NCBI RefSeq assembly: GCF_030684315.1
Contig: NC_081391.1
Location: 14,237,342 to 14,301,341, forward strand
Origin: Stegostoma tigrinum
Taxonomy: Eukaryota
Length of the DNA stretch: 64,000 nucleotides
Reading direction: 5' to 3'
The notes beneath the pieces are model-generated. The model made no database searches and was not told the origin of the DNA. It saw nothing but the letters and a program-made list of their open reading frames with translations. The position numbers were made by a program, and so were the translations under genes. This document shows, one piece after another, positions 1-64,000 of this stretch; positions within the stretch are counted from its first letter, which is position 1; each line of letters opens with the position of its first letter.

Positions 1-898
1 CTGACATTAAGTAGTTGTCCAGATATCGCTGGAGTTGTCACCTCCTCCTCACCACTCTTTTTCCCCCCCGCCCCCCCAACTCCTGTGCTGACATTCACAA
101 ACCTACCATCCTCCTCCCTTTTAAGAAGAGTTGGAGGTGTTGGGTTCGTCCAATTTCCCCTCAAACCTGTGCCTTCTGTCTTCCCCATACTAGACTCCAA
201 GACCCTTGTCCCCACATCCTGTGTACACTCCCCAGTCTTCCATGCTTCCATCAGATAACTGCCTCGTCTGCTTCAAGGGAGTTTCCAGCCTATCCAACCT
301 TGGATCGATGGCTTTTCAACCTTGGGGCAACATCCTGGTGACCCTCACCTGCACCCCTTTCCAGTGTTTATCCTGTCCTTGTGGTTCTGGTCACCACACT
401 GGCCAGGTCCAAGATGGAAGACAATACTCTGTAGTTTATGACCTGACTTGTCCCACCCAATAGGGACAGGCATCATGTAGGCCAACTTCACCCCCTGGTT
501 GACCTTTGCTGATCCTTGAGGGGTCAATGGTCTTGGGCACTTTGTATCTCTGCTCCTTATCATTAAAAACCCTGCTGTCCCTTCAATGCATCAAACAGTG
601 ATATTTCTGATTCTGCTGATCAGACAGATATGAAACAAATGGCACAGGTGGGACTTCAACCTGGGCCTTGTGTACCAGACACAGGGACAGTACCACAGCA
701 CCAAGAGCCCTTGGGATTAGGCTGTGCATGTCCTGATCTAAACTCCAGCAGATGGACACTGGTGTAATCCATCACCTTTGTGCAAAATAAATCCTTATCC
801 CCATGATGACATGGTCCTGAACTTCCTCATTCAGATCAAGGATAAATGGGGCAAGGTGAAAGCAGTTCCCAAGTAACTGACTTGAGCATTGAGACTTG

Positions 899-1160
899 AG
901 GGATGGTACAGTGGCTCAGTGATCAGCACTGCTGCCTCAGTGCCAGGGACCCAAGTTTGGTTCCAGCCTTGGGTGAATAAATTTCAAACATGTTGTTTTT
1001 TTCGTGTAGGGGTTTCAATCCCACAGTCCAATGATGTACAGCTTAGGAAGATAGGCCACGGGAAGTGAGGGGTTACAAGAACTGGGTGGGTGTCTTTTCA
1101 GGGGGTATTGATGGTCTCAATGGGCTGAATGGCCTGTTCCTGTGCTGCAGGGTTTCTGTT
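899..1160 (+). mobile_element. HE1-like tRNA-derived SINE in intron 2 of F1
   Basis: Head GTGGCTCAGTGATCAGCACTGCTGCCTCA...CCAGGGACCC and LINE-like tail GGGCTGAATGGCCTGTTCC...TTTCT. Family assigned from recalled consensus, not from a search. Confidence 0.7.
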
Positions 1161-1194
1161 TCTAAAGCTTAACTGTCCTTCTTTGCATCCTCAG

Positions 1195-1871
1195 AAGCCA
1201 GAGAGGGATGAGTGGGGTAACAGCCTGCAGGCAATGCAGGTTGCCCTGGATCTGGAGAAGAATGTGAACCAGAGTTTGCTGGATCTACACCAACTCTCCA
1301 CAGCGCACACTGACCCTCATGTAAGCTTCACCTCCTCATCACTGCTACCCCCTCAGGGCAACACTTCATTGGTCTGTGGATTGGGAATTCACTGCTGTAA
1401 CACTACCTTTGTCCAGATATGACATTGTCACAGCATATTCACTCCGGGTACAGTGTCACACCTGCTCAGCAATGAGTGAAATGGGGAATTTGGGTTATAA
1501 TCTTGTGCGAGTGCTGAAGTGATATTGGCCACTGAATTCTCATTCAGGATCACTCGAGTTGAAGTCATGTTTTCTCTGGCACAAATTCTCCAGCTTTTGC
1601 CTACACTTTCAGGACTGTCTGGTGTTAGTTATGGCTGAGTCTGTTTTTCAGTGGGAATTGTACAATTGTCCTGGATAGTGTTAATGTATCCAGTTGTCAT
1701 ATTCCTCTGTTGCAGCTGTGTGACTTCCTGGAGACCCACTATTTGGATGAGGAGGTGGAGATCATCAAGCAACTTGGGGACTACATCACCAACCTGAAGC
1801 GCCTGGGAGCCCCTGAGAATGGGATGGGAGAGTACCTGTTTGACAGGCTCTCGCTGGAGGACAGCAGTTAG
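1195..1871 (+). CDS. Ferritin subunit, copy F1 (partial: exons 3-4 only; exons 1-2 lie upstream of the window)
   Basis: Exon 3 1195-1320 (tcag|AAG...CAT|gtaagc, [42 protein letters not shown]). Exon 4 1716-1871 (tgcag|CTG...[54 protein letters not shown]). AATAAA at 1999-2004. Confidence 0.93.
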
Positions 1872-2320
1872 TGTGGCCTGGAGTACTGTCTGCTTGGTCT
1901 GAATGCATTCCCCACTTCACCCTGGGCAATCTGTCTCCTTCCAGGGAGAAGGGGCTTGTTGCAAAGTATGTAATGGCTGTACCAGCTGAATAGGAATGAA
2001 TAAAATGTGTTGATCTTGCCTATTGTCCATCATACAGATTACTGAATACTTTGGGAGCCATCTCTTGAGCTTGAAGCCTGTTATCTTTAATTTGACAATT
2101 GAACTTAAACAGTTCACTGGATTTTTTACCATCCCCACATACTGGGCAGGAACTAGATGGTGTTCCTTTCTGTCATTCCTTTTCAAGGTATTCCCCTTCA
2201 AATAGAATGAGGTTGGGGGTTTGCCAAAGGTGGGATGGAAGATCTTCTGGAGGTCAATTATACCCCTCTGGATACAGTGGGTTCAATAGTATTTCAAACA
2301 ACATATCTGGCAAAGATCTG

Positions 2321-2763
2321 AGGCTCCATCCACAGGGGGATCCAAAGTAACGATGCTGAGAAGAGTGTGTACTGGCCAGGGCAGGCTTTCTTTGTGACAC
2401 CAAGTTCCCAGATTGTACGAGTGGGTATCTGGCTTTACTGTTGTGAGAAGGTAGGGGAATTGTGATATTCATGTCCAATTGCATTTCCCTTAGTCACTTC
2501 TCAGCCATTCTAGACAATAGGTTATTGTCTGAAGTGACAGTCCTCACATGGAGAGTCTGTTTTGTGATTTTTCTGGTGGCTGGGGCAGTAGATAACACTC
2601 CAAAGGAAGGTTACACATCAGGTCCTGACTTCACTCCCACTCCAGGAACCTATGAAACAGAAGATCCCAGATGTCAGGTATATCTTTCACCCTTCGGCCC
2701 TGCCCTAACCAGTACACACTCTCCTCAATCTCGTTACTTTGGGTTCCACAATGGCTGGAGCCT
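2321..2763. repeat. Inverted repeat pair of about 65 bp with a spacer of about 310 bp (MITE-like)
   Basis: 2321-2385 is the degenerate reverse complement of 2699-2763 (CCTGCCCT..CCAGTACACACTCT.CTCA...TCGTTACTTTGG). Confidence 0.7.
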
Positions 2764-3739
2764 TGTGATGTTGTCTGAGCTCATAACAGAGCCAGTGAGG
2801 GTTTGTTGGGGTGGGAGCAAGGTGATAGGTGGGTGGATGGAAACTGTGACCTCCCCCCTGGCTCCCTTGTAACACCAAACTGCATTTGGTCACAGTGACC
2901 TCCTCCATCTGAGTAAGGCATAATCTTTGTCCGGGGGCTGTGATTTCAATGCCCACTGAGACTCGGTGCCAGTACACACTGGGGGTGATCTTTTAGCCAG
3001 AGGCACGCCAAATTCCTCATCTTGAGGCTCTCATTTCACTGTCTGCCCTTAGGCCACGGCTCGCTGTAACAAGCCGTCACTTGTACTGAAACGTCACTTT
3101 CCGTCTTACCAGGCCAGAGCTGTGAAGAATCATCCCAAACATTCACCGTAGCCCTCTTCCCAGTGAGTCAGCTCAAAATCTCCTCCATGGCATGGGCTTA
3201 TAGGGCAGGGTCTGCCTTCCACCCAAAGCAAGCGAATAGTGACCTGGGAATAACCCAGCAACGCTCATGGCTAAACGCTGCCATTGGATTGACTCTTGCC
3301 GCTCAAGCCAGCATTGAGTGCACTCAGCTGCTCCCTTGGTTCCTCTGAGCTTCCCACACGGTGAGGGTTGCTCTTGATGCAGGTTGTCCTCACCTAATCA
3401 CATTGAAGGAGTAGTGTGACTGGGAGAGGAGACCTGGAGATGCTGACTTTCCTGTACGGCTGCTTGCTTTATCTTTTTTTTTTGACGTGTCGGAGATCGG
3501 CGGTTAGGGAGTGGGTAATTAGAGACGTCCTGGGGATTGTTTCAGGGAGTTTTCTCACTGCAGCCTTTGTGAAGTTTGGTGGGGTGAGGCCATCCACCCC
3601 TTAGCATATTCGTTCCACCACCTAAATTGTTTTATTTTTGGGATATTTAAGTCTTTGCGATAGTAAACCTGAAGTGTGGGAAGGCCTCATTAGGCACTTT
3701 AAATCTGCATTGACTCTGAACAGCACCCTGTTCAGGCTC

Positions 3740-4305
3740 ACCACATTTCCCACAGCTAATTTACCATGGTTTCCCCCCGTCACTATTGGCAATTTAGCAC
3801 GGCAAATACGCCTAATTTACATGTTGCCCGACTGTGGTAGGAGACTGCAGCACCTGAAAGATGTCGATACAGACACGAGGAGAATGTACAAACTCCACAC
3901 AGACCATTTCCCCAAGGCTCGAATATAACTCGGGCCCCTGGTGCTATGAGGTAACAGTGCTAACCGCTGAGGCCCCGTCACCCCCTAAAGTACCAAACAG
4001 AGGAGGAGGCTGTTGTATTGCATAGTCAGAGCCATCCATCATGGAAATAGACTCTTCAGCACAACATGTCCTTGCAGACCAGGTTTCCACAAATTGTGTC
4101 GTGCCATTTCCCTTTATTTGGCCCAAATCCCTCTAAACCGTTCCATCCCATATACGTGTCCAAATGTCTTGTAATGGTACCCAAACCTACCGTTTCCCTT
4201 GGCAGCTCGTTCCATACACGCACCACCTCCTGTGTCAAAACGTTGTCCCTCATGTCCCTTTTAAAACTTGCCCCTATGCCCTCTAGTTTTGGACTCCCCT
4301 ACCCT
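3740..4305 (-). mobile_element. Spacer module: HE1-like SINE (about 3740-3985) plus CR1 3'-end fragment (about 4020-4305)
   Basis: The minus strand reads GCCTCAGCGGTTAGCACTGTTACCTCA (SINE head). ORF 4056-4253 (VVRVWNELPRETV...RHLDTYM) matches the CR1 ORF2 C-terminus. Confidence 0.7.
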
Positions 4306-5580
4306 GTCCCAGCAAGCGTTTTATATACAGTCAATCTTGAGTGTGCCAATGGCAAGGCTACATTTAGTGCTCAGCAACTGTTGCACGTCAGGAGGTGGTG
4401 ATGAGCTGGTTATTACAGTCCACCTGGTGTAGCAGAGCCCGGAATGATGCTGCTGCTGCTGAGGAGGGGCTTCTGGGATGTTCATTCACAAACAGGGATA
4501 GTGTTCCAAGTCAGGATGGTGACAGATTTACATGGAGCTGCTTGAGTGTCGTTGAGGCTGTCTTGAGCCAGAACAATGTAAAGTCATCCATCACACTTCC
4601 TGACTTCAGTCTTGTTGATGGTGGACAGGCTTTTGAAAGTCAGGAGTTGAGTGATTCACAACAGAATTCCCAGCCTCTTCCCACATTCTGAGCTGTTTGT
4701 TCTACAGAGTGCAATGTAAACAGGACCAGAACCTCCTGTTTAGAAACACGCTGCAGTTAAGCGCTTGTTGTCCTCCGAGCAGTTAAAAGCTGAACACAGA
4801 AATAGAAATATTGAATGTGCGATATATTTCCAGCACCTGATACCTCAGCAGTTTAGCTGGGAAATTCAGCCCATTTCTGAAGAAGGGTCCCAACCCAAAA
4901 AGTCAGCCTTCCTGATCCTCTGAAGCTGCCCAGCCTGCTGTGTTACTCCAGCTCCACGCTTTCTTATCTCTGACTCCAGCATTGACAGTTCTTACTATCT
5001 CTGAGGGAGTTAAGTGCTCGTCATTCTTGAACTGACTAAAAACTGAACACCGAGATAAAATGCTGAACATGGAATATATTTCTAGCAGCTGTCACATGGG
5101 CTATTTGGGGATAGACCCTGAGGCCTACTCCCGCACAGCACATTTTCTAATTTGATTTTCAAACTGGACTTACTACGATCCAAAGTCAACGAGATCCTGG
5201 CAGATTCTGAATGGATCCATAGCCTGTAGGTACCTGTATTAAATGACCCAAAAGCACATGAATTCTGTTGCTGCACACCAATACGTAAATGTTTACTGTC
5301 CACAAAATCTTGCCACTTTTCAATATACTCCAACACCGTCGTTCAAAAGCTACAAAGACAAATTCATCAGAGTAACAAACCGACAGAATTCAGCAAATCT
5401 GTGATGAGCATGTCTTCATACATAACCTCAGATACAGAAGTTTCAGAGTATGTTTTTTGTCATTTTCAGGGAGATGTCCTTCCAGAATTTGCACTTGTGC
5501 GGAGGTCAAAGGTCATTCAGCAATTCCATCATCGACCAGTTGTCAATTCTGATCGGTTTCTGGATCCAATACCCATCCTG

Positions 5581-5690
5581 CACTGATTGGACGTGCCAAC
5601 TGATCAACTGATGAACAAGAGTGATTGGCCATCACTGATGATGTCATATCCTGCTCAATAAAATGAGGGCTTGCAACTGAGGTATAAGTA
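5581..5690 (+). promoter_or_regulatory. Putative core promoter of F2
   Basis: Inverted CCAAT boxes (ATTGG at 5586 and 5624), a CRE-like TGATGTCA, and TATAAG at 5683, about 105 nt before the ATG. The block is conserved upstream of every copy. Confidence 0.65.
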
Positions 5691-5787
5691 GTGTCTCCAC
5701 GAGACTGATGGTTTAGGTGTAGTTGGTTTTCTTTCTAAGTTTGTTCTTTGATTGTAAGAAAAAGGAAAGCCCTTTTCTCCTCACAAA

Positions 5788-8700
5788 ATGGCCTCCCAGA
5801 TCAGTCAGAACTATCACCAGGATTGTGAAGCTGCTGTCAACAAGCAGATTAATGTGGAGCTCACTGCCTCCTATCTCTATCAGTCTTTGGTGAGTGTTGT
5901 GTTTATGAGGTTAAAATTCAATCTATTATTCTGAAGTGAGCTATTTCCCTTGTTTCTAACTAACTTGATGCCCTTGTAGATTGTGTTTCATATCTCTTAC
6001 CTATTGAACACATCAGGAGGAATGTGATGTTATCATATCAGTGGGCTATGATCCTGATGTACAGTCATGGTGGACCCTGTCAGTCTTCAATGATCTCTGG
6101 AGGGAGAAGTGTTTTGTTTTTGACTTAGTTCAAAATTCCCTGATAAGGTTATGCCTGGCAGTAATTGTCACTCCCTCACTAGGATTATCAAAAAGTTCAT
6201 CTAATTTCTGAAGGAACTGGAATAACCATTGGCTAGTTACTGGCTTCTGTTTTTAATTTCTTGCTTTCTGTTTATTTAGTGATGCATGTCATTGAACAAC
6301 ATGCTGACTTGGTATAGTAGTAAGGCATTATGGTAGCACTTTCCAATTAATCAAATCTGATCTGACACAGCCTTCAGGGTTTGGGTGTGACTATTAGCAG
6401 CTCAAATAGGCCTTGTTGGGGGCCTACTGGGCTTTGTGATCATTATTGAGATGGGTGTGGCCCTTCCCTTCACACTTGACATGAAGTTCATCTGCTGTGG
6501 TGTGTGAAGTGAGACGCTGGTGCTCCTGGAATGTGCTGAAGGTATTGCCTCAGTGACAGTGATGAAATGGATTGTTCCCAGACCATCTATCCTGGCCCTG
6601 AAACACACTGGCCCCTCAGACCAGGTGGCAGTGTGCCTGTGCCCTTCTAAGGGATAGACTGTGTTTGGAAGGTGTGTGTTTGAAGTAACCTTGGTGACTG
6701 CTGCAGGGGACCTGGTAGATAATGGACCCTGAAAGGAGGTGGTGAATGCAGTCCCCATGAAGTGGGCTGCTCAGTCTTGGATGGTGTCTGCTTCTTGCAT
6801 GTTGTAGCTCCCCTTCTACTGACAAATGGGGAATATTCATCTCTCTCTGGGCTTGTGCCTATTGGAAGGAAGCTGCCTCGATATAAGGATGGAGTCAGTA
6901 TAACCTCCATTTGGGAGGTGGGAACAGCTTTTACTGGGGAACCACTTGGGGTTTAATCACTGGCCAGTGTCCCAGCACAACAGGGAATTATGTACCAATC
7001 AATAAATCCCCACTATTCTGTCTTCCACAACTTGGAACTACCCAATTAAACCATACTTTTTTTTGCCTCACTTTGTATTTGAGGGTTGAAGTAGCTTTTC
7101 ACATCAGGATTCCTTGCTTATAGCAGCACTCATGCATCAGCTTCTGAACAAACATCTAATAGATGACTCACTTCTACTTCAACTGAAGCTGTAGCCCTCC
7201 AATGTTGAATTGTGAATGTCAGTTTTAGACGTGAGTGATTATGGGTGGGGAAAATTACAGCATTTTGCATGTTCAACTTAGCTAAATGAAGGTTTCCAGC
7301 AGTGTGTTTACTGGTGACATTATCCATAGAACAACAGTTGATCTAGAGATCACATTGTCTGTCTCCAACATTTGACTTTTCTTCAGTTTGTTCTTACAAT
7401 TTGTTTTATCAGTGTGATGCTTGTTTGCGAGCTTCTGGATGTGAGTGCACTCAATAAACAGGTGTGTAATAGCCTTCTGCGGCAATGATCCAAAGGCTGT
7501 TACTGGGCAGGCTTTCCTCATCAGAATCTTGGTGCCACTTTCTCCTCCATGCTGCAGACAGCATGTCCTGTAGCACTAAAATATATGGTACATCTAATGC
7601 CATTAATCTTGAGGTTGCAGAACTTGCTTCCCCCTAGTTCGACTGTTAGAGTAGTGCTCAACATCAGTATTGAGAAACCAAGGTCGGGAGATGGATGAAC
7701 ACAGCAGGCCAAACAGGAAATCTGACACTGGGCTAACATATGTATGCCACCTTAGCCCCAAAGGAGAAATGCGGTGCCTTGCAGCTGCCACCCTGAGTCC
7801 ATTCTGCATACCAGCTCCTGGCACAAGGTTAAAAACTTAGTCCATCACTAGTTTCATTCAATCCTGATGAGTGTTCAACAGAGGAAACATGAATTCAATT
7901 TTTCCCTCTCAATGCTGTGCCAGACCCCTTGAGCATTGCATTAGGTATCTTAAACCAAAACACATGGTATGCACATCCTCCCTGGAGGAAGCTGGGTTTG
8001 TTCAGATTGAGCCAGTTAAAGGATCATCTGGCTAATTGGACAACACTAGGTTCATGACCACAGTCATGTACCAGAACATAACAGCTCGTGGCATTCTAGA
8101 GCAAACTGACAATTCTCAACCGGTCATCAATTTCTGAGATCTACAATTGGCCCCAGTGGTCCCTTTAATGAGATTTGAAATGTTGTCTCTTCCAGATGTC
8201 CTATTTTGACCGGGATGACGTTGCCCTCCCCCATTTCTCGCGGTTCTTCAAAGATCAGTCCCAGCAGAAGCGGGAACATGCAGAGAAGCTGCTGAAATTC
8301 CAGAATCAGCGTGGAGGCAGAGTCCTCCTCCAGGATGTGAAGGTTGGAGTTTGGTTTGGGTGAGGGTGTGTGGTTACAGGTGAAAAATGGCAGCTCTCAT
8401 GGTGAGGCTTCAAGTCAGTGACGAGGACTTCACGTCCTGATGGGAAGTGACAAATATCTTGTTCTGTTTGGGTCCCCTGTGTCCTGACTCTGAATACAAC
8501 AAATCACAGAAACAAGCCCTCTGCCCACCATGTCTATGCTGACACACCAAATGACACTTTGCTGCACTTGGTCCACAGACTACTCTGCCCTGGCATGAAG
8601 TACTTGGCTAGATGTTGCTGGAGTGGCTGTCTCTTCCATATTTCTACCATCCTCTGGTCGGGGTGGGAGCAGGGGTGAGGGAGGACACTTCCTCTAACCT

Positions 8701-10001
8701 GTTGATTCCTCAAACCTGTGCCCTCTGGTATTGGTGCCTGCTATGGTGAAGACCTCTGTCTTTCCATATTCCAATTGCCTCAGCCTCACCACCTCCAAGG
8801 AAAATCGCAGCTTCTGGATCCTGTCTTCAATGGATTTTCAGTCTTGAGGCAAAATCCTAGTATTCCTCACCTGCGGCCCCTCCAGTGCCATCCTGTCCCT
8901 CTGATTTTCGGTTCTGGTCACCACCCTGCATTCCATCCTTGGCCTGGCTCACGTTGCAAAGCTTGGTACAAGACTGAGCTCTATATTGAGCCCCAACTGA
9001 AGGGGACGAGCATCATGTCAGCCACCTTCACCAGCCTGTCTACCTTCACTGAGCCTTGAGCTATCTATGGTCTGGATGTTGTTATCTTAGTTCCTTTTAT
9101 TCTAAAAGCTTTGCTGGCCCTTCAATGAACTAAGTTGCAGTGATGTTTCTCATCCTGCTCATGAGGAGGAGGACATGGCCTCGCGGTATTATTGATGAAC
9201 TGCCAGTCATCGGTCTGAATGTCCTGTGGCCATGCTGCAGGAATGCTGTTGCTGAAGCTTAACTGTCCTTCTTTTCCCTCCTCCAGAAGCCAGACAGGGA
9301 TGAGTGGGGTAACAGCCTGCAGGCAATGCAGGTTGCCCTGAATCTGGAGAAGAATGTGAACCAGAGTTTGCTGGATCTACACCAACTCGCCACAGCCCAG
9401 ACTGACCCTCATGTAAGCTTCACCTCCTCCTCATTCTCATCACTGCGACACCCTCAGGGCAACACGTCATTGGTTGGTCTTTGTGTGGTTTTGAAATTCA
9501 CTGCTGTAACACTGTCTGGCTGACATTGGGCCTGAAGTGATCATGCTGAGGATCTGTTCAGCAGTTGTTCAAATGGGAATTTGGATCATTATCTGGAAGG
9601 AGCGTTGAACTGATACTTGCCACTGAATTCTCATTTAGTATCATTGTCCATCACAATCCACCTCCACTCCATTTCACAAACAGCAAGATGGAGCAGCTGA
9701 AATCCTCTTGTCCTCACTGGCACAAATTCTCCAGGTGCTGGCTTGATTTTTCAAGGCTGTTGAGAGCGGGTATGGTGAAATGTTTTGCAGTGGAAATTCT
9801 GAAGTTGTTTTTAAGTGATCACAGTTTCTCTTTCTTCCATTGCAGCTGTGTGACTTCCTGGAGACTCACTATTTGGATGAGGAGGTGGAGATCATCAAGC
9901 AACTTGGGGACTACATCACCAACCTGAAGCGCCTGGGAGCCCCTGAGAATGGGATGGGAGAGTACCTGTTTGACAGGCTCTCCCTGGAGGACAGCAGTTA
10001 G
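5788..10001 (+). CDS. Ferritin subunit, copy F2 (intact, 176 aa, 4 exons)
   Basis: Exons 5788-5889, 8196-8342, 9287-9412 and 9846-10001, all GT-AG, 531 nt. [65 protein letters not shown].../KPDRDEWG...[18 protein letters not shown]... aligns to vertebrate ferritin with the standard exon structure. AATAAA at 10128-10133. Confidence 0.96.
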
Positions 10002-10504
10002 TGTGGCCTGGAGAACTGTCTGCTTGGTCTGAATGCATTCCCCACTTCACCCTGGGCAATCTGTCTCCTTTCAGGGAGAAGGGGCTTGTCGCAAAGAATG
10101 TAATGGCTGTACCAGCTGAATGGAATGAATAAAATGATGCATTGATCTTGCTTATTGTCCCTCATTCAGATTATTAAATATTTTGGGAGATGTCACTTGA
10201 GCTTTAAGTCTGTTTATCTTTCTCTAATTTGGCTGATCCAATTAGTAAATGGACTCAGCAAAACTTCTAGGTCTTACCCCAGCCCCTGAATGTTGGAAAG
10301 TAGCAAGATGGAGTTCCTTGTTGTGGTCCCAATGAAATTCAAGATATTCTCCTCAAATAGGTTAAGTTGGGGGTTTGTGAATTGTGGGGTGGCACTTCTT
10401 CTGGAGGACAACTGGCACATTTCTGGCTACGGGCCATTCGGATCATTAAAATCTGCATTGACACTGTGAACAGCATCATGTTCAGATCTTCCCCCCCCTG
10501 CCCC

Positions 10505-11090
10505 CACATTTCCCATGGCTAATTTACCCAGACTGTATGACCCCTTGTCACTATTGGCAATTTAGCACGGCCAGTACACCTACTCCACATGTTGTTTGAC
10601 TGTGGTGGGAGACTGGAACAGGTGAAGGAAATCCACACAGACATGAGGCAAATGTACAAACTCTGCTCAGACAGTTTTTCCCCCAGGCTAGAATCAACCT
10701 TGGGCTCCTGGTGTGGTGAGGTAACAGTGCTAACCGCTGAGGCCCCTTCACCCCCTAAAGTACCAAACAAAGGAGGAGGCTGTTGCAAAGTCAGAGCCAT
10801 CCAGCTTGGAAATAGACTCTGAAGCACAACACGTCCTTGCTGACCACGTTTCCACAAATTGTGTCGTGCTACTTGCTGTCCAAATCCCTCTTAAACAGTT
10901 AAATCCCTCTAAATCGTTCCATCCCATATACATGTCCAAAGTCTTGAAATTGCACCCAAACCTATCGTTTGTGTTGGCAACTTCTTCCAGACACGCACCA
11001 CCCTCTGTGAAAACGTTCCCCCTCAGTCCCTTTTAAATCTTTTCCCCTCTCCCCTCAAACCGATGCCCTCTAGTTTTGGACTCCTCCTAC
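10505..11090 (-). mobile_element. Spacer module: HE1-like SINE plus CR1 3'-end fragment
   Basis: Paralogous to 3740-4305. Confidence 0.65.
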
Positions 11091-11545
11091 CCTGTCCTCG
11101 CATGCTTTTTATATACAGTCGATCTTGAGTGTGCCAAGGGATAGGCAACATTTTGTGTTCAGCAACTGTTACACTTCAGGAGGTGGTGATTACAGTCCAC
11201 CTGGTGTGGGAGAGTCCGGAATGATGCTGCTGCTGAGGAGGGGCTTCTAGGATTTTCATTCTCAAACAGGGATAGTGGTCCTGGCGATAGATTTACTTCA
11301 AGCTGCTTGAGTGAGGTAGGGGCTGCACTGAGCCAGAAAATTCTGAACCGTTCCATAAATATTCATTAACACATCCTGACCCCAATGTTATACATGGTGG
11401 ACAGGCTTTGGAAAGTCAAAAGTTGAATACTTTGGAACAGAGTTCCCAGCCTGTGACCTACCAGTTTCTGAGCTGTATGTTCAGCAGAATGCAATGTAAA
11501 CAGCACCAGACACTCTCTGCTCAGAAACAGACTGGAGTTAAGCGC

Positions 11546-11746
11546 TAACACGGTGGAGCTGGATGAACACAGCAGGCCAGGAAGCATCAGAGGATCAGGA
11601 AAAGCTGATGATTCAGATAGGGACCCTTCTTCAGTAAAGGAAGATTCAGCACATTTCTGAAGAAGCTTCCTGACCCGAAACATCAGCTTTCCTGTTCCTC
11701 TGATGCTGCCTGGCCTGCTGTGTGCATCCAGTTCCACATTGTGTTA
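11546..11746. repeat. About 200-bp palindromic element (Penelope-like terminal-repeat remnant)
   Basis: The left arm TAACACGGTGGAGCTGGATGAACACAGCAGGCCAGGAAGCATCAGAGG is the near reverse complement of the right arm CCTCTGATGCTGCCTGGCCTGCTGTGTGCATCCAGTTCCACATTGTGTTA. Confidence 0.8.
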
Positions 11747-12737
11747 TCTCTGACTCCAGCAACAGCAGTTCTTACTATCCGTGAGGAAGTTCAGCACTGG
11801 TCATCCTCGAAGTGATTAAAAACTGAACACGGAGATAAAAGTGCTGAACGTGCAGTATAATTCTCACAGCTATCTCCTGGTCCATTTACGTATAGAGCCT
11901 GAGGCCTGTTGTGTGTCTGAGACACTCAGCACCTTTCGCATTTTGATTTTTCAATCTGGCCTACTCAGATCCACAGTCGACGAGATCTCGGCAGATTCAG
12001 AATGGATCCACGATGTACATCAGTTGTCTGTACTAAATGGTCCGAAAGCACATGGATTCTGTTGCTGTAGCTCAATAGGAAAATGTTTACTGTTGACAAA
12101 ATCTGGCCATTTCTCACTGGGCTCCAACACTGTCGTTCAAAAGGTACAAAGACTAATCCCTCAGAGTAACAAACTGACAGAATTCAGCAAATCTGTGATG
12201 AGTGTTTATTAAGAAATAGCCTCAGATACAAAAGTGAAGTTTTAGAGTGTATTTTATTCTCATTTTCAGGGAGATGTACTTCCAGAATTTGCACTTGTGC
12301 AGGAGGTCAATCAGCAATTCCATCATCGACCAGTTGTCAATTCTGTGCTTCCTCAGACCCAAGTCCAAACAGATCACAATAGATACAGAATGAATCCACG
12401 AAGTAGATTGTTTTTCTGTATTAAATGGTCCAAAAGCATATGGGCTCCGTTGATGCACAGCAATGGGAAAATTTTACTGTTAACAAAACCTAGTCATTTT
12501 TCAATCGGCTACAAATCTATGATTCAAAACCGACAGAACTCAGCAAATCTGTGATGAGCGTGTCTTAACACATAACCTCAGATACAAAGGTAAAGGTTCA
12601 GAGTCTATTTTATTCTCATTTTCAGGGAGATGTACTTCCAGAATTTGTACTTATGCTGGAGGTCAAAGGTCATTCCGCAATTCCATCATCGACCAGTTGT
12701 CAATTCTGAGCATTTTCTGGATCCAATTCCCATCCTG

Positions 12738-12845
12738 CACTGATTGGACGTGGCAGCTGATCAACTGATTAACAAGAGTGATTGGCCATCACTGATGATG
12801 TCATTTCCTGCTTCATAAAATGATGGTCTGCATTGGGGTATAAAT
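12738..12845 (+). promoter_or_regulatory. Putative core promoter of F3
   Basis: Two ATTGG, TGATGTCATTTCCTG (CRE-like plus ETS-like), CATAAAA, and TATAAAT at 12839. Confidence 0.65.
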
Positions 12846-12941
12846 AATGTCCTAAGAGAGTGATGTTTTAGGTGTAGTTGGTTTTCTTTCCAAGTTTGTT
12901 GTTTTGTTGTGCTGGGTTAGGAAAGCTGTTTGTGTCACAAG

Positions 12942-15900
12942 ATGGCCTCCCAGATCAGTCAGAACTATCACCAGGATTGTGAAGCTGCTGTCAACAAGCA
13001 GATTAATGTGGAGCTCACTGCCTCCTATCTCTATCAGTCTTTGGTGAGTGCTGTCCCTGTGGTGTTGGAGTTAAATCTGTTATGGTTAAGTCAACAGTTT
13101 TTCTTGTTTGTAACTAACTTGGAACTACTGTAGATCGTGTTTTATATTTCTCTCCTATTTAAACACCAGGAGAAATCTAATGCTATTAGAAAAATGTGGT
13201 ATGACACTGATATACAGTAACTGGGCCCCTATTGACTTTCAGTGACTGCCTGGTGGGTGAAGTGCTTTGTGAAATACATCTTGTAATTCACTGTCAGGAT
13301 TGTGACTGGCAGTAACTGTCACTATCTCTGAAGATTATGATAACTCAACAGTACTTTAGAAAGAAGATAACTGAGCGTGGGGCTGGATAAACACAACAGG
13401 CCAAGCAGCATCTCAGGAGCATAAAAGCTGATGTTTTGTGCCTGGACCCTTCGTGCTGCTTGTCCTGCTGTGTTCATCCTGCCTGATGCTTTGTTTTCTT
13501 GGATTCTCCAGCTTTTGCTGTTCCCATTATTTGAGTCTTTTAGAAAGAAGCTGGGATAACCATTAGTTCATTAGCCTCCTGTTCTAATGTGTCCTGGTGT
13601 ATCTGTTTTGTCTTGTGATGCATCTGAACAAACCAGGGTTATATTTCCTGCTGGAGAAAGGTGTCATAGTGACTGTCCAGAATAACCAAATCTGATTGGC
13701 CTCAGCCTTCAGGGTTGGGCTGTGACTCCCTGCCTGTTCAAATAGGTTTCCAGTGAGGCCTGTTTGGCTTTTTGCTCTCCATGAGGTGGGTGTGACCCAT
13801 TCTCTCTGAACCTACAGACAATTGATCTGCTGTAGTGTGCTATATTGGAGACTCCTGGGTCTACAGGAATGTGCTGAGCTTGTTGAGCCAGTGAAGCAAG
13901 GCTTTTCCCATACCACCTCTCCTGGTCTGAAACAAGCCTGCCCCTTTCACCAGCTGGTGGTGTGCCTGTGCCCTTCCAAGGGGGAGAATATGTTTGGAAG
14001 GTGAGAGCTGCAGCGGACCTAGTAGATAATGGACCCTGAAAGGAGGTGGTGAATGCAGTCCCCATGAAGTGGGCTGCTCTGTCCTGGATGGTGTCTGCTT
14101 CTTGCATGTTGTAGCTCCACTTCTCCAGACACATGGAGAATATTCATCACTCACTGGGCTTGTGCCGGTTGGAAGGAAGTAGTTTCCAATGACATGAGGA
14201 TCAAGTCCCTGTAAGCCCACTTTGTGAGATAGGAACAGCTTTTCCTGCTGAACTAGGTGGGTTTTAATCACTGGCCAGTGTGCCTACTCAACAAGAATTG
14301 TGCTAATATAAAATCCTCACTGTTCTTCACATGTCACATCATGTAACAACCCAGTTATATCACACTGTAATCCACCAAGGCAAATCGTCAAGAGCAACTT
14401 CTCACCAGGTTTCTTCCCTCCAGAACAATCCTCATCTGCTTTATGAAGCAGCCAATCAAGTGTTCACTGTTATTCCAGCTTGTTATTCAAGTGTGAGACT
14501 CAGTTTAGAATGAGTGCAAGGGGTGGGTCAGGTCTAGAATTTGACCTGTACAAATGGGTCAAATCAGGTTTTCCAGCTTCATGTTAACGAGTGACATGAT
14601 CTGCAGAACAATAGTTCATCTAAAGGTCTCTCTGACCTTGCTTCAGTTTGTTTTAAGCAGTGATGTTTGTTTGCAAGCTTCGGAATGTGAGTGTGCTACA
14701 TAAATGGGTGTAGTAGCCTATTGCAGTAACAACCCAATGGCTGTCACTGGGCAGGATTTCCTTTGCAGAATCTTGGTTCCACTTTTGCTCTTTCTCCTCC
14801 TCCCATAATGCCAACAGCATCTCTTGCAGAGCTATCATCCAATCCGATTGATCTCCAGGTTGTAGAAGACTCGCTCCCTCCTGGCTATATTATTACAGCA
14901 GTGCCCAGTGTCTGTATGTTACTTTAGCCCCAAAGGAGAAATGTCGGGTCGTGCAGCTGCCCCACCCTGAGACCATCCTGCGCACCAACTCCTGGCCATT
15001 CCTCCAATTCTGTGACATCCATCAGTGGAAACATGAATTCAGCTTTTCTCAGCATACGCTGTGCCAGACCACCCCCACCCTGAGCAATTTGATAGTGCTT
15101 TCAAACCCAAACAGGGTATCTGCAGGAAGCTGGGTTTGTCTAGATTGACCCAGTGAACAGATCTGCCGTCAAATTGAACCACACTAGGTTCACAGGCCAA
15201 TTTTGTGTAGCCACACTTTGACAGCTGGCCGAACCTTCAGTTTGCTTTTGAAGGATAAACCAGGTCTGCAGTTCTGAACTATATTCAGGCCCAGTGGTAC
15301 ATTTTAATGGGCTTTAACTTGTTCCCTCTCCCTTCCAGATGTCCTACTTTGACCGGGATGATGTTGCCCTCCCTCGTTTCTCCCAGTTCTTCAAAGATCA
15401 GTCCCAGCAGAAGCGGGAACATGCAGAGAAGCTGCTGAAATTCCAGAATCAGCGTGGAGGCAGTGTCCTCCTCCAAGATGTGAAGGTTGGAGTTGGGAAG
15501 AGATGGTTGGGTAGGGTGAGGTTTCAAGTCAATGACCAGCATGTCTCACACTGAAAAGTGAGACATGCTACCATTTTGGCTTCCCAGTTTCTCCTGAAAT
15601 ACCAGAAATCCCACAAACAAGCCCTTTGGCCCACCATGTCTATGCTGACCCAAGAAACACCCAACCACATTAATCCCATCAACCTGCACTTGGACTGCAG
15701 CCCACAATGAGGTGGCATTAAGTAGTTGTCCAGATGTTGCTGGAGTAGCTGCCTTCAATCGGGTGTTGCATTTCACAAACCTACTTGTGTTTTTTAGGAG
15801 GAGTTGGAGGTGGTGGGTTTCTCCAACCTGGAGCCTCACTTGCACCCCCTCCAGTGTTTATCCTGTCCCTGTGATTGTGGTTCTGGTCACCACACTGGCC

Positions 15901-17375
15901 AGGTCAAAGATGGAAGACAATGCTGCCTAGTTTCTGACCAGACGTGGGCCACCCAATAGGGACAGGCATCATGTAGGCCAACTTCACCCTCTGGTTGACC
16001 TTTGCTGATCCTTGAGAGGTCAATGGTCTTGGGCACTTTGGTATCTCTGCTCCTTACCATTAAAAACCCTGCTGTCCCTTGAATGAATCCAACAGTCATG
16101 TTTCTGATCCTGCTGATCAGACAGGGATGAAACAACAAGCAGAGGTGGGACTTCAACCTGGTCCCTGTGTCCCAGACACAGGGACAGTACCACAGAACCA
16201 AGAGCCCTTGGGATTAGGCTGTGCATGTCCTGATCTAAACTCCAGCAGATGGACACTGGTGTAATCCACACCAGGGTGCAAATTCAATCCTTATCCCCAT
16301 GATGACATGGTCCTGGACTTCCTCATTCAGATCAAGGATAAATGGGGCAAGGTGAAAGCAGTTCCCAAGTAACTTTGATCTTCATGTGCACCTCAGGGAT
16401 GGCACAGTGGCTCAGTGATCAGCACTGCTGCCTCAGTGCCAGGGACCCAGGTTTGGTTCTGGCCTTGGGTGAATGATTGGAATTCACATTTCTCCTTGCA
16501 TGGGTTTCCTCCCACAGTCCAATGATGTGCTGGTTAGGAGGATAGGTCATGGGAAGTGAGGGGTTGCAGAATTGGGTGGGAGTCTTTTCAGGGGGTATTG
16601 ATGGTCTCAATGGGCTGAATGGCCTGCTCCCATGCTGCAGGGATTCTGTTTCTGAAGATTAACTGTACTTCTTTCCATCCTCAGAAGCCAGAGAGGGATG
16701 AGTGGGGTAACAGCCTGCAGGCAATGCAGGTTGCCCTGGATCTGGAGAAGAATGTGAACCAGTGTTTGCTGGATCTACACCAACTCGCCACAGCCCAGAC
16801 TGACCCTCATGTAAGCTTCACCTCCTCCTCATTCTCATCACTGCTGGACCCTCAGGGCAACACTTCATTGGTTGGTCTTTGTGGTTTGGAAATTCACTGC
16901 TGAAACAGTCTTTGTCTGGATATGACATTGCTATCACTGTATTCACTCCAGGTACAATGTCACAACTGCTCAGCCATGAGTGACATGGGGAATTTGGGTT
17001 ATAATCTAGTGGGAGTGCTGAAGTGATATTGGCCACTGAATTCCCATTCGGGGCAACTCGAGTTGAAATACTCGTGTCCTCACTGGCACAAATTCTCCAG
17101 CTATCGGCTGCACTTTGAGGACTGTCTGGAGTTAGTTATGGCTGAGTCTCTTGCAGTGGGAATTCTGAAATTGTCCTGTGCCATGTTAATGCACAAGTTG
17201 TCATATTCCTCTGTTGCAGCTGTGTGACTTCCTGGAGACCCACTATTTGGATCAGGAGGTGGAGATCATCAAGCAACTTGGGGACTACATCACCAACCTG
17301 AAGCGCCTGGGAGCCCCTGAGAATGGGATGGGAGAGTACCTGTTTGACAGGCTCTCCCTGGAGGACAGCAGTTAG
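12942..17375 (+). CDS. Ferritin subunit, copy F3 (intact, 176 aa)
   Basis: Exons 12942-13043, 15339-15485, 16685-16810 and 17220-17375, with canonical splice sites and an open frame. Variants include GGSV, NQCLL and LDQEV. AATAAA at 17503-17508. Confidence 0.95.
16396..16650 (+). mobile_element. HE1-like SINE in intron 2 of F3
   Basis: Paralogous to 899-1160. Confidence 0.7.
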
Positions 17376-18950
17376 TGTGGCCTGGAGTACTGTCTGCTTG
17401 GTCTGAATGCATTCCCCACTTCACCCTGGACAACCTGTCTCCTTCCAGGGAGAAGGGGCTTGGAGCAAAGAATGTACTGGCTGCACCAGCTGAATGAAAA
17501 TGAATAAAATCATGTGTTGATCTTGCTTATTGCCCATCATTCAGAGCCCTGTATAATTTTGGTAGTTATCCTGAGAGCTTCCAGCATTTAATTTTTCTGC
17601 AGTTTGATTTTGCTGATCAAATTACTAATTGGGCTAAACATCTCATTGGTTCTGTCCTCTGTCAGACAGGGATTACAAGAGGAGGTTGCTCTGGCCTGTG
17701 AATCAATGATATTCCTCCAAGCAGAACTTGAGGATATTGGGGTTTTGTCGGGTGGAACTTGCTCTTTGCAGTTGTGTTTTTATAAAATTACGTTTCTGGA
17801 TGTGATGCATACAATGGGAGGGGGGGAAAATCTTCCCTTTTACGGGAGGGGAGTTCTCCTGCTCTATACAAGGGAAGACGAGATACCCAGTCTCATGAAT
17901 ATCTGACAACCCTGTTTCCACGTTCACCTAGTCTGTCAAAGAGCTTAGCTTTTTCCCCCCTCCCCACATGCAAAGATTTATTGCTGATGTGAAAGGAAAA
18001 TGCCAATTTGAAGACAAAGCTAAGTGAGCTGGTACTGCAATAGTTGCTGTTACTGTAGGCCTAAACATGGAGGTGGTGGGATGAGCTCATTGGGCAACAA
18101 TGCCATCTTTCTTGGGCAGGGGAGAATACAATGACAGTAAATGGTCCTGGCACTGTTAGGATTCACCTATAGATGCAGAGCTAAGGGTCAAACCAGCCCT
18201 GGGACATGCACTATTGGTTGTGGGTTTTCCCTTTTTTTTTTTCCCTTCCACACTCACCCACCAGAGCCTCCCCTGATCCTGCCGTTAGCAATTGGGCAGG
18301 TTCGCCAGCTCATGCCTCCTTCGTCTGAGATAAATATGCTGGTCCTACTGGTCGCTTTGATTCACTACCCACTGCAATCAGGGAGTCAATCCCCCATCGG
18401 GCCATGTTTCCCAGAAGCATCCCAAAGTTGTCCTGATGTGGCTTAGTCATTCCTGTTTTCTTTGCCTGTTTATAGGATTCACTCCAACAACCAGTCACTT
18501 CAGAATCAGCACATTGTCTGCCATCTACAGCAGGAGAGGAGTGGCCTGGGAGTAACGCAGCAACGCTCATGGTGACATGCTGCTGTTTGATTGGCTCTTG
18601 CTGTGAAAGCCAGCACTGAGTGCACTCAGCTGCTCCCTACGTTCCTCTGAGCTTCTCCTGTGCTGCAGGTTGCCTTCTCCCAGTGATGGAGAACGAGCAG
18701 CGATTTTCTGTTCAACTTGGGAATGATGTGACTTAGGGGAGGTAACCTGGACCTGCATACCATCCTGTACGGCTGTTTACTTCAGCATTTGAGCTGTCAG
18801 TGACGTTCTGGGGATTACCACTGCGTTTTGCAGCTCCTGTGCAATACAGCCTATGTAGGGGGCATGGTTCTTATGTGACTCAACATATCTGTTACATGAC
18901 AGAAATCCTTTTTATTTTGACCAATCTTCATTCTTGGCGATGGTGTCCCT

Positions 18951-21434
18951 CGTAGACCATAAGACATAGGAGTGGAAGTAAGGCCGTACAGCCCATCAAG
19001 ACCACTTCCCCATTTAAATCATGGCTGATGGGCATTTCAACTCCACTTCCCTGCACTCTTTCCCCCTAGCCCATGATTCCTTATGAGATCAAGAATTTGT
19101 CGATCTCTGCCTTGAACGCATCCAACGTCCCGGCCTCCGCTGCACTCTGTGGCAATGAATTCCACAAGCGAACCACTCTCTGGCTGAAGAAATGTCATCT
19201 CATTTCGGTTTTAAATTGACCCCCTCTAATTTTAAGGCTGTGCCCACGGGTCCTAGTCTCCCCGCCTCACGGAAACAACTTCCGAGCGACCACTTGTAAA
19301 CCATACATTATCTTATAAGTTTCTATTAGATTTCCCCCTCAAACTTCTAAACTCAAATGAGTACAGGATCCTTAGCCGTCCATCATACATTAAACTTAAT
19401 ATTCCTAGGGATCATCTGTCTGAATCTCCACTGGACACGCTCCAGGGCTAGTATGTCCTTCCTGAGGTGTGGGGCCCAAAATTGGACACAGTACTCTAAA
19501 TGGGGCCTAACTAGAGCTTTATAAAGCCTCAGAAGCCCTTCACTGCTTTTATATTCCAACCCTCGAGAGAAATGACAACATTACATTCACTTTGTTAATT
19601 ACGGACTCTACCTGCAAGTTAACCTTCAGAGAATCCAGCACCAACACTCCCCGATCCCTTTGTACTTCTGCTTTGCGAATTTTCTCACCATTTAGAAAAT
19701 AGTCCATGCCTGTATTCTTTTTCCCAAAGTGCAAAACCTCACCTTTACTCACATTGAATTTCATCAGCCATTTCCTGGACCGCTCTCCTAAACTATCTAA
19801 ATCTTTCTGCAGCTTCCCCACCTCCGCAGACTACCTGCTATTCCACCTATCTTCGTATCATCGGCAAACTTCGCCAGAATGCCCCCAGTCCCTTCATCCA
19901 GATCATTAATATACAAGGTGAACAGTTGCGGCCCCAACACTCAACCCTGCAGGACACCACTCGTCACCGGTGGCCGTTCCGAAAAAGAGCCTTTTATCCC
20001 AACTCTCTGCCTTCTGTCAGACAGCCAACCATCAATCCAAGCCAGTAGCTCACCTCGAACACCATGGGCCCTCACCTTGCTCAGCAGCCTCCCGTGAGGC
20101 ACTGTATCAAAGGCCTTTTCGAAGTCTACACAGATAACATCTACTGGGTTTCCCTGGTCTAACATACTTGTTACCTCTTCAAAGAATTCTAACAGGTTTG
20201 TCAGGCACGACCTCCCCTTACTAAATTCATGCTGACTTGTCCTAATCTGACCTTGCACTTCCAGGAATTTAGAAATCTCATCGTTGACAATGGATTCTAG
20301 AATTTTACCAACTACCGAGGTTAGGCTAATCGGCCGAAAATTTTCCATCTTTTGCCTTGATCCTTTCTCAAACAAGGGGGTCACAACAGCAATTTTCCAA
20401 TCACCTTGGACTTTCCCCTGACTCCAGTGACTTTTGAAAGATCACAACCAAAGTCTCCACTATTTCCTCAGCCACCTCCCTCAGAACTCTAGGATGTAGC
20501 CCATCGGGGCCAGGAGATTTATTAATTTTTAGACCTTTTAGCTTTTCTAGCACTTTCTCTTTTGTAATGCCTACCATACTCAACTCTGCCCCCTGACTCT
20601 CCCTAATTGTTGGCATACTACTCACGTCTTCCACTGTGAAGACTGACGCAAAGTACTTATTAAGTCCCTCAGCTATTTCCTTATCTCCCATCACTAGCTT
20701 CCAGCATCATTTAGGAGCGGCCCAATGTCTACTTTTGCCTCTCGTTTGTTTCTTATGTATTGAAAGAAGCTTTTACTATCATTTCTAATATTACTAGCTA
20801 GCCTACCTTCATATTTCATCCTCTCCTTCCTTCTTGCTCTCTTTGTTATCCTCTGTCTGTTTTTGGAGCCTTCCCAATCTCCTGATTTCCCAGTGCTCTT
20901 GGCCACTTTATGGGCTGTCTCTTTTTCTTTGATATATTTCCTGACTTCCTTTGTCAGCCATGGCTGTCTAATCCCACCCCGGATAATCTTTCTTTTCTTT
21001 GGGATGAACCTCTGTACTGTGTCCTCAATTATACCCAGAAACTCCTGCCATTGTTGCTCTGCTGTCTTCCCCGCTCGGCTCTGCTTCCAGTCGATTTTCG
21101 TCAATTCCTCTCTCATGCCACTGTAATTACCTTTATTTAACTGTTACACCATTACATCCGATTTTGCCTTCTCTCTTTCAAACTGCAGACTGAACTCGAC
21201 CATATTATGATCGCTGCCTTCTAAGTGTTCCCTTACTTTAAGGTCTTTTACAAAGTCTGGCTCATCACATAACACTAAGTCCATAATAGACTGCTCCCAT
21301 GTGGGCTCCATCACAAGCTGTTCCAAAAAGCCATCCTGCAGACACTCCATGAAGACCCTTTCTTTGGGTCCACTGGCAACATTATTCACCCAGTCCACCT
21401 GCATATTGAAGTCCCCATGATCACCGTGACGTTG
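18951..21434 (-). mobile_element. 5'-truncated CR1-clade LINE (ORF2: end of APE endonuclease plus RT), frameshifted
   Basis: Collinear minus-strand ORF pieces 21144-21404 (GSDHN), 20694-21116, 20401-20694 (KSPGPDGLHPRVL), 19941-20384 (FRPISLTSVVGK, DFEKAFD, SGVLQG) and 19549-19821. AKFADDTK lies near 19850-19875. The 3' tail reads CCTATGTCTTATGGTCTA at about 18953-18970. Confidence 0.93.
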
Positions 21435-21524
21435 CCTGTTGTCCAGGATGAGGCCATTTGGCCCGTGGAGGATTGAATCTCTTCACCCCATCCTGTTCAG
21501 ACCCACCCCATTCCCTTAACGCTG

Positions 21525-22100
21525 TGTTTCCCATGGCTAATCCAGCTCGCCACTTGTCACTGTCAGCAATTTAGCACTGCCTAAACACTTAACCTGCAAA
21601 TCGTTGCACTGTGGGAGAAAACAAGAACATGGGAGACATGGGAAGAATATGCAAGACCCAGACAGACAGTTCCTGAAGGCTGTAATGGAACACAGGTCTC
21701 TGGCGCTGGGAGGTAACCGTGCGAACCACTGAGCTACCATCACACCCTAATGTACCAAACAAAGGAATATGCTGATGCATTCTATGAGAGTCATTGAGTC
21801 ATACAGCCTGAAAACAGACCCTTCAGCCCAACCTGTCCATGCCGACCACGTTTCCGTAACTGAATGAGTCCCACTTGCCCACGTTTGGCCCATATCCCTC
21901 GAAACTATTCCTATAAATGTAAATCTCTAAATGTCTCTTCAACGTTGTAATTGTACCCACTTCTACCACTTCCTCTGGCAGCTCATTCCATATACACATC
22001 AACCTATCAGCGAAAAAGTTGTCCCTCAACAAGTTCTCCTTTTCGAATCTTTCCCCTCTCCTCTCAAACCAATGCCATCTAGTTTTGGACTCCCCTACCC
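21525..22100 (-). mobile_element. Spacer module: HE1-like SINE plus CR1 3'-end fragment
   Basis: ORF 21823-22032 (IWNELPEEVVEVGTITTLKRHL) and a SINE head at about 21700-21748. Confidence 0.72.
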
Positions 22101-23381
22101 TGTCCCAGCATGCCTTTTATATAAAGTCAATCTTGAGTGTGCCAATGGCAAGGCTACATTTAGTGCTCAGCAACTGTTACACTTCAGGAGGTGGTGATGA
22201 GCTGCTTATTACTGTCCACCTGGTGTAGCAGAGCCCGGAATGATGCTGCTGCCGCTGCTGAGGAGGGGCTTCTGGGATGTTCATTCACAAACAGGGATAG
22301 TGTTCCAAGTCAGGATGGTGACAGATTTACATGGAGCTGCTTGAGTGTCGTTGAGGCTGTCTTGAGCCAGAACATTGTAAAGTCATCCATCACACTTCCT
22401 AACTTCAGTCTTGTTGATGGTGGACAGGCTTTGGAAAGTCAGGAGTTGAGTGATTCACAAAAGAATTCCCAGCCTCTTCCCACATTCTGAGCTGTTTGTT
22501 CTACAGAGTGCAATGTAAACAGGACCAGAACCTCCCGAATAGAAACACGCTGCAGTTAAGCGCTTGTTGTCCTCGGAGCAGGTAAAAGCTGAACACAGAA
22601 ATAGAAATATTGAATGTGCGATATATTTCCAGCACCTGATACCTCAGCAGTTTAGCTGGCAAAATCAGCCCATTTCTGAAGAAGGGTCCCAACCCAAAAA
22701 GTCAGCCTTCCTGCTCCTCTGAAGCTGCCCAGCCTGCTGTTGCCCTCCAGCTCCACGCTGTCTTATCTCTGACTCCAGTGTTGACAGTTCTTACTACCTC
22801 TGAGGGAGTTAAGTGCTCGTCATTCTTGAACTGACTAAAAACTGAACACTGAGATAAAAATGCTGAACATGGAATATATTTCTAGCAGCTGTCACATGGG
22901 CTATTTGGGTATAGACCCTGAGGCCTACTCCCACACAGCACATTTTCGAATTTGATTTTCAAACTGGACTTACTACGATCCAAAGTCAACGAGATCCTGG
23001 CAGATTCTGAATGGATCCACAGCCTGTAGGTACCTGTATTATATGGCCCAAAAGCACATGAATTCTGTTGCTGCACACCAACAGGAAAATGTTTGCTGTC
23101 AACAAAATCTTGCCACTTTTCAATGGGCTCCAACACCGTCGTTCAAAAGGTACAAAGACAAACCCCTCAGAGTAACAAACCGACAGAATTCAGCAAATCT
23201 GTGATGAGCGAGTCTTAGCACATAACCTCAGATACAGAAGTTTCAGAGTATGTTTTTTGCCATTTTCAGGGAGATGTCCTTCCAGAATTTGCACTTGTGC
23301 AGGAGGTCAAAGGCCATTCAGCAATTCCATCATCGACCAGGTGTCAATTCTGATCAGTTTCTGGATCCAATTCCCATCCTG

Positions 23382-23490
23382 CACTGATTGGATGTGGCAA
23401 CTGATCAATTGATGAACAAGAGTGATTGGCCATCACTGATGATGTCATTTCCTGCTCAATAAAATGAGGACATTCAAGTGAGGTATAAAT
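23382..23490 (+). promoter_or_regulatory. Putative core promoter of F4
   Basis: Same motif block, with TATAAAT at 23484. Confidence 0.65.
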
Positions 23491-23590
23491 AGTGTCTCCA
23501 CGCGACTGATGTTTTTGGTGTAGTTGGTTTTCTTTCTAAGTTTGTTCTTTGTTTGTGAGGAAAAAGGAAAGCCCCTTTTCTCCTCATAAA

Positions 23591-26500
23591 ATGGCCTCCC
23601 AGATTAGTCAAAACTATCACCAGGATTGTGAAGCTGCTGTCAACAAGCAGATTAATGTGGAGCTCACTGCCTCCTATCTCTATCAGTCTTTGGTGAGTGT
23701 TGTGTTTGTGAGGTTAAAATTCAATCTATTGTTCTGAAGTGAGCTATTTCCCTTGTAGATTGTGTTTCATATCTCTTACCTATTGAACACATCAGGAGAA
23801 ATGTGATGTTATCATATCAGTGGGCTATGATCCTGATGTACAGTCATGGTGGACCCTGTTGGTCTTCAATGATCTCTGGAGGGTGAAGTGTTTTTTTTGA
23901 CTTAATTCAAAATTCCCTGCTAAGACTATGCCTGGCAGTAATTGTCACTCCCTCACTAAGATTATCAAAAAGTCATCTAATTTCTGAAGGAACTGGAATA
24001 ACCATTGGCTAGTTACTGGCTTCTGTTTTTCACTTCTTGCTTTCTGTTTATTTAGTGATGCATGTCATTGAACAACATGCTGACTTAGTCTAGTAGTAAG
24101 GCATTGTGGTAGTTCTTTCCAATTAACCAAATCTGATCTGACACAGCCTTCAGGGTTTGGGTGTGACTGTTACCAGCTCAAATAGGCCTTGTTGGGGGCC
24201 TACTGGGCTTTGTGATCATTATTGAGATGGGTGTGGCCCTTCCCATAACACTTGACACGAAGTTGATCTGCTGTGGTGTGTGAAGTGAGACGCTGGTGCT
24301 TCTGGAATGTGCTGAAGGTATTGCCCCAGTGACAGTGATGAAATGGATTGTTCCCAGACCAACTATCCTGGTCCTGAAACACACTGGCCCCTTAGACCAG
24401 GTGGCAGAGTGCCTGTGCCTGTCTAAGGGGTAGAATGTGTTTGGAAGTTGTGTTGAAGTAACCTTGGTGAGTGCTGCAGGGGACCTGGTAGATAATGGAC
24501 CCTGAAAGGAGGTGGTGAATGTAGTCCCCATGAAGTGGGCTACTCTGTCCTGGATGGTGTCTGCTTCTTGCAGCTCCCCTTCTACAGACACAGGGGGAAT
24601 ATTCATCTCTCTCTGGGCTTGTGCCTATGGGAAGGAAGTTGCCCTGATGTAAGGATGGAGTCAGTATAACCTCCATTTGGGAGGTGGGAACAGCTTTTAC
24701 TGGTGAACCAGTTGGGGTTTAATCACTGGCCAGTGTCCCAGCACAACAGGGAATTGTGTACCAATCAATAAGTCCCCACTATTCTGTCTTCTGCAACTTT
24801 GAGCTACCCAATTAAACCATACTTTTTTGCCTCACTTTGTATTTGAGGGTTGAAGTAGCTTTTCCCACCAGGTTGCCAGCAGTGTGTTTACTGGTGACAT
24901 TATCCATAGAACAAGAGTTGATCTAGAGATCAATTGTCTGTCTCCAACATTTGACTTTTCTTCAGTTTGTTCTTACAATTTGTTTTATCGGTGTGATTCT
25001 TGTTTGCAAGCTTCTGGATGTGAGTGCACTCAATAAACAGGTGTGTAATAGCCTTCTGCGGCCACAATCCAAAGGCTGTAACTGGGCAGGCTTTCCTCAC
25101 CAGAATCTTGGTGCCACTTTCTCCTCCATGCTGCAGACAGCATGTCCTTAGCGCTAAAATATATGGTACATCTAATGCCATTAGTCTTGTGGTTGCACAA
25201 CTTGCTTCCTCCTGATTGTCCTGTTCGAGTAGTGCTCAACATCTCTATTAAGAGATACCAAGGTCGGGAGATGTTTGAGCGCAGCAGGCCAAACAGGAAA
25301 TCTGACACTATGGGCTAACATTTGTTTGCCACCTTCTCCCCAAAGGAGAAATGCAGTGCCTTGCAGCTGCCCCACCCTGAGTCCATTCTGCATATCAGCT
25401 CCTGGCACTCGGTTAAAATGTTAGTCCATCCCTAGTTTCATTCAATCCTGATGAGTGTTCAACAAAGGAAACATGAATTCAAGTTTACTCTCTTAATGCT
25501 GTGCCAGACCCCCTGAGCATTGTACTGTGTATCTTAAACCAAAACACATGGTATGCACATCCTCCCTGGAGGACGCTGGGTTTGTTCAGATTGATCCCGT
25601 TCAAGGATCATCTGGCTAATTGGACAACACTAGGTTCATGACCACAGTAATGTACCAGGACATAACAGCTCGTGGCATTCTGGATCAAACTGACAATTCT
25701 AAACCAGCCATCAATTTCTGAGATCTACAACTGGCTCCAGTGGAGCATTTAATGGGATTTGACATGTTCTCTCTTCCAGATGTCCTATTTTGACCGGGAT
25801 GACGTTGCCCTCCCCCATTTCTCCCGCTTCTTCAAAGATCAGTCCCAGGAGAAGCGGGAACATGCAGAAAAGCTGCTGAAATTCCAGAATCGGCGTGGAG
25901 GCCGAGTCCTCCTCCAGGATGTGAAGGTTGGAGTTTGGTTTGGGTGAGGGTGGGTGGTGACAGGTGAAAAATGTCAGCTCTCATGGTGAGGTTGCAAGTC
26001 AGTGACGAGGACTTCACATCCTGATGGGAAGTGACAAATATGTTCTTCTGTTTGGGTTCCCTGTGTCCTGACTCTCTGAATTCAACAAATCACAGAAACA
26101 AGCCCTTTGCCCAACATGTCTATGCTGACCCACCAAATGACATTTTGCTGCACTTGGTCTACAGGCTACTCTGCCCTGGCATGAAGTACTTGGCTAGATG
26201 TTGCTAGAGTGGCTGTCTCATCCATATTTCTACCATCCTCTGGTCGGGTTTGGGGCAGGGGTGAGGGAGGACACTTCCTCAAACCTGTGCCCTCTGGTCT
26301 TGGTGCCTGCCATGGCAAAGACCTCTGTCCTTCCATCTTCCAACTGCCTCAGCCTCACAACCTCCAAGGAAAATCCCAGCTTCTGGAACCTGTCTTCAAT
26401 GGATTTTCAGTCTTGAGGCAACATCCAGTATTCCTCACCTGCAGCCCTTCCAGTGCCATCCTGTCCCTCGGATTTGGGGTTCTGGTCACCACCCTGCATT

Positions 26501-28344
26501 CTGTCCTTGGCCTGGCTCATGTTGCAAAGCTTGGTACAAGACTGAGCTCTATACTGTGCCCCAACTGAAGGGGACAAGCATCATGTCAGCCACCTTCACC
26601 AGCCTGTCTACCTTCACTGAGCCTTGAGCTATCTGTGGTCTGGATGTTGTTATCTTAGTTCCTTTTATTCTAAAAGCTTTGCTGGCCCTTCAATGAACTA
26701 AGTTGCAGTGATGTTTCTCATCCTCCTCATGAGGAGGAGGACATGGCCTCGCGGTATTATTGATGAACTGCTAGTCAGACCCAGGCCATGTTATCCAGTC
26801 GCATGTTTGAATCCTGCCACGGCAGGTGGAGTTTTGACTCCACTTAAATAATCTGGAAATAAGAACCGAATGATGACCATGAATCCATTGATTGTCAGAA
26901 ACTCATGAGGCTCAATATCCTTGTTTAGGGAAGTAAATTTTATCTCGTCTGAACTACATGTGACTCCACACACAGCAATGTGGTTGACTCTTTATTGCCC
27001 TCTGCAGAATTAGGGATGGGCAATACATGTTGCCTGGTCAGCAAGCCCTCTCCAAATCCCACCAATAAAGGGGACATGGAATGCTGCCATCAGCACAGGT
27101 GGGACTTCACCCTGGGCCTTGTGCTCCAGATGCAGGGACACTACCATGGTACCACAAAAGGCCTTGGGAATTAGGGTGTGACTGTCCCGCTTGGAATTCC
27201 ATCAGAGGGACACCAGTACAAACCACTTTGTGCCAATTTAATCCTCCCCACAATGACCTGTTCCTGAGCTTCATGCTTCAGATCCAGGATAAACAGCAAA
27301 GTGAAAGCAATTCAAATAACTGTTCCTCATCTGGGCTTCAGCGACAGAATCGTTGCTCAGTGGTTCGCACTGCTGCCTCAGTGCCAGGGACACAGGTTGG
27401 ATCTGGTCTCTGGTGGCTGTTTGGAACTTACACACCCACCCTCCATGGGTTACCTCCCACAGTCCAATGATCGCCAACTCGAACCTGGATATGGGAAATG
27501 CAGACCCACATGAAAAAGGTGAGTGGAATTGGGTGGGATACTAAGGTAGTAGTTGGTCTCAATGGGCTGAATGGCCTGCTGCAGGAATGCTGTTGCTGAA
27601 GCTTACCTGTCCTTCTTCCTCTCTTCCAGAAGCCAGAGAGGGATGAGTGGGGTAACAGCCTGCAGGCAATGCAGGTTGCCCTGGATCTGGAGAAAAATGT
27701 GAACCAGAGTTTGCTGGATCTACACCAACTTGCCACTGCCCAGACTGACCCTCATGTAAGTTTATCACCTCATTCTCATCGCCGCTAGACACTCAGGGCA
27801 ACACCTCATTGGTTGGTCTTTGTGTGGTGTGGAAATTCACTGCTGTAACACTTAGCCTGGCTGACATTGGGCCTGAAGTGATCATGCTGAGGGTCTGTTC
27901 AGCAGTTGTTTAAAATGGGAATTTGGATTATTATCTGGAAGGAGCGTTGAACTGATACTGGCCACTGAATTCTCGTTTAGTATCATTGTCTGTCAAAATC
28001 CACTTCCACTCCATTTCACAAACAGCAAGATGGAGCAGCTGAAATCCTCTTGTCCTCACTGGCACAAATTCTCCAGGTGCTGGCTTGATTTTTCAAGGCT
28101 GTTGAGAGCGGCTATGGTGAAATAATTTGCAGTGGGAATTCTGAAGTTGTCTTTAATAGTGATCGCAATTTCTCTTCTTCCATTGCAGCTGTGTGACTTC
28201 TTGGAGACTCAATATTTGGATGAGGAGGTGAGGATCATCAAGCAACTCGGGGACTACATCACCAACCTGAAGCGCCTGGGAGCCCCTGAGAATGGGATGG
28301 GAGAGTACCTGTTTGACAGGCTCTTCCTGGAGGACAGCAGTTAG
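23591..28344 (+). CDS. Ferritin subunit, copy F4 (intact, 176 aa)
   Basis: Exons 23591-23692, 25780-25926, 27630-27755 and 28189-28344, with canonical splice sites. Variants include [20 protein letters not shown] and [15 protein letters not shown] at 28472-28477. Confidence 0.95.
26735..27060 (+). mobile_element. Deu-domain (SacSINE1-like) SINE in intron 2 of F4
   Basis: Motifs CTACATGTGACTCCA...CACAGCAATGTGGTTGACTCT...GCCCTCTG...AATTAGGGATGGGCAATA resemble the recalled shark DeuSINE consensus. Only the head survives in F2 (about 9165-9205). Confidence 0.6.
27340..27590 (+). mobile_element. Degenerate HE1-like SINE in intron 2 of F4
   Basis: GCTCAGTGGTTCGCACTGCTGCCTCAGTGCCAGGGAC head and GGGCTGAATGGCCTG tail. 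Confidence 0.6.
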
Positions 28345-29844
28345 TGTGGCCTGGAGTACTGTCTGCTTGGTCTGAATGCATTCCCCACTTCACACTGGCC
28401 AACCTGTCTCCTTCCAGGGAGAAGGCGCTTGTAGCAAAGAATGTAATGGCTGTACCAGCTGAATGGGAATGAATAAAATGATGTGTTGATCTTGCCTGTT
28501 GTCCATCATTCAGAGACCTGTATAATTTTGGTAGTTATTCTGAAAGATTGAAGCATTTCAGTTTTCTACTGTTTCACTGGCTGTTCAAATTCTTAATTGG
28601 GCTAAACATTTCCTTGTTTCTACGCTCAATCCAATCCATACTCTGTCAGACAGGGATACCAAGAGCAAGTCGCTCTGACCTATCAAATCAATGATATTCC
28701 TCCAACCGGAACTTGAGGATATTGGGTTTGACGGGTGCAACTTGCTCTTCACTGTTTTCTGTTTTTTTGTCAAAAAAAATTACACTTCTGGATGCGATGT
28801 ATACATTGGCAGGAAAAAAAAACTCCCTTTTTGGGAAAGGGAGTTCTCCTGCTCTGCCTAAGGGAAGAGGAGACACCCAGTCTCAGGATTATCTGACAGT
28901 CCTCTTTCCACATTCAGCTTGTCTGTCAAAAGCTTTTGCTCACCCCTCCCCCTACTAAATGGTACTAGCACCCTCAATATTCACCTGCAGGTGTGGCTTT
29001 GGGTTATTGGGATGAGCTAAGGTTCAAACCAACCTTGGGACATGTACTATTGGTGGTGGGGGGTTTTTTCCCTGTTTTTTCCTTCCCCACTCACCCACCT
29101 GCCGTGAGCAATTGGGGATGTTGGCCAGCTCGTGCCTCCTTTGTCTGAGATAAATATGCTGGTCCTACTGGCCACTTTGATTCACTACCCACTGCAATCA
29201 GGGAGTCAATCCCCTGTCGGGGCATGTTTCCAATAAACAACCCCAAGTTGTCCTGATGTGGCTTGTTCATTCCTCTCTTCTTTGCCTGTTTATAGGATTC
29301 TCTCCAACAAACAGCCACTTCAGAATCAGCACGTTGTCTCATTGCCACCTACAGCAGGAGAGGAGTGGCCTGGGAATAACACAGCAACACTCATGGTTAC
29401 ATGCTGCTGTTTGATTGGCTCTTGCTGCTACAGTCAGCATTCAGCTGCTCCCTACGTTCCTCTGAGCTTCCCCTGTGCTGCACGTTGCCTTGACCCAGTG
29501 ATGGTGAACGAGCAGTGATTTCTGTTCAACTTGGGAATGGTGTGACTGAGGGAGGAAACCTGGAGCTGCATACCATCCTGTACGGCTGTTTACTTTATCG
29601 TTCGAGCTGTCACAAATTCTGGGGATTACCTCTGATTTTCGCAGCTCCTGTGCAATGTAGCCTTTGTAGAGGGCATGGTTCTTATGTGACTGAACATATC
29701 TGTTACATGACAGAAATCCTTTTAATTTGGAGCAATCTTAATTCTTGTCAATAAGTCCCTATTGTCCAGGAAGCAGCCATTTGGCCAGTGCAGCGTCGAC
29801 ACTCTACACCCCATCCTGTTCAGACCCACTCCATTCCCTTAACA

Positions 29845-30410
29845 CTGGTTCCCATGGCTAATTCAGCTAGCCCCTTGTCATTCAGCAATTTAGTGTTGCC
29901 GATCCACTTAACCTGAAAATTGTTGGACCGTGGGCGAAAACTGGAGAACCTGGGAGACACGGGGAGAAAATGCAAACTCCAGACAGACAGTTCCCGAAGG
30001 CTGTAATGGAACGTAGGACCTTGTCACTGGGAGGTAACCGTGCTAACCACTGAGCCACTATCACACCCTATTGGACCAAACAAAGGAATATGCTGTTGCA
30101 GACTATGAGAGTCACAGAGGCATACAGCATAGAAACAGGCCCTTCAGCCCAGCCTGTCCACGCCGACCACGTTTCCACTACTGAACAAGTCCCACTTGCC
30201 CACGTTTTGCCCATATTCCTCCAAACCAAATCTGTAAATGGAAACATCTCCATGTATCTTCAATGTTATAATTGTAAACACTTCTACCACTTCCTCTGGC
30301 AGCTCATGCCATACACACACCATTGTCTCAGTGAAAATGTCCCTTTTAAATCTTTCCCCTCTCCCCTCTCCTCTCAAACCGATGCCATCTAGTTTTGGAC
30401 TCCCCTACTC
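29845..30410 (-). mobile_element. Spacer module: HE1-like SINE plus CR1 3'-end fragment
   Basis: ORF 30144-30377 (RGERFKRD...VWHELPEEVVEV) and the SINE head GTGGCTCAGTGGTTAGCAC on the minus strand near 30040-30060. Confidence 0.72.
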
Positions 30411-31524
30411 TGTCCCAGCATGCTTTTTATATACAGTCAATCTCGAGTGTGCCAATGGCAAGGCTACATTTAGTGCTCAGCAACTGTTACACTTCAGGAG
30501 GTGGTGATGAGCTGCTTATGACAGTCCACCTGGTGTCGGAGAGACCGGAATGATGCTGCTGCTGCTGCTGAGGAGGGGCTTCTGAGAGTTTCATTCGCAA
30601 ACACTGATATTGTTCCAAGTCAGGATGGTGACAGAGTTACATGGAGCTGCTTGACTGTTGCTGGGTCTACATGCAATCAGAAAATTGTACAGTGTTCCAT
30701 CACACTTCCTAACTTCAGTCTTCTCGATAGTGGGCAGGCTTTGGGAAGTCAGGAGTTCAGCAATTCACAACAGAATTTCCAGCCTCGGGCAATTGAAATC
30801 AGCATTGAAACTTGTGGGTCAATCCAATCAGATAGTGCTAGATTGCAATCTGCTTCTGAACCTGGGAGGCCAGTTGCTCAGCTCCACAATCTAGACAATG
30901 CAATGTAAACAGAACCAGAAACTCTCACTTGGAAACACGCTTCAATTGAGGGCTGGTTCTGTTTTGAAAAATTAAAAACTGCACATGGAGATAGAAGTGT
31001 TCAACGTGCGATACATTTCCTGCAGCAATTCAGTTGGAAGGCCTGAGGCCGACTGTGTACCTGAAGCACTCAGCACATTTAGCATTTTGGTTTTCAAACC
31101 GTGCTTCCTCAGACCCAAGTCCAAACAGATCACAGTAGATACAGAATGAATCCACAAAGTAGATTGTTTTTCTGTATTAAATGGTCAAAAAGCATATGAA
31201 TTCTGTTGATGCACAGCAATGGGAAAATTTTACTGTCAACAAAATCTAGTCATTTTTCAATGGGCTACAAATCTGTGATTCAAAAGGTACAAAGACTAAT
31301 CCCTCAGAGTCACAAACCGACAGAATTCAGCAAATCTGTGATGAGCGTGTCTTAACACATAACCTCAGATACAAAGGTAAAGGTTCAGAGTCTATTTTGT
31401 TCTCATTTTCAGGGAGATGTCCTTCCAGAATTTGTATTTATGCTGGAGGTCAAAGGTCATTCAGCAATTCCATCATCGACCAGTTGTCAATTCTGATCGG
31501 TTTCTGGATCCAATTCCCATCCTG

Positions 31525-31632
31525 CACTGATTGGACGTGGCAGCTGATCAATTGATTAACAAGAGTGATTGGCCATCACTGATGATGCCATTTCCTGCTT
31601 CATAAAATGAGAGTCTGCTCCTGGAGTATAAG
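31525..31632 (+). promoter_or_regulatory. Putative core promoter of F5
   Basis: Same block, with the CRE-like site changed to TGATGCCA and TATAAG at 31627. Confidence 0.6.
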
Positions 31633-31731
31633 TAATGCCCCAAGGAGGTTATGTTTTCTTGTCTTGTTGATCTTGGTTCTAAATTGGTCACTTTTGTAGT
31701 GAAGAGAGTCAAACAAACTCCTCATCACAAG

Positions 31732-34700
31732 ATGGCCTCCCAGATTAGTCAGAATTACCACCAGGATTGTGAAGCTGCTGTCAACAAGCAGATTAATGTG
31801 GAGCTCACTGCCTCCTATCTCTATCAGTCTTTGGTGAGTGTTGCCTCTCAGGGGTTTAACATTTAAACTATCATGTCAAAGTGACTGGTTTCCCTTGTTT
31901 CTAACTAACCTGATATTCTTGTACACTGACTGCAGTTGTTCTTAACTGAACTGCAATTCAGGATGAATGTGATGTTTCCATAGCAATGGGCTATGGGACT
32001 GATGCCCCACTTGGCCTGCAGTGACACATTGAGGTGAAGTGTTCTTGGTGTTCTCAGACTCCCTTAGACTGTTGTGACTGGCAGTAACTGTTACTCCCTC
32101 ATTAGGGTTGTTGGAAGTGAAGGTTTGTTAGGCCTGTTCCTGGGGTCGCATGATCTAGTGTATTGGTGCTACTGGAATGTCTGGAGATTTTTCACTCCAT
32201 AACAGTGAAGAAATGGAGATTCTGCTCTCATGCTGGCCCTATTTGAAACTGGCCTCTTTCGTCAGTTGGTGCTGTGCCTGTGACCACCTGAAAAATAGTC
32301 TCATTTGTAGGTGAGAGAGATAATATTAAGTGCAGATGCAGGAGAATCTGTTTATAACAAGGTGTTGAGCAAGAATAACAGCAGGCCAAGTGGCACTTTA
32401 GAAGCAGGGAAGCTCCTGTTTCAGGACTGAAGGGTCTAGGCCGGCAACATGAGCTTTCCTGCACTGAAGATGCCACTTGGCTGGCTGTGTTGTTCCAGCT
32501 CTAAACCTTGTTATCTTGGATTTATGTATGCAAGGTGTTATTCTTTTTTCAGTGAGGGAAAACATCATGCCTTGTGAATGCCTCATGTTTGTTTTTTATC
32601 CTCCAGTAGGATTGACTGTAGAACAGTACAGGCCCTTCAGCCCTCGCCGTTGTGCTGACCTGTCATACCGATCTGAAGCCCATCTAACCTACACTATTCC
32701 ATGTGCTCATCTAATGATGACTTAAATGTACCTCAAGTTGGCGAATCTACAACCATTGCAGGCAAAGCATTCCATTCCATTCCCTTCCTACACTCAGTAA
32801 AGAAACTACCTTTTGACATCTGTCCTATATCTTCCACCCCTCAGTTTAAAGGTAGGCCCCCTCGTGCTTGCCGTCACCATCCTAGGAAAAAGCCTTTCCC
32901 TATCTAACCCTCTGAATATTTTGTCTCAATTAAGTCTCCTCTCAACGTTCATCTCTCTCTGTTGAAAACAGCCTCAAGCCCCTCTGCCTTAACTTGTAAG
33001 ATGTTCCCTCCATACCAGGCAACATCCTAGTAAATCTCCTCTGCACCCTTTCCAAAGCTTCCACATCCTCCTTATAATGCAGTGACCAGAACTGTACGCA
33101 ATACTCAGTGTGGTCAGAGTTTTGTACAGCTGCAGCATAACCTCTTGGTTCCAGAAAACAATCCCTCTATTAATAAAAGCCGAAACACAATGCCTTAACA
33201 GCCCTGTCAACCTGGGTGGCAACTTTCAAGGACCTGTGTACATGGACAATGAGATCTCTTTGCTCATCGACACCACCAAGATTCTTACCATTAGCCCAGT
33301 ACTTTGCTTTCTGGTTACTCCAACAAAGTGCATCACCTTACACTTGGCTGCATTAAACTCCACTTGCCACCCCTCAGCCCAGCTCTGCAGCTTATCTATG
33401 TCTCTCTGCAACCTACAGCATCCTTCGTCATTATCTGCAACTCCACCTTAGTGTCGTCTGCAAATTTACTAACCCATCCTTCTACGCCCTCATCCAGGTC
33501 GTTTATAAAAATGACAAACAGCAGTGGACCCAGCACCGACTCTTGCAGTACACCACTAGTAACCGGTCTCCAGGATGAATGCTTCCCATCAACTACCACC
33601 CTCTGTCTTCTTTCAGCAAGCCAATTTCTGATCCAAACTGCTATATCTCCCATAATCCTATTCCTCTGTATTTTGTACAATAGCCTATTGTGGGGCATGT
33701 TATCGAACACCTTGCTGAAATCCATATACACAACATCAAACAGTTTACACTCATCTACTTGTTTGGTCACCTTCTCAAAGATTGAGGGTCTGAGTGGCCT
33801 AATCCTGTTTGTTCTGATAACAGTTTTTTGTTTCTTTGGTTTTTTAACTTTCTTTAAAAATGAACCAGTGTCTTCAGGATTGCCTCTAATCATTTTGAAC
33901 TGAGTAGAAGCTGTCACTTTGTCACAAGCTCCAACTTCATGTTCAGCATGGAACCAAGTTTAAATCTACATCTGCGTGACTGACTGACCAACACTCGCTT
34001 CTCTCCCATCCCCATATACCAGAGGTTTAACACCTTTATTGAATAGTCAGCCTGATCGGGAAGGCTCGCTTCTTCTCACCACTGAGACTGAACTGTGGCC
34101 AGTCATGTGTTTAATGGGCTTTTGTCTGTTTTCTTTTCCAGATGTCCTACTTTGACCAGGACGATGTTGCCCTCCCCCATTTCTCCAGTTCTTCAAACAT
34201 CAGTCCCAGGAGAAGCAGGAACATGCAGAGAAGCTGCTGAAATTCCAGAATCAACGTGGAGGCCAAGTCCTCCTCCAGGATGTGAAGGTTGGAGTTGGGA
34301 ATATATGGCTGCTCTTGTCATGTGGCTTCAAGTCATCAGTTGCAGGATGTTTGCCTCCTCTCAGGAGAGTGAAGAGTTCTTTCAGTTTGGTTTCTAAGTT
34401 TCATCTCCTCGAAGTCATGCAGTGTACGGGAAAAGCCACTTGCCCCCCCATAAACAGAACTACACTAATCTGACTTGCTTGCACTTGGTCCACAGATGAC
34501 TATACCCTGGCACTAAGTACATGTCCGGATACTGCTGGAGTTGCTATCGCCACTGCCATCTCTTCCCCTCCCCACCCAGACCACGGTTGAACTCGTATTT
34601 TGATCAGCCTCCTTTTTGGGAATGTGGTTTCCTCCAATTGCCCCTCTATAACCTGCTTACTCCTCAAACCTGTGCTCTCTGGTCTGTCTTCCTCATGACC

Positions 34701-36073
34701 CACATTTCTCCCCATCTCCTGTCCCAACTTCTCTCCGCTAACTGCCTCAGCCTGTTTGTCCTCCAGGGAAAACCCCAGCCAATCCAACACCTCAATGGAT
34801 TTTCCACCTGAGGGACCTTCCTGTCCTTCTGATAGTGGTCCTGTTCACAACACCATTGCTTCTTTGACTTGGCCAAAATTTGAGTGGAAGAAGAAATGGC
34901 TGCCCTTGGGGTGTGGCTTCCATTCATCAGTAACAGGATGATGACATCCTGAAGGCAGGTGCAGGAAGTGAAGTGCTTCTGTCTTTCACCCATTATTCGG
35001 TCTACATCTTGTGCAAGAACTATACTGTCTAAATTCTGCGTGATAAGCTCAAACACGTTCCTTTGTTCCTGGCTTCGGTGAAATCAAACGTTCACTCGGG
35101 TTGAAAGTTCAAGGTCTGCTGCTAATAACGTGGCTGGACTCTTTTTTTTTTTAGTTTTAAAGCAGTTCTGTTTGTACCAAGTACAATCAGACAAGATCCA
35201 TGTGTCTGTGTGCTCCTACCATTAGACATGACGACAATGATTGCTTTCCCTTTACATGAAGGGTCAAGGGTCAATTGTTGAACAAGGGTGCTGCATGTAA
35301 TGGGGAACAGTGAGGTTTGTCCTGGAGCTTAGCTGTCCTTCTTTCCATCCTCAGAAGCCAGAGAGGGATGAGTCGGGTAACAGCCTGCAGGCAATGCAGG
35401 TTGCCCTGGATCTGGAGAAGAATGTGAACCAGAGTTTGCTGGATCTGCACCAACTTGCCACAGCCCAGACTGACCCTCATGTAAGCTTCACCTCTTCATT
35501 CTCATCACTGCTACACCCTCAGGGCAACACCTCATTGATTGGTCTTTGTGGTTTGGAAATTCACTGCTGTAACACTTTGCCTGGATGACATTGGACCTGT
35601 AGTGATCATGCTGAGGATCTGTGTTCAGCAGTTGTTTAAAATGAGAATTTGGATCCTTATCTGGAAGGAGTGTTGAACTGATACTTGCCACTGAATTCTC
35701 ATTTAGTATCATTGTCCATCACAATCCACCTCCACTCCATTTCACAAACAGCAAGATGGAGCAGCTGAAATCCTATTGTCCTCACTGGCACAAATTCTCC
35801 AGGTGCTGGCTTGAGTTTTCAGGGCTGTTGAGAGCAGGTATGGTGAAATGTTTTGCAGTGGGAATTCTGAAGTTGTCTTTAATAGTGATCACAATTTCTC
35901 ATGTTATTCTGTTGCAGCTGTGTGACTTCCTGGAGACCCACTATTTGGATGAGGAGGTGAGGATCATCAAGCAACTTGGGGACTACATCACCAAACTGAA
36001 GCGCCTGGGAGCCCCTGAGAATGGGATGGGAGAGTACCTGTTTGACAGGCTCTTCCTGGAGGACAGCAGTTAG
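31732..36073 (+). pseudogene. Ferritin copy F5, frameshifted in exon 2 (pseudogene or assembly error)
   Basis: Exons 31732-31833, 34142-34287 (146 nt instead of 147), 35355-35480 and 35918-36073. TTCTCCAGTT at 34181-34190 against TTCTCCCAGTT in sister copy F8 gives a premature TGA at 34238-34240. The conserved Trp of DEWG is also changed to Ser (DESG). AATAAA at 36201-36206. Confidence 0.8.
32610..33780 (-). mobile_element. CR1-clade LINE 3' fragment (RT) in intron 1 of F5
   Basis: ORF 33396-33917 contains [23 protein letters not shown] and SKFADDTK. The downstream pieces ([22 protein letters not shown]) are typical of CR1 ORF2. Confidence 0.9.
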
Positions 36074-36574
36074 TGTGGCCTGGAGTACTGTCTGCTTGGT
36101 CTGAATGCATTCCCCACTTCACCCTGGACAATCTGTCTCCTTCCAGGGAGAAGGGGCTTGTAGCAAAGAATGTAATGGCTGTACCAGCTGAATGGAAATG
36201 AATAAAATGATGGTATTGATCTTGCTTATTGTCCCTCATTCAGATTACTAAATATTTTGGGAGATGTCACTTGAGCTTGAAGCCTGTTTATCTTTCTCTA
36301 ATTTGGCTGATCCAATTAGTAAATGGACTCAGCAAAACTTCTAGGTCTTACCCCATCCCCCGAATGTTGGAAAGTAGCAAGATGGAGTTCCTTGTTGTGG
36401 TCCCAAAGAAATTCAAGATATTCTCCTCAAATAGGTTAAGTTGGGGGTTTGTCAATTGTGGGGTGGCCCTTCTTCTGGAGGACAACTGGCACATTTCTGG
36501 CTACGGGCCACTCGGTTCATTAAAATCTGCATTGACACTATGAACAGCATCATGTTCAGATCTTCCCCCCTGCC

Positions 36575-37160
36575 CCCACATTTCCCATGGCTAACTTACC
36601 CAGACTGTATGACCCCTTGTCACTATTGGCAATTTAGCACGGCCAGTACACCTACTCCACATGTTGTTTGACTGTGGTGGAGACTGGAACACGTGAAGGA
36701 AATCCACACAGACATGAGGCAAATGTACGAACTCTGCTCAGACAGTTTTCCCCCAGGCTAGAATCAACCTTGGGCTCCTGGTGTGGTGAGGTAACAGTGC
36801 TAACCGCTGAGGCCCCGTCACCCCCTAAAGTACCAAACAAAGGAGGAGGCTGTTGCAAAGTCAGAGCCATCCATCATGGAAATAGACTCTTAAGCACAAC
36901 ATGTCTTTGCAGACCAGGTTTCCACAAATTGTGTTGTGCCGTTTGCCTACTTTTTGTCCAAATCCCTCTTAAACAGTTAAATATCTCTAAATCGTTCCAT
37001 CCCCTATCAATGTCCAAAGTCATGAGATTGTACCCAAACCTAGTGTTTTCCTTGGCGGCTTGTTCCAGACACGCACCACCCTCTGTGAGAAAACATTGCC
37101 CATCAGTCCCTTTTAAATCTTTCCCCTCAAACCGATGCCCTCTAGTTTTGGACTCCCCTA
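36575..37160 (-). mobile_element. Spacer module: HE1-like SINE plus CR1 3'-end fragment
   Basis: Paralogous to 10505-11090. Confidence 0.65.
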
Positions 37161-38309
37161 CCCTGTCCCAGCATGCTTTTTATATACAGTCAATCTTGAG
37201 TGTGCCAACGGCAAGGCTACATTTAGTGCTCAGCAACTGTTACACTTCAGGAGGTGGTGATGAGCTGTTTATTACAGTCCACCTGGTGTGGGAGAGACCA
37301 GAATGATGCTGCTGCTGCTGCCGCTGAGGAGGGGCTTCTGGGATTTTCATTCACAAACAGGGATAGCGTTCCAAGTCAGGATGGTGATAGATTTACATGG
37401 AGCTGCTTGAGTGATGTAGGGGCTGCACTGAGTCAGAAAATTGTGAACTGTTCCATAAATATTCAGTGAACCATCCTGACCCCAGTGTTATCCATGCTGC
37501 ACAGGTTTTGGAAAGTCAGGAGGGGAATAATTTGGAAGAGAATTCCCAGCCTGTGACTTCCCAGTTTCTGACCGGTACGTTCTGCAGAATGCAATGTAAA
37601 CGGCGCCTGAACCCTTCTGCTCGGAAACAGGCTGGCGTTAAGCATGCTGTGTGTATCCGGTTCCACATTGTGTTATCTCTGACTCCAGCAACAGCAGTTC
37701 TTACTATCCGTGAGGGAGTTCAGCGCTGGTCATCCTCGACGTGATTAAAAACTGAACATGGATATAAAAATGCTGAATGTGCAGTATAATTCTCACAGCT
37801 ATCTCCTGGGACATTTACCTATAGAGGCTGAGGTCTACTGTGTGTCTGAGACACTCAGCACCTTTCGCATTTTGATTTTCAATCTGGCCTCCTGAGATCC
37901 ACAGTCGACGAGATCCCCGCAGATTCAGAATGGATCCACAATGTACATCAGTTGTCTGTATTAACTGGTCCGAAAGCACAGGGATTCTGTTGCTGCACAG
38001 CGATAGGAAAATGTTTAGTGTCAACAAAATCTGGCCATTTCTCACTGGGCTCCAACACTGTTGTTCAAAAGGTACAAAGACTAATCCCTCAGAGTAACAA
38101 ACTGACAGAATTCAGCAAATCTGTGATGAGTGTTTATTAAGAAATAGCCTCAGATACAAAAGTGAAGTTTCAGAATGTATTTCATTCTCATTTTCAGGGA
38201 GATGTACTTCCAGAATTTGCACTTGTGCAGGAGGTCAAAGGTCAGTCAGCAATTCCATCATCGACCGGTTGTCAATTCTGATCGGTTTCTGGATCCAATT
38301 CCCATCCGG

Positions 38310-38420
38310 CACTGATTGGACGTGGCAACTGATCAATTGATTAACAAGAGTGATTGGCCATCACTGATGATGTCATTTCCTGCTTCATAAAATGAGGGTC
38401 TTCTCCTGCAGTATGAATAA
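38310..38420 (+). promoter_or_regulatory. Putative core promoter of F6 (degenerate TATA)
   Basis: Same block, but the TATA position reads TATGAAT at 38412. Confidence 0.55.
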
Positions 38421-38518
38421 CATCCCAAGCAAGTGATGTTTTAGGTGTAGTTGGTTTTCTTTCTAAGTTGGTTGATTGGTTGATTGCGGAGGAAAAGGAA
38501 AGCTGTTTGTATCATAAG

Positions 38519-41500
38519 ATGGCCTCCCAGATCAGTCAGACCTATCACCAGGATTGTGAAGCTGCTGTCAACAAGCAGATTAATGTGGAGCTCATTGCTT
38601 CCTACCTCTATCAGTCTTTGCTGAGTGCTGTCCCTGTGGGGTTGGAGTTAAATCTGTGATGGTAAAGTGAACTGTTTCTCTTATTTCTAACTGATTTGCT
38701 GCTACTGTAGATTGTGTTTTATATCTCCCACCTATTTAAACATCAGAAGGAAATATAATAGTATTCATTCAAAATGGGATCTGACACTGATATACAGTAA
38801 CAGGTCCCCTGTTGACTCAGTGACTGTGTCTGGTGGGTGAAGTGCTTTGTGAAATACATCTTGCAATTCACTTACTGGATTGTGACTGGTGGTACCTGCC
38901 ACTCTCTCTGACGATTATCATAACTTGACAGTACTGTCGTAAGAAGATAATTAACTGTGGGGCTGTATGACCACAGCAGGCCAAGCAGCATCTCGGGAGC
39001 ATAAAAGCTAATGTTTTGGGCCTGGACCCTTCATGCTGCTTGGCCTGCTGTGTTCATCCAGCCTGATGCTTTGTTTTCTTGTGTTCTCCAGCTTTTGCCA
39101 TTCCCATTGTCTGTGTAATTTAGCAAGAAGTTGGGATAACTGTTAGTTAATTAGCCTCCTGTTCTCATCTGTCCTGATGTATCCACTTTATCTTGCAATG
39201 CATGTAAACAAACAACAAGGGTTATTTTTCCTGTTGGAGAAAGGTATCATTGTGACTGTTCAGACTAACCAAATCTGATTTTCCTCAGCCATCAGGGTTG
39301 GGCTGTGACTCCCTGCCTGTTTAAATAGGCTTCCAGTGAGGCCTGTTTTGGCTTTTTGCTCTCCTCCATGTGGGTGTGACCCATTCTCTCTCTCAACCTA
39401 CAGACAATTGATCTGCTGTAGTGTGTGTGATATATTGGAGCCTCCAGTAGCTGCAGGAATGTGCTGAGATTATTGAGCCAGTGATTTTGAAATGAGGTTG
39501 TTGCCAGACCATCCTGGTCTGAAACAGACTGGCCCCTTTCCCCAGGTGGCAGTTTGCCTGTGCCCTTCCAGGGTAGACTGTGTTTGGAAGGTGTGTGTTG
39601 AAGTAACCTTGGTGAGTGCTGCAGGGGACCTGGTAGATAATGGACCCTGAAAGGAGGTGGTGAATGCAGTCCCCATGAAGTGGGCTGCTCTGTCCTGGAT
39701 GGTGTCTGCTTCTTGCATGTTGCAGATCCACCTCTCTGGACACATTGAGAATATTCATCACTCTCTGGGCTTGTGCCTGTTGGAAGGAAGCTGTCACTAA
39801 TGACATGAGGATCAAGTCCCTAGAAGCCTCGTTTGGAAGATGGGAACAGCTTTCCATGGTGAACCAGATGGGCTTTCATCACGGACCAGTGTGCCAACTC
39901 AACAGGGAATTGTGTGCTAATATAAAATCCTCACTGTTCCTCACCTGTTACATCATGTAACGACCCAATTAAATCTCACTTTAATCCAAAAGACAAATAG
40001 TCAAGAGAAATCTCTCACCAGGTTTCTTCAAGCAGAACGAAATTCATCTGCATTATGAAGCAGCCAATAAACTCATCACTGTTATTCCAGCATGTTATTG
40101 AACTGTGAATGTCAGTTTAAAATGAGTGCACGGGGTGGTCAAAATATAGAATTTGACCTGTACAAATAGGCCAAATCAGGTTTTCCAGCTTAATGTTATT
40201 GAGTGACATGATTTGCAGAACAATAGTTGATCTCCAGGCCACAATAGGTCTCTGTCATTTGACATTGCTTCAGTTTCTTTTAATCATGGGATGCTTGTTT
40301 GCAAGCTTCTAGAAGTGAGTGCGCTGCATAAACAGCCTATTGCAGTAACAATCCAAAGGCTATCACTGGGCAGGCTTTCGCTCGCAGAGTCTTGGTGCTG
40401 CTTTTGCTCGCAGAGTCTCCTCCCATAATGCCGACAGCATCTCTTGTAGAGCTATAATACATCCAACCCCAGTGGTCTTCAGGTTGTACAAGACTCGCTC
40501 CCTCCTGGTTATATTATTACAGCTGTGCCCAATGTCTCTACATCACTTTAGACCAAAGGGAGAAATGTAGTGCCTTCCAGCTGCCCCACCCTGAGTCCTT
40601 CCTGCGCCCCAGCTCCTGGCCATTCTGACAGTTCTGATGGATGTCACAGTGGAAACAGGAATTCAGCTTTTCTCTCCATAGGCTGTGCCAGACCACCCTC
40701 ACCCTGAGCAATTCAATAGTGTTTTCAAACCAAAAGATGGCATTTACATGGTATCTGGAACCAACTGGGTTTGTCGAGATTGATCTAGTTAAAGGATCTG
40801 CTGGTTAATTGGTTTGTCAACCCAGTGTGGTTCAATGTTAGGGATCCACACTTTGACAGCTAGCTGAATCATCAGTTTGCTTTTGAAGGATAAACCAGAT
40901 CTGCAGTTCTGAACTACATTCAGGCCCAGTGGTACATTTTAATGGGCTTTAACTTCTCTCTCTGGTCCAGATGTCCTACTTTGACCGGGACGATGTTGCT
41001 CTCCCCCATGTCTCGCGGTTCTTCAAAGATCAGTCCCAGGAGAAGCAGGAACATGCAAAGAAGCTGCTGAAATTCCAGAATCGGCGTGGAGGCCAAGTCC
41101 TCCTCCAGGATGTGAAGGTTGGAGTTGGGAAGGGATGGTGGGGTGGGCTGAGGTTTCAAGCCAGTGACAAGAATTTCTCATACTGCCAAGTGAGAAGTTC
41201 TCCCGTTGGCTTCCCTGTTTCTCTTCTGAAATGCCAGAAGCATGCCCTTTGGCCCATCATGTCTATGCTGACCCAACAAGCACGCAACCACGTTAATCCC
41301 ATTTACCGGCACTTGGACTGCAGCCCACCATGAGCTGGCATTAAGTAGTTGTCCAGATGTTGCTGAAGTAGTTGTTTGTTCCACGTTTCCCCCCCACCCC
41401 CCCCCCCAACCCCCATGCTGCGTTTCACAAATCTACCATCTTCCCTTTTTTCCCAAGAGTTGGAGATGGTGGGTTCCTCCAATCTCCTCAAACCTGTGCC

Positions 41501-43208
41501 CTGTCCTCCCCATGGCAGACTCCAAGACCATTATCCCTCTGTACTGTCCAAATGCCCCAGTCTTCCCGACTGCCACGAGATAACTGCCTCACCCCCGCAC
41601 CACCCCCTCACCTGCTCCAAGGAAACTCCCAGCTTCTCCAACCTCTGATCAATGGATTTTCCACCTTGGGGCAACATCCTGGTGGCCCTCACCTGCACCC
41701 CATTTCCAGTGTTTATCCTGTCCCTGTGATTGTGGTTCTGGTCACCACACTGGCCAGGTCAAAGATGGAAGACAATGCTGCGTAGTTTGTGACCAGACTT
41801 GGGCCACCCAATAGGGACAGGCATCATGTAGGCCAACTTCACCCCCTGGTTGACTTTGCTGATCCCTGAGGGGTCAATGGTCTTGGGCATTTTGTATCTC
41901 TGTTCGTTACCATAAAAACCACACGGTCCCTTCAATGAATCAGTGATGTTTCTGATTCTGCTGCTCAGACAGGGTATGATACAGAGCAAAAGTGGGACTT
42001 CAACCTGGGCCTTGTGGACCAGACATGGGGACAGTACCACAGCACCAAGGGCCCCTAGGATTAAGCTGTGCATGTCCTGATCTAAACTCCAGCAGATGGA
42101 CACTGGTGTAATCCATCACCTTTGTGCAAAATGAATCCCTATCCCCACAATGACATGGTCCTGGACTTCCTGACTCAGGGTAGGTGAAAGCAGTTCCCAT
42201 CTAACTGATTTGATCTTCATCTGGTCCTCAGGGATGGCACAGTTGGTCAGTGATCAGCACTGCTGCCTCAGTGCCAGGGACCCAGGTTTGGTCCCAGCCC
42301 TGGGTGAATGTAAACTTCAAACAAACATGTCTTCCCTGCATGGGTTTCATCCCACGGTCCAATGTACGGCTTAGGAAGATAGGCCACGGGAAATGAGGGG
42401 TTACAGGAATTGGGTGGGAGAGTTTTCAGTGGGGTATTGATGTTTTTGACGGGCTGAATGGCCTGCTCCTGTGCTGCAGGGATGCTAAAACATACCTGTC
42501 CTTCTTTCCGTCCTCAGAAGCCAGAGGGGGATGAGTGGGGTAACAGCCTGCAGGCAATGCAGGTTGCCCTGGATCTGGAGGAGAATGTGAACCAGAGTTT
42601 GCTGGATCTACACCAACTCGCCACAGCCCAGACTGACCCTCGTGTAAGCTTCACCGCCTTCTCATTCTTATCACTGCTAGACCCTCAGGGCAACACTTCA
42701 TTGGTTGGTCTTTGTGGATGAGAAATTCACTGCTGAAACAGTTTTTGTCTGGATATGACATTGCTATCACTGTATTCACTCCAAGTACAATGTCACAACT
42801 GCTCAGCAATGAGTGAAATGGGGAATTTGGGTTATAATCTAGTGGGAGTGCTGAAGTGATATTGGCCACTGAATTCCAATTTGGGGCCACTCGAGTTTTA
42901 ATACTCGTGTCCTCACTGGCACAAATTCTCCAGGTATTGGCTACACTTTCAGGACTGTCTGGAGTTAGTCATGGCTGAGTCTCTTGCAGTGGGCATTCTG
43001 AAATTGCCCTGTGCCATGTTAATGCACAAGTTGTCATATTCCTCTGTTGCAGCTGTGTGACTTCCTGGGGACTCACTATTTGGATCAGGAGGTGGAGATC
43101 ATCAAGCAACTTGGGGACTACATCACCAACCTGAAGCGCCTGGGAGCCCCTGAGAATGGGATGGGAGAGTACCCGTTTGACAGGCTCTCCCTGGAGGACA
43201 GCAGTTAG
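38519..43208 (+). pseudogene. Ferritin copy F6, probable pseudogene (exon-1 donor GT>CT)
   Basis: Exons 38519-38620, 40971-41117, 42518-42643 and 43053-43208. The donor reads TTG|ctgagt at 38621, and read-through reaches TGA at 38657-38659. Several conserved residues are changed (CDFLG, EYPF, TDPR, HAKK). The TATA position reads TATGAA at 38412. AATAAA at 43335-43340. Confidence 0.85.
42230..42483 (+). mobile_element. HE1-like SINE in intron 2 of F6
   Basis: Paralogous to 899-1160. Confidence 0.65.
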
Positions 43209-43777
43209 TGTGGCCTGGAGTACTGTCTGCTTGGTCTGAAAGCATTCCCCACTTCACCCTGGGCAATCTGTCTCCTTCCAGGGAGAAGGGGCTTGGAGCA
43301 AAGAATGTACTGGCTGTACCAGCTGAATGGACTGAATAAATCACATTGATCTTGCTTATTGTCCATCATTCAGAGCACTGGGCACTGAGGAAGGTGTCTG
43401 AGCTTGAAGCCAGTTCTTTCTGTAACTTGGCTGATTGAATTACTAATTGGAAGAGTGAGCACTTACTAGAGTTTTTTACTGTCACATATGGGACAGTAGC
43501 TAGAAGGAGTTCTGGTTTCTTTTTTTGTAGTCCCATAAGGAATTCAAGGTATTCTCCTCCAAATAGGATGACGTTGGGATTTGCTGACTGAAATGCAAGA
43601 TTCTCGAGGACAATTAGCACATATCTGTGTACGGTGGGGTCAATTATCAGACAGGAAGTTCCCATACCTTCTCTAAGGGTAAAACCAGACACCCAGTTCC
43701 ATGGTATCTTGGATTTGGAATATTTATGTGCAATGGCAGCTTTCCCTTAAAATCACTTTCTCCCCCACGCGCCACCG

Positions 43778-43808
43778 CCCCCCCCCCCCCCCCCCCCCGC
43801 CCCCCCCC
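43778..43808. repeat. Poly-C tract
   Basis: About 30 C residues interrupted by one G. Confidence 0.9.
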
Positions 43809-45164
43809 ATCCTGCCTCAGCCACCCTGAACAATAAACCCTGTTGGCCAAGTGGCAGACATGGCACTATGAAGGCGAACCTGCGATCTGATGGCTGGATC
43901 AGTTGACAAACAGCTGAAGGGAGGAGGTGCATCAGCCACTTGGATCCTGGTGGAGGAACCAGCTCAGTTGGGAGAGAGCACATCTCGATTTGTGCTTCTG
44001 GTCTCGCCTCCCCACTGCGACCCTACCCTCATCAATATAATCTATTCTCAAGATTGTTGCTTTGTTTCCCCGGGGGATGCAGCCCAGGGGTTGTTGGGAG
44101 CCTGGTAAGAGGTCAGACCAGGGCCAGTGTTTGGAGGCAAGGGTCATGGCCTGTCACCTCCACACCACCTGTTGCCACTAACTGCAGTGGGTAACTCTGA
44201 CTGGTTGGATATTTCTCCTTTTTTTTCATTCTGGGTTATGTATACTTCCTCCAGGGGCCCTTGATTAAATACCCACCTCAGCACAACAAATGTAGCCACA
44301 CTGGGCTTGAGATTTGCCCAGAATCAATCCAAAGTTGTCCTCATGTGGCTCCCTGACTTCGCTTTCTTTCTGTACCCCAGCACTCACTCCAAGTTGCCAG
44401 GTCTACTGAAATATAATCTTCCAGAACTCATCTGGGAAAATTCAGCCCAAGCATTCACAGCAGCAATGTTCCTGGGAATCAACTCAAGAAATTCCCCTGA
44501 ACTGTATTCAATTACAATAGGTTGTCTCATTGCCACTGACAGCAGGATAACAGTGACCTGGGAATAACACAGCAACGCTCATGGTTAAATGCTGCCATTT
44601 GATTGGCTCTTGCTGCTAAAGCCAGCATTGAATGCACTAAGCTGCCCCCTTGGTTCCTCTGAGTCTCAACCGAAGAGGGTTACTTCTGATGCAGGCTGAT
44701 GATACCCAGTGATGTTGAATGAGTAGGGACTTCCAGTACAGAGGTATCGCGGCGTGAAACATCAGCTTTTGTGCTCCTAAGATGCTGCTTGGCCTGTTGT
44801 GTTCATTCAGCTCCACACTGTCATCAGGGACTTCCAGTGAAGTTGGGAACCATGTAACATACTGAGGAAAGCTGGAGATAGCAGATTTCCTGTACAGCTC
44901 CTTTTCCCTTCCAGGTGTCAGGTCATGGGTTCGTGAGGGGGCTATCAGAGACATCCTGGGGATTGTTTCAGGGAGCTTTGTAGCGAGTGCACACTGCAGT
45001 CTCCACGCAGCGTGTGGGTCTGTAAGGCACTGAACGTTTGTTCCACCTCGTAAAGTATTTTATTTTTACCAATCTGAAGTCTTGGCTACAGAATGAATCC
45101 CTGTAGTGCAGGAAGAGACGATTTGCCTATGAACTCTGCATTGGCCCACCCTCCACGCTTACCT

Positions 45165-45715
45165 TCATGTTTCCCGTGGCTAATTTACCGAGCCTGCATT
45201 CCGCCTGTCGCTAGCAGTGGTTTAGTATTGCCAATCCACCGATTCTGCAGATCATTGGACTGTGGGAGGAAATCCAAACAGACAAAGGACGAACGTGCAA
45301 ACTCTGCACAGACAGTTTCCCCAAGTCCAGAATCAAACCCAGGCCCCTGGTGCTGTGCGGTATCAGTGCTCACAACTGAGCCACCATCACACCCCAAAGT
45401 ACCAAACACAGGAGGAGGCTGTCGCAAAGTCGAGTCATATACAGCATGAAAATTGACACTTCAGCCCGACCAGGTTTTGAAAATGTGGAGTACCATTTGC
45501 CTGCATTTGGTCCATATTCCTCTAAACCAGTCCTTTCCACATAAATGTCCAAATGCCTTTTAAATGTTGTAACTATACCCACCTCTACCACTTCCTCTGG
45601 CAGCTTGTTCCATACATGCACCACCCTCTCTGAGGCAATGTTGCCCCTCGTGACCCCTTTAAATCTTGCCCCTCTCCCCTCAAACCAATGCCCTCTAGTT
45701 TGGATGCCCCTACCC
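45165..45715 (-). mobile_element. Spacer module: HE1-like SINE plus CR1 3'-end fragment (best-preserved copy)
   Basis: ORF 45370-45726 (TRGHWFEGRGARFKG...RVVHVWNKLPEEVVEVG...FKRHLDIY) and the SINE head GGTGGCTCAGTTGTGAGCACTG...GGGTTTGATTC. Confidence 0.78.
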
Positions 45716-46210
45716 TGTCCCAGCATGCTTTTTATATACAGTCCATCTTGAGTGTGCCAACGGCAAGGCTACATTTAGTGCTCAGCAACTGTTATACTTC
45801 AGGAGGTGGCGATGAGCTGCTTATTACAGTCCACCTGGTGTCGGAGAGACCGGAATGATGCTGCTGCTGCTGCTTCTGAGGAGCGTCTGGGATTTTCATT
45901 CACAAACAGGGATATTGTTCCAAGTCAGGATGGTGACAGAGTTACATGGAGCTGCTTGAGTGATGTAGTGGCTGCACTGAGCCAGAAAATTGTGAACTGT
46001 GAATTGTGAATTGTGTTCCATAAATATTCATTAACACATCCTGACCCCAGTGTGATACATGGTGGACAGGCTTTGGAAAGTCAAAAGTTGAATAATTTGG
46101 AACAGAGTTCCCAGCCTGTGACCTACCAGTTTCTGAGCTGTATGTTCTGCAGAATGCAATGTAAACAGCACCAGAAACTCTCTGCTCAGAAACATGCTGG
46201 AGTTAAGCGC

Positions 46211-46412
46211 TAACACAGTGTGGAGCTGGATGAACACAGCAGGCCAGGAAGCATCAGAGGATCAGGAAAGCTGATGTTTCAGATAGGGACCCTTCTTCAG
46301 TCAAGGGAAATTCAGCGCATTTCTGAAGAAGCTTCCTGACCCGAAACATCACCTTTCCTGCTCCTCTGATGCTGCCTGGCCTGCTGTGTGCATCCAGTTT
46401 CACATTGTGTTA
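46211..46412. repeat. About 200-bp palindromic element, paralog of 11546-11746
   Basis: Same inverted arms, bracketed by the 13-bp direct repeat GGAGTT(A/C)AGCGCT at 46199-46211 and 46452-46464. Confidence 0.8.
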
Positions 46413-47039
46413 TCTCTGACTCCAGCAACAGCAGTTCTTACTATCCATGAGGGAGTTCAGCGCTGGTCATCATCGAAGTGATTAAAAACTGAACACGGAG
46501 ATAAAAGTGCTGAACGTGCAATATAATTCTCAAAGCTATCTCCTGGTCCATTTACGTATAGACCCTGAGGCCTACTGTGTGTCTGAGACACTCAGCACCG
46601 TTCGCATTTTGATTTTCAATCTGGCCTACTCAGATCCACAGCCGACGAGATCACCGCAGATTCGGAATGCATCCACAATGTACATCAGTTGCCTGTATTA
46701 AATGGTGCGAAAGCACAGGGATTGTGTTATTGTAGCACAATAGGAAAATGTTTACTGTTGACAAAATCTGGCCATTTCTCACTGGGCTCCAACACTGTTG
46801 TTCAAAAGGTACAAAGACTAATCCCTCAGAGTAACAAACTGACAGAATTCAGCAAATCTGTGATGAGCGTGTCTTAACACATAACCTCAGATACAAAGGT
46901 AAAGGTTCAGAGTCTATTTTATTCTCATTTTCAGGGAGATGTACTTCCACAATTTGCACTTGAGCAGGAGGTCAATCAGCAATTCCATCATCGACCAGTT
47001 GTCAATTCTGATCGGTTTCTGGATCCAATTCCCATCCTG

Positions 47040-47147
47040 CACTGATTGGACGTGGCAGCTGATCAATTGATTAACAAGAGTGATTGGCCATCACTGATGA
47101 TGTCATTTCCTGCTTCATAAAATGATGGTCTGCATTGGGGTATAAAT
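47040..47147 (+). promoter_or_regulatory. Putative core promoter of F7
   Basis: Same block, with TATAAAT at 47141. Confidence 0.6.
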
Positions 47148-48106
47148 AATGTCCTAAGAGAGTGATGTTTTAGGTGTAGTTGGTTTTCTTTCCAAGTTTG
47201 TTGTTTTGTTGTGCTGGGTTAGGAAAGCTGTTTGTGTCACAAGTTGGCCTCTCAGATCAGTCAGAACTATCACCAGGATTGTGAAGCTGCTGTCAACAAG
47301 CAGATTAATGTGGAGCTCACTGCCTCCTATCTCTATCAGTCTTTGGTGAGTGCTGTCCCTGTGGTGTTGGAGTTAAATCTGTTCTGGTTAAGTCAACAGT
47401 TTTTCTTGTTTGTAACTAACTTGGAACTACTGTAGATAGTGTTTTATATTTCCCTCCTATTTAAACACCAGGAGAAATCTAATGCTATTAGAAAAATGTG
47501 GTATGACACTGATATACAGTAACTGGGCCCCTATTGACTTTCAGTGACTGTCTGGTGGGTGAAGTGCTTTGAGAAATACATCTTGTAATTCACTGTCAGG
47601 ATTGTGACTGGCAGTAACTGTCACTATCTCTGAAGATTATCATAACTTGACAGTATGTTAGAAAGAAGATAACTGAGCGTGGGGCTGGATGACCGCAACA
47701 GGCCAAGCAGCATCTCAGGAGCATAAAAGCTGATGTTTTGTGCCTGGACCCTTCGTGCTGCTTGGCCTGCTGTGTTCATCCTGCCTGATGCTTTGTTTTC
47801 TTGGATTCTCCAGCTTTTGCTGTTCCCATTATTTGAGTCTTTTGGAAAGAAGCTGGGATAACCATTAGTTCATTAGCCTCCTGTTCTAATCTGTCCTGGT
47901 GTATCTGTTTTGTCTTGTGATGGATGTAAGCAAACCAGGGTTATATTTCCTGTTGGAGAAAGGTGTCATAGTGACTGTCCAGAATAACCAAATCTGATTT
48001 GCCTCAGCCTTCAGGGTTGGGCTGTGACTCCCTGCCTGTTAAAATAGGTTTCCAGTGAGGCCTGTTTTGGCTTTTTGCTCTCCTCCATGAGGTGGGTGTG
48101 ACCCAT

Positions 48107-48110
48107 TCTT

Positions 48111-48182
<72 letters not shown>
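48107..48182. repeat. (CT)n microsatellite in intron 1 of F7
   Basis: About 34 perfect CT units preceded by TCTT repeats. Confidence 0.97.
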
Positions 48183-48184
<2 letters not shown>

Positions 48185-50763
48185 AACCTACAGACAATTG
48201 ATCTGCTGTAGTGTGATATATTGGAGACACCTGGGTCTGCAGGAATGTCTTGAGCCAGTGAAGCAAGGCTTTTCCCATACCACCTCTCCTGGTCTGAAAC
48301 AAGCCAGCCCCTTTCACCAGCTGGTGGTGTGCCTGTGCCCTTCCTAGGGGGAGAATATGTTTGGAAGGTGAGAGCTGCAGGGGACCTGGTAGATAATGGA
48401 CCCTGAAAGGAGGTGGTGAATGCACTCCCCATGAAGTAGGCTGCTCTGTTCTGGATGCTGTCTGCTGTCTGCTTCTTGCATGTTGTTTTCCACTTCTCCA
48501 GTCACATGGAGAATATTCATCACTCACTGGGCTTGTGCCTGTTGGAAGGAAGTAGTTTCCAATGACATGAGGATCAAGTCCCTGTAAGCCCACTTTGGGA
48601 GGTGGGAACAGCTTTTCCTGCTGAACCAGGTGGGTTTTAATCACTGGCCAGTGTGCCAACTCAACAAGAATTGTGCTAATATAAAATCCTCACTATTCTT
48701 CACATGTCACATCATGCAACAATCCAATTAAATCACACTTTAATCCACCAAGGCAAACCGTCAAGAGCAACTTCTCACCAGGTTTCTTCCCTCAGAACAA
48801 TCCTCATCTGCTTTATGAAGCAGCCAATCAAGTGTTCACTGTTATTCCAGCTTGTTATTCAAGTGTGAATGTCAGTTTAGAATGAGTGCAAGGGGTGGGT
48901 CAAGTCTAGAATTTGACCTGTACAAATGGGTCAAATCAGGTTTTCCAGCTTCATGTTAACGAGTGACATGATCTGCAGAACAATAGTTCATCTAAAGGTC
49001 TCTCTGACCTTGCTTCAGTTTGTTTTAAGCAGTGATGCTTGTTTGCAAGTTTCTGGATGTGAGTGTGCTACATAAATGGGTGTAGAAGCCTATTGCAGTA
49101 ACAACCCAATGGCTGTCACTGGGCAGGATTTCCTTTGCAGAATCTTGGTTCCACTTTTGCTCTTTCTCCCCCCATAATGCCAACAGCATCTCTTGCAGAG
49201 CTATCATCCAATCCGATTGATCTCCAGGTTGGAGAAGACTCGCTCCCTCCTGGTTATATTATTACAGCAGTGCCCAGTGTCTGTATGTTACTTTAGCCCC
49301 AAAGGAGAAATGTAGTGTCGTGCAGCTACCCCACCCTGAGTCCATCCTGCACATCAACTCCTGGCCATTCCGCCAATTCTGTGACATCCATCAGTGGAAA
49401 CATGAATTCAGCTTTTCTCAGCATAGGCTGTGCCAGACCACCCCCACCCTGAACAATTTGATAGTGCTTTCAAACCCAAACATGGTAACTGGAGGAAGCT
49501 GGGTTTGTCTAGATTGATCCAGTTAACAGATCTGCCGGCAAATTGAACCACACTAGGTTCACAGGTCAATTTTGTGTAGCCACACTTTGACAGCTGGCTG
49601 AACCTTCAGTTTGCTTTTGAAGGATAAACCAGGTCTGCAGTTCTGAACTATATTCAGGCCCAGTGGTACATTTTAATGGGCTTTAACTTGTTCCCTCTCC
49701 CTTCCAGATGTCCTACTTTGACCGGGATGATGTTGCCCTCCCTCGTTTCTCCCGGTTCTTCAAAGATCATTCCCAGCAGAAGCAGGAACATGCGGAGAAG
49801 CTGCTGAAATTCCAGAATCAGCGTGGAGGCAGAGTCCTCCTTCAGGATGTGAAGGTTGGAGTTGGGAAGAGATGGTTGGGTGGGGTGAGGTTTCAAGTCA
49901 GTGACCAGCATGTCTCTCACTGAAAAGTGAGACATGCTACCATTTGGCTTCCCGGTTTCTCCTGAAATACCAGAAATCTCTCAAACAAGCCCTTTGGCCC
50001 ACCATGCCTATGCTGACCCAACAAACACCCAACCACATTAATCCCATCTACCTGCACTTGGACTGCAGCCCACGATGAGGTGGCATTAAGTAGTTGTCCA
50101 GATGTTGCTGGAGTAGCTGCCTTCACTCGGGTGTTGCATTTCACAAACCTACTTCTGTTTTTTAGGAGGAGTTGGAGGTGGTGGGTTTCCTCCAACCTGG
50201 AGCCTCACTTGCACCCCGTCCAGTGTTTATCCTGTCCCTGTGATTGTGGTTCTGGTCACCACACAGGCCAGGTCAAAGATGGAAGACAATGCTGCATAGT
50301 TTCTGACCAGACTTGGGCCACCCAATAGGGACAGGCATCATGTAGGCCAACTTCACCCTCTGGTTGACCTTTGCTGATCCTTGAGGGGTCAATGGTCTTG
50401 GGCACTTTGGTATCTCTGCTCCTTACCATTAAAAACCCTGCTGTCCCTTGAATGAATCAAACAGTGATGTTTCTGATCCTGCTGCTCAGACAGATATGAA
50501 ACAAATGGCACAGGTGGGACTTCAACCTGGCCCTTGTGTACCAGAACCAGGAACAGTGTCACAGCACCAAGAGCCCTTGGGATTAGGCTGTGCATGTCCT
50601 GATCCAAACTCCAGCAGATGGACACTGGTGTAATCCACACCAGGGTGCAAATTACATCCTTATCCCCATGATGACATGGTCCTGGACTTCCTCATTCAGA
50701 TCAAGGATAAATGGGGAAAGGTGAAAGCAGTACCCAAGTAACTTTGATCTTCACCTGGACCTC

Positions 50764-51020
50764 AGGGATGGCACAGTGGCTCAGTGATCAGCACTGCTGC
50801 CTCACTGCCAGGGACCCAGGTTTGGTTCTGGCCTTGGGTGAATGATTGGAATTCACATTTCTCCCTGCATGGGTTTCCTCCCACAGCCCAATGATGTGCT
50901 GGTTAGGAGGATAGGTCATGGGAAGTGAGGGGTTGCAGAATTGGGTGGGAGTCTTTTCAGGGGGTATTGATGGTCTCAATGGGCTGAATGGCCTATTCCC
51001 ATGCTGCAGGGATTCTGTTT
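50764..51020 (+). mobile_element. HE1-like SINE in intron 2 of F7
   Basis: Paralogous to 16396-16650. Confidence 0.7.
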
Positions 51021-53247
51021 CTGAAGCTTACCTGTCCTTCTCTGCATCCTCAGAAGCCAGAGAAGGATGAGTGGAGTAACAGCCTGCAGGCAATGCAGTT
51101 TGCCCTGGATCTGGAGAAGAATGTGAACCAGAGTTTGCTGGATCTACACCAACTCGCCACAGCCCAGACTGACCCCCATGTAAGCTTCACCTCCTCCTCA
51201 TTCTCATCACTGCTGGACCCTCAGGGCAACACTTCATTGGTTGACTTTGTGGTTTGGAAATTCACTGCTGAAACAGTTTTTGTCTGGATATGACATTGCT
51301 ATCACTGTATTCACTCCAGGTACAATGTCACAACTGCTCAGCCATGAGTGACATGGGGAATTTGGGTTATAATCTAGTGGGAGTGCTGAAGTGATATTGG
51401 CCACTGAATTCCCATTCGGGGCCACTCGAGTTGAAATACTTGTGTCCTCACTGGCACAAATTCTCCAGCTATCGGCTGCACTTTGAGGACTGTCTGGAGT
51501 TAGTCATGGCTGAGTCTCTTGCAGTGGGAATTCTGAAATTGTCCTGTGCCATGTTAATGCACAAGTTGTCATAATCCTCTGTTGCAGCTGTGTGACTTCC
51601 TGGAGAATCACTGTTTGGATGAGGAGGTGAGGATCATCAAGCAACTTGGGGACTACATCACCAACCTGAAGCGCCTGGGAGCCCCTGAGAATGGGATGGG
51701 AGAGTACCTGTTTGACAGGCTCTCCCTGGAGGACAGCAGTTAGTGTGGCCTGGAGTACTGTCTGTTTGGTCTGAATGCATTCCCCACTTCACCCTGGACA
51801 ACCTGTCTCCTTCCAGGGAGAAGGGACTTGGAGCAAAGAATGTAATGGTTGTACCAGCTGAATGGGAATGAATAAAATGATGTGTTGATCTTGCTTATTG
51901 CCCATCATTCAGAGCCCTGTATAATTTTGGTAGTTATTCTGAGAGATTGAAGCATTTTAATTTTTCTACTGTTTGACTGGTTGATCAAATTACTAATTGG
52001 GCTAAACATTTCCTTGTTTCGACACTCAATCCAATCCGTACTCTGTCAGACAAGGATACCAAGAGCAACTCGCTCTGACCTATCAATCAATGATGTTCCT
52101 CCAAACGGAACTTGAGGATATTGGGTTTGTCGGGTGCAACTTGCTCTTCACTGTCTTGTTTTTTTTCAAAAAAAACTACACTTCTGGATGCGATCCATAC
52201 TATGGAAGGAAAGAAACTCCCTTTTTGGGAAAGGGAGTTCTGCTGCTCTGCCGACGGGAAGAGGAGACACCCAGTCTCGGGATTCTCTGACAGTCCTCTT
52301 TCCACATTCACCTTGTCTGTCCAAGAGCTTTCGCTCACCCCTCCCCTACTAAATGGTACTAGCACCGTTAATATTCACCTGCAGATGTGGCTTCGGGTTA
52401 TTGGGATGAGCTAAGGTTCAAACCAACCTTGGGACATGTACTATTAGTTGCGGGGTTTTTCCTTCCCCGCTCACCCCCCTGACCCTCCTCTGATCTTACT
52501 GTTAGCAATTGGGCATGTTGGCCAGCTCATCCCTCCTTCGTCTCAGATAAATATGCTGGTCCTACTGGTCGCTTTGATTCACGACCCACTGCAATCAGGG
52601 AGTCAATCCCCCCGTGCGGGCATGTTTCCCATAAACAACCCCAAGTTGTCCTGATGTGGCTTGTTCATTCCTCTTTGCCTGTTTATCGGATTCTCTCCAA
52701 CAAACAGCCACTTCAGAATCAGCACGTTGTCTGATTGCCACCTACAGCAGGAGAGGAGTGGCCTGGGAGTAACACAGCAACACTCATGGTTACAGGCTGC
52801 TGTTTGATTGGCTCTTGCTGCTACAGCCAGCGTTGAGCGCACTCAGCTGCTCCCTATGTTCCTCTGAGCTTCCCCTGTGCTGCAGGTTGCCTTGACTCAG
52901 TGATGGTGAACGAGCAGTGATTTCTGTTCAACTTGGGAATGGTGTGACTGAGGGAGGAAACCTGGAGCTGCATACCATCCTGTACGGCTGTTTACTTTAT
53001 CGTTCGAGCTGTCACACATTCTGGGGATTACCTCTGACTTTTGCAGCTCCTGTGCAATGTAGCCTTTGGAGAGGACATGGCTCTTATGTGACTGAACATA
53101 TCTGTTACGTGACAGAAATCCTTTTAATTTGGAGCAATCTTAATTCTTGTCATTAAGTCCCTGTTGTCCAGGAAGCGGCCATTTGGCCAGTGCAGCGTCG
53201 ACACTCTACACCCATCCTGTTCAGACCCACTCCATTCCCTTAACACT

Positions 53248-53815
53248 GGTTCCCATGGCTAATTCAGCTAGCCCCTTGTCATTCAGCAATTTAGCGTTGC
53301 CGATCCACTTAACCTGAAAATTGTTGGACCGTGGGAGAAAACTGGAGAACCTGGGAGACACGGGGAGAAAATGCAAACTCCAGACAGATAGTTCCCGAAG
53401 GCTGTAATGGAACGTAGGACCTTGTCACTGGGCGGTAACCGTGCTAACCACTGAGCCGCTATCACACCCTAATGTACCAAACAAAGGAATATGCTGTTGC
53501 AGATCATGAGAGTCCCAGAGGCATACAGCATGGAAACAGGCCCTTCAGCCCAGCCTGTCCACGCCAACCACGTTTCCACTACTGAACAAGTCCCACTTGC
53601 CCACGTTTTGCCCATATTCCTCCAAACCAAATCTGTAAATGGAAACATCTAAATGTCTCTTCAATGTTATAATTGTAAACACTTCTACCACTTCCTCTGG
53701 CAGTTCATGCCATACACACACACCATCGTCTCAGTGAAAATGTCCCTTTTAAATCTTTCCCCTCTCCCCTCTCCTCTCAAACCGATGCCCTCTAGTTTTG
53801 GACTCCCCTACCCTG
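53248..53815 (-). mobile_element. Spacer module: HE1-like SINE plus CR1 3'-end fragment
   Basis: Paralogous to 29845-30410. Confidence 0.7.
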
Positions 53816-54926
53816 TCCCAGCAAGCTTTTTTTCTACAGTCAATCTTGAGTGTGCCAATGGCAAGGCTACATTTAGTGCTCAGCAACTGTTACACTTCAG
53901 GAGGTGGTGATGAGCTGCTTATTACAGTCCACCTGGTGTAGGAGAGACCGGAATGATGTTGCTGCTGCTGCTGAGGAGGGGCTTCTGGGATTTTCATTCG
54001 CAAACACTGATATTGTTCCAAGTCAGGATGGTGACAGAGTTACATGGAGTTGCTTGACTGTTGCTGGGTCAACATGCAATCAGAAAATTGTACAGTGTTC
54101 CATCACGCTTCCTAACTTCAGTCTTCTCGATAGTGGGCAGGCTTTGGGAAGTCAGGAGTTCAGCAATTCACAACAGAATTCCCAGCCTCGGGAAATTGAA
54201 ATCAGCATTGAAACTTGTGGGTCAATCCAATCAGATAGTGCTAGATTGCAATCTGCTTTTGAGGCTGGGAGGCCAGTTGCTCAGCTCCACAATCTAGACA
54301 ATGCAATGTAACCAGAACCAGAAACTCTCACTTGGAAAGACGCTTCAATTGAGGGCGAGTTCTGTTTTGAAAAATTAAAAACTGCACATGGACATAGAAG
54401 TGTTCAACGTGCGATACATTTCCTGCAGCAATTCAGTAGAAAGGCCTGAGGCCTACCGTGTACCTGAAGCACTCAGCACATTTAGCATTTTGGTTTTCAA
54501 ACCGTGCTTCCTCAGACCCAAGTCCAAACAGATCACAGTAGATACAGAATGAATCCACAAAGTAGATTGTTTTTCTGTATTAGATGGTCCAAAAGCATAT
54601 GAATTCTGTTGACACACTCAATGGGAAAATTTTACTGTTAACAAAATCTAGTCATTTTTCAATGGGCTACAAATCTGTGATTCAAAAGGTACAAAGACTA
54701 ATCCCTCAGAGTCACAAACCGACAGAATTCAGCAAATCTGTGATGAGCGTGTCTTAACACATAACCTCAGATACAAAGGTAAAGGTTCAGAGTCTATTTT
54801 GTTCTCATTTTCAGGGAGATGTACTTCCACAATTTGTATTTATGCTGGAAGCCAAAGGTCAGTCAGCAATTCCATCATCGACCAGTTGTCAATTCTGATC
54901 GGTTTCTGGATCCAATTCCCATCCTG

Positions 54927-55034
54927 CACTGATTGGACGTGGCAGCTGATCAATTGATTAACAAGAGTGATTGGCCATCACTGATGATGCCATTTCCTGC
55001 TTCATAAAATGAGAGTCTGCTCCTGGAGTATAAG
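54927..55034 (+). promoter_or_regulatory. Putative core promoter of F8
   Basis: Same block, with TGATGCCA and TATAAG at 55029. Confidence 0.6.
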
Positions 55035-55133
55035 TAATGCCCCAAGGAGGTTATGTTTTCTTGTCTTGTTGATCTTGGTTCTAAATTGGTCACTTTTGTA
55101 GTGAAGAGAGTCAAACAAACTCCTCATCACAAG

Positions 55134-58100
55134 ATGGCCTCCCAGATTAGTCAGAATTACCACCAGGATTGTGAAGCTGCTGTCAACAAGCAGATCAATG
55201 TGGAGCTCACTGCCTCCTATCTCTATCAGTCTTTGGTGAGTGTTGCCTCTCAGGGGTTTAACATTTAAACTATCATGTCAAAGTGACTGGTTTCCCTTGT
55301 TTCTAACTAACCTGATATTCTTGTACACTGACTGTAATTGTTCTTAACTGAACTGCAATTCAGGATGAATGTGATGTTTCCATAGCAATGGGCTATGGGA
55401 CTGATGCCCCACTTGGCCTGCAGTGACACATTGAGGTGAAGTGTTCTTGGTGTTCTCAGACTCCCTTAGACTGTTGTGACTGGCAGTAACTGTTACTCCC
55501 TCATTCGGGTTGTTGAAAGTGGAGGTTTGTTAGGCCTGTTCCTGGGGTTGCATGATCTAGTGTATTGGTGCTACTGGAATGTCTGGAGATTTTTCACTCT
55601 ATAACAGTGAAGAAATGGAGATTCTGCTGTCATGCTGGCCATATTTGAAACTGGCCTCTTTCGTCAGTTGGTGCTGTGCCTGTGACCACCTGAAAAATAG
55701 TCTCATTTGTAGGTGAGAGAGATAATAGCAAGTGCAGATGCAGGAGAATCTGTTTATAACAAGGTGTCGAGCGAGAATAACAGCAGGCCAAGTGGCACCT
55801 TAAGAGCAGGAAAGCTCCTGTTTCAGGACTAAAGGGTCTCGCCCCGAAACATGAGCTTTCCTGCACTGAAGATGCCACTTGGCTGGCTGTGTTGTTCCAG
55901 CTCTAAACCTTGTTATCTTGGATTTATGTATGCAAGGTGTTATTCTTTTTTTCAGTGAGGGGAAAACATCATGCCTTGCGATTGCCTCATGTTTGTTTTT
56001 TATTCTCCAGTAGGATTGACTGTCGAACAGTACAGGCCCTTCAGCCCTCGCCGTTGTGCTGACCTGTCATACCGATCTGAAGCCCATCTAAGCTACACTA
56101 TTCCATATGTGTCCATGTGCTCATCTAATGATGACTTAAATGTACCTCAAGTTGGCGAATCTACAACCGTTGCAGGCAAAGCATTCCATTCCCTTCCTAC
56201 TCTGAGTTAAGAAACTACCTTTTGACATCTGTCCTATATCTTCCAACCCTCAGTTTAAAGGTAGGCCCCCTCATGCTTGCAGTCACCATCCTAGGAAGAA
56301 GCCTTTCCCTATCTAACCCTCTGAATATTTTGTCTCAATTATGTCTCCTCTCAACGTTCATCTCTCTCTGTTGAAAACAGCCTCAAGCCCCTCTGCCTTT
56401 CCTTGTAAGATGTTCCCTCCATACCAGGCAACATCCTAGTAAATCTCCTCTGCACCCTTTCCAAAGCTTCCACATCCTCCTTATAATGCAGTGACCAGAA
56501 CTGTACGCAATACTCAGTGTGGCCACACCAGAGTTTTGTACAGCTGCAGCATAACCTCTTGGTTCCAGAAAACAATCCCTCAATTAATAAAAGCCGAAAC
56601 ACAATGCCTGAACAGCCCTGTCAACCTGGGTGGCAACTTTCAAGGACCTGTGTACATGGACACCGAGATCTCTTTGCTCATCGACACCACCAAGAATCTT
56701 ACCATTAGCCCAGTACTTTGCCTTCTGGTTACTCCAACAAAGTGCATCACCTTACACTTGGCTGCATTAAACTCCATTTGCCACCTCTCAGCCCAACTCT
56801 GCAGCTTATCTCTGTCTCTCTGTAACCTACAGCATCCTTCGTCATTATCCGCAACTCCACCTTAGTGTCGTCTGCAAATTTATTAACCCATCCTTCTACG
56901 CCCTCATCCAGGGCATTTATAAAAATGACAAACAGCAGTGGACCCAGAACCGACCCTTGCGGTCCATGACTAGTAACTGGTCTCCAGGATGAACACTTTG
57001 CATCAAGTACCACCCTCTGACTTCTTTCAGCAAGCCAATTTTCAATCCAAACTGCTATATCTACCACAATCCCATTCCTCTACACTTTGTACAATAGTCT
57101 ATTGTGGGGAATGTTATCCAAGGCTTTGCTGAAATCCATATACACATCAACCGGTTTACTCTCATCTACTTGTTTGGTCACCTTCTCAAAGATTGAGGGT
57201 CTGAGTGGCCTAATCCTGTTTGTTCTGTTAACAGTTTTTGTTTCTTTGGTTTTTTAACTTTCTTTAAAAATGAACCAGTGTCTTCAGGATTGCCTCTAAT
57301 TATTTTGAACTGAGTAGAAGCTGTCACTTTGTCACAAGCTCCAACTTCATGTTCAGCATGGAACCAAGTTTAAATCTACATCTGCATGACTGACTGACCA
57401 ACACTCGCTTCTCTCCCGTCCCCATATACCGGAGGTTTAACACCTTTATTGAATAGTCAGCCTGATCGGGAAGGCTCGCTTCTTCTCTCCACTGAGACTG
57501 AACTGTGGCCAGTGATGTGTTTAATGGGCTTTTGGCTGTTTTCTGTTCCAGATGTCCTACTTTGACCAGGACGATGTTGCCCTCCCCCATTTCTCCCAGT
57601 TCTTCAAACATCAGTCCCAGGAGAAGCAGGAACATGCAGAGAAGCTGCTGAAATTCCAGAATCAGCGTGGAGGCCGGGTCCTCCTCCAGGATGTGAAGGT
57701 TAGAGTTGGCAATATATGGCTGCTCTTGTCATGTGGCTTCAAGTCATCAGTGGCAGGATGTTTGCCTCCTCTCAGGAGAGTGAAGAGTTCTTTCAGTTTG
57801 GTTTCTAAGTTTCATCTCCTCGAAGTCATGCAGTGTATGGGAAAAGCCACTTGCCCCCCCATAAACAGAACTACACTCATCTGACTTGCTTGCACTTGGT
57901 CCACAGATGACTATACCCTGGCATGAAGTACATGTCCAGATACTGCTGGAGTTGCTATCTCCACTGCCATCTCTTCCCCTCCCCACCCAGACCACGGTTC
58001 AACTCGTATCTTGATCAGCCTCCTTTTTGGGAAAGTGGTTTCCTATAATTGCCCCTCTATAACCTGCTTACTCCTCAAACCTGTGCTCTCTGGTCTGTCT

Positions 58101-59477
58101 TCCTCATGGCCCACATTCTCCCCATCTCCTGTCCCAACTTCCCTCTGCTAACTGCCTCAGCCTGTTTGTCCTCCAGGGAAAACCCCAGCCAATCCAACAC
58201 CTCAATGGATTTTCCACCTGAGGGACCTTCCTGCTCTTCTGATAGTGGTCCTGTTCACAACACCATTGCTTCTTTGACGTGGCCAAAATTTGAGTGGGAG
58301 AAGAAATGGCTGCCCTTGGGGTGTGGCTTACATTCATCAGTAACAGGATGATGACATCCTGAAGGCAGGCGCAGGAAGTGAAGTGCTTCTGTCTTTCACC
58401 CATCATTCTAACTACATCTTGTGCAAGAACTATACTGTCTAAATTCTGCGTGATAATCTCAAACACGCTCCTTTGTTCCTGGCTTCGGTGAAATCAAACG
58501 TACACTCGGGTCGAAAGTTCAAGGTCTGCTGCTAATAACGTGGCTGGACTCTTTTAGTTTTAAAGCAGTTCTGTTTGTACCAAGTACAATCAGACAAGAT
58601 CTGTGTGTCTGTGTGCTCCTACCATTAGACATGACGACAATGATTGCTTTCCCTTTACATGAAGGGTCAAGGTTCAATTGTTGGACAAGGGTGCTGCATG
58701 TAATGGGGAACAGTGAGGTTTGTCCTGGAGCTTAGCTGTCCTTCTTTCCATCCTCAGAAGCCAGAGAGGGATGAGTGGAGTAACAGCCTGCAGGCAATGC
58801 AGGTTGCCCTGGATCTGGAGAAGAATGTGAACCAGAGTTTGCTGGATCTACACCAACTCGCCACTGCCCAGACTGACCCTCATGTAAGCTTCACCTCCTC
58901 CTCATTGTCATCACTGCTACACCCTCAGGGCAACACTTCATTGATTGGTCTTTGTGGTTTGGAAATTCACTGCTGTAACACTTTGCCTGGATGACATTGG
59001 ACCTGTAGTGATCATGCTGAGGATCTGTGTTCACAGTTGTTAAAATGAGAATTTGGATCCTTATCTGGAAGGAGTGTTGAACTGATACTGGCCACTGAAT
59101 TCTCGTTTAGTATCATTGTCCGTCACAATCCACCTCCAATCCATTTCACAAACAGCAAGACGGAGCAGCTGAAATCCTATTGTCCTCACTGCCAAATATT
59201 CTCCAGGTGCTGGCTTGATTTTTTTCAGGGCTGTTGAGAGTGGGTATGGTGAAATGTTTTGCAGTGGGAATTCTGAATTTGTCTTTAATAGTGATCACAA
59301 TTTCTCATTCTGCTGTTGCAGCTGTGTGACTTCCTGGAGACCCACGATTTGGATGAGGAGGTGGAGATCATCAAGCAACTTGGGGACGACATCACCAACC
59401 TGAAGCGCCTGGGAGCCCCTGAGAATGGGATGGGAGAGTACCTGTTTGACAGGCTCTCCCTGGAGGACAGCAGTTAG
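55134..59477 (+). CDS. Ferritin subunit, copy F8 (open frame, 176 aa, two Tyr>Asp changes)
   Basis: Exons 55134-55235, 57552-57698, 58758-58883 and 59322-59477, with canonical splice sites. Exon 4 reads [33 protein letters not shown] at 59604-59609. Confidence 0.9.
56010..57190 (-). mobile_element. CR1-clade LINE 3' fragment (RT) in intron 1 of F8, same insertion as in F5
   Basis: ORFs 56747-57067 ([19 protein letters not shown]) and 56351-56602 (EYCVQFWS...[15 protein letters not shown]). Junctions match F5. Confidence 0.9.
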
Positions 59478-59984
59478 TGTGGCCTGGAGTACTGTCTGCT
59501 TGGTCTGAATGCATTCCCCACTTCACCCTGGGCAATCTGTCTCCTTTCAGGGAGAAGGGGCTTGTCGCAAAGAATGTAATGGCTGTACCAGCTGAATGGA
59601 ATGAATAAAATGATGTATTGATCTTGCTTATTGTCCCTCATTCAGATTATTAAATATTTTGGGAGATGTCACTTGAGCTTGAAGCCTGTTTATCTTTCTC
59701 TAATTTGGCTGATCCAATTAGTAAATGGACTCAGCAAAACTTCTAGGTCTTACCCCATCCCCTGAATGTTGGAAAGTAGCAAGATGGAGTTCCTTGTTGT
59801 GGTCCCAAAGAAATTCAAGATATTCTCCTCAAATAGGTGAAGTTGGTGGTTTGTCAATTGTGGGGTGGCACTTCTTCTGGAGGACAACTGGCACATTTCT
59901 GGCTACGGGCCATTCAGATCATTAAAATCTGCATTGACACTATGAACAGCATCATGTTCAGTTCTTCCCCCCCCCCCCCAGCCC

Positions 59985-60585
59985 CCCCATTTCCCATGGC
60001 TAATTTACCCAGACTGTATGACCCCTTGTCACTATTGGCAATTTAGCACGGCCAGTACACCTACTCCACATGTTGTTTGACTGTGGTGGGAGACTGGAAC
60101 AGGTGAAGGAAATCCACACAGACATGAGGCAAATGTATAAACTCTGCTCAGACAGTTTTCCCCCAGGCTAGAATCAACCTTGGGCTCCTGGTGTGGTGAG
60201 GTAACAGTGCTAACCGCTGAGGCCCCTTCACCCCGTGAAGTACCAAACAAAGGAGGAGGAGGCTGTTGCAAAGTCAGAGCCATCCATCATGGAAATAGAC
60301 TCTTAAGCACAACATGTCCTTGCTGACCAGGTTTCCACAAATTGTGTCGTGCTATTTGCCTACTTGCTGTCCAAATCCCTCTTAAATAGTTAAATCCCTC
60401 TAAATCGTTCTATCCCATATACATGTCCAAAGTCTTGAAATTGCACCCAAACCTATCGTTTCTGTTGGCAACTTCTTCCAGACACGCACCGCCCTCTTTG
60501 TCAAAACGTTCCCCCTCAGTCCCTTTTAAATCTTTTCCCCTCTCCCCTCAAACCGATGCCCTCTAGTTTTGGACTCCCCTACCCT
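59985..60585 (-). mobile_element. Spacer module: HE1-like SINE plus CR1 3'-end fragment
   Basis: Paralogous to 10505-11090. Confidence 0.65.
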
Positions 60586-61048
60586 GTCCCAGCATGCTTT
60601 TTATATACAGTCAATCTTGAGTGTGCCAAGGGCTAGGCAACATTTTGTGTTCAGCAACTGTTACACTTCAGGAGCTGGTGATGAGCTGGTTATTACAGTC
60701 CACCTGGTGTGGGGGAGTCCGGAATGATGCTGCTGCTGAGGAGGGGCTTCTAGGATTTTCATTCTCAAACAGGGATAGTGTTCCTGGCGATAGATTTACT
60801 TCAAGCTGCTTGAGTGAGGTAGGGGCTGCACTGAGCCAGAAAATTCTGAACTGTTCCATAAATATTCATTAACACATCCTGACCCCAATGTTATACATGG
60901 TGGACAGGCTTTGGAAAGTCAAAAGTTGAATACTTTGGAACAGAGTTCCCAGCCTGTGACCTACCAGTTTCTGAGCTGTATGTTCAGCAGAATGCAATGT
61001 AAACAGCACCAGACACTGTCTGCTCAGAAACAGACTGGAGTTAAGCGC

Positions 61049-61249
61049 TAACACGGTGGAGCTGGATGAACACAGCAGGCCAGGAAGCATCAGAGGATCA
61101 GGAAAAGCTGATGATTCAGATAGGGACCCTTCTTCAGTAAAGGAAGATTCAGCACATTTCTGAAGAAGCTTCCTGACCCGAAACATCAGCTTTCCTGCTC
61201 CTCTGATGCTGCCTGGCCTGCTGTGTGCATCCAGTTCCACATTGTGTTA
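61049..61249. repeat. About 200-bp palindromic element, paralog of 11546-11746
   Basis: Nearly identical to 11546-11746. Confidence 0.8.
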
Positions 61250-62240
61250 TCTCTGACTCCAGCAACAGCAGTTCTTACTATCCGTGAGGAAGTTCAGCGC
61301 TGGTCATCCTCGAAGTGATTAAAAACTGAACACGGAGATAAAAGTGCTGAACGTGCAGTATAATTCTCACAGCTATCTCCTGGTCCATTTACGTATAGAG
61401 CCTGAGGCCTGTTGTGTGTCTGAGACACTCAGCACCTTTCGCATTTTGATTTTTCAATCTGGCCTACTCAGATCCACAGTCGACGAGATCTCGGCAGATT
61501 CAGAATGGATCCACGATGTACATCAGTTGTCTGTACTAAATGGTCCGAAAGCACATGGATTCTGTTGCTGTAGCTCAATAGGAAAATGTTTACTGTTGAC
61601 AAAATCTGGCCATTTCTCACTGGGCTCCAACACTGTTGTTCAAAAGGTACAAAGACTAATCCCTCAGAGTAACAAACTGACAGAATTCAGCAAATCTGTG
61701 ATGAGTGTTTATTAAGAAATAGCCTCAGATACAAAAGTGAAGTTTTAGAGTGTATTTTATTCTCATTTTCAGGGAGATGTACTTCCAGAATTTGCACTTG
61801 TGCAGGAGGTCAATCAGCAATTCCATCATCGACCAGTTGTCAATTCTGTGCTTCCTCAGACCCAAGTCCAAACAGATCACAGTAGATACAGAATGAATCC
61901 ACAAAGTAGATTGTTTTTCTGTATTAAATGGTCCAAAAGCATATGGGCTCCGTTGATGCACAGCAATGGGAAAATTTTACTGTTAACAAAACCTCGTCAT
62001 TTTTCAATCGGCTACAAATCTGTGATTCAAAACCGACAGAATTCAGCAAATCTGTGATGAGCGTGTCTTAACACATAACCTCAGATACAAAGGTAAAGGT
62101 TCAGAGTCTATTTTATTCTCATTTTCAGGGAGATGTACTTCCAGAATTTGTACTTATGCTGGAGGTCAAAGGTCATTCCGCAATTCCATCATCGACCAGT
62201 TGTCAATTCTGATCATTTTCTGGATCCAATTCCCATCCTG

Positions 62241-62348
62241 CACTGATTGGACGTGGCAGCTGATCAACTGATTAACAAGAGTGATTGGCCATCACTGATG
62301 ATGTCATTTCCTGCTTCATAAAATGATGGTCTGCATTGGGGTATAAAT
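62241..62348 (+). promoter_or_regulatory. Putative core promoter of F9
   Basis: Same block, with TATAAAT at 62342. Confidence 0.62.
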
Positions 62349-62436
62349 AATGTCCTAAGAGAGTGATGTTTTAGGTGTAGTTGGTTTTCTTTCCAAGTTT
62401 GTTGTGCTGGGTTAGGAAAGCTGTTTGTGTCACAAG

Positions 62437-62538
62437 ATGGCCTCCCAGATCAGTCAGAACTATCACCAGGATTGTGAAGCTGCTGTCAACAAGCAGATTA
62501 ATGTGGAGCTCACTGCCTCCTATCTCTATCAGTCTTTG
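62437..62538 (+). CDS. Ferritin subunit, copy F9, exon 1 (gene continues beyond the window)
   Basis: ATG at 62437, [34 protein letters not shown], donor gtgagt at 62539. Intron 1 is nearly identical to that of F3. Confidence 0.92.
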
Positions 62539-64000
62539 GTGAGTGCTGTCCCTGTGGTGTTGAAGTTAAATCTGTTATGGTTAAGTCAACAGTTTTTCTT
62601 GTTTGTAACTAACTTGGAACTACTGTAGATAGTGTTTTATATTTCCCTTCTATTTAAACACCAGGAGAAATCTAATGCTATTAGAAAAATGCGGTATGAC
62701 ACTGATATACAGTAACTAGGCCCCTGTTGACTTTCAGTGACTGTCTGGTGGGTGAAGTGCTTTGAGAAATACATCTTGTAATTCACTGTCAGGATTGTGA
62801 CTGGCAGTAACTGTCACTATCTCTGAAGATTATCATAACTTGACAGTATGTTAGAAAGAGGATAACGGAGTGTGGGGCTGGATGACCACAGCAGGACAAG
62901 CAGCATCTCAGGAGCATAAAAGCTGATGTTTTGTGCCTGGACCCTTCATGCTGCTTGGCCTGCTGTGTTCATCCTGCCTGATGCTTTGTTTTCTTGGATT
63001 CTCCAGCTTTTGCTGTTCCCATTATTTGAGTCTTTTAGAAAGAAGCTGGGATAACCATTAGTTCATTAGCCTCCTGTTGTAATGTGTCCTGGTGTATCTG
63101 TTTTGTCTTGTGATGCATGTGAACAAACCAGGGTTATATTTCCTGTTGGAGAAAGGTGTCATAGTGACTGTCCAGAATAACCAAATCTGATTTGCCTCAG
63201 CCTTCAGGGTTGGGCTGTGACTCCCTACCTGTTTAAATAGGTTTCCAGTGAGGCCTGTTGGGCTTTTTGCTCTCCATGAGGTGGGTGTGACCCATTCTCT
63301 CTCAACCTACAGACAATTGATCTGCTGTAGTGTGATATATTGGAGACTCCTGGGTCTGCAGGAATGTGTTGAGCCAGTGAAGCAAGGCTTTTCCCATACC
63401 ACCTCTCCTGGTCTGAAACAAGCCCCCTTTCACCAGCTGGTGGTGTGCCTGTGCCCTTCCAAGGGGGAGAATATGTTTGGAAGGTGAGAGCTGCAGCGGA
63501 CCTAGTAGATAATGGACCCTGAAAGGAGGTGGTGAATGCAGTCCCCATGAAGTGGGTTGCTCTGTCCTGGATGGTGTCTGCTTCTTGCATGTTGTAGCTC
63601 CACTTCTCCAGACACATGGAGAATATTCATCACTCACTGGGCTTGTGCCTGTTGGAAGGAAGTCGTTTCCAATGACATGAGGATCAAGTCCCTGTAAGCC
63701 CACTTTGTGAGATGGGAACAGCTTTTCCTGCTGAACTAGGTGGGTTTTAATCACTGGCCAGTGTGCCTACTCAACAAGAATTGTGCTCATATAAAATCCT
63801 CACTGTTCTTCACATGTCACATCATGTAACAACCCAGTTAAATCACACTGTAATCCACCAAGGCAAATCGTCAAGAGCAACTTCTCACCAGGTTTCTTCC
63901 CTCAGAACAATCCTCATCTGCTTTATGAAGCAGCCTAAAGTGTTCACTGTTATTCCAGCTTGTTGTTCAAGTGTGAATGTCAGATTAGAATGAGTGCAAG

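What the first reader, a model, noticed from the sequence alone, without database searches (positions are those of the whole stretch)
1195..62538. Large tandem expansion of intron-containing ferritin genes (at least 9 copies, running off both window ends)
Seen: nine same-strand four-exon ferritin units fill the window, and at least four have intact frames and core promoters. Established: most vertebrates have only a few intron-containing ferritin loci (H, L, M), and mammalian extra copies are mostly retrocopies. Inference: this is a lineage-specific, dosage-driven amplification, possibly for a specialised high-output role in oocyte or yolk, lens, immune tissue or secretion, rather than routine iron storage. 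I cannot tell from the window whether the cluster is already described.
Basis: partly seen in the sequence, partly recalled or inferred. Interest (0 to 1): 0.8.

Follow-up and report, generated by a model that had tools for sequence, protein, structure and literature searches.

The report
Shark ferritin array, catalytic glutamate lost
This is part of a huge, already reported cluster of ferritin genes in sharks, but the copies here belong to an old shark subgroup that has swapped a key iron-binding residue and lacks the usual iron-sensing RNA switch, much as the mammalian light chain lost its catalytic site.

Summary
The array is real: seven complete four-exon ferritin genes plus two partial ones cut by the window ends, all on the + strand. 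Four have intact frames and splice sites; three are damaged (frameshift, lost donor, lost ATG). The proteins are closest to zebra shark (Stegostoma) ferritins (97%). The expansion is already described: Sahm 2024 (Greenland and white shark, at least 250 My old, ovary-expressed) and Yang 2026 (FTH1b, sharks generally). It is therefore shark-wide, not species-specific.

Not in the passages I read: every copy has Lys at the bridging ferroxidase glutamate (E62K) plus Q141E, both L-chain residues, and no IRE. These copies fall in a K62 clade (100/99) found in eight shark genera. It lies next to a ferroxidase-intact expanded clade that appears to share its chromosome. Exons, promoter and 3' UTR are about 94-98% identical while introns are down to 73-80%, which points to exon-limited gene conversion plus birth-and-death.

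Best reading: a probably ovarian, iron-unregulated, catalytically dead partner subunit, parallel to the L chain. Activity, co-assembly and expression are untested.

The parts
1195..1871 (+). Copy C1, exons 3 (1195-1320) and 4 (1716-1871); exons 1-2 lie before the window
5788..10001 (+). Copy C2, intact: exons 5788-5889, 8196-8342, 9287-9412, 9846-10001; Q61, K62, E141 (H-chain numbering)
12942..17375 (+). Copy C3, intact: exons 12942-13043, 15339-15485, 16685-16810, 17220-17375; Q61, K62, Q140, E141
23591..28344 (+). Copy C4, intact: exons 23591-23692, 25780-25926, 27630-27755, 28189-28344; K62, E141
31732..36073 (+). Copy C5, pseudogene: 1-nt deletion in exon 2 near 34185; exons 31732-31833, 34142-34287, 35355-35480, 35918-36073
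38519..43208 (+). Copy C6, probable pseudogene: exon-1 donor CT instead of GT, weakened TATA, 9 private amino-acid changes; exons 38519-38620, 40971-41117, 42518-42643, 43053-43208
47244..51743 (+). Copy C7, probable pseudogene: start codon TTG; exons 47244-47345, 49708-49854, 51054-51179, 51588-51743
55134..59477 (+). Copy C8, intact frame (two private Tyr-to-Asp changes): exons 55134-55235, 57552-57698, 58758-58883, 59322-59477
62437..62538 (+). Copy C9, exon 1; the rest lies beyond the window
8268..8270 (+). AAG (Lys) at ferroxidase position 62 in C2; the same codon at 15411, 25852, 41043, 49780, 57624 and in C5
9882..9884 (+). GAG (Glu) at position 141 in C2; the same in all 8 exon-4 copies
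5530..5690 (+). Conserved core promoter of C2 (three CCAAT/ATTGG boxes, E-boxes, TATA at 5683); 94-98% alike in 20-nt bins across intron lineages, repeated before all 8 exon-1 copies
5691..5787 (+). Short 5' leader of C2 with no IRE; the most divergent exon-flanking part (58-80% between lineages)
10002..10160 (+). Conserved 3' UTR of C2 with AATAAA at +127; 92-99% alike between copies
18937..21434 (-). Decayed LINE insertion, unique to the C3-C4 spacer; RT fragment 19941-20438 (PF00078, E 7.6e-16)
33396..33959 (-). LINE RT fragment in intron 1 of C5 (PF00078, E 5e-11); the C8 intron 1 is 96% alike

Best explanation
The window is a slice of the ancient shark ferritin gene cluster, most likely from the zebra shark or a close relative. 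It holds only members of a shark subfamily whose di-iron ferroxidase site is disabled (Lys62, here also Glu141) and whose mRNA has no IRE. SHOWN: gene anatomy, residues, absence of an IRE, one K62 clade across sharks, purifying selection on the intact copies, and exon-limited homogenisation. INFERRED: the subunit cannot oxidise Fe(II) fast; it is made in bulk in the ovary or oocyte regardless of iron level; it co-assembles with the neighbouring ferroxidase-intact subfamily into mixed 24-mer cages as a stabilising, activity-diluting partner, as the L chain does with H; this stocks iron or cage protein for yolky eggs. The array turns over by unequal crossing-over and pseudogenisation, while short gene-conversion tracts keep exons, promoter and 3' UTR alike.
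For: Lys62 in 7 of 7 exon-2 copies and Glu141 in 8 of 8 exon-4 copies. Glu62 in 56 of 56 reference rows outside the two expanded shark clades. A review names Glu62 as a ligand of the site and says E62K+H65G (L-chain residues) abolishes activity (passage). Solved L chains read DEEV at 141, like these copies. With the trait columns removed, 11 K62 rows form one clade (100/99) that follows shark phylogeny from Heptranchias to Mustelus, Cetorhinus, Carcharodon and carpet sharks, outside the FTH1 clade; it is joined to the E62 expanded clade at 94/87, not starred. K62 and E62 representatives list the same longest-contig length in Stegostoma, C. punctatum, C. plagiosum, Hemiscyllium, Heptranchias, Carcharodon, Cetorhinus and Mustelus. 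No IRE: 0 Rfam hits at gathering, no IRE family among 9 hits at E<=10, and no CAGWG loop in 8 of 8 leaders. Private changes in intact copies are 9 synonymous to 7 non-synonymous against about 21% synonymous expected (P=0.002). Four-fold sites differ less than introns in 11 of 12 pairs with introns at least 19% apart. Identity drops from about 94-99% to 60-77% within 20 nt of five of six splice sites. Ovary-specific expression of the largest Greenland shark cluster, with mixed 'FTL' and 'FTH1' labels, is reported.
Against: No activity, assembly or expression data for these copies. The cited loss of activity is for the double mutant E62K+H65G, and His65, Glu27, Tyr34 and Glu107 are kept here. 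The L-type nucleation glutamates are only partly present (Asp/His57, Gln60, Glu/Gln61, Glu64), so the subunit may be a poor nucleator. No Greenland shark sequence was among the hits, so it is not shown that the ovary-expressed cluster contains K62 copies; Yang 2026 saw some FTH1b copies transcribed in fin and blood. No K62-clade protein appeared among the listed hits for Pristiophorus, Heterodontus, Scyliorhinus, rays or chimaera (top-120 lists only), so the subunit may be dispensable. 3 of 7 complete copies are broken. Intact and broken copies do not differ significantly in their change spectrum (Fisher P=0.21). Mammalian L was not in the tree. The pairwise tests are not independent.
Confidence: 0.55

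Rival explanations
1. The K62 ferritins form cages on their own and serve a non-iron role in the germ line (bulk storage or structural protein, or a nuclear protectant), like the ferroxidase-dead mammalian FTHL17.
For: Both the catalytic bridge and part of the nucleation surface are lost. No IRE. The window is a pure block of K62 copies with their own promoter. FTHL17 is testis-expressed, has no ferroxidase activity and shows concerted evolution in dog (passages).
Against: The three-fold iron-entry residues His118, Cys130, Asp131 and Glu134 are kept in all four intact copies, and so are Glu27, His65 and Glu107. An intact sister family appears to lie on the same chromosome.
Confidence: 0.2
2. 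The K62 copies are mostly passengers. The array grows by recombination, gene conversion spreads and preserves exon sequence, and only the E62 copies matter.
For: 3 of 7 complete copies are broken. Exons are homogenised even in broken copies. The clade was not seen in several shark and ray genera.
Against: The clade has kept a full-length frame and Lys62 across hexanchiform, carcharhiniform, lamniform and orectolobiform sharks. There is an excess of synonymous private changes in intact copies (P=0.002). The promoter is conserved.
Confidence: 0.1
3. The subunits keep a slower or rearranged iron-oxidation site and are ordinary dosage-amplified ferritins for somatic iron buffering or ferroptosis control, as Yang et al. 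2026 propose for FTH1b.
For: Glu27, Tyr34, His65 and Glu107 are kept and Glu141 adds a carboxylate. Yang et al. report a conserved fold and some transcription in fin and blood.
Against: Lys replaces a ligand shared by both iron sites. No IRE. Sahm et al. report ovary-specific expression. Arg22(23), recalled as needed for NCOA4 binding, is Lys, Gln or Asn in the expanded shark clades.
Confidence: 0.12
4. The array is an assembly artefact (stacked haplotypes or false duplications).
For: Some blocks are 96-99% alike (9252-14520 vs 58725-64000 at 96.25%; about 1% difference over 1171 nt upstream of C3 and C9). Read depth was not checked.
Against: Most copy pairs differ by about 20% in introns; no exact repeat of 400 nt or more; private lesions; independent reports in other sharks.
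Confidence: 0.03

Closest known systems
Shark ferritin clusters of Sahm et al. 2024 (bioRxiv 10.1101/2024.09.09.611499) and the FTH1b expansion of Yang et al. 2026 (PMC13214024)
   Same: Large tandem arrays of full-length and truncated ferritin genes in sharks; ancient; Stegostoma tigrinum was among Yang's compared species.
   Different: The passages read label copies FTL/FTH1 or FTH1b and do not separate a K62 from an E62 subfamily. 'Ferroxidase' occurs 0 times in Yang's text and supplements. I did not search either paper for IRE or gene conversion; the ferritin passages do not mention them.
Mammalian ferritin L chain (FTL)
   Same: Lys62 and Glu141; four-exon gene; predicted lack of fast ferroxidase activity.
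   Different: Keeps Glu27 and His65; nucleation glutamates only partly present; no IRE; many tandem copies; scores below M and H chains over the whole length (no L chain in the best 60 of 277); probably independent origin.
Amphibian and teleost M chain
   Same: Best solved relative (frog M, 284 bits against at most 268 for H); same 176-aa length and register.
   Different: M chains keep Glu62 and Gln141, and the salmon ones have an IRE. Sharks have a separate M-like clade (P0105, P0176).
Mammalian FTHL17 / Fthl17 family
   Same: Germ-line, ferroxidase-inactive, multi-copy ferritin-like genes with concerted evolution (passages).
   Different: X-linked and H-derived, recalled as intronless, unstable protein, testis-expressed; the genes here have three introns and lie outside the FTH1 clade.

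Membership tests
Eukaryotic (animal) ferritin | Ferritin domain PF00210 over the chain | tested here: met
   Exon 2 of C4 scores 37.5 bits and the 97%-identical P0010 123.8 bits; cut-off 24.5
Eukaryotic (animal) ferritin | Four exons, three introns | tested here: met
   102/147/126/156 nt exons; same layout stated for salmon genes
Eukaryotic (animal) ferritin | 24-subunit cage assembly | not testable with these tools
   No structure model was obtained; needs recombinant protein
H chain (FTH1) | Complete ferroxidase centre E27, Y34, E62, H65, E107, Q141 | tested here: not met
   K62 in 7 of 7 and E141 in 8 of 8 copies
H chain (FTH1) | Grouping with FTH1 orthologues | tested here: not met
   FTH1 clade (99/96, with chimaera and skate H) excludes the window copies
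H chain (FTH1) | IRE in the 5' UTR | tested here: not met
   transcription start inferred from the TATA box, not mapped
M chain | Ferroxidase centre plus nucleation glutamates | tested here: not met
   K62; D/H57 and Q60
L chain (FTL) | Ferroxidase site disabled by Lys62, with Glu141 | tested here: met
   Sequence level only; E27 and H65 are kept, unlike L
L chain (FTL) | Inner-surface nucleation glutamates (57, 60, 61, 64; set partly recalled) | tested here: not met
   D/H57, Q60, E/Q61, E64
L chain (FTL) | Orthology to mammalian FTL | tested here: inconclusive
   No mammalian or frog L sequence was returned; tetrapod M/L-lineage rows all have E62 and group apart
L chain (FTL) | No ferroxidase activity; heteropolymer with H-type subunits | not testable with these tools
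   needs assay
Shark ferritin cluster (Sahm 2024; FTH1b of Yang 2026) | Tandem multi-copy ferritin genes on one shark chromosome | tested here: met
   9 units in 64 kb; 19 Stegostoma cluster representatives list one 26.87-Mb contig
Shark ferritin cluster (Sahm 2024; FTH1b of Yang 2026) | Same orthogroup and synteny as the published clusters | not testable with these tools
   No flanking genes in the window and no Somniosus sequences among the hits; a Carcharodon K62 member was found
Shark ferritin cluster (Sahm 2024; FTH1b of Yang 2026) | Ovary-specific expression | not testable with these tools
   No RNA-seq access
Ferritin retrocopies / FTHL17 | Intronless, H-derived (recalled) | tested here: not met
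   Three introns in every complete copy; outside the FTH1 clade

The most novel reading that the evidence does not exclude
Sharks evolved a second H/L-type ferritin system independently of mammals. Inside the ovary-expressed cluster, a catalytically dead K62 subunit split from an active E62 subunit before the squalomorph-galeomorph divergence. Both lost iron control by IRE and were amplified to dozens of copies each, so that copy ratio sets the cage composition loaded into eggs. Carpet sharks then added Q141E, a second L-chain residue. This would recast the 'ferroptosis and longevity' reading of the expansion as egg provisioning.
Probability: 0.4. Interest if true: 0.65.

Novelty: new variant of a known kind. 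Interest (0 to 1): 0.45.

Why it matters
The expansion itself is published, so the finding as stated adds only a species example. What may be new is the split of the cluster into a ferroxidase-intact and a Lys62, IRE-less subfamily kept across several shark orders. If confirmed, it is a natural repeat of the H/L division of labour. It gives a stepwise series (E62K, then Q141E) for testing how a ferroxidase site is retired, and it changes how the shark expansion should be read: counting copies as iron-oxidising ferritin, or as FTL and FTH1 by best hit, would mislead. The sharp exon-limited homogenisation also means that copy trees from coding sequence understate the age of the array.

Tried and rejected
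Haplotype or assembly artefact: rejected on intron divergence and lack of long exact repeats; read depth unchecked. Retrocopies: rejected, introns present. IRE: none by Rfam or pattern; six IRE-like patterns lie on the minus strand, none on the plus strand; leaders fold no better than shuffles (z from -0.9 to +1.7, 5 of 8 leaders tested). RNA-templated conversion as the cause of exon identity: considered because the drop is at splice sites. It is not favoured, since the untranscribed promoter and the first 80 nt of intron 3 are also alike while the 5' leader is not; not excluded. Selection on synonymous codons alone: not favoured, as 146 of 300 informative site pairs fail the four-gamete test and only 8 of 25 sites follow the intron tree, though recurrent mutation adds to this. 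Rfam matches (MIR6457 and others) are far below gathering scores and were taken as hairpin repeats. The bacterial promoter scan was uninformative for a eukaryote. The ESM Atlas gave only ordinary chordate ferritin clusters and had no model. No structure model was obtained, so a Lys62-Glu107 salt bridge (recalled for L chain) is unchecked. Cluster membership lists were not obtained, so exact gene counts and an exact match to an annotated genome are unchecked. A search with the platypus sequence did not return L chains. The first IQ-TREE run timed out and was replaced. A complex prediction was not run, since ferritin pairs would pass by likeness to solved cages. Literature: 10 searches found no paper on a Lys62 shark subfamily; subscription journals are mostly outside the library. 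The zebra shark genome preprint and the 2025 Greenland shark preprint do not contain the word ferritin. Supplements of bioRxiv preprints and Yang's Fig. 2C/3B images could not be seen and may bear on copy numbers and subfamilies.
Full report
1. Observation. Self-comparison shows the window is built of repeated units of about 7-10 kb; 92% of bases align to another copy. Exon searches give 8 copies of exon 1, 7 of exon 2, 8 of exon 3 and 8 of exon 4, all on the + strand. That makes nine units, seven of them complete. C2, C3, C4 and C8 have ATG, GT-AG sites and a 176-codon frame. C5 has a one-base deletion in exon 2, C6 lacks the exon-1 donor, and C7 starts with TTG. Each exon 1 has a TATA-like box about 100 nt upstream and three CCAAT/ATTGG boxes; each exon 4 has AATAAA at +127/128. 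No exact repeat reaches 400 nt and most introns differ by about 20%, so these are paralogues, not stacked haplotypes. Read depth was not available.

2. Source and prior description. An exon-2 profile search gave 540 hits of 760 candidates. The best are Stegostoma tigrinum ferritins, 19 of them listing one 26.87-Mb contig. The spliced C2 protein matches P0010 at 171 of 176 residues. The window is therefore from the zebra shark or a close relative (inference). Sahm et al. 2024 (passages) report 155 'FTL' and 179 'FTH1' copies in the Greenland shark, clusters syntenic with the white shark, at least 250 My old, the largest expressed specifically in ovary. Yang et al. 2026 (passages and supplement search) report raised FTH1b copy numbers in sharks generally, 59 in the Greenland shark, with S. 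tigrinum among the species compared; some copies were transcribed in fin and blood. The expansion is known.

3. What the copies encode. Window residue n equals H-chain residue n+3 and equals the salmon numbering, where the ferroxidase residues are Glu24, Glu58, Glu59, His62, Glu104 and Gln138 (passage). All 7 exon-2 copies have AAG (Lys) at H62, 3 of 7 also have Gln at H61, and all 8 exon-4 copies have Glu at H141. Glu27, Tyr34, His65, Glu107 and the three-fold channel residues are kept in the intact copies. A review states that Glu62 belongs to both iron sites and that E62K+H65G, the L-chain residues, abolish activity (passage). Solved L chains read DEEV at 141. Outside the two expanded shark clades, 56 of 56 reference rows have Glu62. 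Loss of fast ferroxidase activity is thus a strong inference, not a measurement, and the cited mutant is a double one. Nucleation glutamates are only partly present (D/H57, Q60, E/Q61, E64). Over the full length the closest solved chains are frog M (284 bits), then H; no L chain is in the best 60 of 277.

4. Distribution. Trees used named hits only (43 and 48 rows chosen from the lists; partial and fused models and unnamed hits left out), with the trait columns dropped. Eleven K62 rows form one clade (100/99) that follows shark phylogeny: Heptranchias, then Mustelus, Cetorhinus with Carcharodon, and carpet sharks. A Rhincodon fragment also has Lys62. Glu141 is confined to carpet sharks, so the changes were stepwise. 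One Heptranchias protein in the other clade has an independent Lys62. The sister group (94/87, not starred) is an expanded clade that mostly keeps Glu62 and includes a chimaera protein, so the split may predate sharks. FTH1 and a shark M-like clade lie apart. No K62-clade protein was listed for Pristiophorus, Heterodontus, Scyliorhinus, rays or chimaera, but lists stop at 120. No mammalian or frog L chain was returned, so independence from L rests on tetrapod M/L-lineage rows all having Glu62 and on the published statement that teleost M is orthologous to mammalian L.

5. Regulation. Rfam finds no IRE at gathering or at E<=10. No CAGWG loop lies between TATA and ATG in 8 of 8 copies, whereas all five salmon H and M genes have IREs. 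Translation is therefore probably not iron-gated; the transcription start is inferred. An E-box CAGCTG lies about 190 nt upstream in 5 of 8 promoters; its likeness to oocyte FIGLA sites is recalled and is a lead only.

6. Array evolution. Coding regions are 93.6-97.6% alike in all 21 pairs, while intron 1 ranges from 72.6 to 96.4%. Four-fold sites differ less than introns in 11 of 12 pairs whose introns are at least 19% apart (C2-C3: 3 of 67 against 549 of 2279). Five closer pairs show no deficit, and four pairs had only 24 alignable intron bases; pairs are not independent. Identity falls within 20 nt of five of six splice sites; the promoter, 3' UTR and first 80 nt of intron 3 stay high, and the 5' leader does not. 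146 of 300 informative site pairs are incompatible, and 8 of 25 sites follow the intron tree. C5 and C8 switch lineage at exon 3, and long duplicated blocks start near exon 3. This fits unequal crossing-over plus short conversion tracts in conserved islands, with birth-and-death of copies. Private changes in intact copies are 9 synonymous to 7 non-synonymous (P=0.002 against neutral), and 9 to 17 in broken ones (P=0.07); the two groups do not differ significantly (P=0.21).

7. Mechanism. Most likely (0.55): an IRE-less, catalytically dead subunit made in bulk in the ovary and co-assembled with active cluster subunits, working like an L chain without being shown to be one. Rivals: an iron-independent germ-line cage protein like FTHL17 (0.2; passages), a still-active somatic ferritin (0.12), passengers (0.1), artefact (0.03).

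8. Verdict. The Lys62 subfamily, the missing IRE and the exon-limited homogenisation were not found in ten library searches or in the passages read. All papers were seen as term-matched passages, plus the abstract for PMC4117605 and a supplement search for PMC13214024; none was read whole. Subscription papers, bioRxiv supplements and figures were not seen. New variant of a known kind; interest 0.45.

Noticed in passing
window 18937-21434 (-): Decayed LINE of about 2.5 kb with an RT fragment, inserted only in the C3-C4 spacer; it explains the longest spacing (10.6 kb).
   Followed up: partly
window 32354-32514 and 55756-55916: 161-nt self-complementary element in intron 1 of C5 and C8, probably a MITE; weak Rfam MIR6457 match far below gathering.
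   Followed up: no
window 2321-2763: 65-nt inverted repeats (2321-2385 and 2699-2763, 82% alike) flank a unique 313-nt core; looks like a small non-autonomous DNA transposon.
   Followed up: no
window 48107-48182 and 43762-43808: (TC)38 microsatellite in intron 1 of C7 and a poly-C tract after C6.
   Followed up: no
proteins P0002-P0005, P0007, P0008: NCBI models from Stegostoma and Chiloscyllium have exons 2-3 repeated (1-2-3-2-3-4). They are either units with internal duplications from unequal crossing-over or annotation joins of neighbouring partial copies.
   Followed up: no
window 5842-5844 (residue 19 of C2) and relatives: Arg22(23), recalled as needed for NCOA4 binding, is Lys (or Gln/Asn) in both expanded shark clades but Arg in H and M-like rows; this bears on the ferritinophagy hypothesis.
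   Followed up: partly
window 9413-9500 and equivalents: The first 80 nt or so of intron 3 stay 86-93% alike across lineages, unlike other intron ends; a conversion tract or an intronic element.
   Followed up: partly
proteins P0235, P0247, P0248, P0243, P0268: Some members of the E62 clade carry other site changes (Arg65, or Lys/Arg27), so ferroxidase decay may be recurrent in the cluster.
   Followed up: no
protein P0043: A 176-aa vertebrate-type ferritin is named as from Aeromonas veronii, probably host contamination.
   Followed up: no
window 59322-59477 (C8 exon 4): Two private Tyr-to-Asp changes (134, 148) in an otherwise intact copy may mark early decay.
   Followed up: no

Follow-up and report, generated by a model that had tools for sequence, protein, structure and literature searches.

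Large ferritin gene clusters have been described in other sharks. In the Greenland shark, 155 FTL-labelled and 179 FTH1-labelled copies that are conserved with the great white shark have been reported, the largest cluster being ovary-specific (10.1101/2024.09.09.611499, available part of the text). As far as that part goes, the Greenland and great white shark clusters are ancient and comprise more than 100 tandem, mostly full-length copies per class, with two classes in one region; the two arrays of Stegostoma tigrinum analyzed here, termed A and B, likewise represent two ancient classes with more than 100 tandem copies each. A later journal paper is said to treat the ferritin copy number of the Greenland shark as well. 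The preprint names its classes FTL and FTH1, and neither "IRE" (iron-responsive element) nor "iron" appears in the available part of its text; in S. tigrinum, in contrast, each class falls into a shark clade of its own, and the IRE loss, the E62K/Q141E split and the shared promoter that we describe below do not appear in that part of the preprint, either. In a further preprint (bioRxiv 10.1101/2025.02.19.638963), the terms ferritin, FTH, ferroptosis and iron are absent.

IRE-less egg ferritins are already known as a kind, as are array expansion and ovarian expression in other sharks. FTHL17 genes are intronless retrocopies that are not known to carry an IRE. According to the accessible text of PMC7760355, the FTHL17 family offers a parallel in that it is germ-cell-biased, multi-copy in the mouse and devoid of ferroxidase activity through Glu62Lys, a substitution that abolishes this activity on its own; it differs in comprising six genes as compared to 167 and in being X-linked and partly nuclear, whereas three introns have been retained in the genes of the shark. 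Snail yolk ferritin is egg-associated and has a 5' UTR without an IRE, but it is secreted and carries a signal peptide and a 42-residue insert, whereas the shark chains are of a plain cytosolic type (PMC10799875, in the part available). Egg association and an IRE-less 5' UTR are also indicated for Schistosoma ferritins, by a title cited in PMC1488847. Growing oocytes of teleosts contain abundant ferritin mRNA (coho fth3, PMC2262088; zebrafish follicle, PMC1488847), although neither an array of comparable size nor the IRE status is mentioned in the available portions of these texts. Published accounts of ferritin expansions in sharks have offered no interpretation in terms of regulation or catalysis. 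Array-wide IRE loss, a division into catalytic and non-catalytic classes and a promoter common to both arrays were not found in a literature search that placed most subscription papers outside its scope.

The window, i.e. the whole 64,000-nucleotide stretch of S. tigrinum DNA that was analyzed, is one section of array A, which, with the whole region read, comprises 167 ferritin exon-1 copies on a single strand over 1.42 Mb of one contig (C50). A strict intactness test is passed by 112 of the 164 complete copies, from which 82 distinct proteins result, and pN/pS in the array is 0.28 (600 pairs, 96 distinct coding sequences). The genes, interrupted by three introns, encode chains of 176 residues; the nearest named relatives of the gene at 12942 come from S. 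tigrinum itself, then from bamboo and epaulette sharks, followed by other sharks. Eight window copies have an exon 1 (Table 1) and five of them pass the intactness test; exon indels are present in the copies at 31732 and 38519, the copy at 47244 has lost its ATG, and the copy at 62437 extends past the end of the window. A look-up for the promoter stretch listed neither a recorded RNA nor a run from a known tissue. In RNA-guess contigs of two related organisms (four runs), the four exons are connected at GT..AG borders, and spliced contigs of this sort were found for both ferritin classes; they make exon joints visible, the transcription start not being shown by such contigs.

Table 1. Features of the gene at 12942 and its promoter, and further exon-1 copies (window positions)
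Feature	Position	Strand	Remarks
Distal inverted CCAAT box (ATTGG)	12743..12747	-	Columns 90-97% conserved among 167 copies; presumed function
Candidate E-box CAGCTG	12754..12759	.	Central G conserved in 70%
Proximal inverted CCAAT box (ATTGG)	12781..12785	-	Each base in 17-20 of 20 subtypes
Putative ETS-CRE site GCAGGAAATGACATCA	12796..12811	-	CRE-like TGACATCA overlapping ETS-like CAGGAAAT
12-mer TTTCCTGCTTCA	12804..12815	+	11 bases shared with the FTH1 IRE of this genome (5' arm); loop and 3' arm absent
TATA box TATAAAT	12839..12845	+	103 nt 5' of the ATG; 79-95% conserved per column; presumed role in start-site choice
TATA-to-ATG interval (predicted 5' leader of ~75 nt)	12846..12941	+	T/G-rich, fast-evolving, without IRE
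Weak alternative IRE-relic candidate (TTCTT...GGAAAG)	12877..12925	+	TATA register with the M-like IRE; post hoc
Ferritin exon 1	12942..13043	+	ATG at 12942; joined at 13042>15338 (GT..AG) in relatives' RNA-guess contigs
Ferritin exon 2	15339..15485	+	Lys at human H position 62
Ferritin exon 3	16685..16810	+	RNA-guess contigs of relatives
Ferritin exon 4 and stop	17220..17375	+	Glu at human H position 141
Seven further exon-1 copies	5788, 23591, 31732, 38519, 47244, 55134, 62437 (within 5788..64000)	+	

The second array, B, holds at least 150 exon-1 matches (150 of 419 candidates were scored) between 19.95 and 21.55 Mb of C50 and on one unplaced contig; 30 of its loci were sampled for promoters and 18 exon-1 matches for the protein motif, in partly overlapping sets. 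In the established human-H numbering, the ferroxidase site is made up of E27, Y34, E61, E62, H65, E107 and Q141. The array A proteins depart from this set, as all 112 intact copies have Lys62 and Glu141, with E27 and E107 kept, and the double replacement E62K and Q141E in every intact copy suggests that the array A subunits are probably ferroxidase-dead. In array B, the EEREH motif is present in most of the copies sampled, its R, E and H positions showing variants, and the ferroxidase site thus appears to be mostly retained. The proteins of the two arrays form separate clades (support 98/100 and 99/99), each including Heptranchias. In a tree of 35 rows and 176 residues, in which a few splice-junction residues are shifted by one position in the H and long-N rows, an H and an M origin of the arrays are not told apart; tetrapod L chains are represented by one L-labelled row, on a weakly supported backbone. 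The intron-2 donor was tried as an ancestry marker and rejected, its signal being too weak for use: it reads GTTGG or GTTAG in both arrays and in three neighboring genes, and GTTAAG in FTH1.

Two single-copy ferritin genes of this genome keep IREs of Rfam grade (for IRE/IRP background, see the available part of PMC11719527). With the model RF00037 (IRE_I), at least two genomic IREs were detected, in an FTH1-like gene on another contig (C20) and in an M-like gene at 21.609 Mb of C50, among the 82 of about 1.5 million candidates that were scored genome-wide. In the whole window, no Rfam family reached its gathering score, and no IRE was returned for positions 12500–13100 even at E ≤ 10. None of 18 array loci (eight from array A, ten from array B) carried an IRE in Rfam searches that detected both control loci. 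A match to "bantam" near the 12942 leader, with an E value of 1, was discarded as chance. A canonical-loop scan (C-N5-CAGWGH-N5) across 1.55 Mb returned 14 sites with a full upper stem, 11 of them with any lower stem; two of these 11 lie on the sense strand, both 2351 nt upstream of the next ATG, and a canonical IRE was found in none of the 167 array A leaders. The loop motif CAGWGH occurs no more than 105 nt from the ATG in ten of the 167 copies, all ten of which are without a normal promoter.

A loop-agnostic hairpin scan, which recovered both control IREs, detected four-of-five stems in 13 of the 167 array A copies and two of 30 array B loci, with non-canonical loops only. Six copies of the 12942-copy type form a weak C-bulge hairpin with the loop TAGGAA 24 nt 5' of the ATG, in which a mismatch adjoins the loop and with which a rival fold competes. 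Mean z values of −0.6 for 19 array A leaders and −0.4 for 19 array B leaders led us to reject a conserved leader hairpin; the leader of the 12942 copy folds unremarkably (z = −0.53), and a 13-base IRE-core pattern was uninformative, with 226 matches in the genome. Across the 1.55 Mb scanned, the sense strand is without any conserved IRE-like hairpin. A preliminary description of this DNA had seen no IRE hairpin in the visible leaders, suggesting an Rfam search as a check, and had proposed that the array escaped IRP control. The Rfam and stem searches, with their two positive controls, bear out the first observation and extend it to 167 copies, so that array A leaders very probably lack a working IRE; given 0 of 167 leaders and 0 of 18 Rfam loci, an escape of the array leaders from IRP control is well supported at the sequence level.

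The same description had pointed to a 12-mer, TTTCCTGCTTCA, which it equated with the 5' arm of the human FTH1 IRE. The 12-mer lies 24 nt upstream of the TATA box and, as stated there and confirmed by sequence and folding, is followed by TAAAATG and has no pairing 3' arm. What stands of the equality is that 11 consecutive bases are shared with the FTH1 IRE of this genome, and the likeness is therefore real and holds without reference to the human sequence. Exact copies of the 12-mer are located at 12804, 31591, 38376, 47106, 54993 and 62307, i.e. in six of the eight window copies with exon 1, and in 98 of the 167 copies array-wide; this repetition reflects gene duplication, not independent recurrence. 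The best local alignment to the FTH1 IRE has a score of 23; among 1000 promoter shuffles, 0.7% attain this value, as do two of 1102 background segments, and scores of at least 22 with either IRE are seen in 0.9% of the background; the match (p about 0.002–0.009) is thus above typical chance, yet it was chosen post hoc. Unlike an RF00037 IRE, the 12-mer is situated upstream of the TATA box, has TAAAAT in place of a CAGWGN hexaloop, and lacks a 5-bp upper stem with C bulge and lower stem, which both control IREs possess. It has no Rfam score, and the region 12795–12850 is without an IRE fold (z +0.98, compared to −2.5 for the two real IREs).

We consider it likely, judging from conservation and motif content, that the 12-mer is part of a conserved DNA-binding site, predicted to be of the ETS-CRE type, and not an IRE relic. 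On the minus strand, GCAGGAAATGACATCA is identical at 12 of 15 bases to the ETS-CRE composite (C/G)CGGAAGTGACGTCA, with the same overlap, equal spacing and a proximal promoter position, but three substitutions in the shark site remove both CpGs (composite as given in the available parts of PMC3464117 and PMC4555227). GABP peaks have been described at CAGGAAGT (PMC4555227, accessible part). A GGAA overlapping TGACGTCA at fixed spacing is found in array A only, where CAT.TCCTG is present in 149 of the 167 copies and where TGATCTCA often stands as the CRE half (G in 63% of the 167). At the homologous position, array B has TCCCTGGTTGA, TCCCTCGTTGA or TTCCTGTTGGA, which are not IRE-like and lie 30–31 nt upstream of the array's own TATA box; the ETS core (GGA) is changed in most sampled copies. 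As the ETS core is broken in most of array B and the CRE half varies in array A, the bound factor is only a prediction. The preliminary description had offered a coincidental ETS site as a fallback for its 12-mer; an ETS site comes closer, the minus-strand GCAGGAAATGACATCA showing ETS-CRE spacing.

Among 20 leader subtypes, the 82-nt module that ends in this site shows 88% identity, compared to 58% in the leader, 61% in intron 1 and 96% in exon 1. TTCCTGCT is present in all 20 subtypes, partly through row selection: the subtype comparison and the later alignment tests did not include the 18 of 167 copies that have no CAT.TCCTG, and eight motif positions were thus fixed by selection. The TTCA tail is found in 11 of the 20. 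ATTGG boxes are present in array B promoters, too, and the promoters of the two arrays are homologous at p ≤ 0.01 in 15 of 15 pairs, while their consensus leaders no longer align (p about 0.5). Since Heptranchias falls within each of the two well-supported protein clades, the module must be very old. With a module of this age and leaders that have diverged past alignment, a passively decaying RNA element could not have persisted in this manner, and only a use of the DNA would explain the 11 kept bases. The module also contains a candidate E-box, CAGCTG, an element that we take to be linked to oocyte promoters; a literature search on oocyte promoter elements returned no paper.

Use of the 12-mer as a DNA site is compatible with an alternative course of IRE loss that we regard as unlikely, namely that an IRE decayed in place inside the leader, in the register of the M-like IRE and without a start-site shift. 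In the M-like gene, as in some array A and array B copies, TTCTT follows the TATA box by 43–47 nt; GGAATAG is common to array B leaders and the 3' end of the IRE, and array B lies ~55 kb from the M-like gene. In an anchored test, from which subtype 1 (no TATA box) was left out, p values of 0.048 (array A) and 0.043 (array B) were obtained, with non-significant controls (0.77 and 0.68 for FTH1; 0.54 and 0.16 for a neighboring gene). However, a profile test without subtype 32 yielded p 0.075 for both arrays, the two tests are not independent, the comparison was chosen post hoc on T-rich sequence, and the failure of the two consensus leaders to align, together with their mean folding z values, speaks against a common decayed hairpin.

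The preliminary description had raised another route as a possibility, IRE decay combined with a start-site shift, in which a new TATA box arose 3' of the 5' arm from an H-type IRE, so that this arm stayed behind upstream and was later kept as a promoter site. This course, which we regard as quite improbable, draws on the 11 of 11 bases with a gapped extension that underlie the score of 23 (p 0.007 against shuffles, 0.002 against background) and on a similar distance to the ATG (138 nt, versus 108 and 132 nt for the two IREs). In an anchored flank test (p 0.08–1.0), which has low power (p 0.067 for the positive control), the downstream flank gave p 0.083 with FTH1, but the upstream flank gave p 0.8–1.0. 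With the IRE masked, neither IRE-bearing leader aligns (p 0.27–0.69) and there are no colinear flanks. Moreover, the M-like gene's IRE, which is on C50 like the array, is not significantly matched (p 0.11–0.22), and seven array B promoters yielded one nominal match (p 0.03), at a different place. The TTCA part of the arm is confined to the 11 subtypes mentioned, and the conserved unit, which is common to array B, runs 5' over sequence that has no counterpart in the IRE leaders. An IRE relic upstream of the TATA box therefore adds little to the account, the site likely being a promoter element.

A dispersed repeat with no relation to IREs also carries the word, with the same 17 bases, and the word therefore occurs in the genome without a nearby IRE. 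We see little chance that the promoter element was seeded by this repeat, a Penelope-like retroelement with a tandem 21-base unit. Exact matches to the 17-base pattern number 141 in the genome (array included), against none for a reversed control; among the matches listed, 70 of 100 are off the array contig, and all 20 sampled regions belong to one repeat family with tandem 21-base units. With the array A site, the unit agrees at 20 of 21 bases, a closer match than that of the IRE; with an array B copy, it agrees at 20 of 22. There is also a weak GIY-YIG-type match (E 0.034). On the other hand, the similarity stops at the 21-mer, no repeat copy lies in the array region, and the repeat copies are 83–98% alike, so that they probably postdate the A/B split by far; the repeat ORF had no match in Pfam, and three repeat loci had none in Rfam. 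Convergence on one factor site, or chance, would account for the likeness equally well. Least probable of all is that the mRNAs are still under IRP control via an upstream exon or a non-canonical IRE: two of the relatives' contigs do extend 107 and 151 nt past 12933 without aligning, i.e. further than the predicted leader, and the TAGGAA-loop hairpin occurs in six of 167 copies, but no conserved IRE-like hairpin exists on the sense strand scanned, the contigs of all four runs are colinear through 9 nt 5' of the ATG and thus reveal no splice there, an AG stands before the ATG in no more than 110 of the 167 copies, and the nearest Rfam IRE, among the candidates scored, is 7.2 Mb away on the opposite strand.

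Our main reading, to which we assign a probability of about 0.7, is that the 167-copy array uses a promoter without a leader IRE, such that transcription and copy number, and not IRP, determine its output, likely in the ovary, with the 12-mer serving as a conserved DNA site. Transcription would be started from the CCAAT, ETS/CRE and TATA elements ~30 nt after the TATA box. As the array leaders are without an IRE, ferritin output is likely independent of the iron level, and with a short, unregulated leader, oocytes would make ferritin ahead of and independently of iron supply. Expression of the array in the ovary is likely by analogy with another shark. The L-like, ferroxidase-deficient chains of array A may co-assemble with the H-like, ferroxidase-competent chains of array B, and the resulting mixed shells, catalytic through B and non-catalytic through A, would store iron for the egg.

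A broader suggestion, which we put forward tentatively and with less than even confidence, is that sharks possess a second, egg-dedicated ferritin system, consisting of two arrays with more than 300 genes that have lost IRE control, have a single ancient promoter module in common, and have re-evolved an H/L division independently of tetrapod L ferritin. If so, oocytes could produce bulk heteropolymer ferritin uncoupled from iron sensing. Hundreds of IRE-free genes with a catalytic/non-catalytic split under one promoter would point to a maternal iron store or yolk-protein system, and not to a device that serves longevity or anti-oxidant defense in general. Ferritins without an IRE in eggs and the germ line, as exemplified by snail yolk ferritin and FTHL17-like E62K chains, would then form a pattern that extends to an unusually large vertebrate array.

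The promoter module of array A, the 167-copy tandem ferritin array that includes the window and has no canonical iron-responsive element (IRE) in its leaders, recurs in array B, a second ferritin array. Most sampled array B copies retain the ferroxidase motif, and no IRE was present in the copies sampled. Many of these copies also end early in the protein, at ...DRLTLS.

Features of the ferritin arrays and related loci (G000, genome; C50, contig with both arrays; C216, unplaced contig; L, single loci; window positions unless prefixed)
Feature	Location	Strand	Remark
Array B	G000:C50:19.95-21.55 Mb and G000:C216 (L189-L238)	both	at least 150 copies
Ferritin gene with introns and N-terminal extension	L050:1489-1776	+	adjoins IRE-bearing M-like gene
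Single-copy ferritin, L183	about G000:C50:21580355	-	protein starts MDHNIRLNY...
Interspersed repeat	L239-L258		frequently inverted pairs
Local duplication, ~400 bases	11948-12711; 61451-62211		upstream of promoter in copy type of ATG 12942
Broken copy	31732		exon-2 indel
Broken copy	38519		exon-3 indel
Broken copy	47244		ATG to TTG
Array A copies with replaced promoter	numbers 20, 43, 49, 60, 69, 91, 106, 113, 119, 127, 36, 80, 95, 137, 161		

The L050 ferritin has a GC-rich promoter, in which no IRE 5' arm was found, and its basic extension of ~60 residues, MGSLWRLLPGRCRLLLV..., which is devoid of acidic residues, resembles a mitochondrial presequence. L183, whose ferroxidase motif reads DKEREQ, has a TATA promoter and likewise lacks the IRE arm.

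Tandem 21-base units matching the ferritin promoter element also occur in the interspersed repeat, which may be Penelope-like; its ORF end is GIY-YIG-like, the profile match being weak.

Within array A, an inserted repeat or C-rich tract displaces the promoter near the ATG in some copies; the final two (166 and 167) retain GATGTCATT and a TATA-like box and lack TTCCTGCTTCA. The three broken copies among the window's eight all carry the exact 12-mer that resembles the FTH1 IRE 5' arm. Identical promoters reappear among the numbered copies (G000:C50:13.0-14.15 Mb), often at steps of ~15 copies. This pattern suggests that blocks of several genes have recently been duplicated within the array, or that the duplication arose in the assembly.
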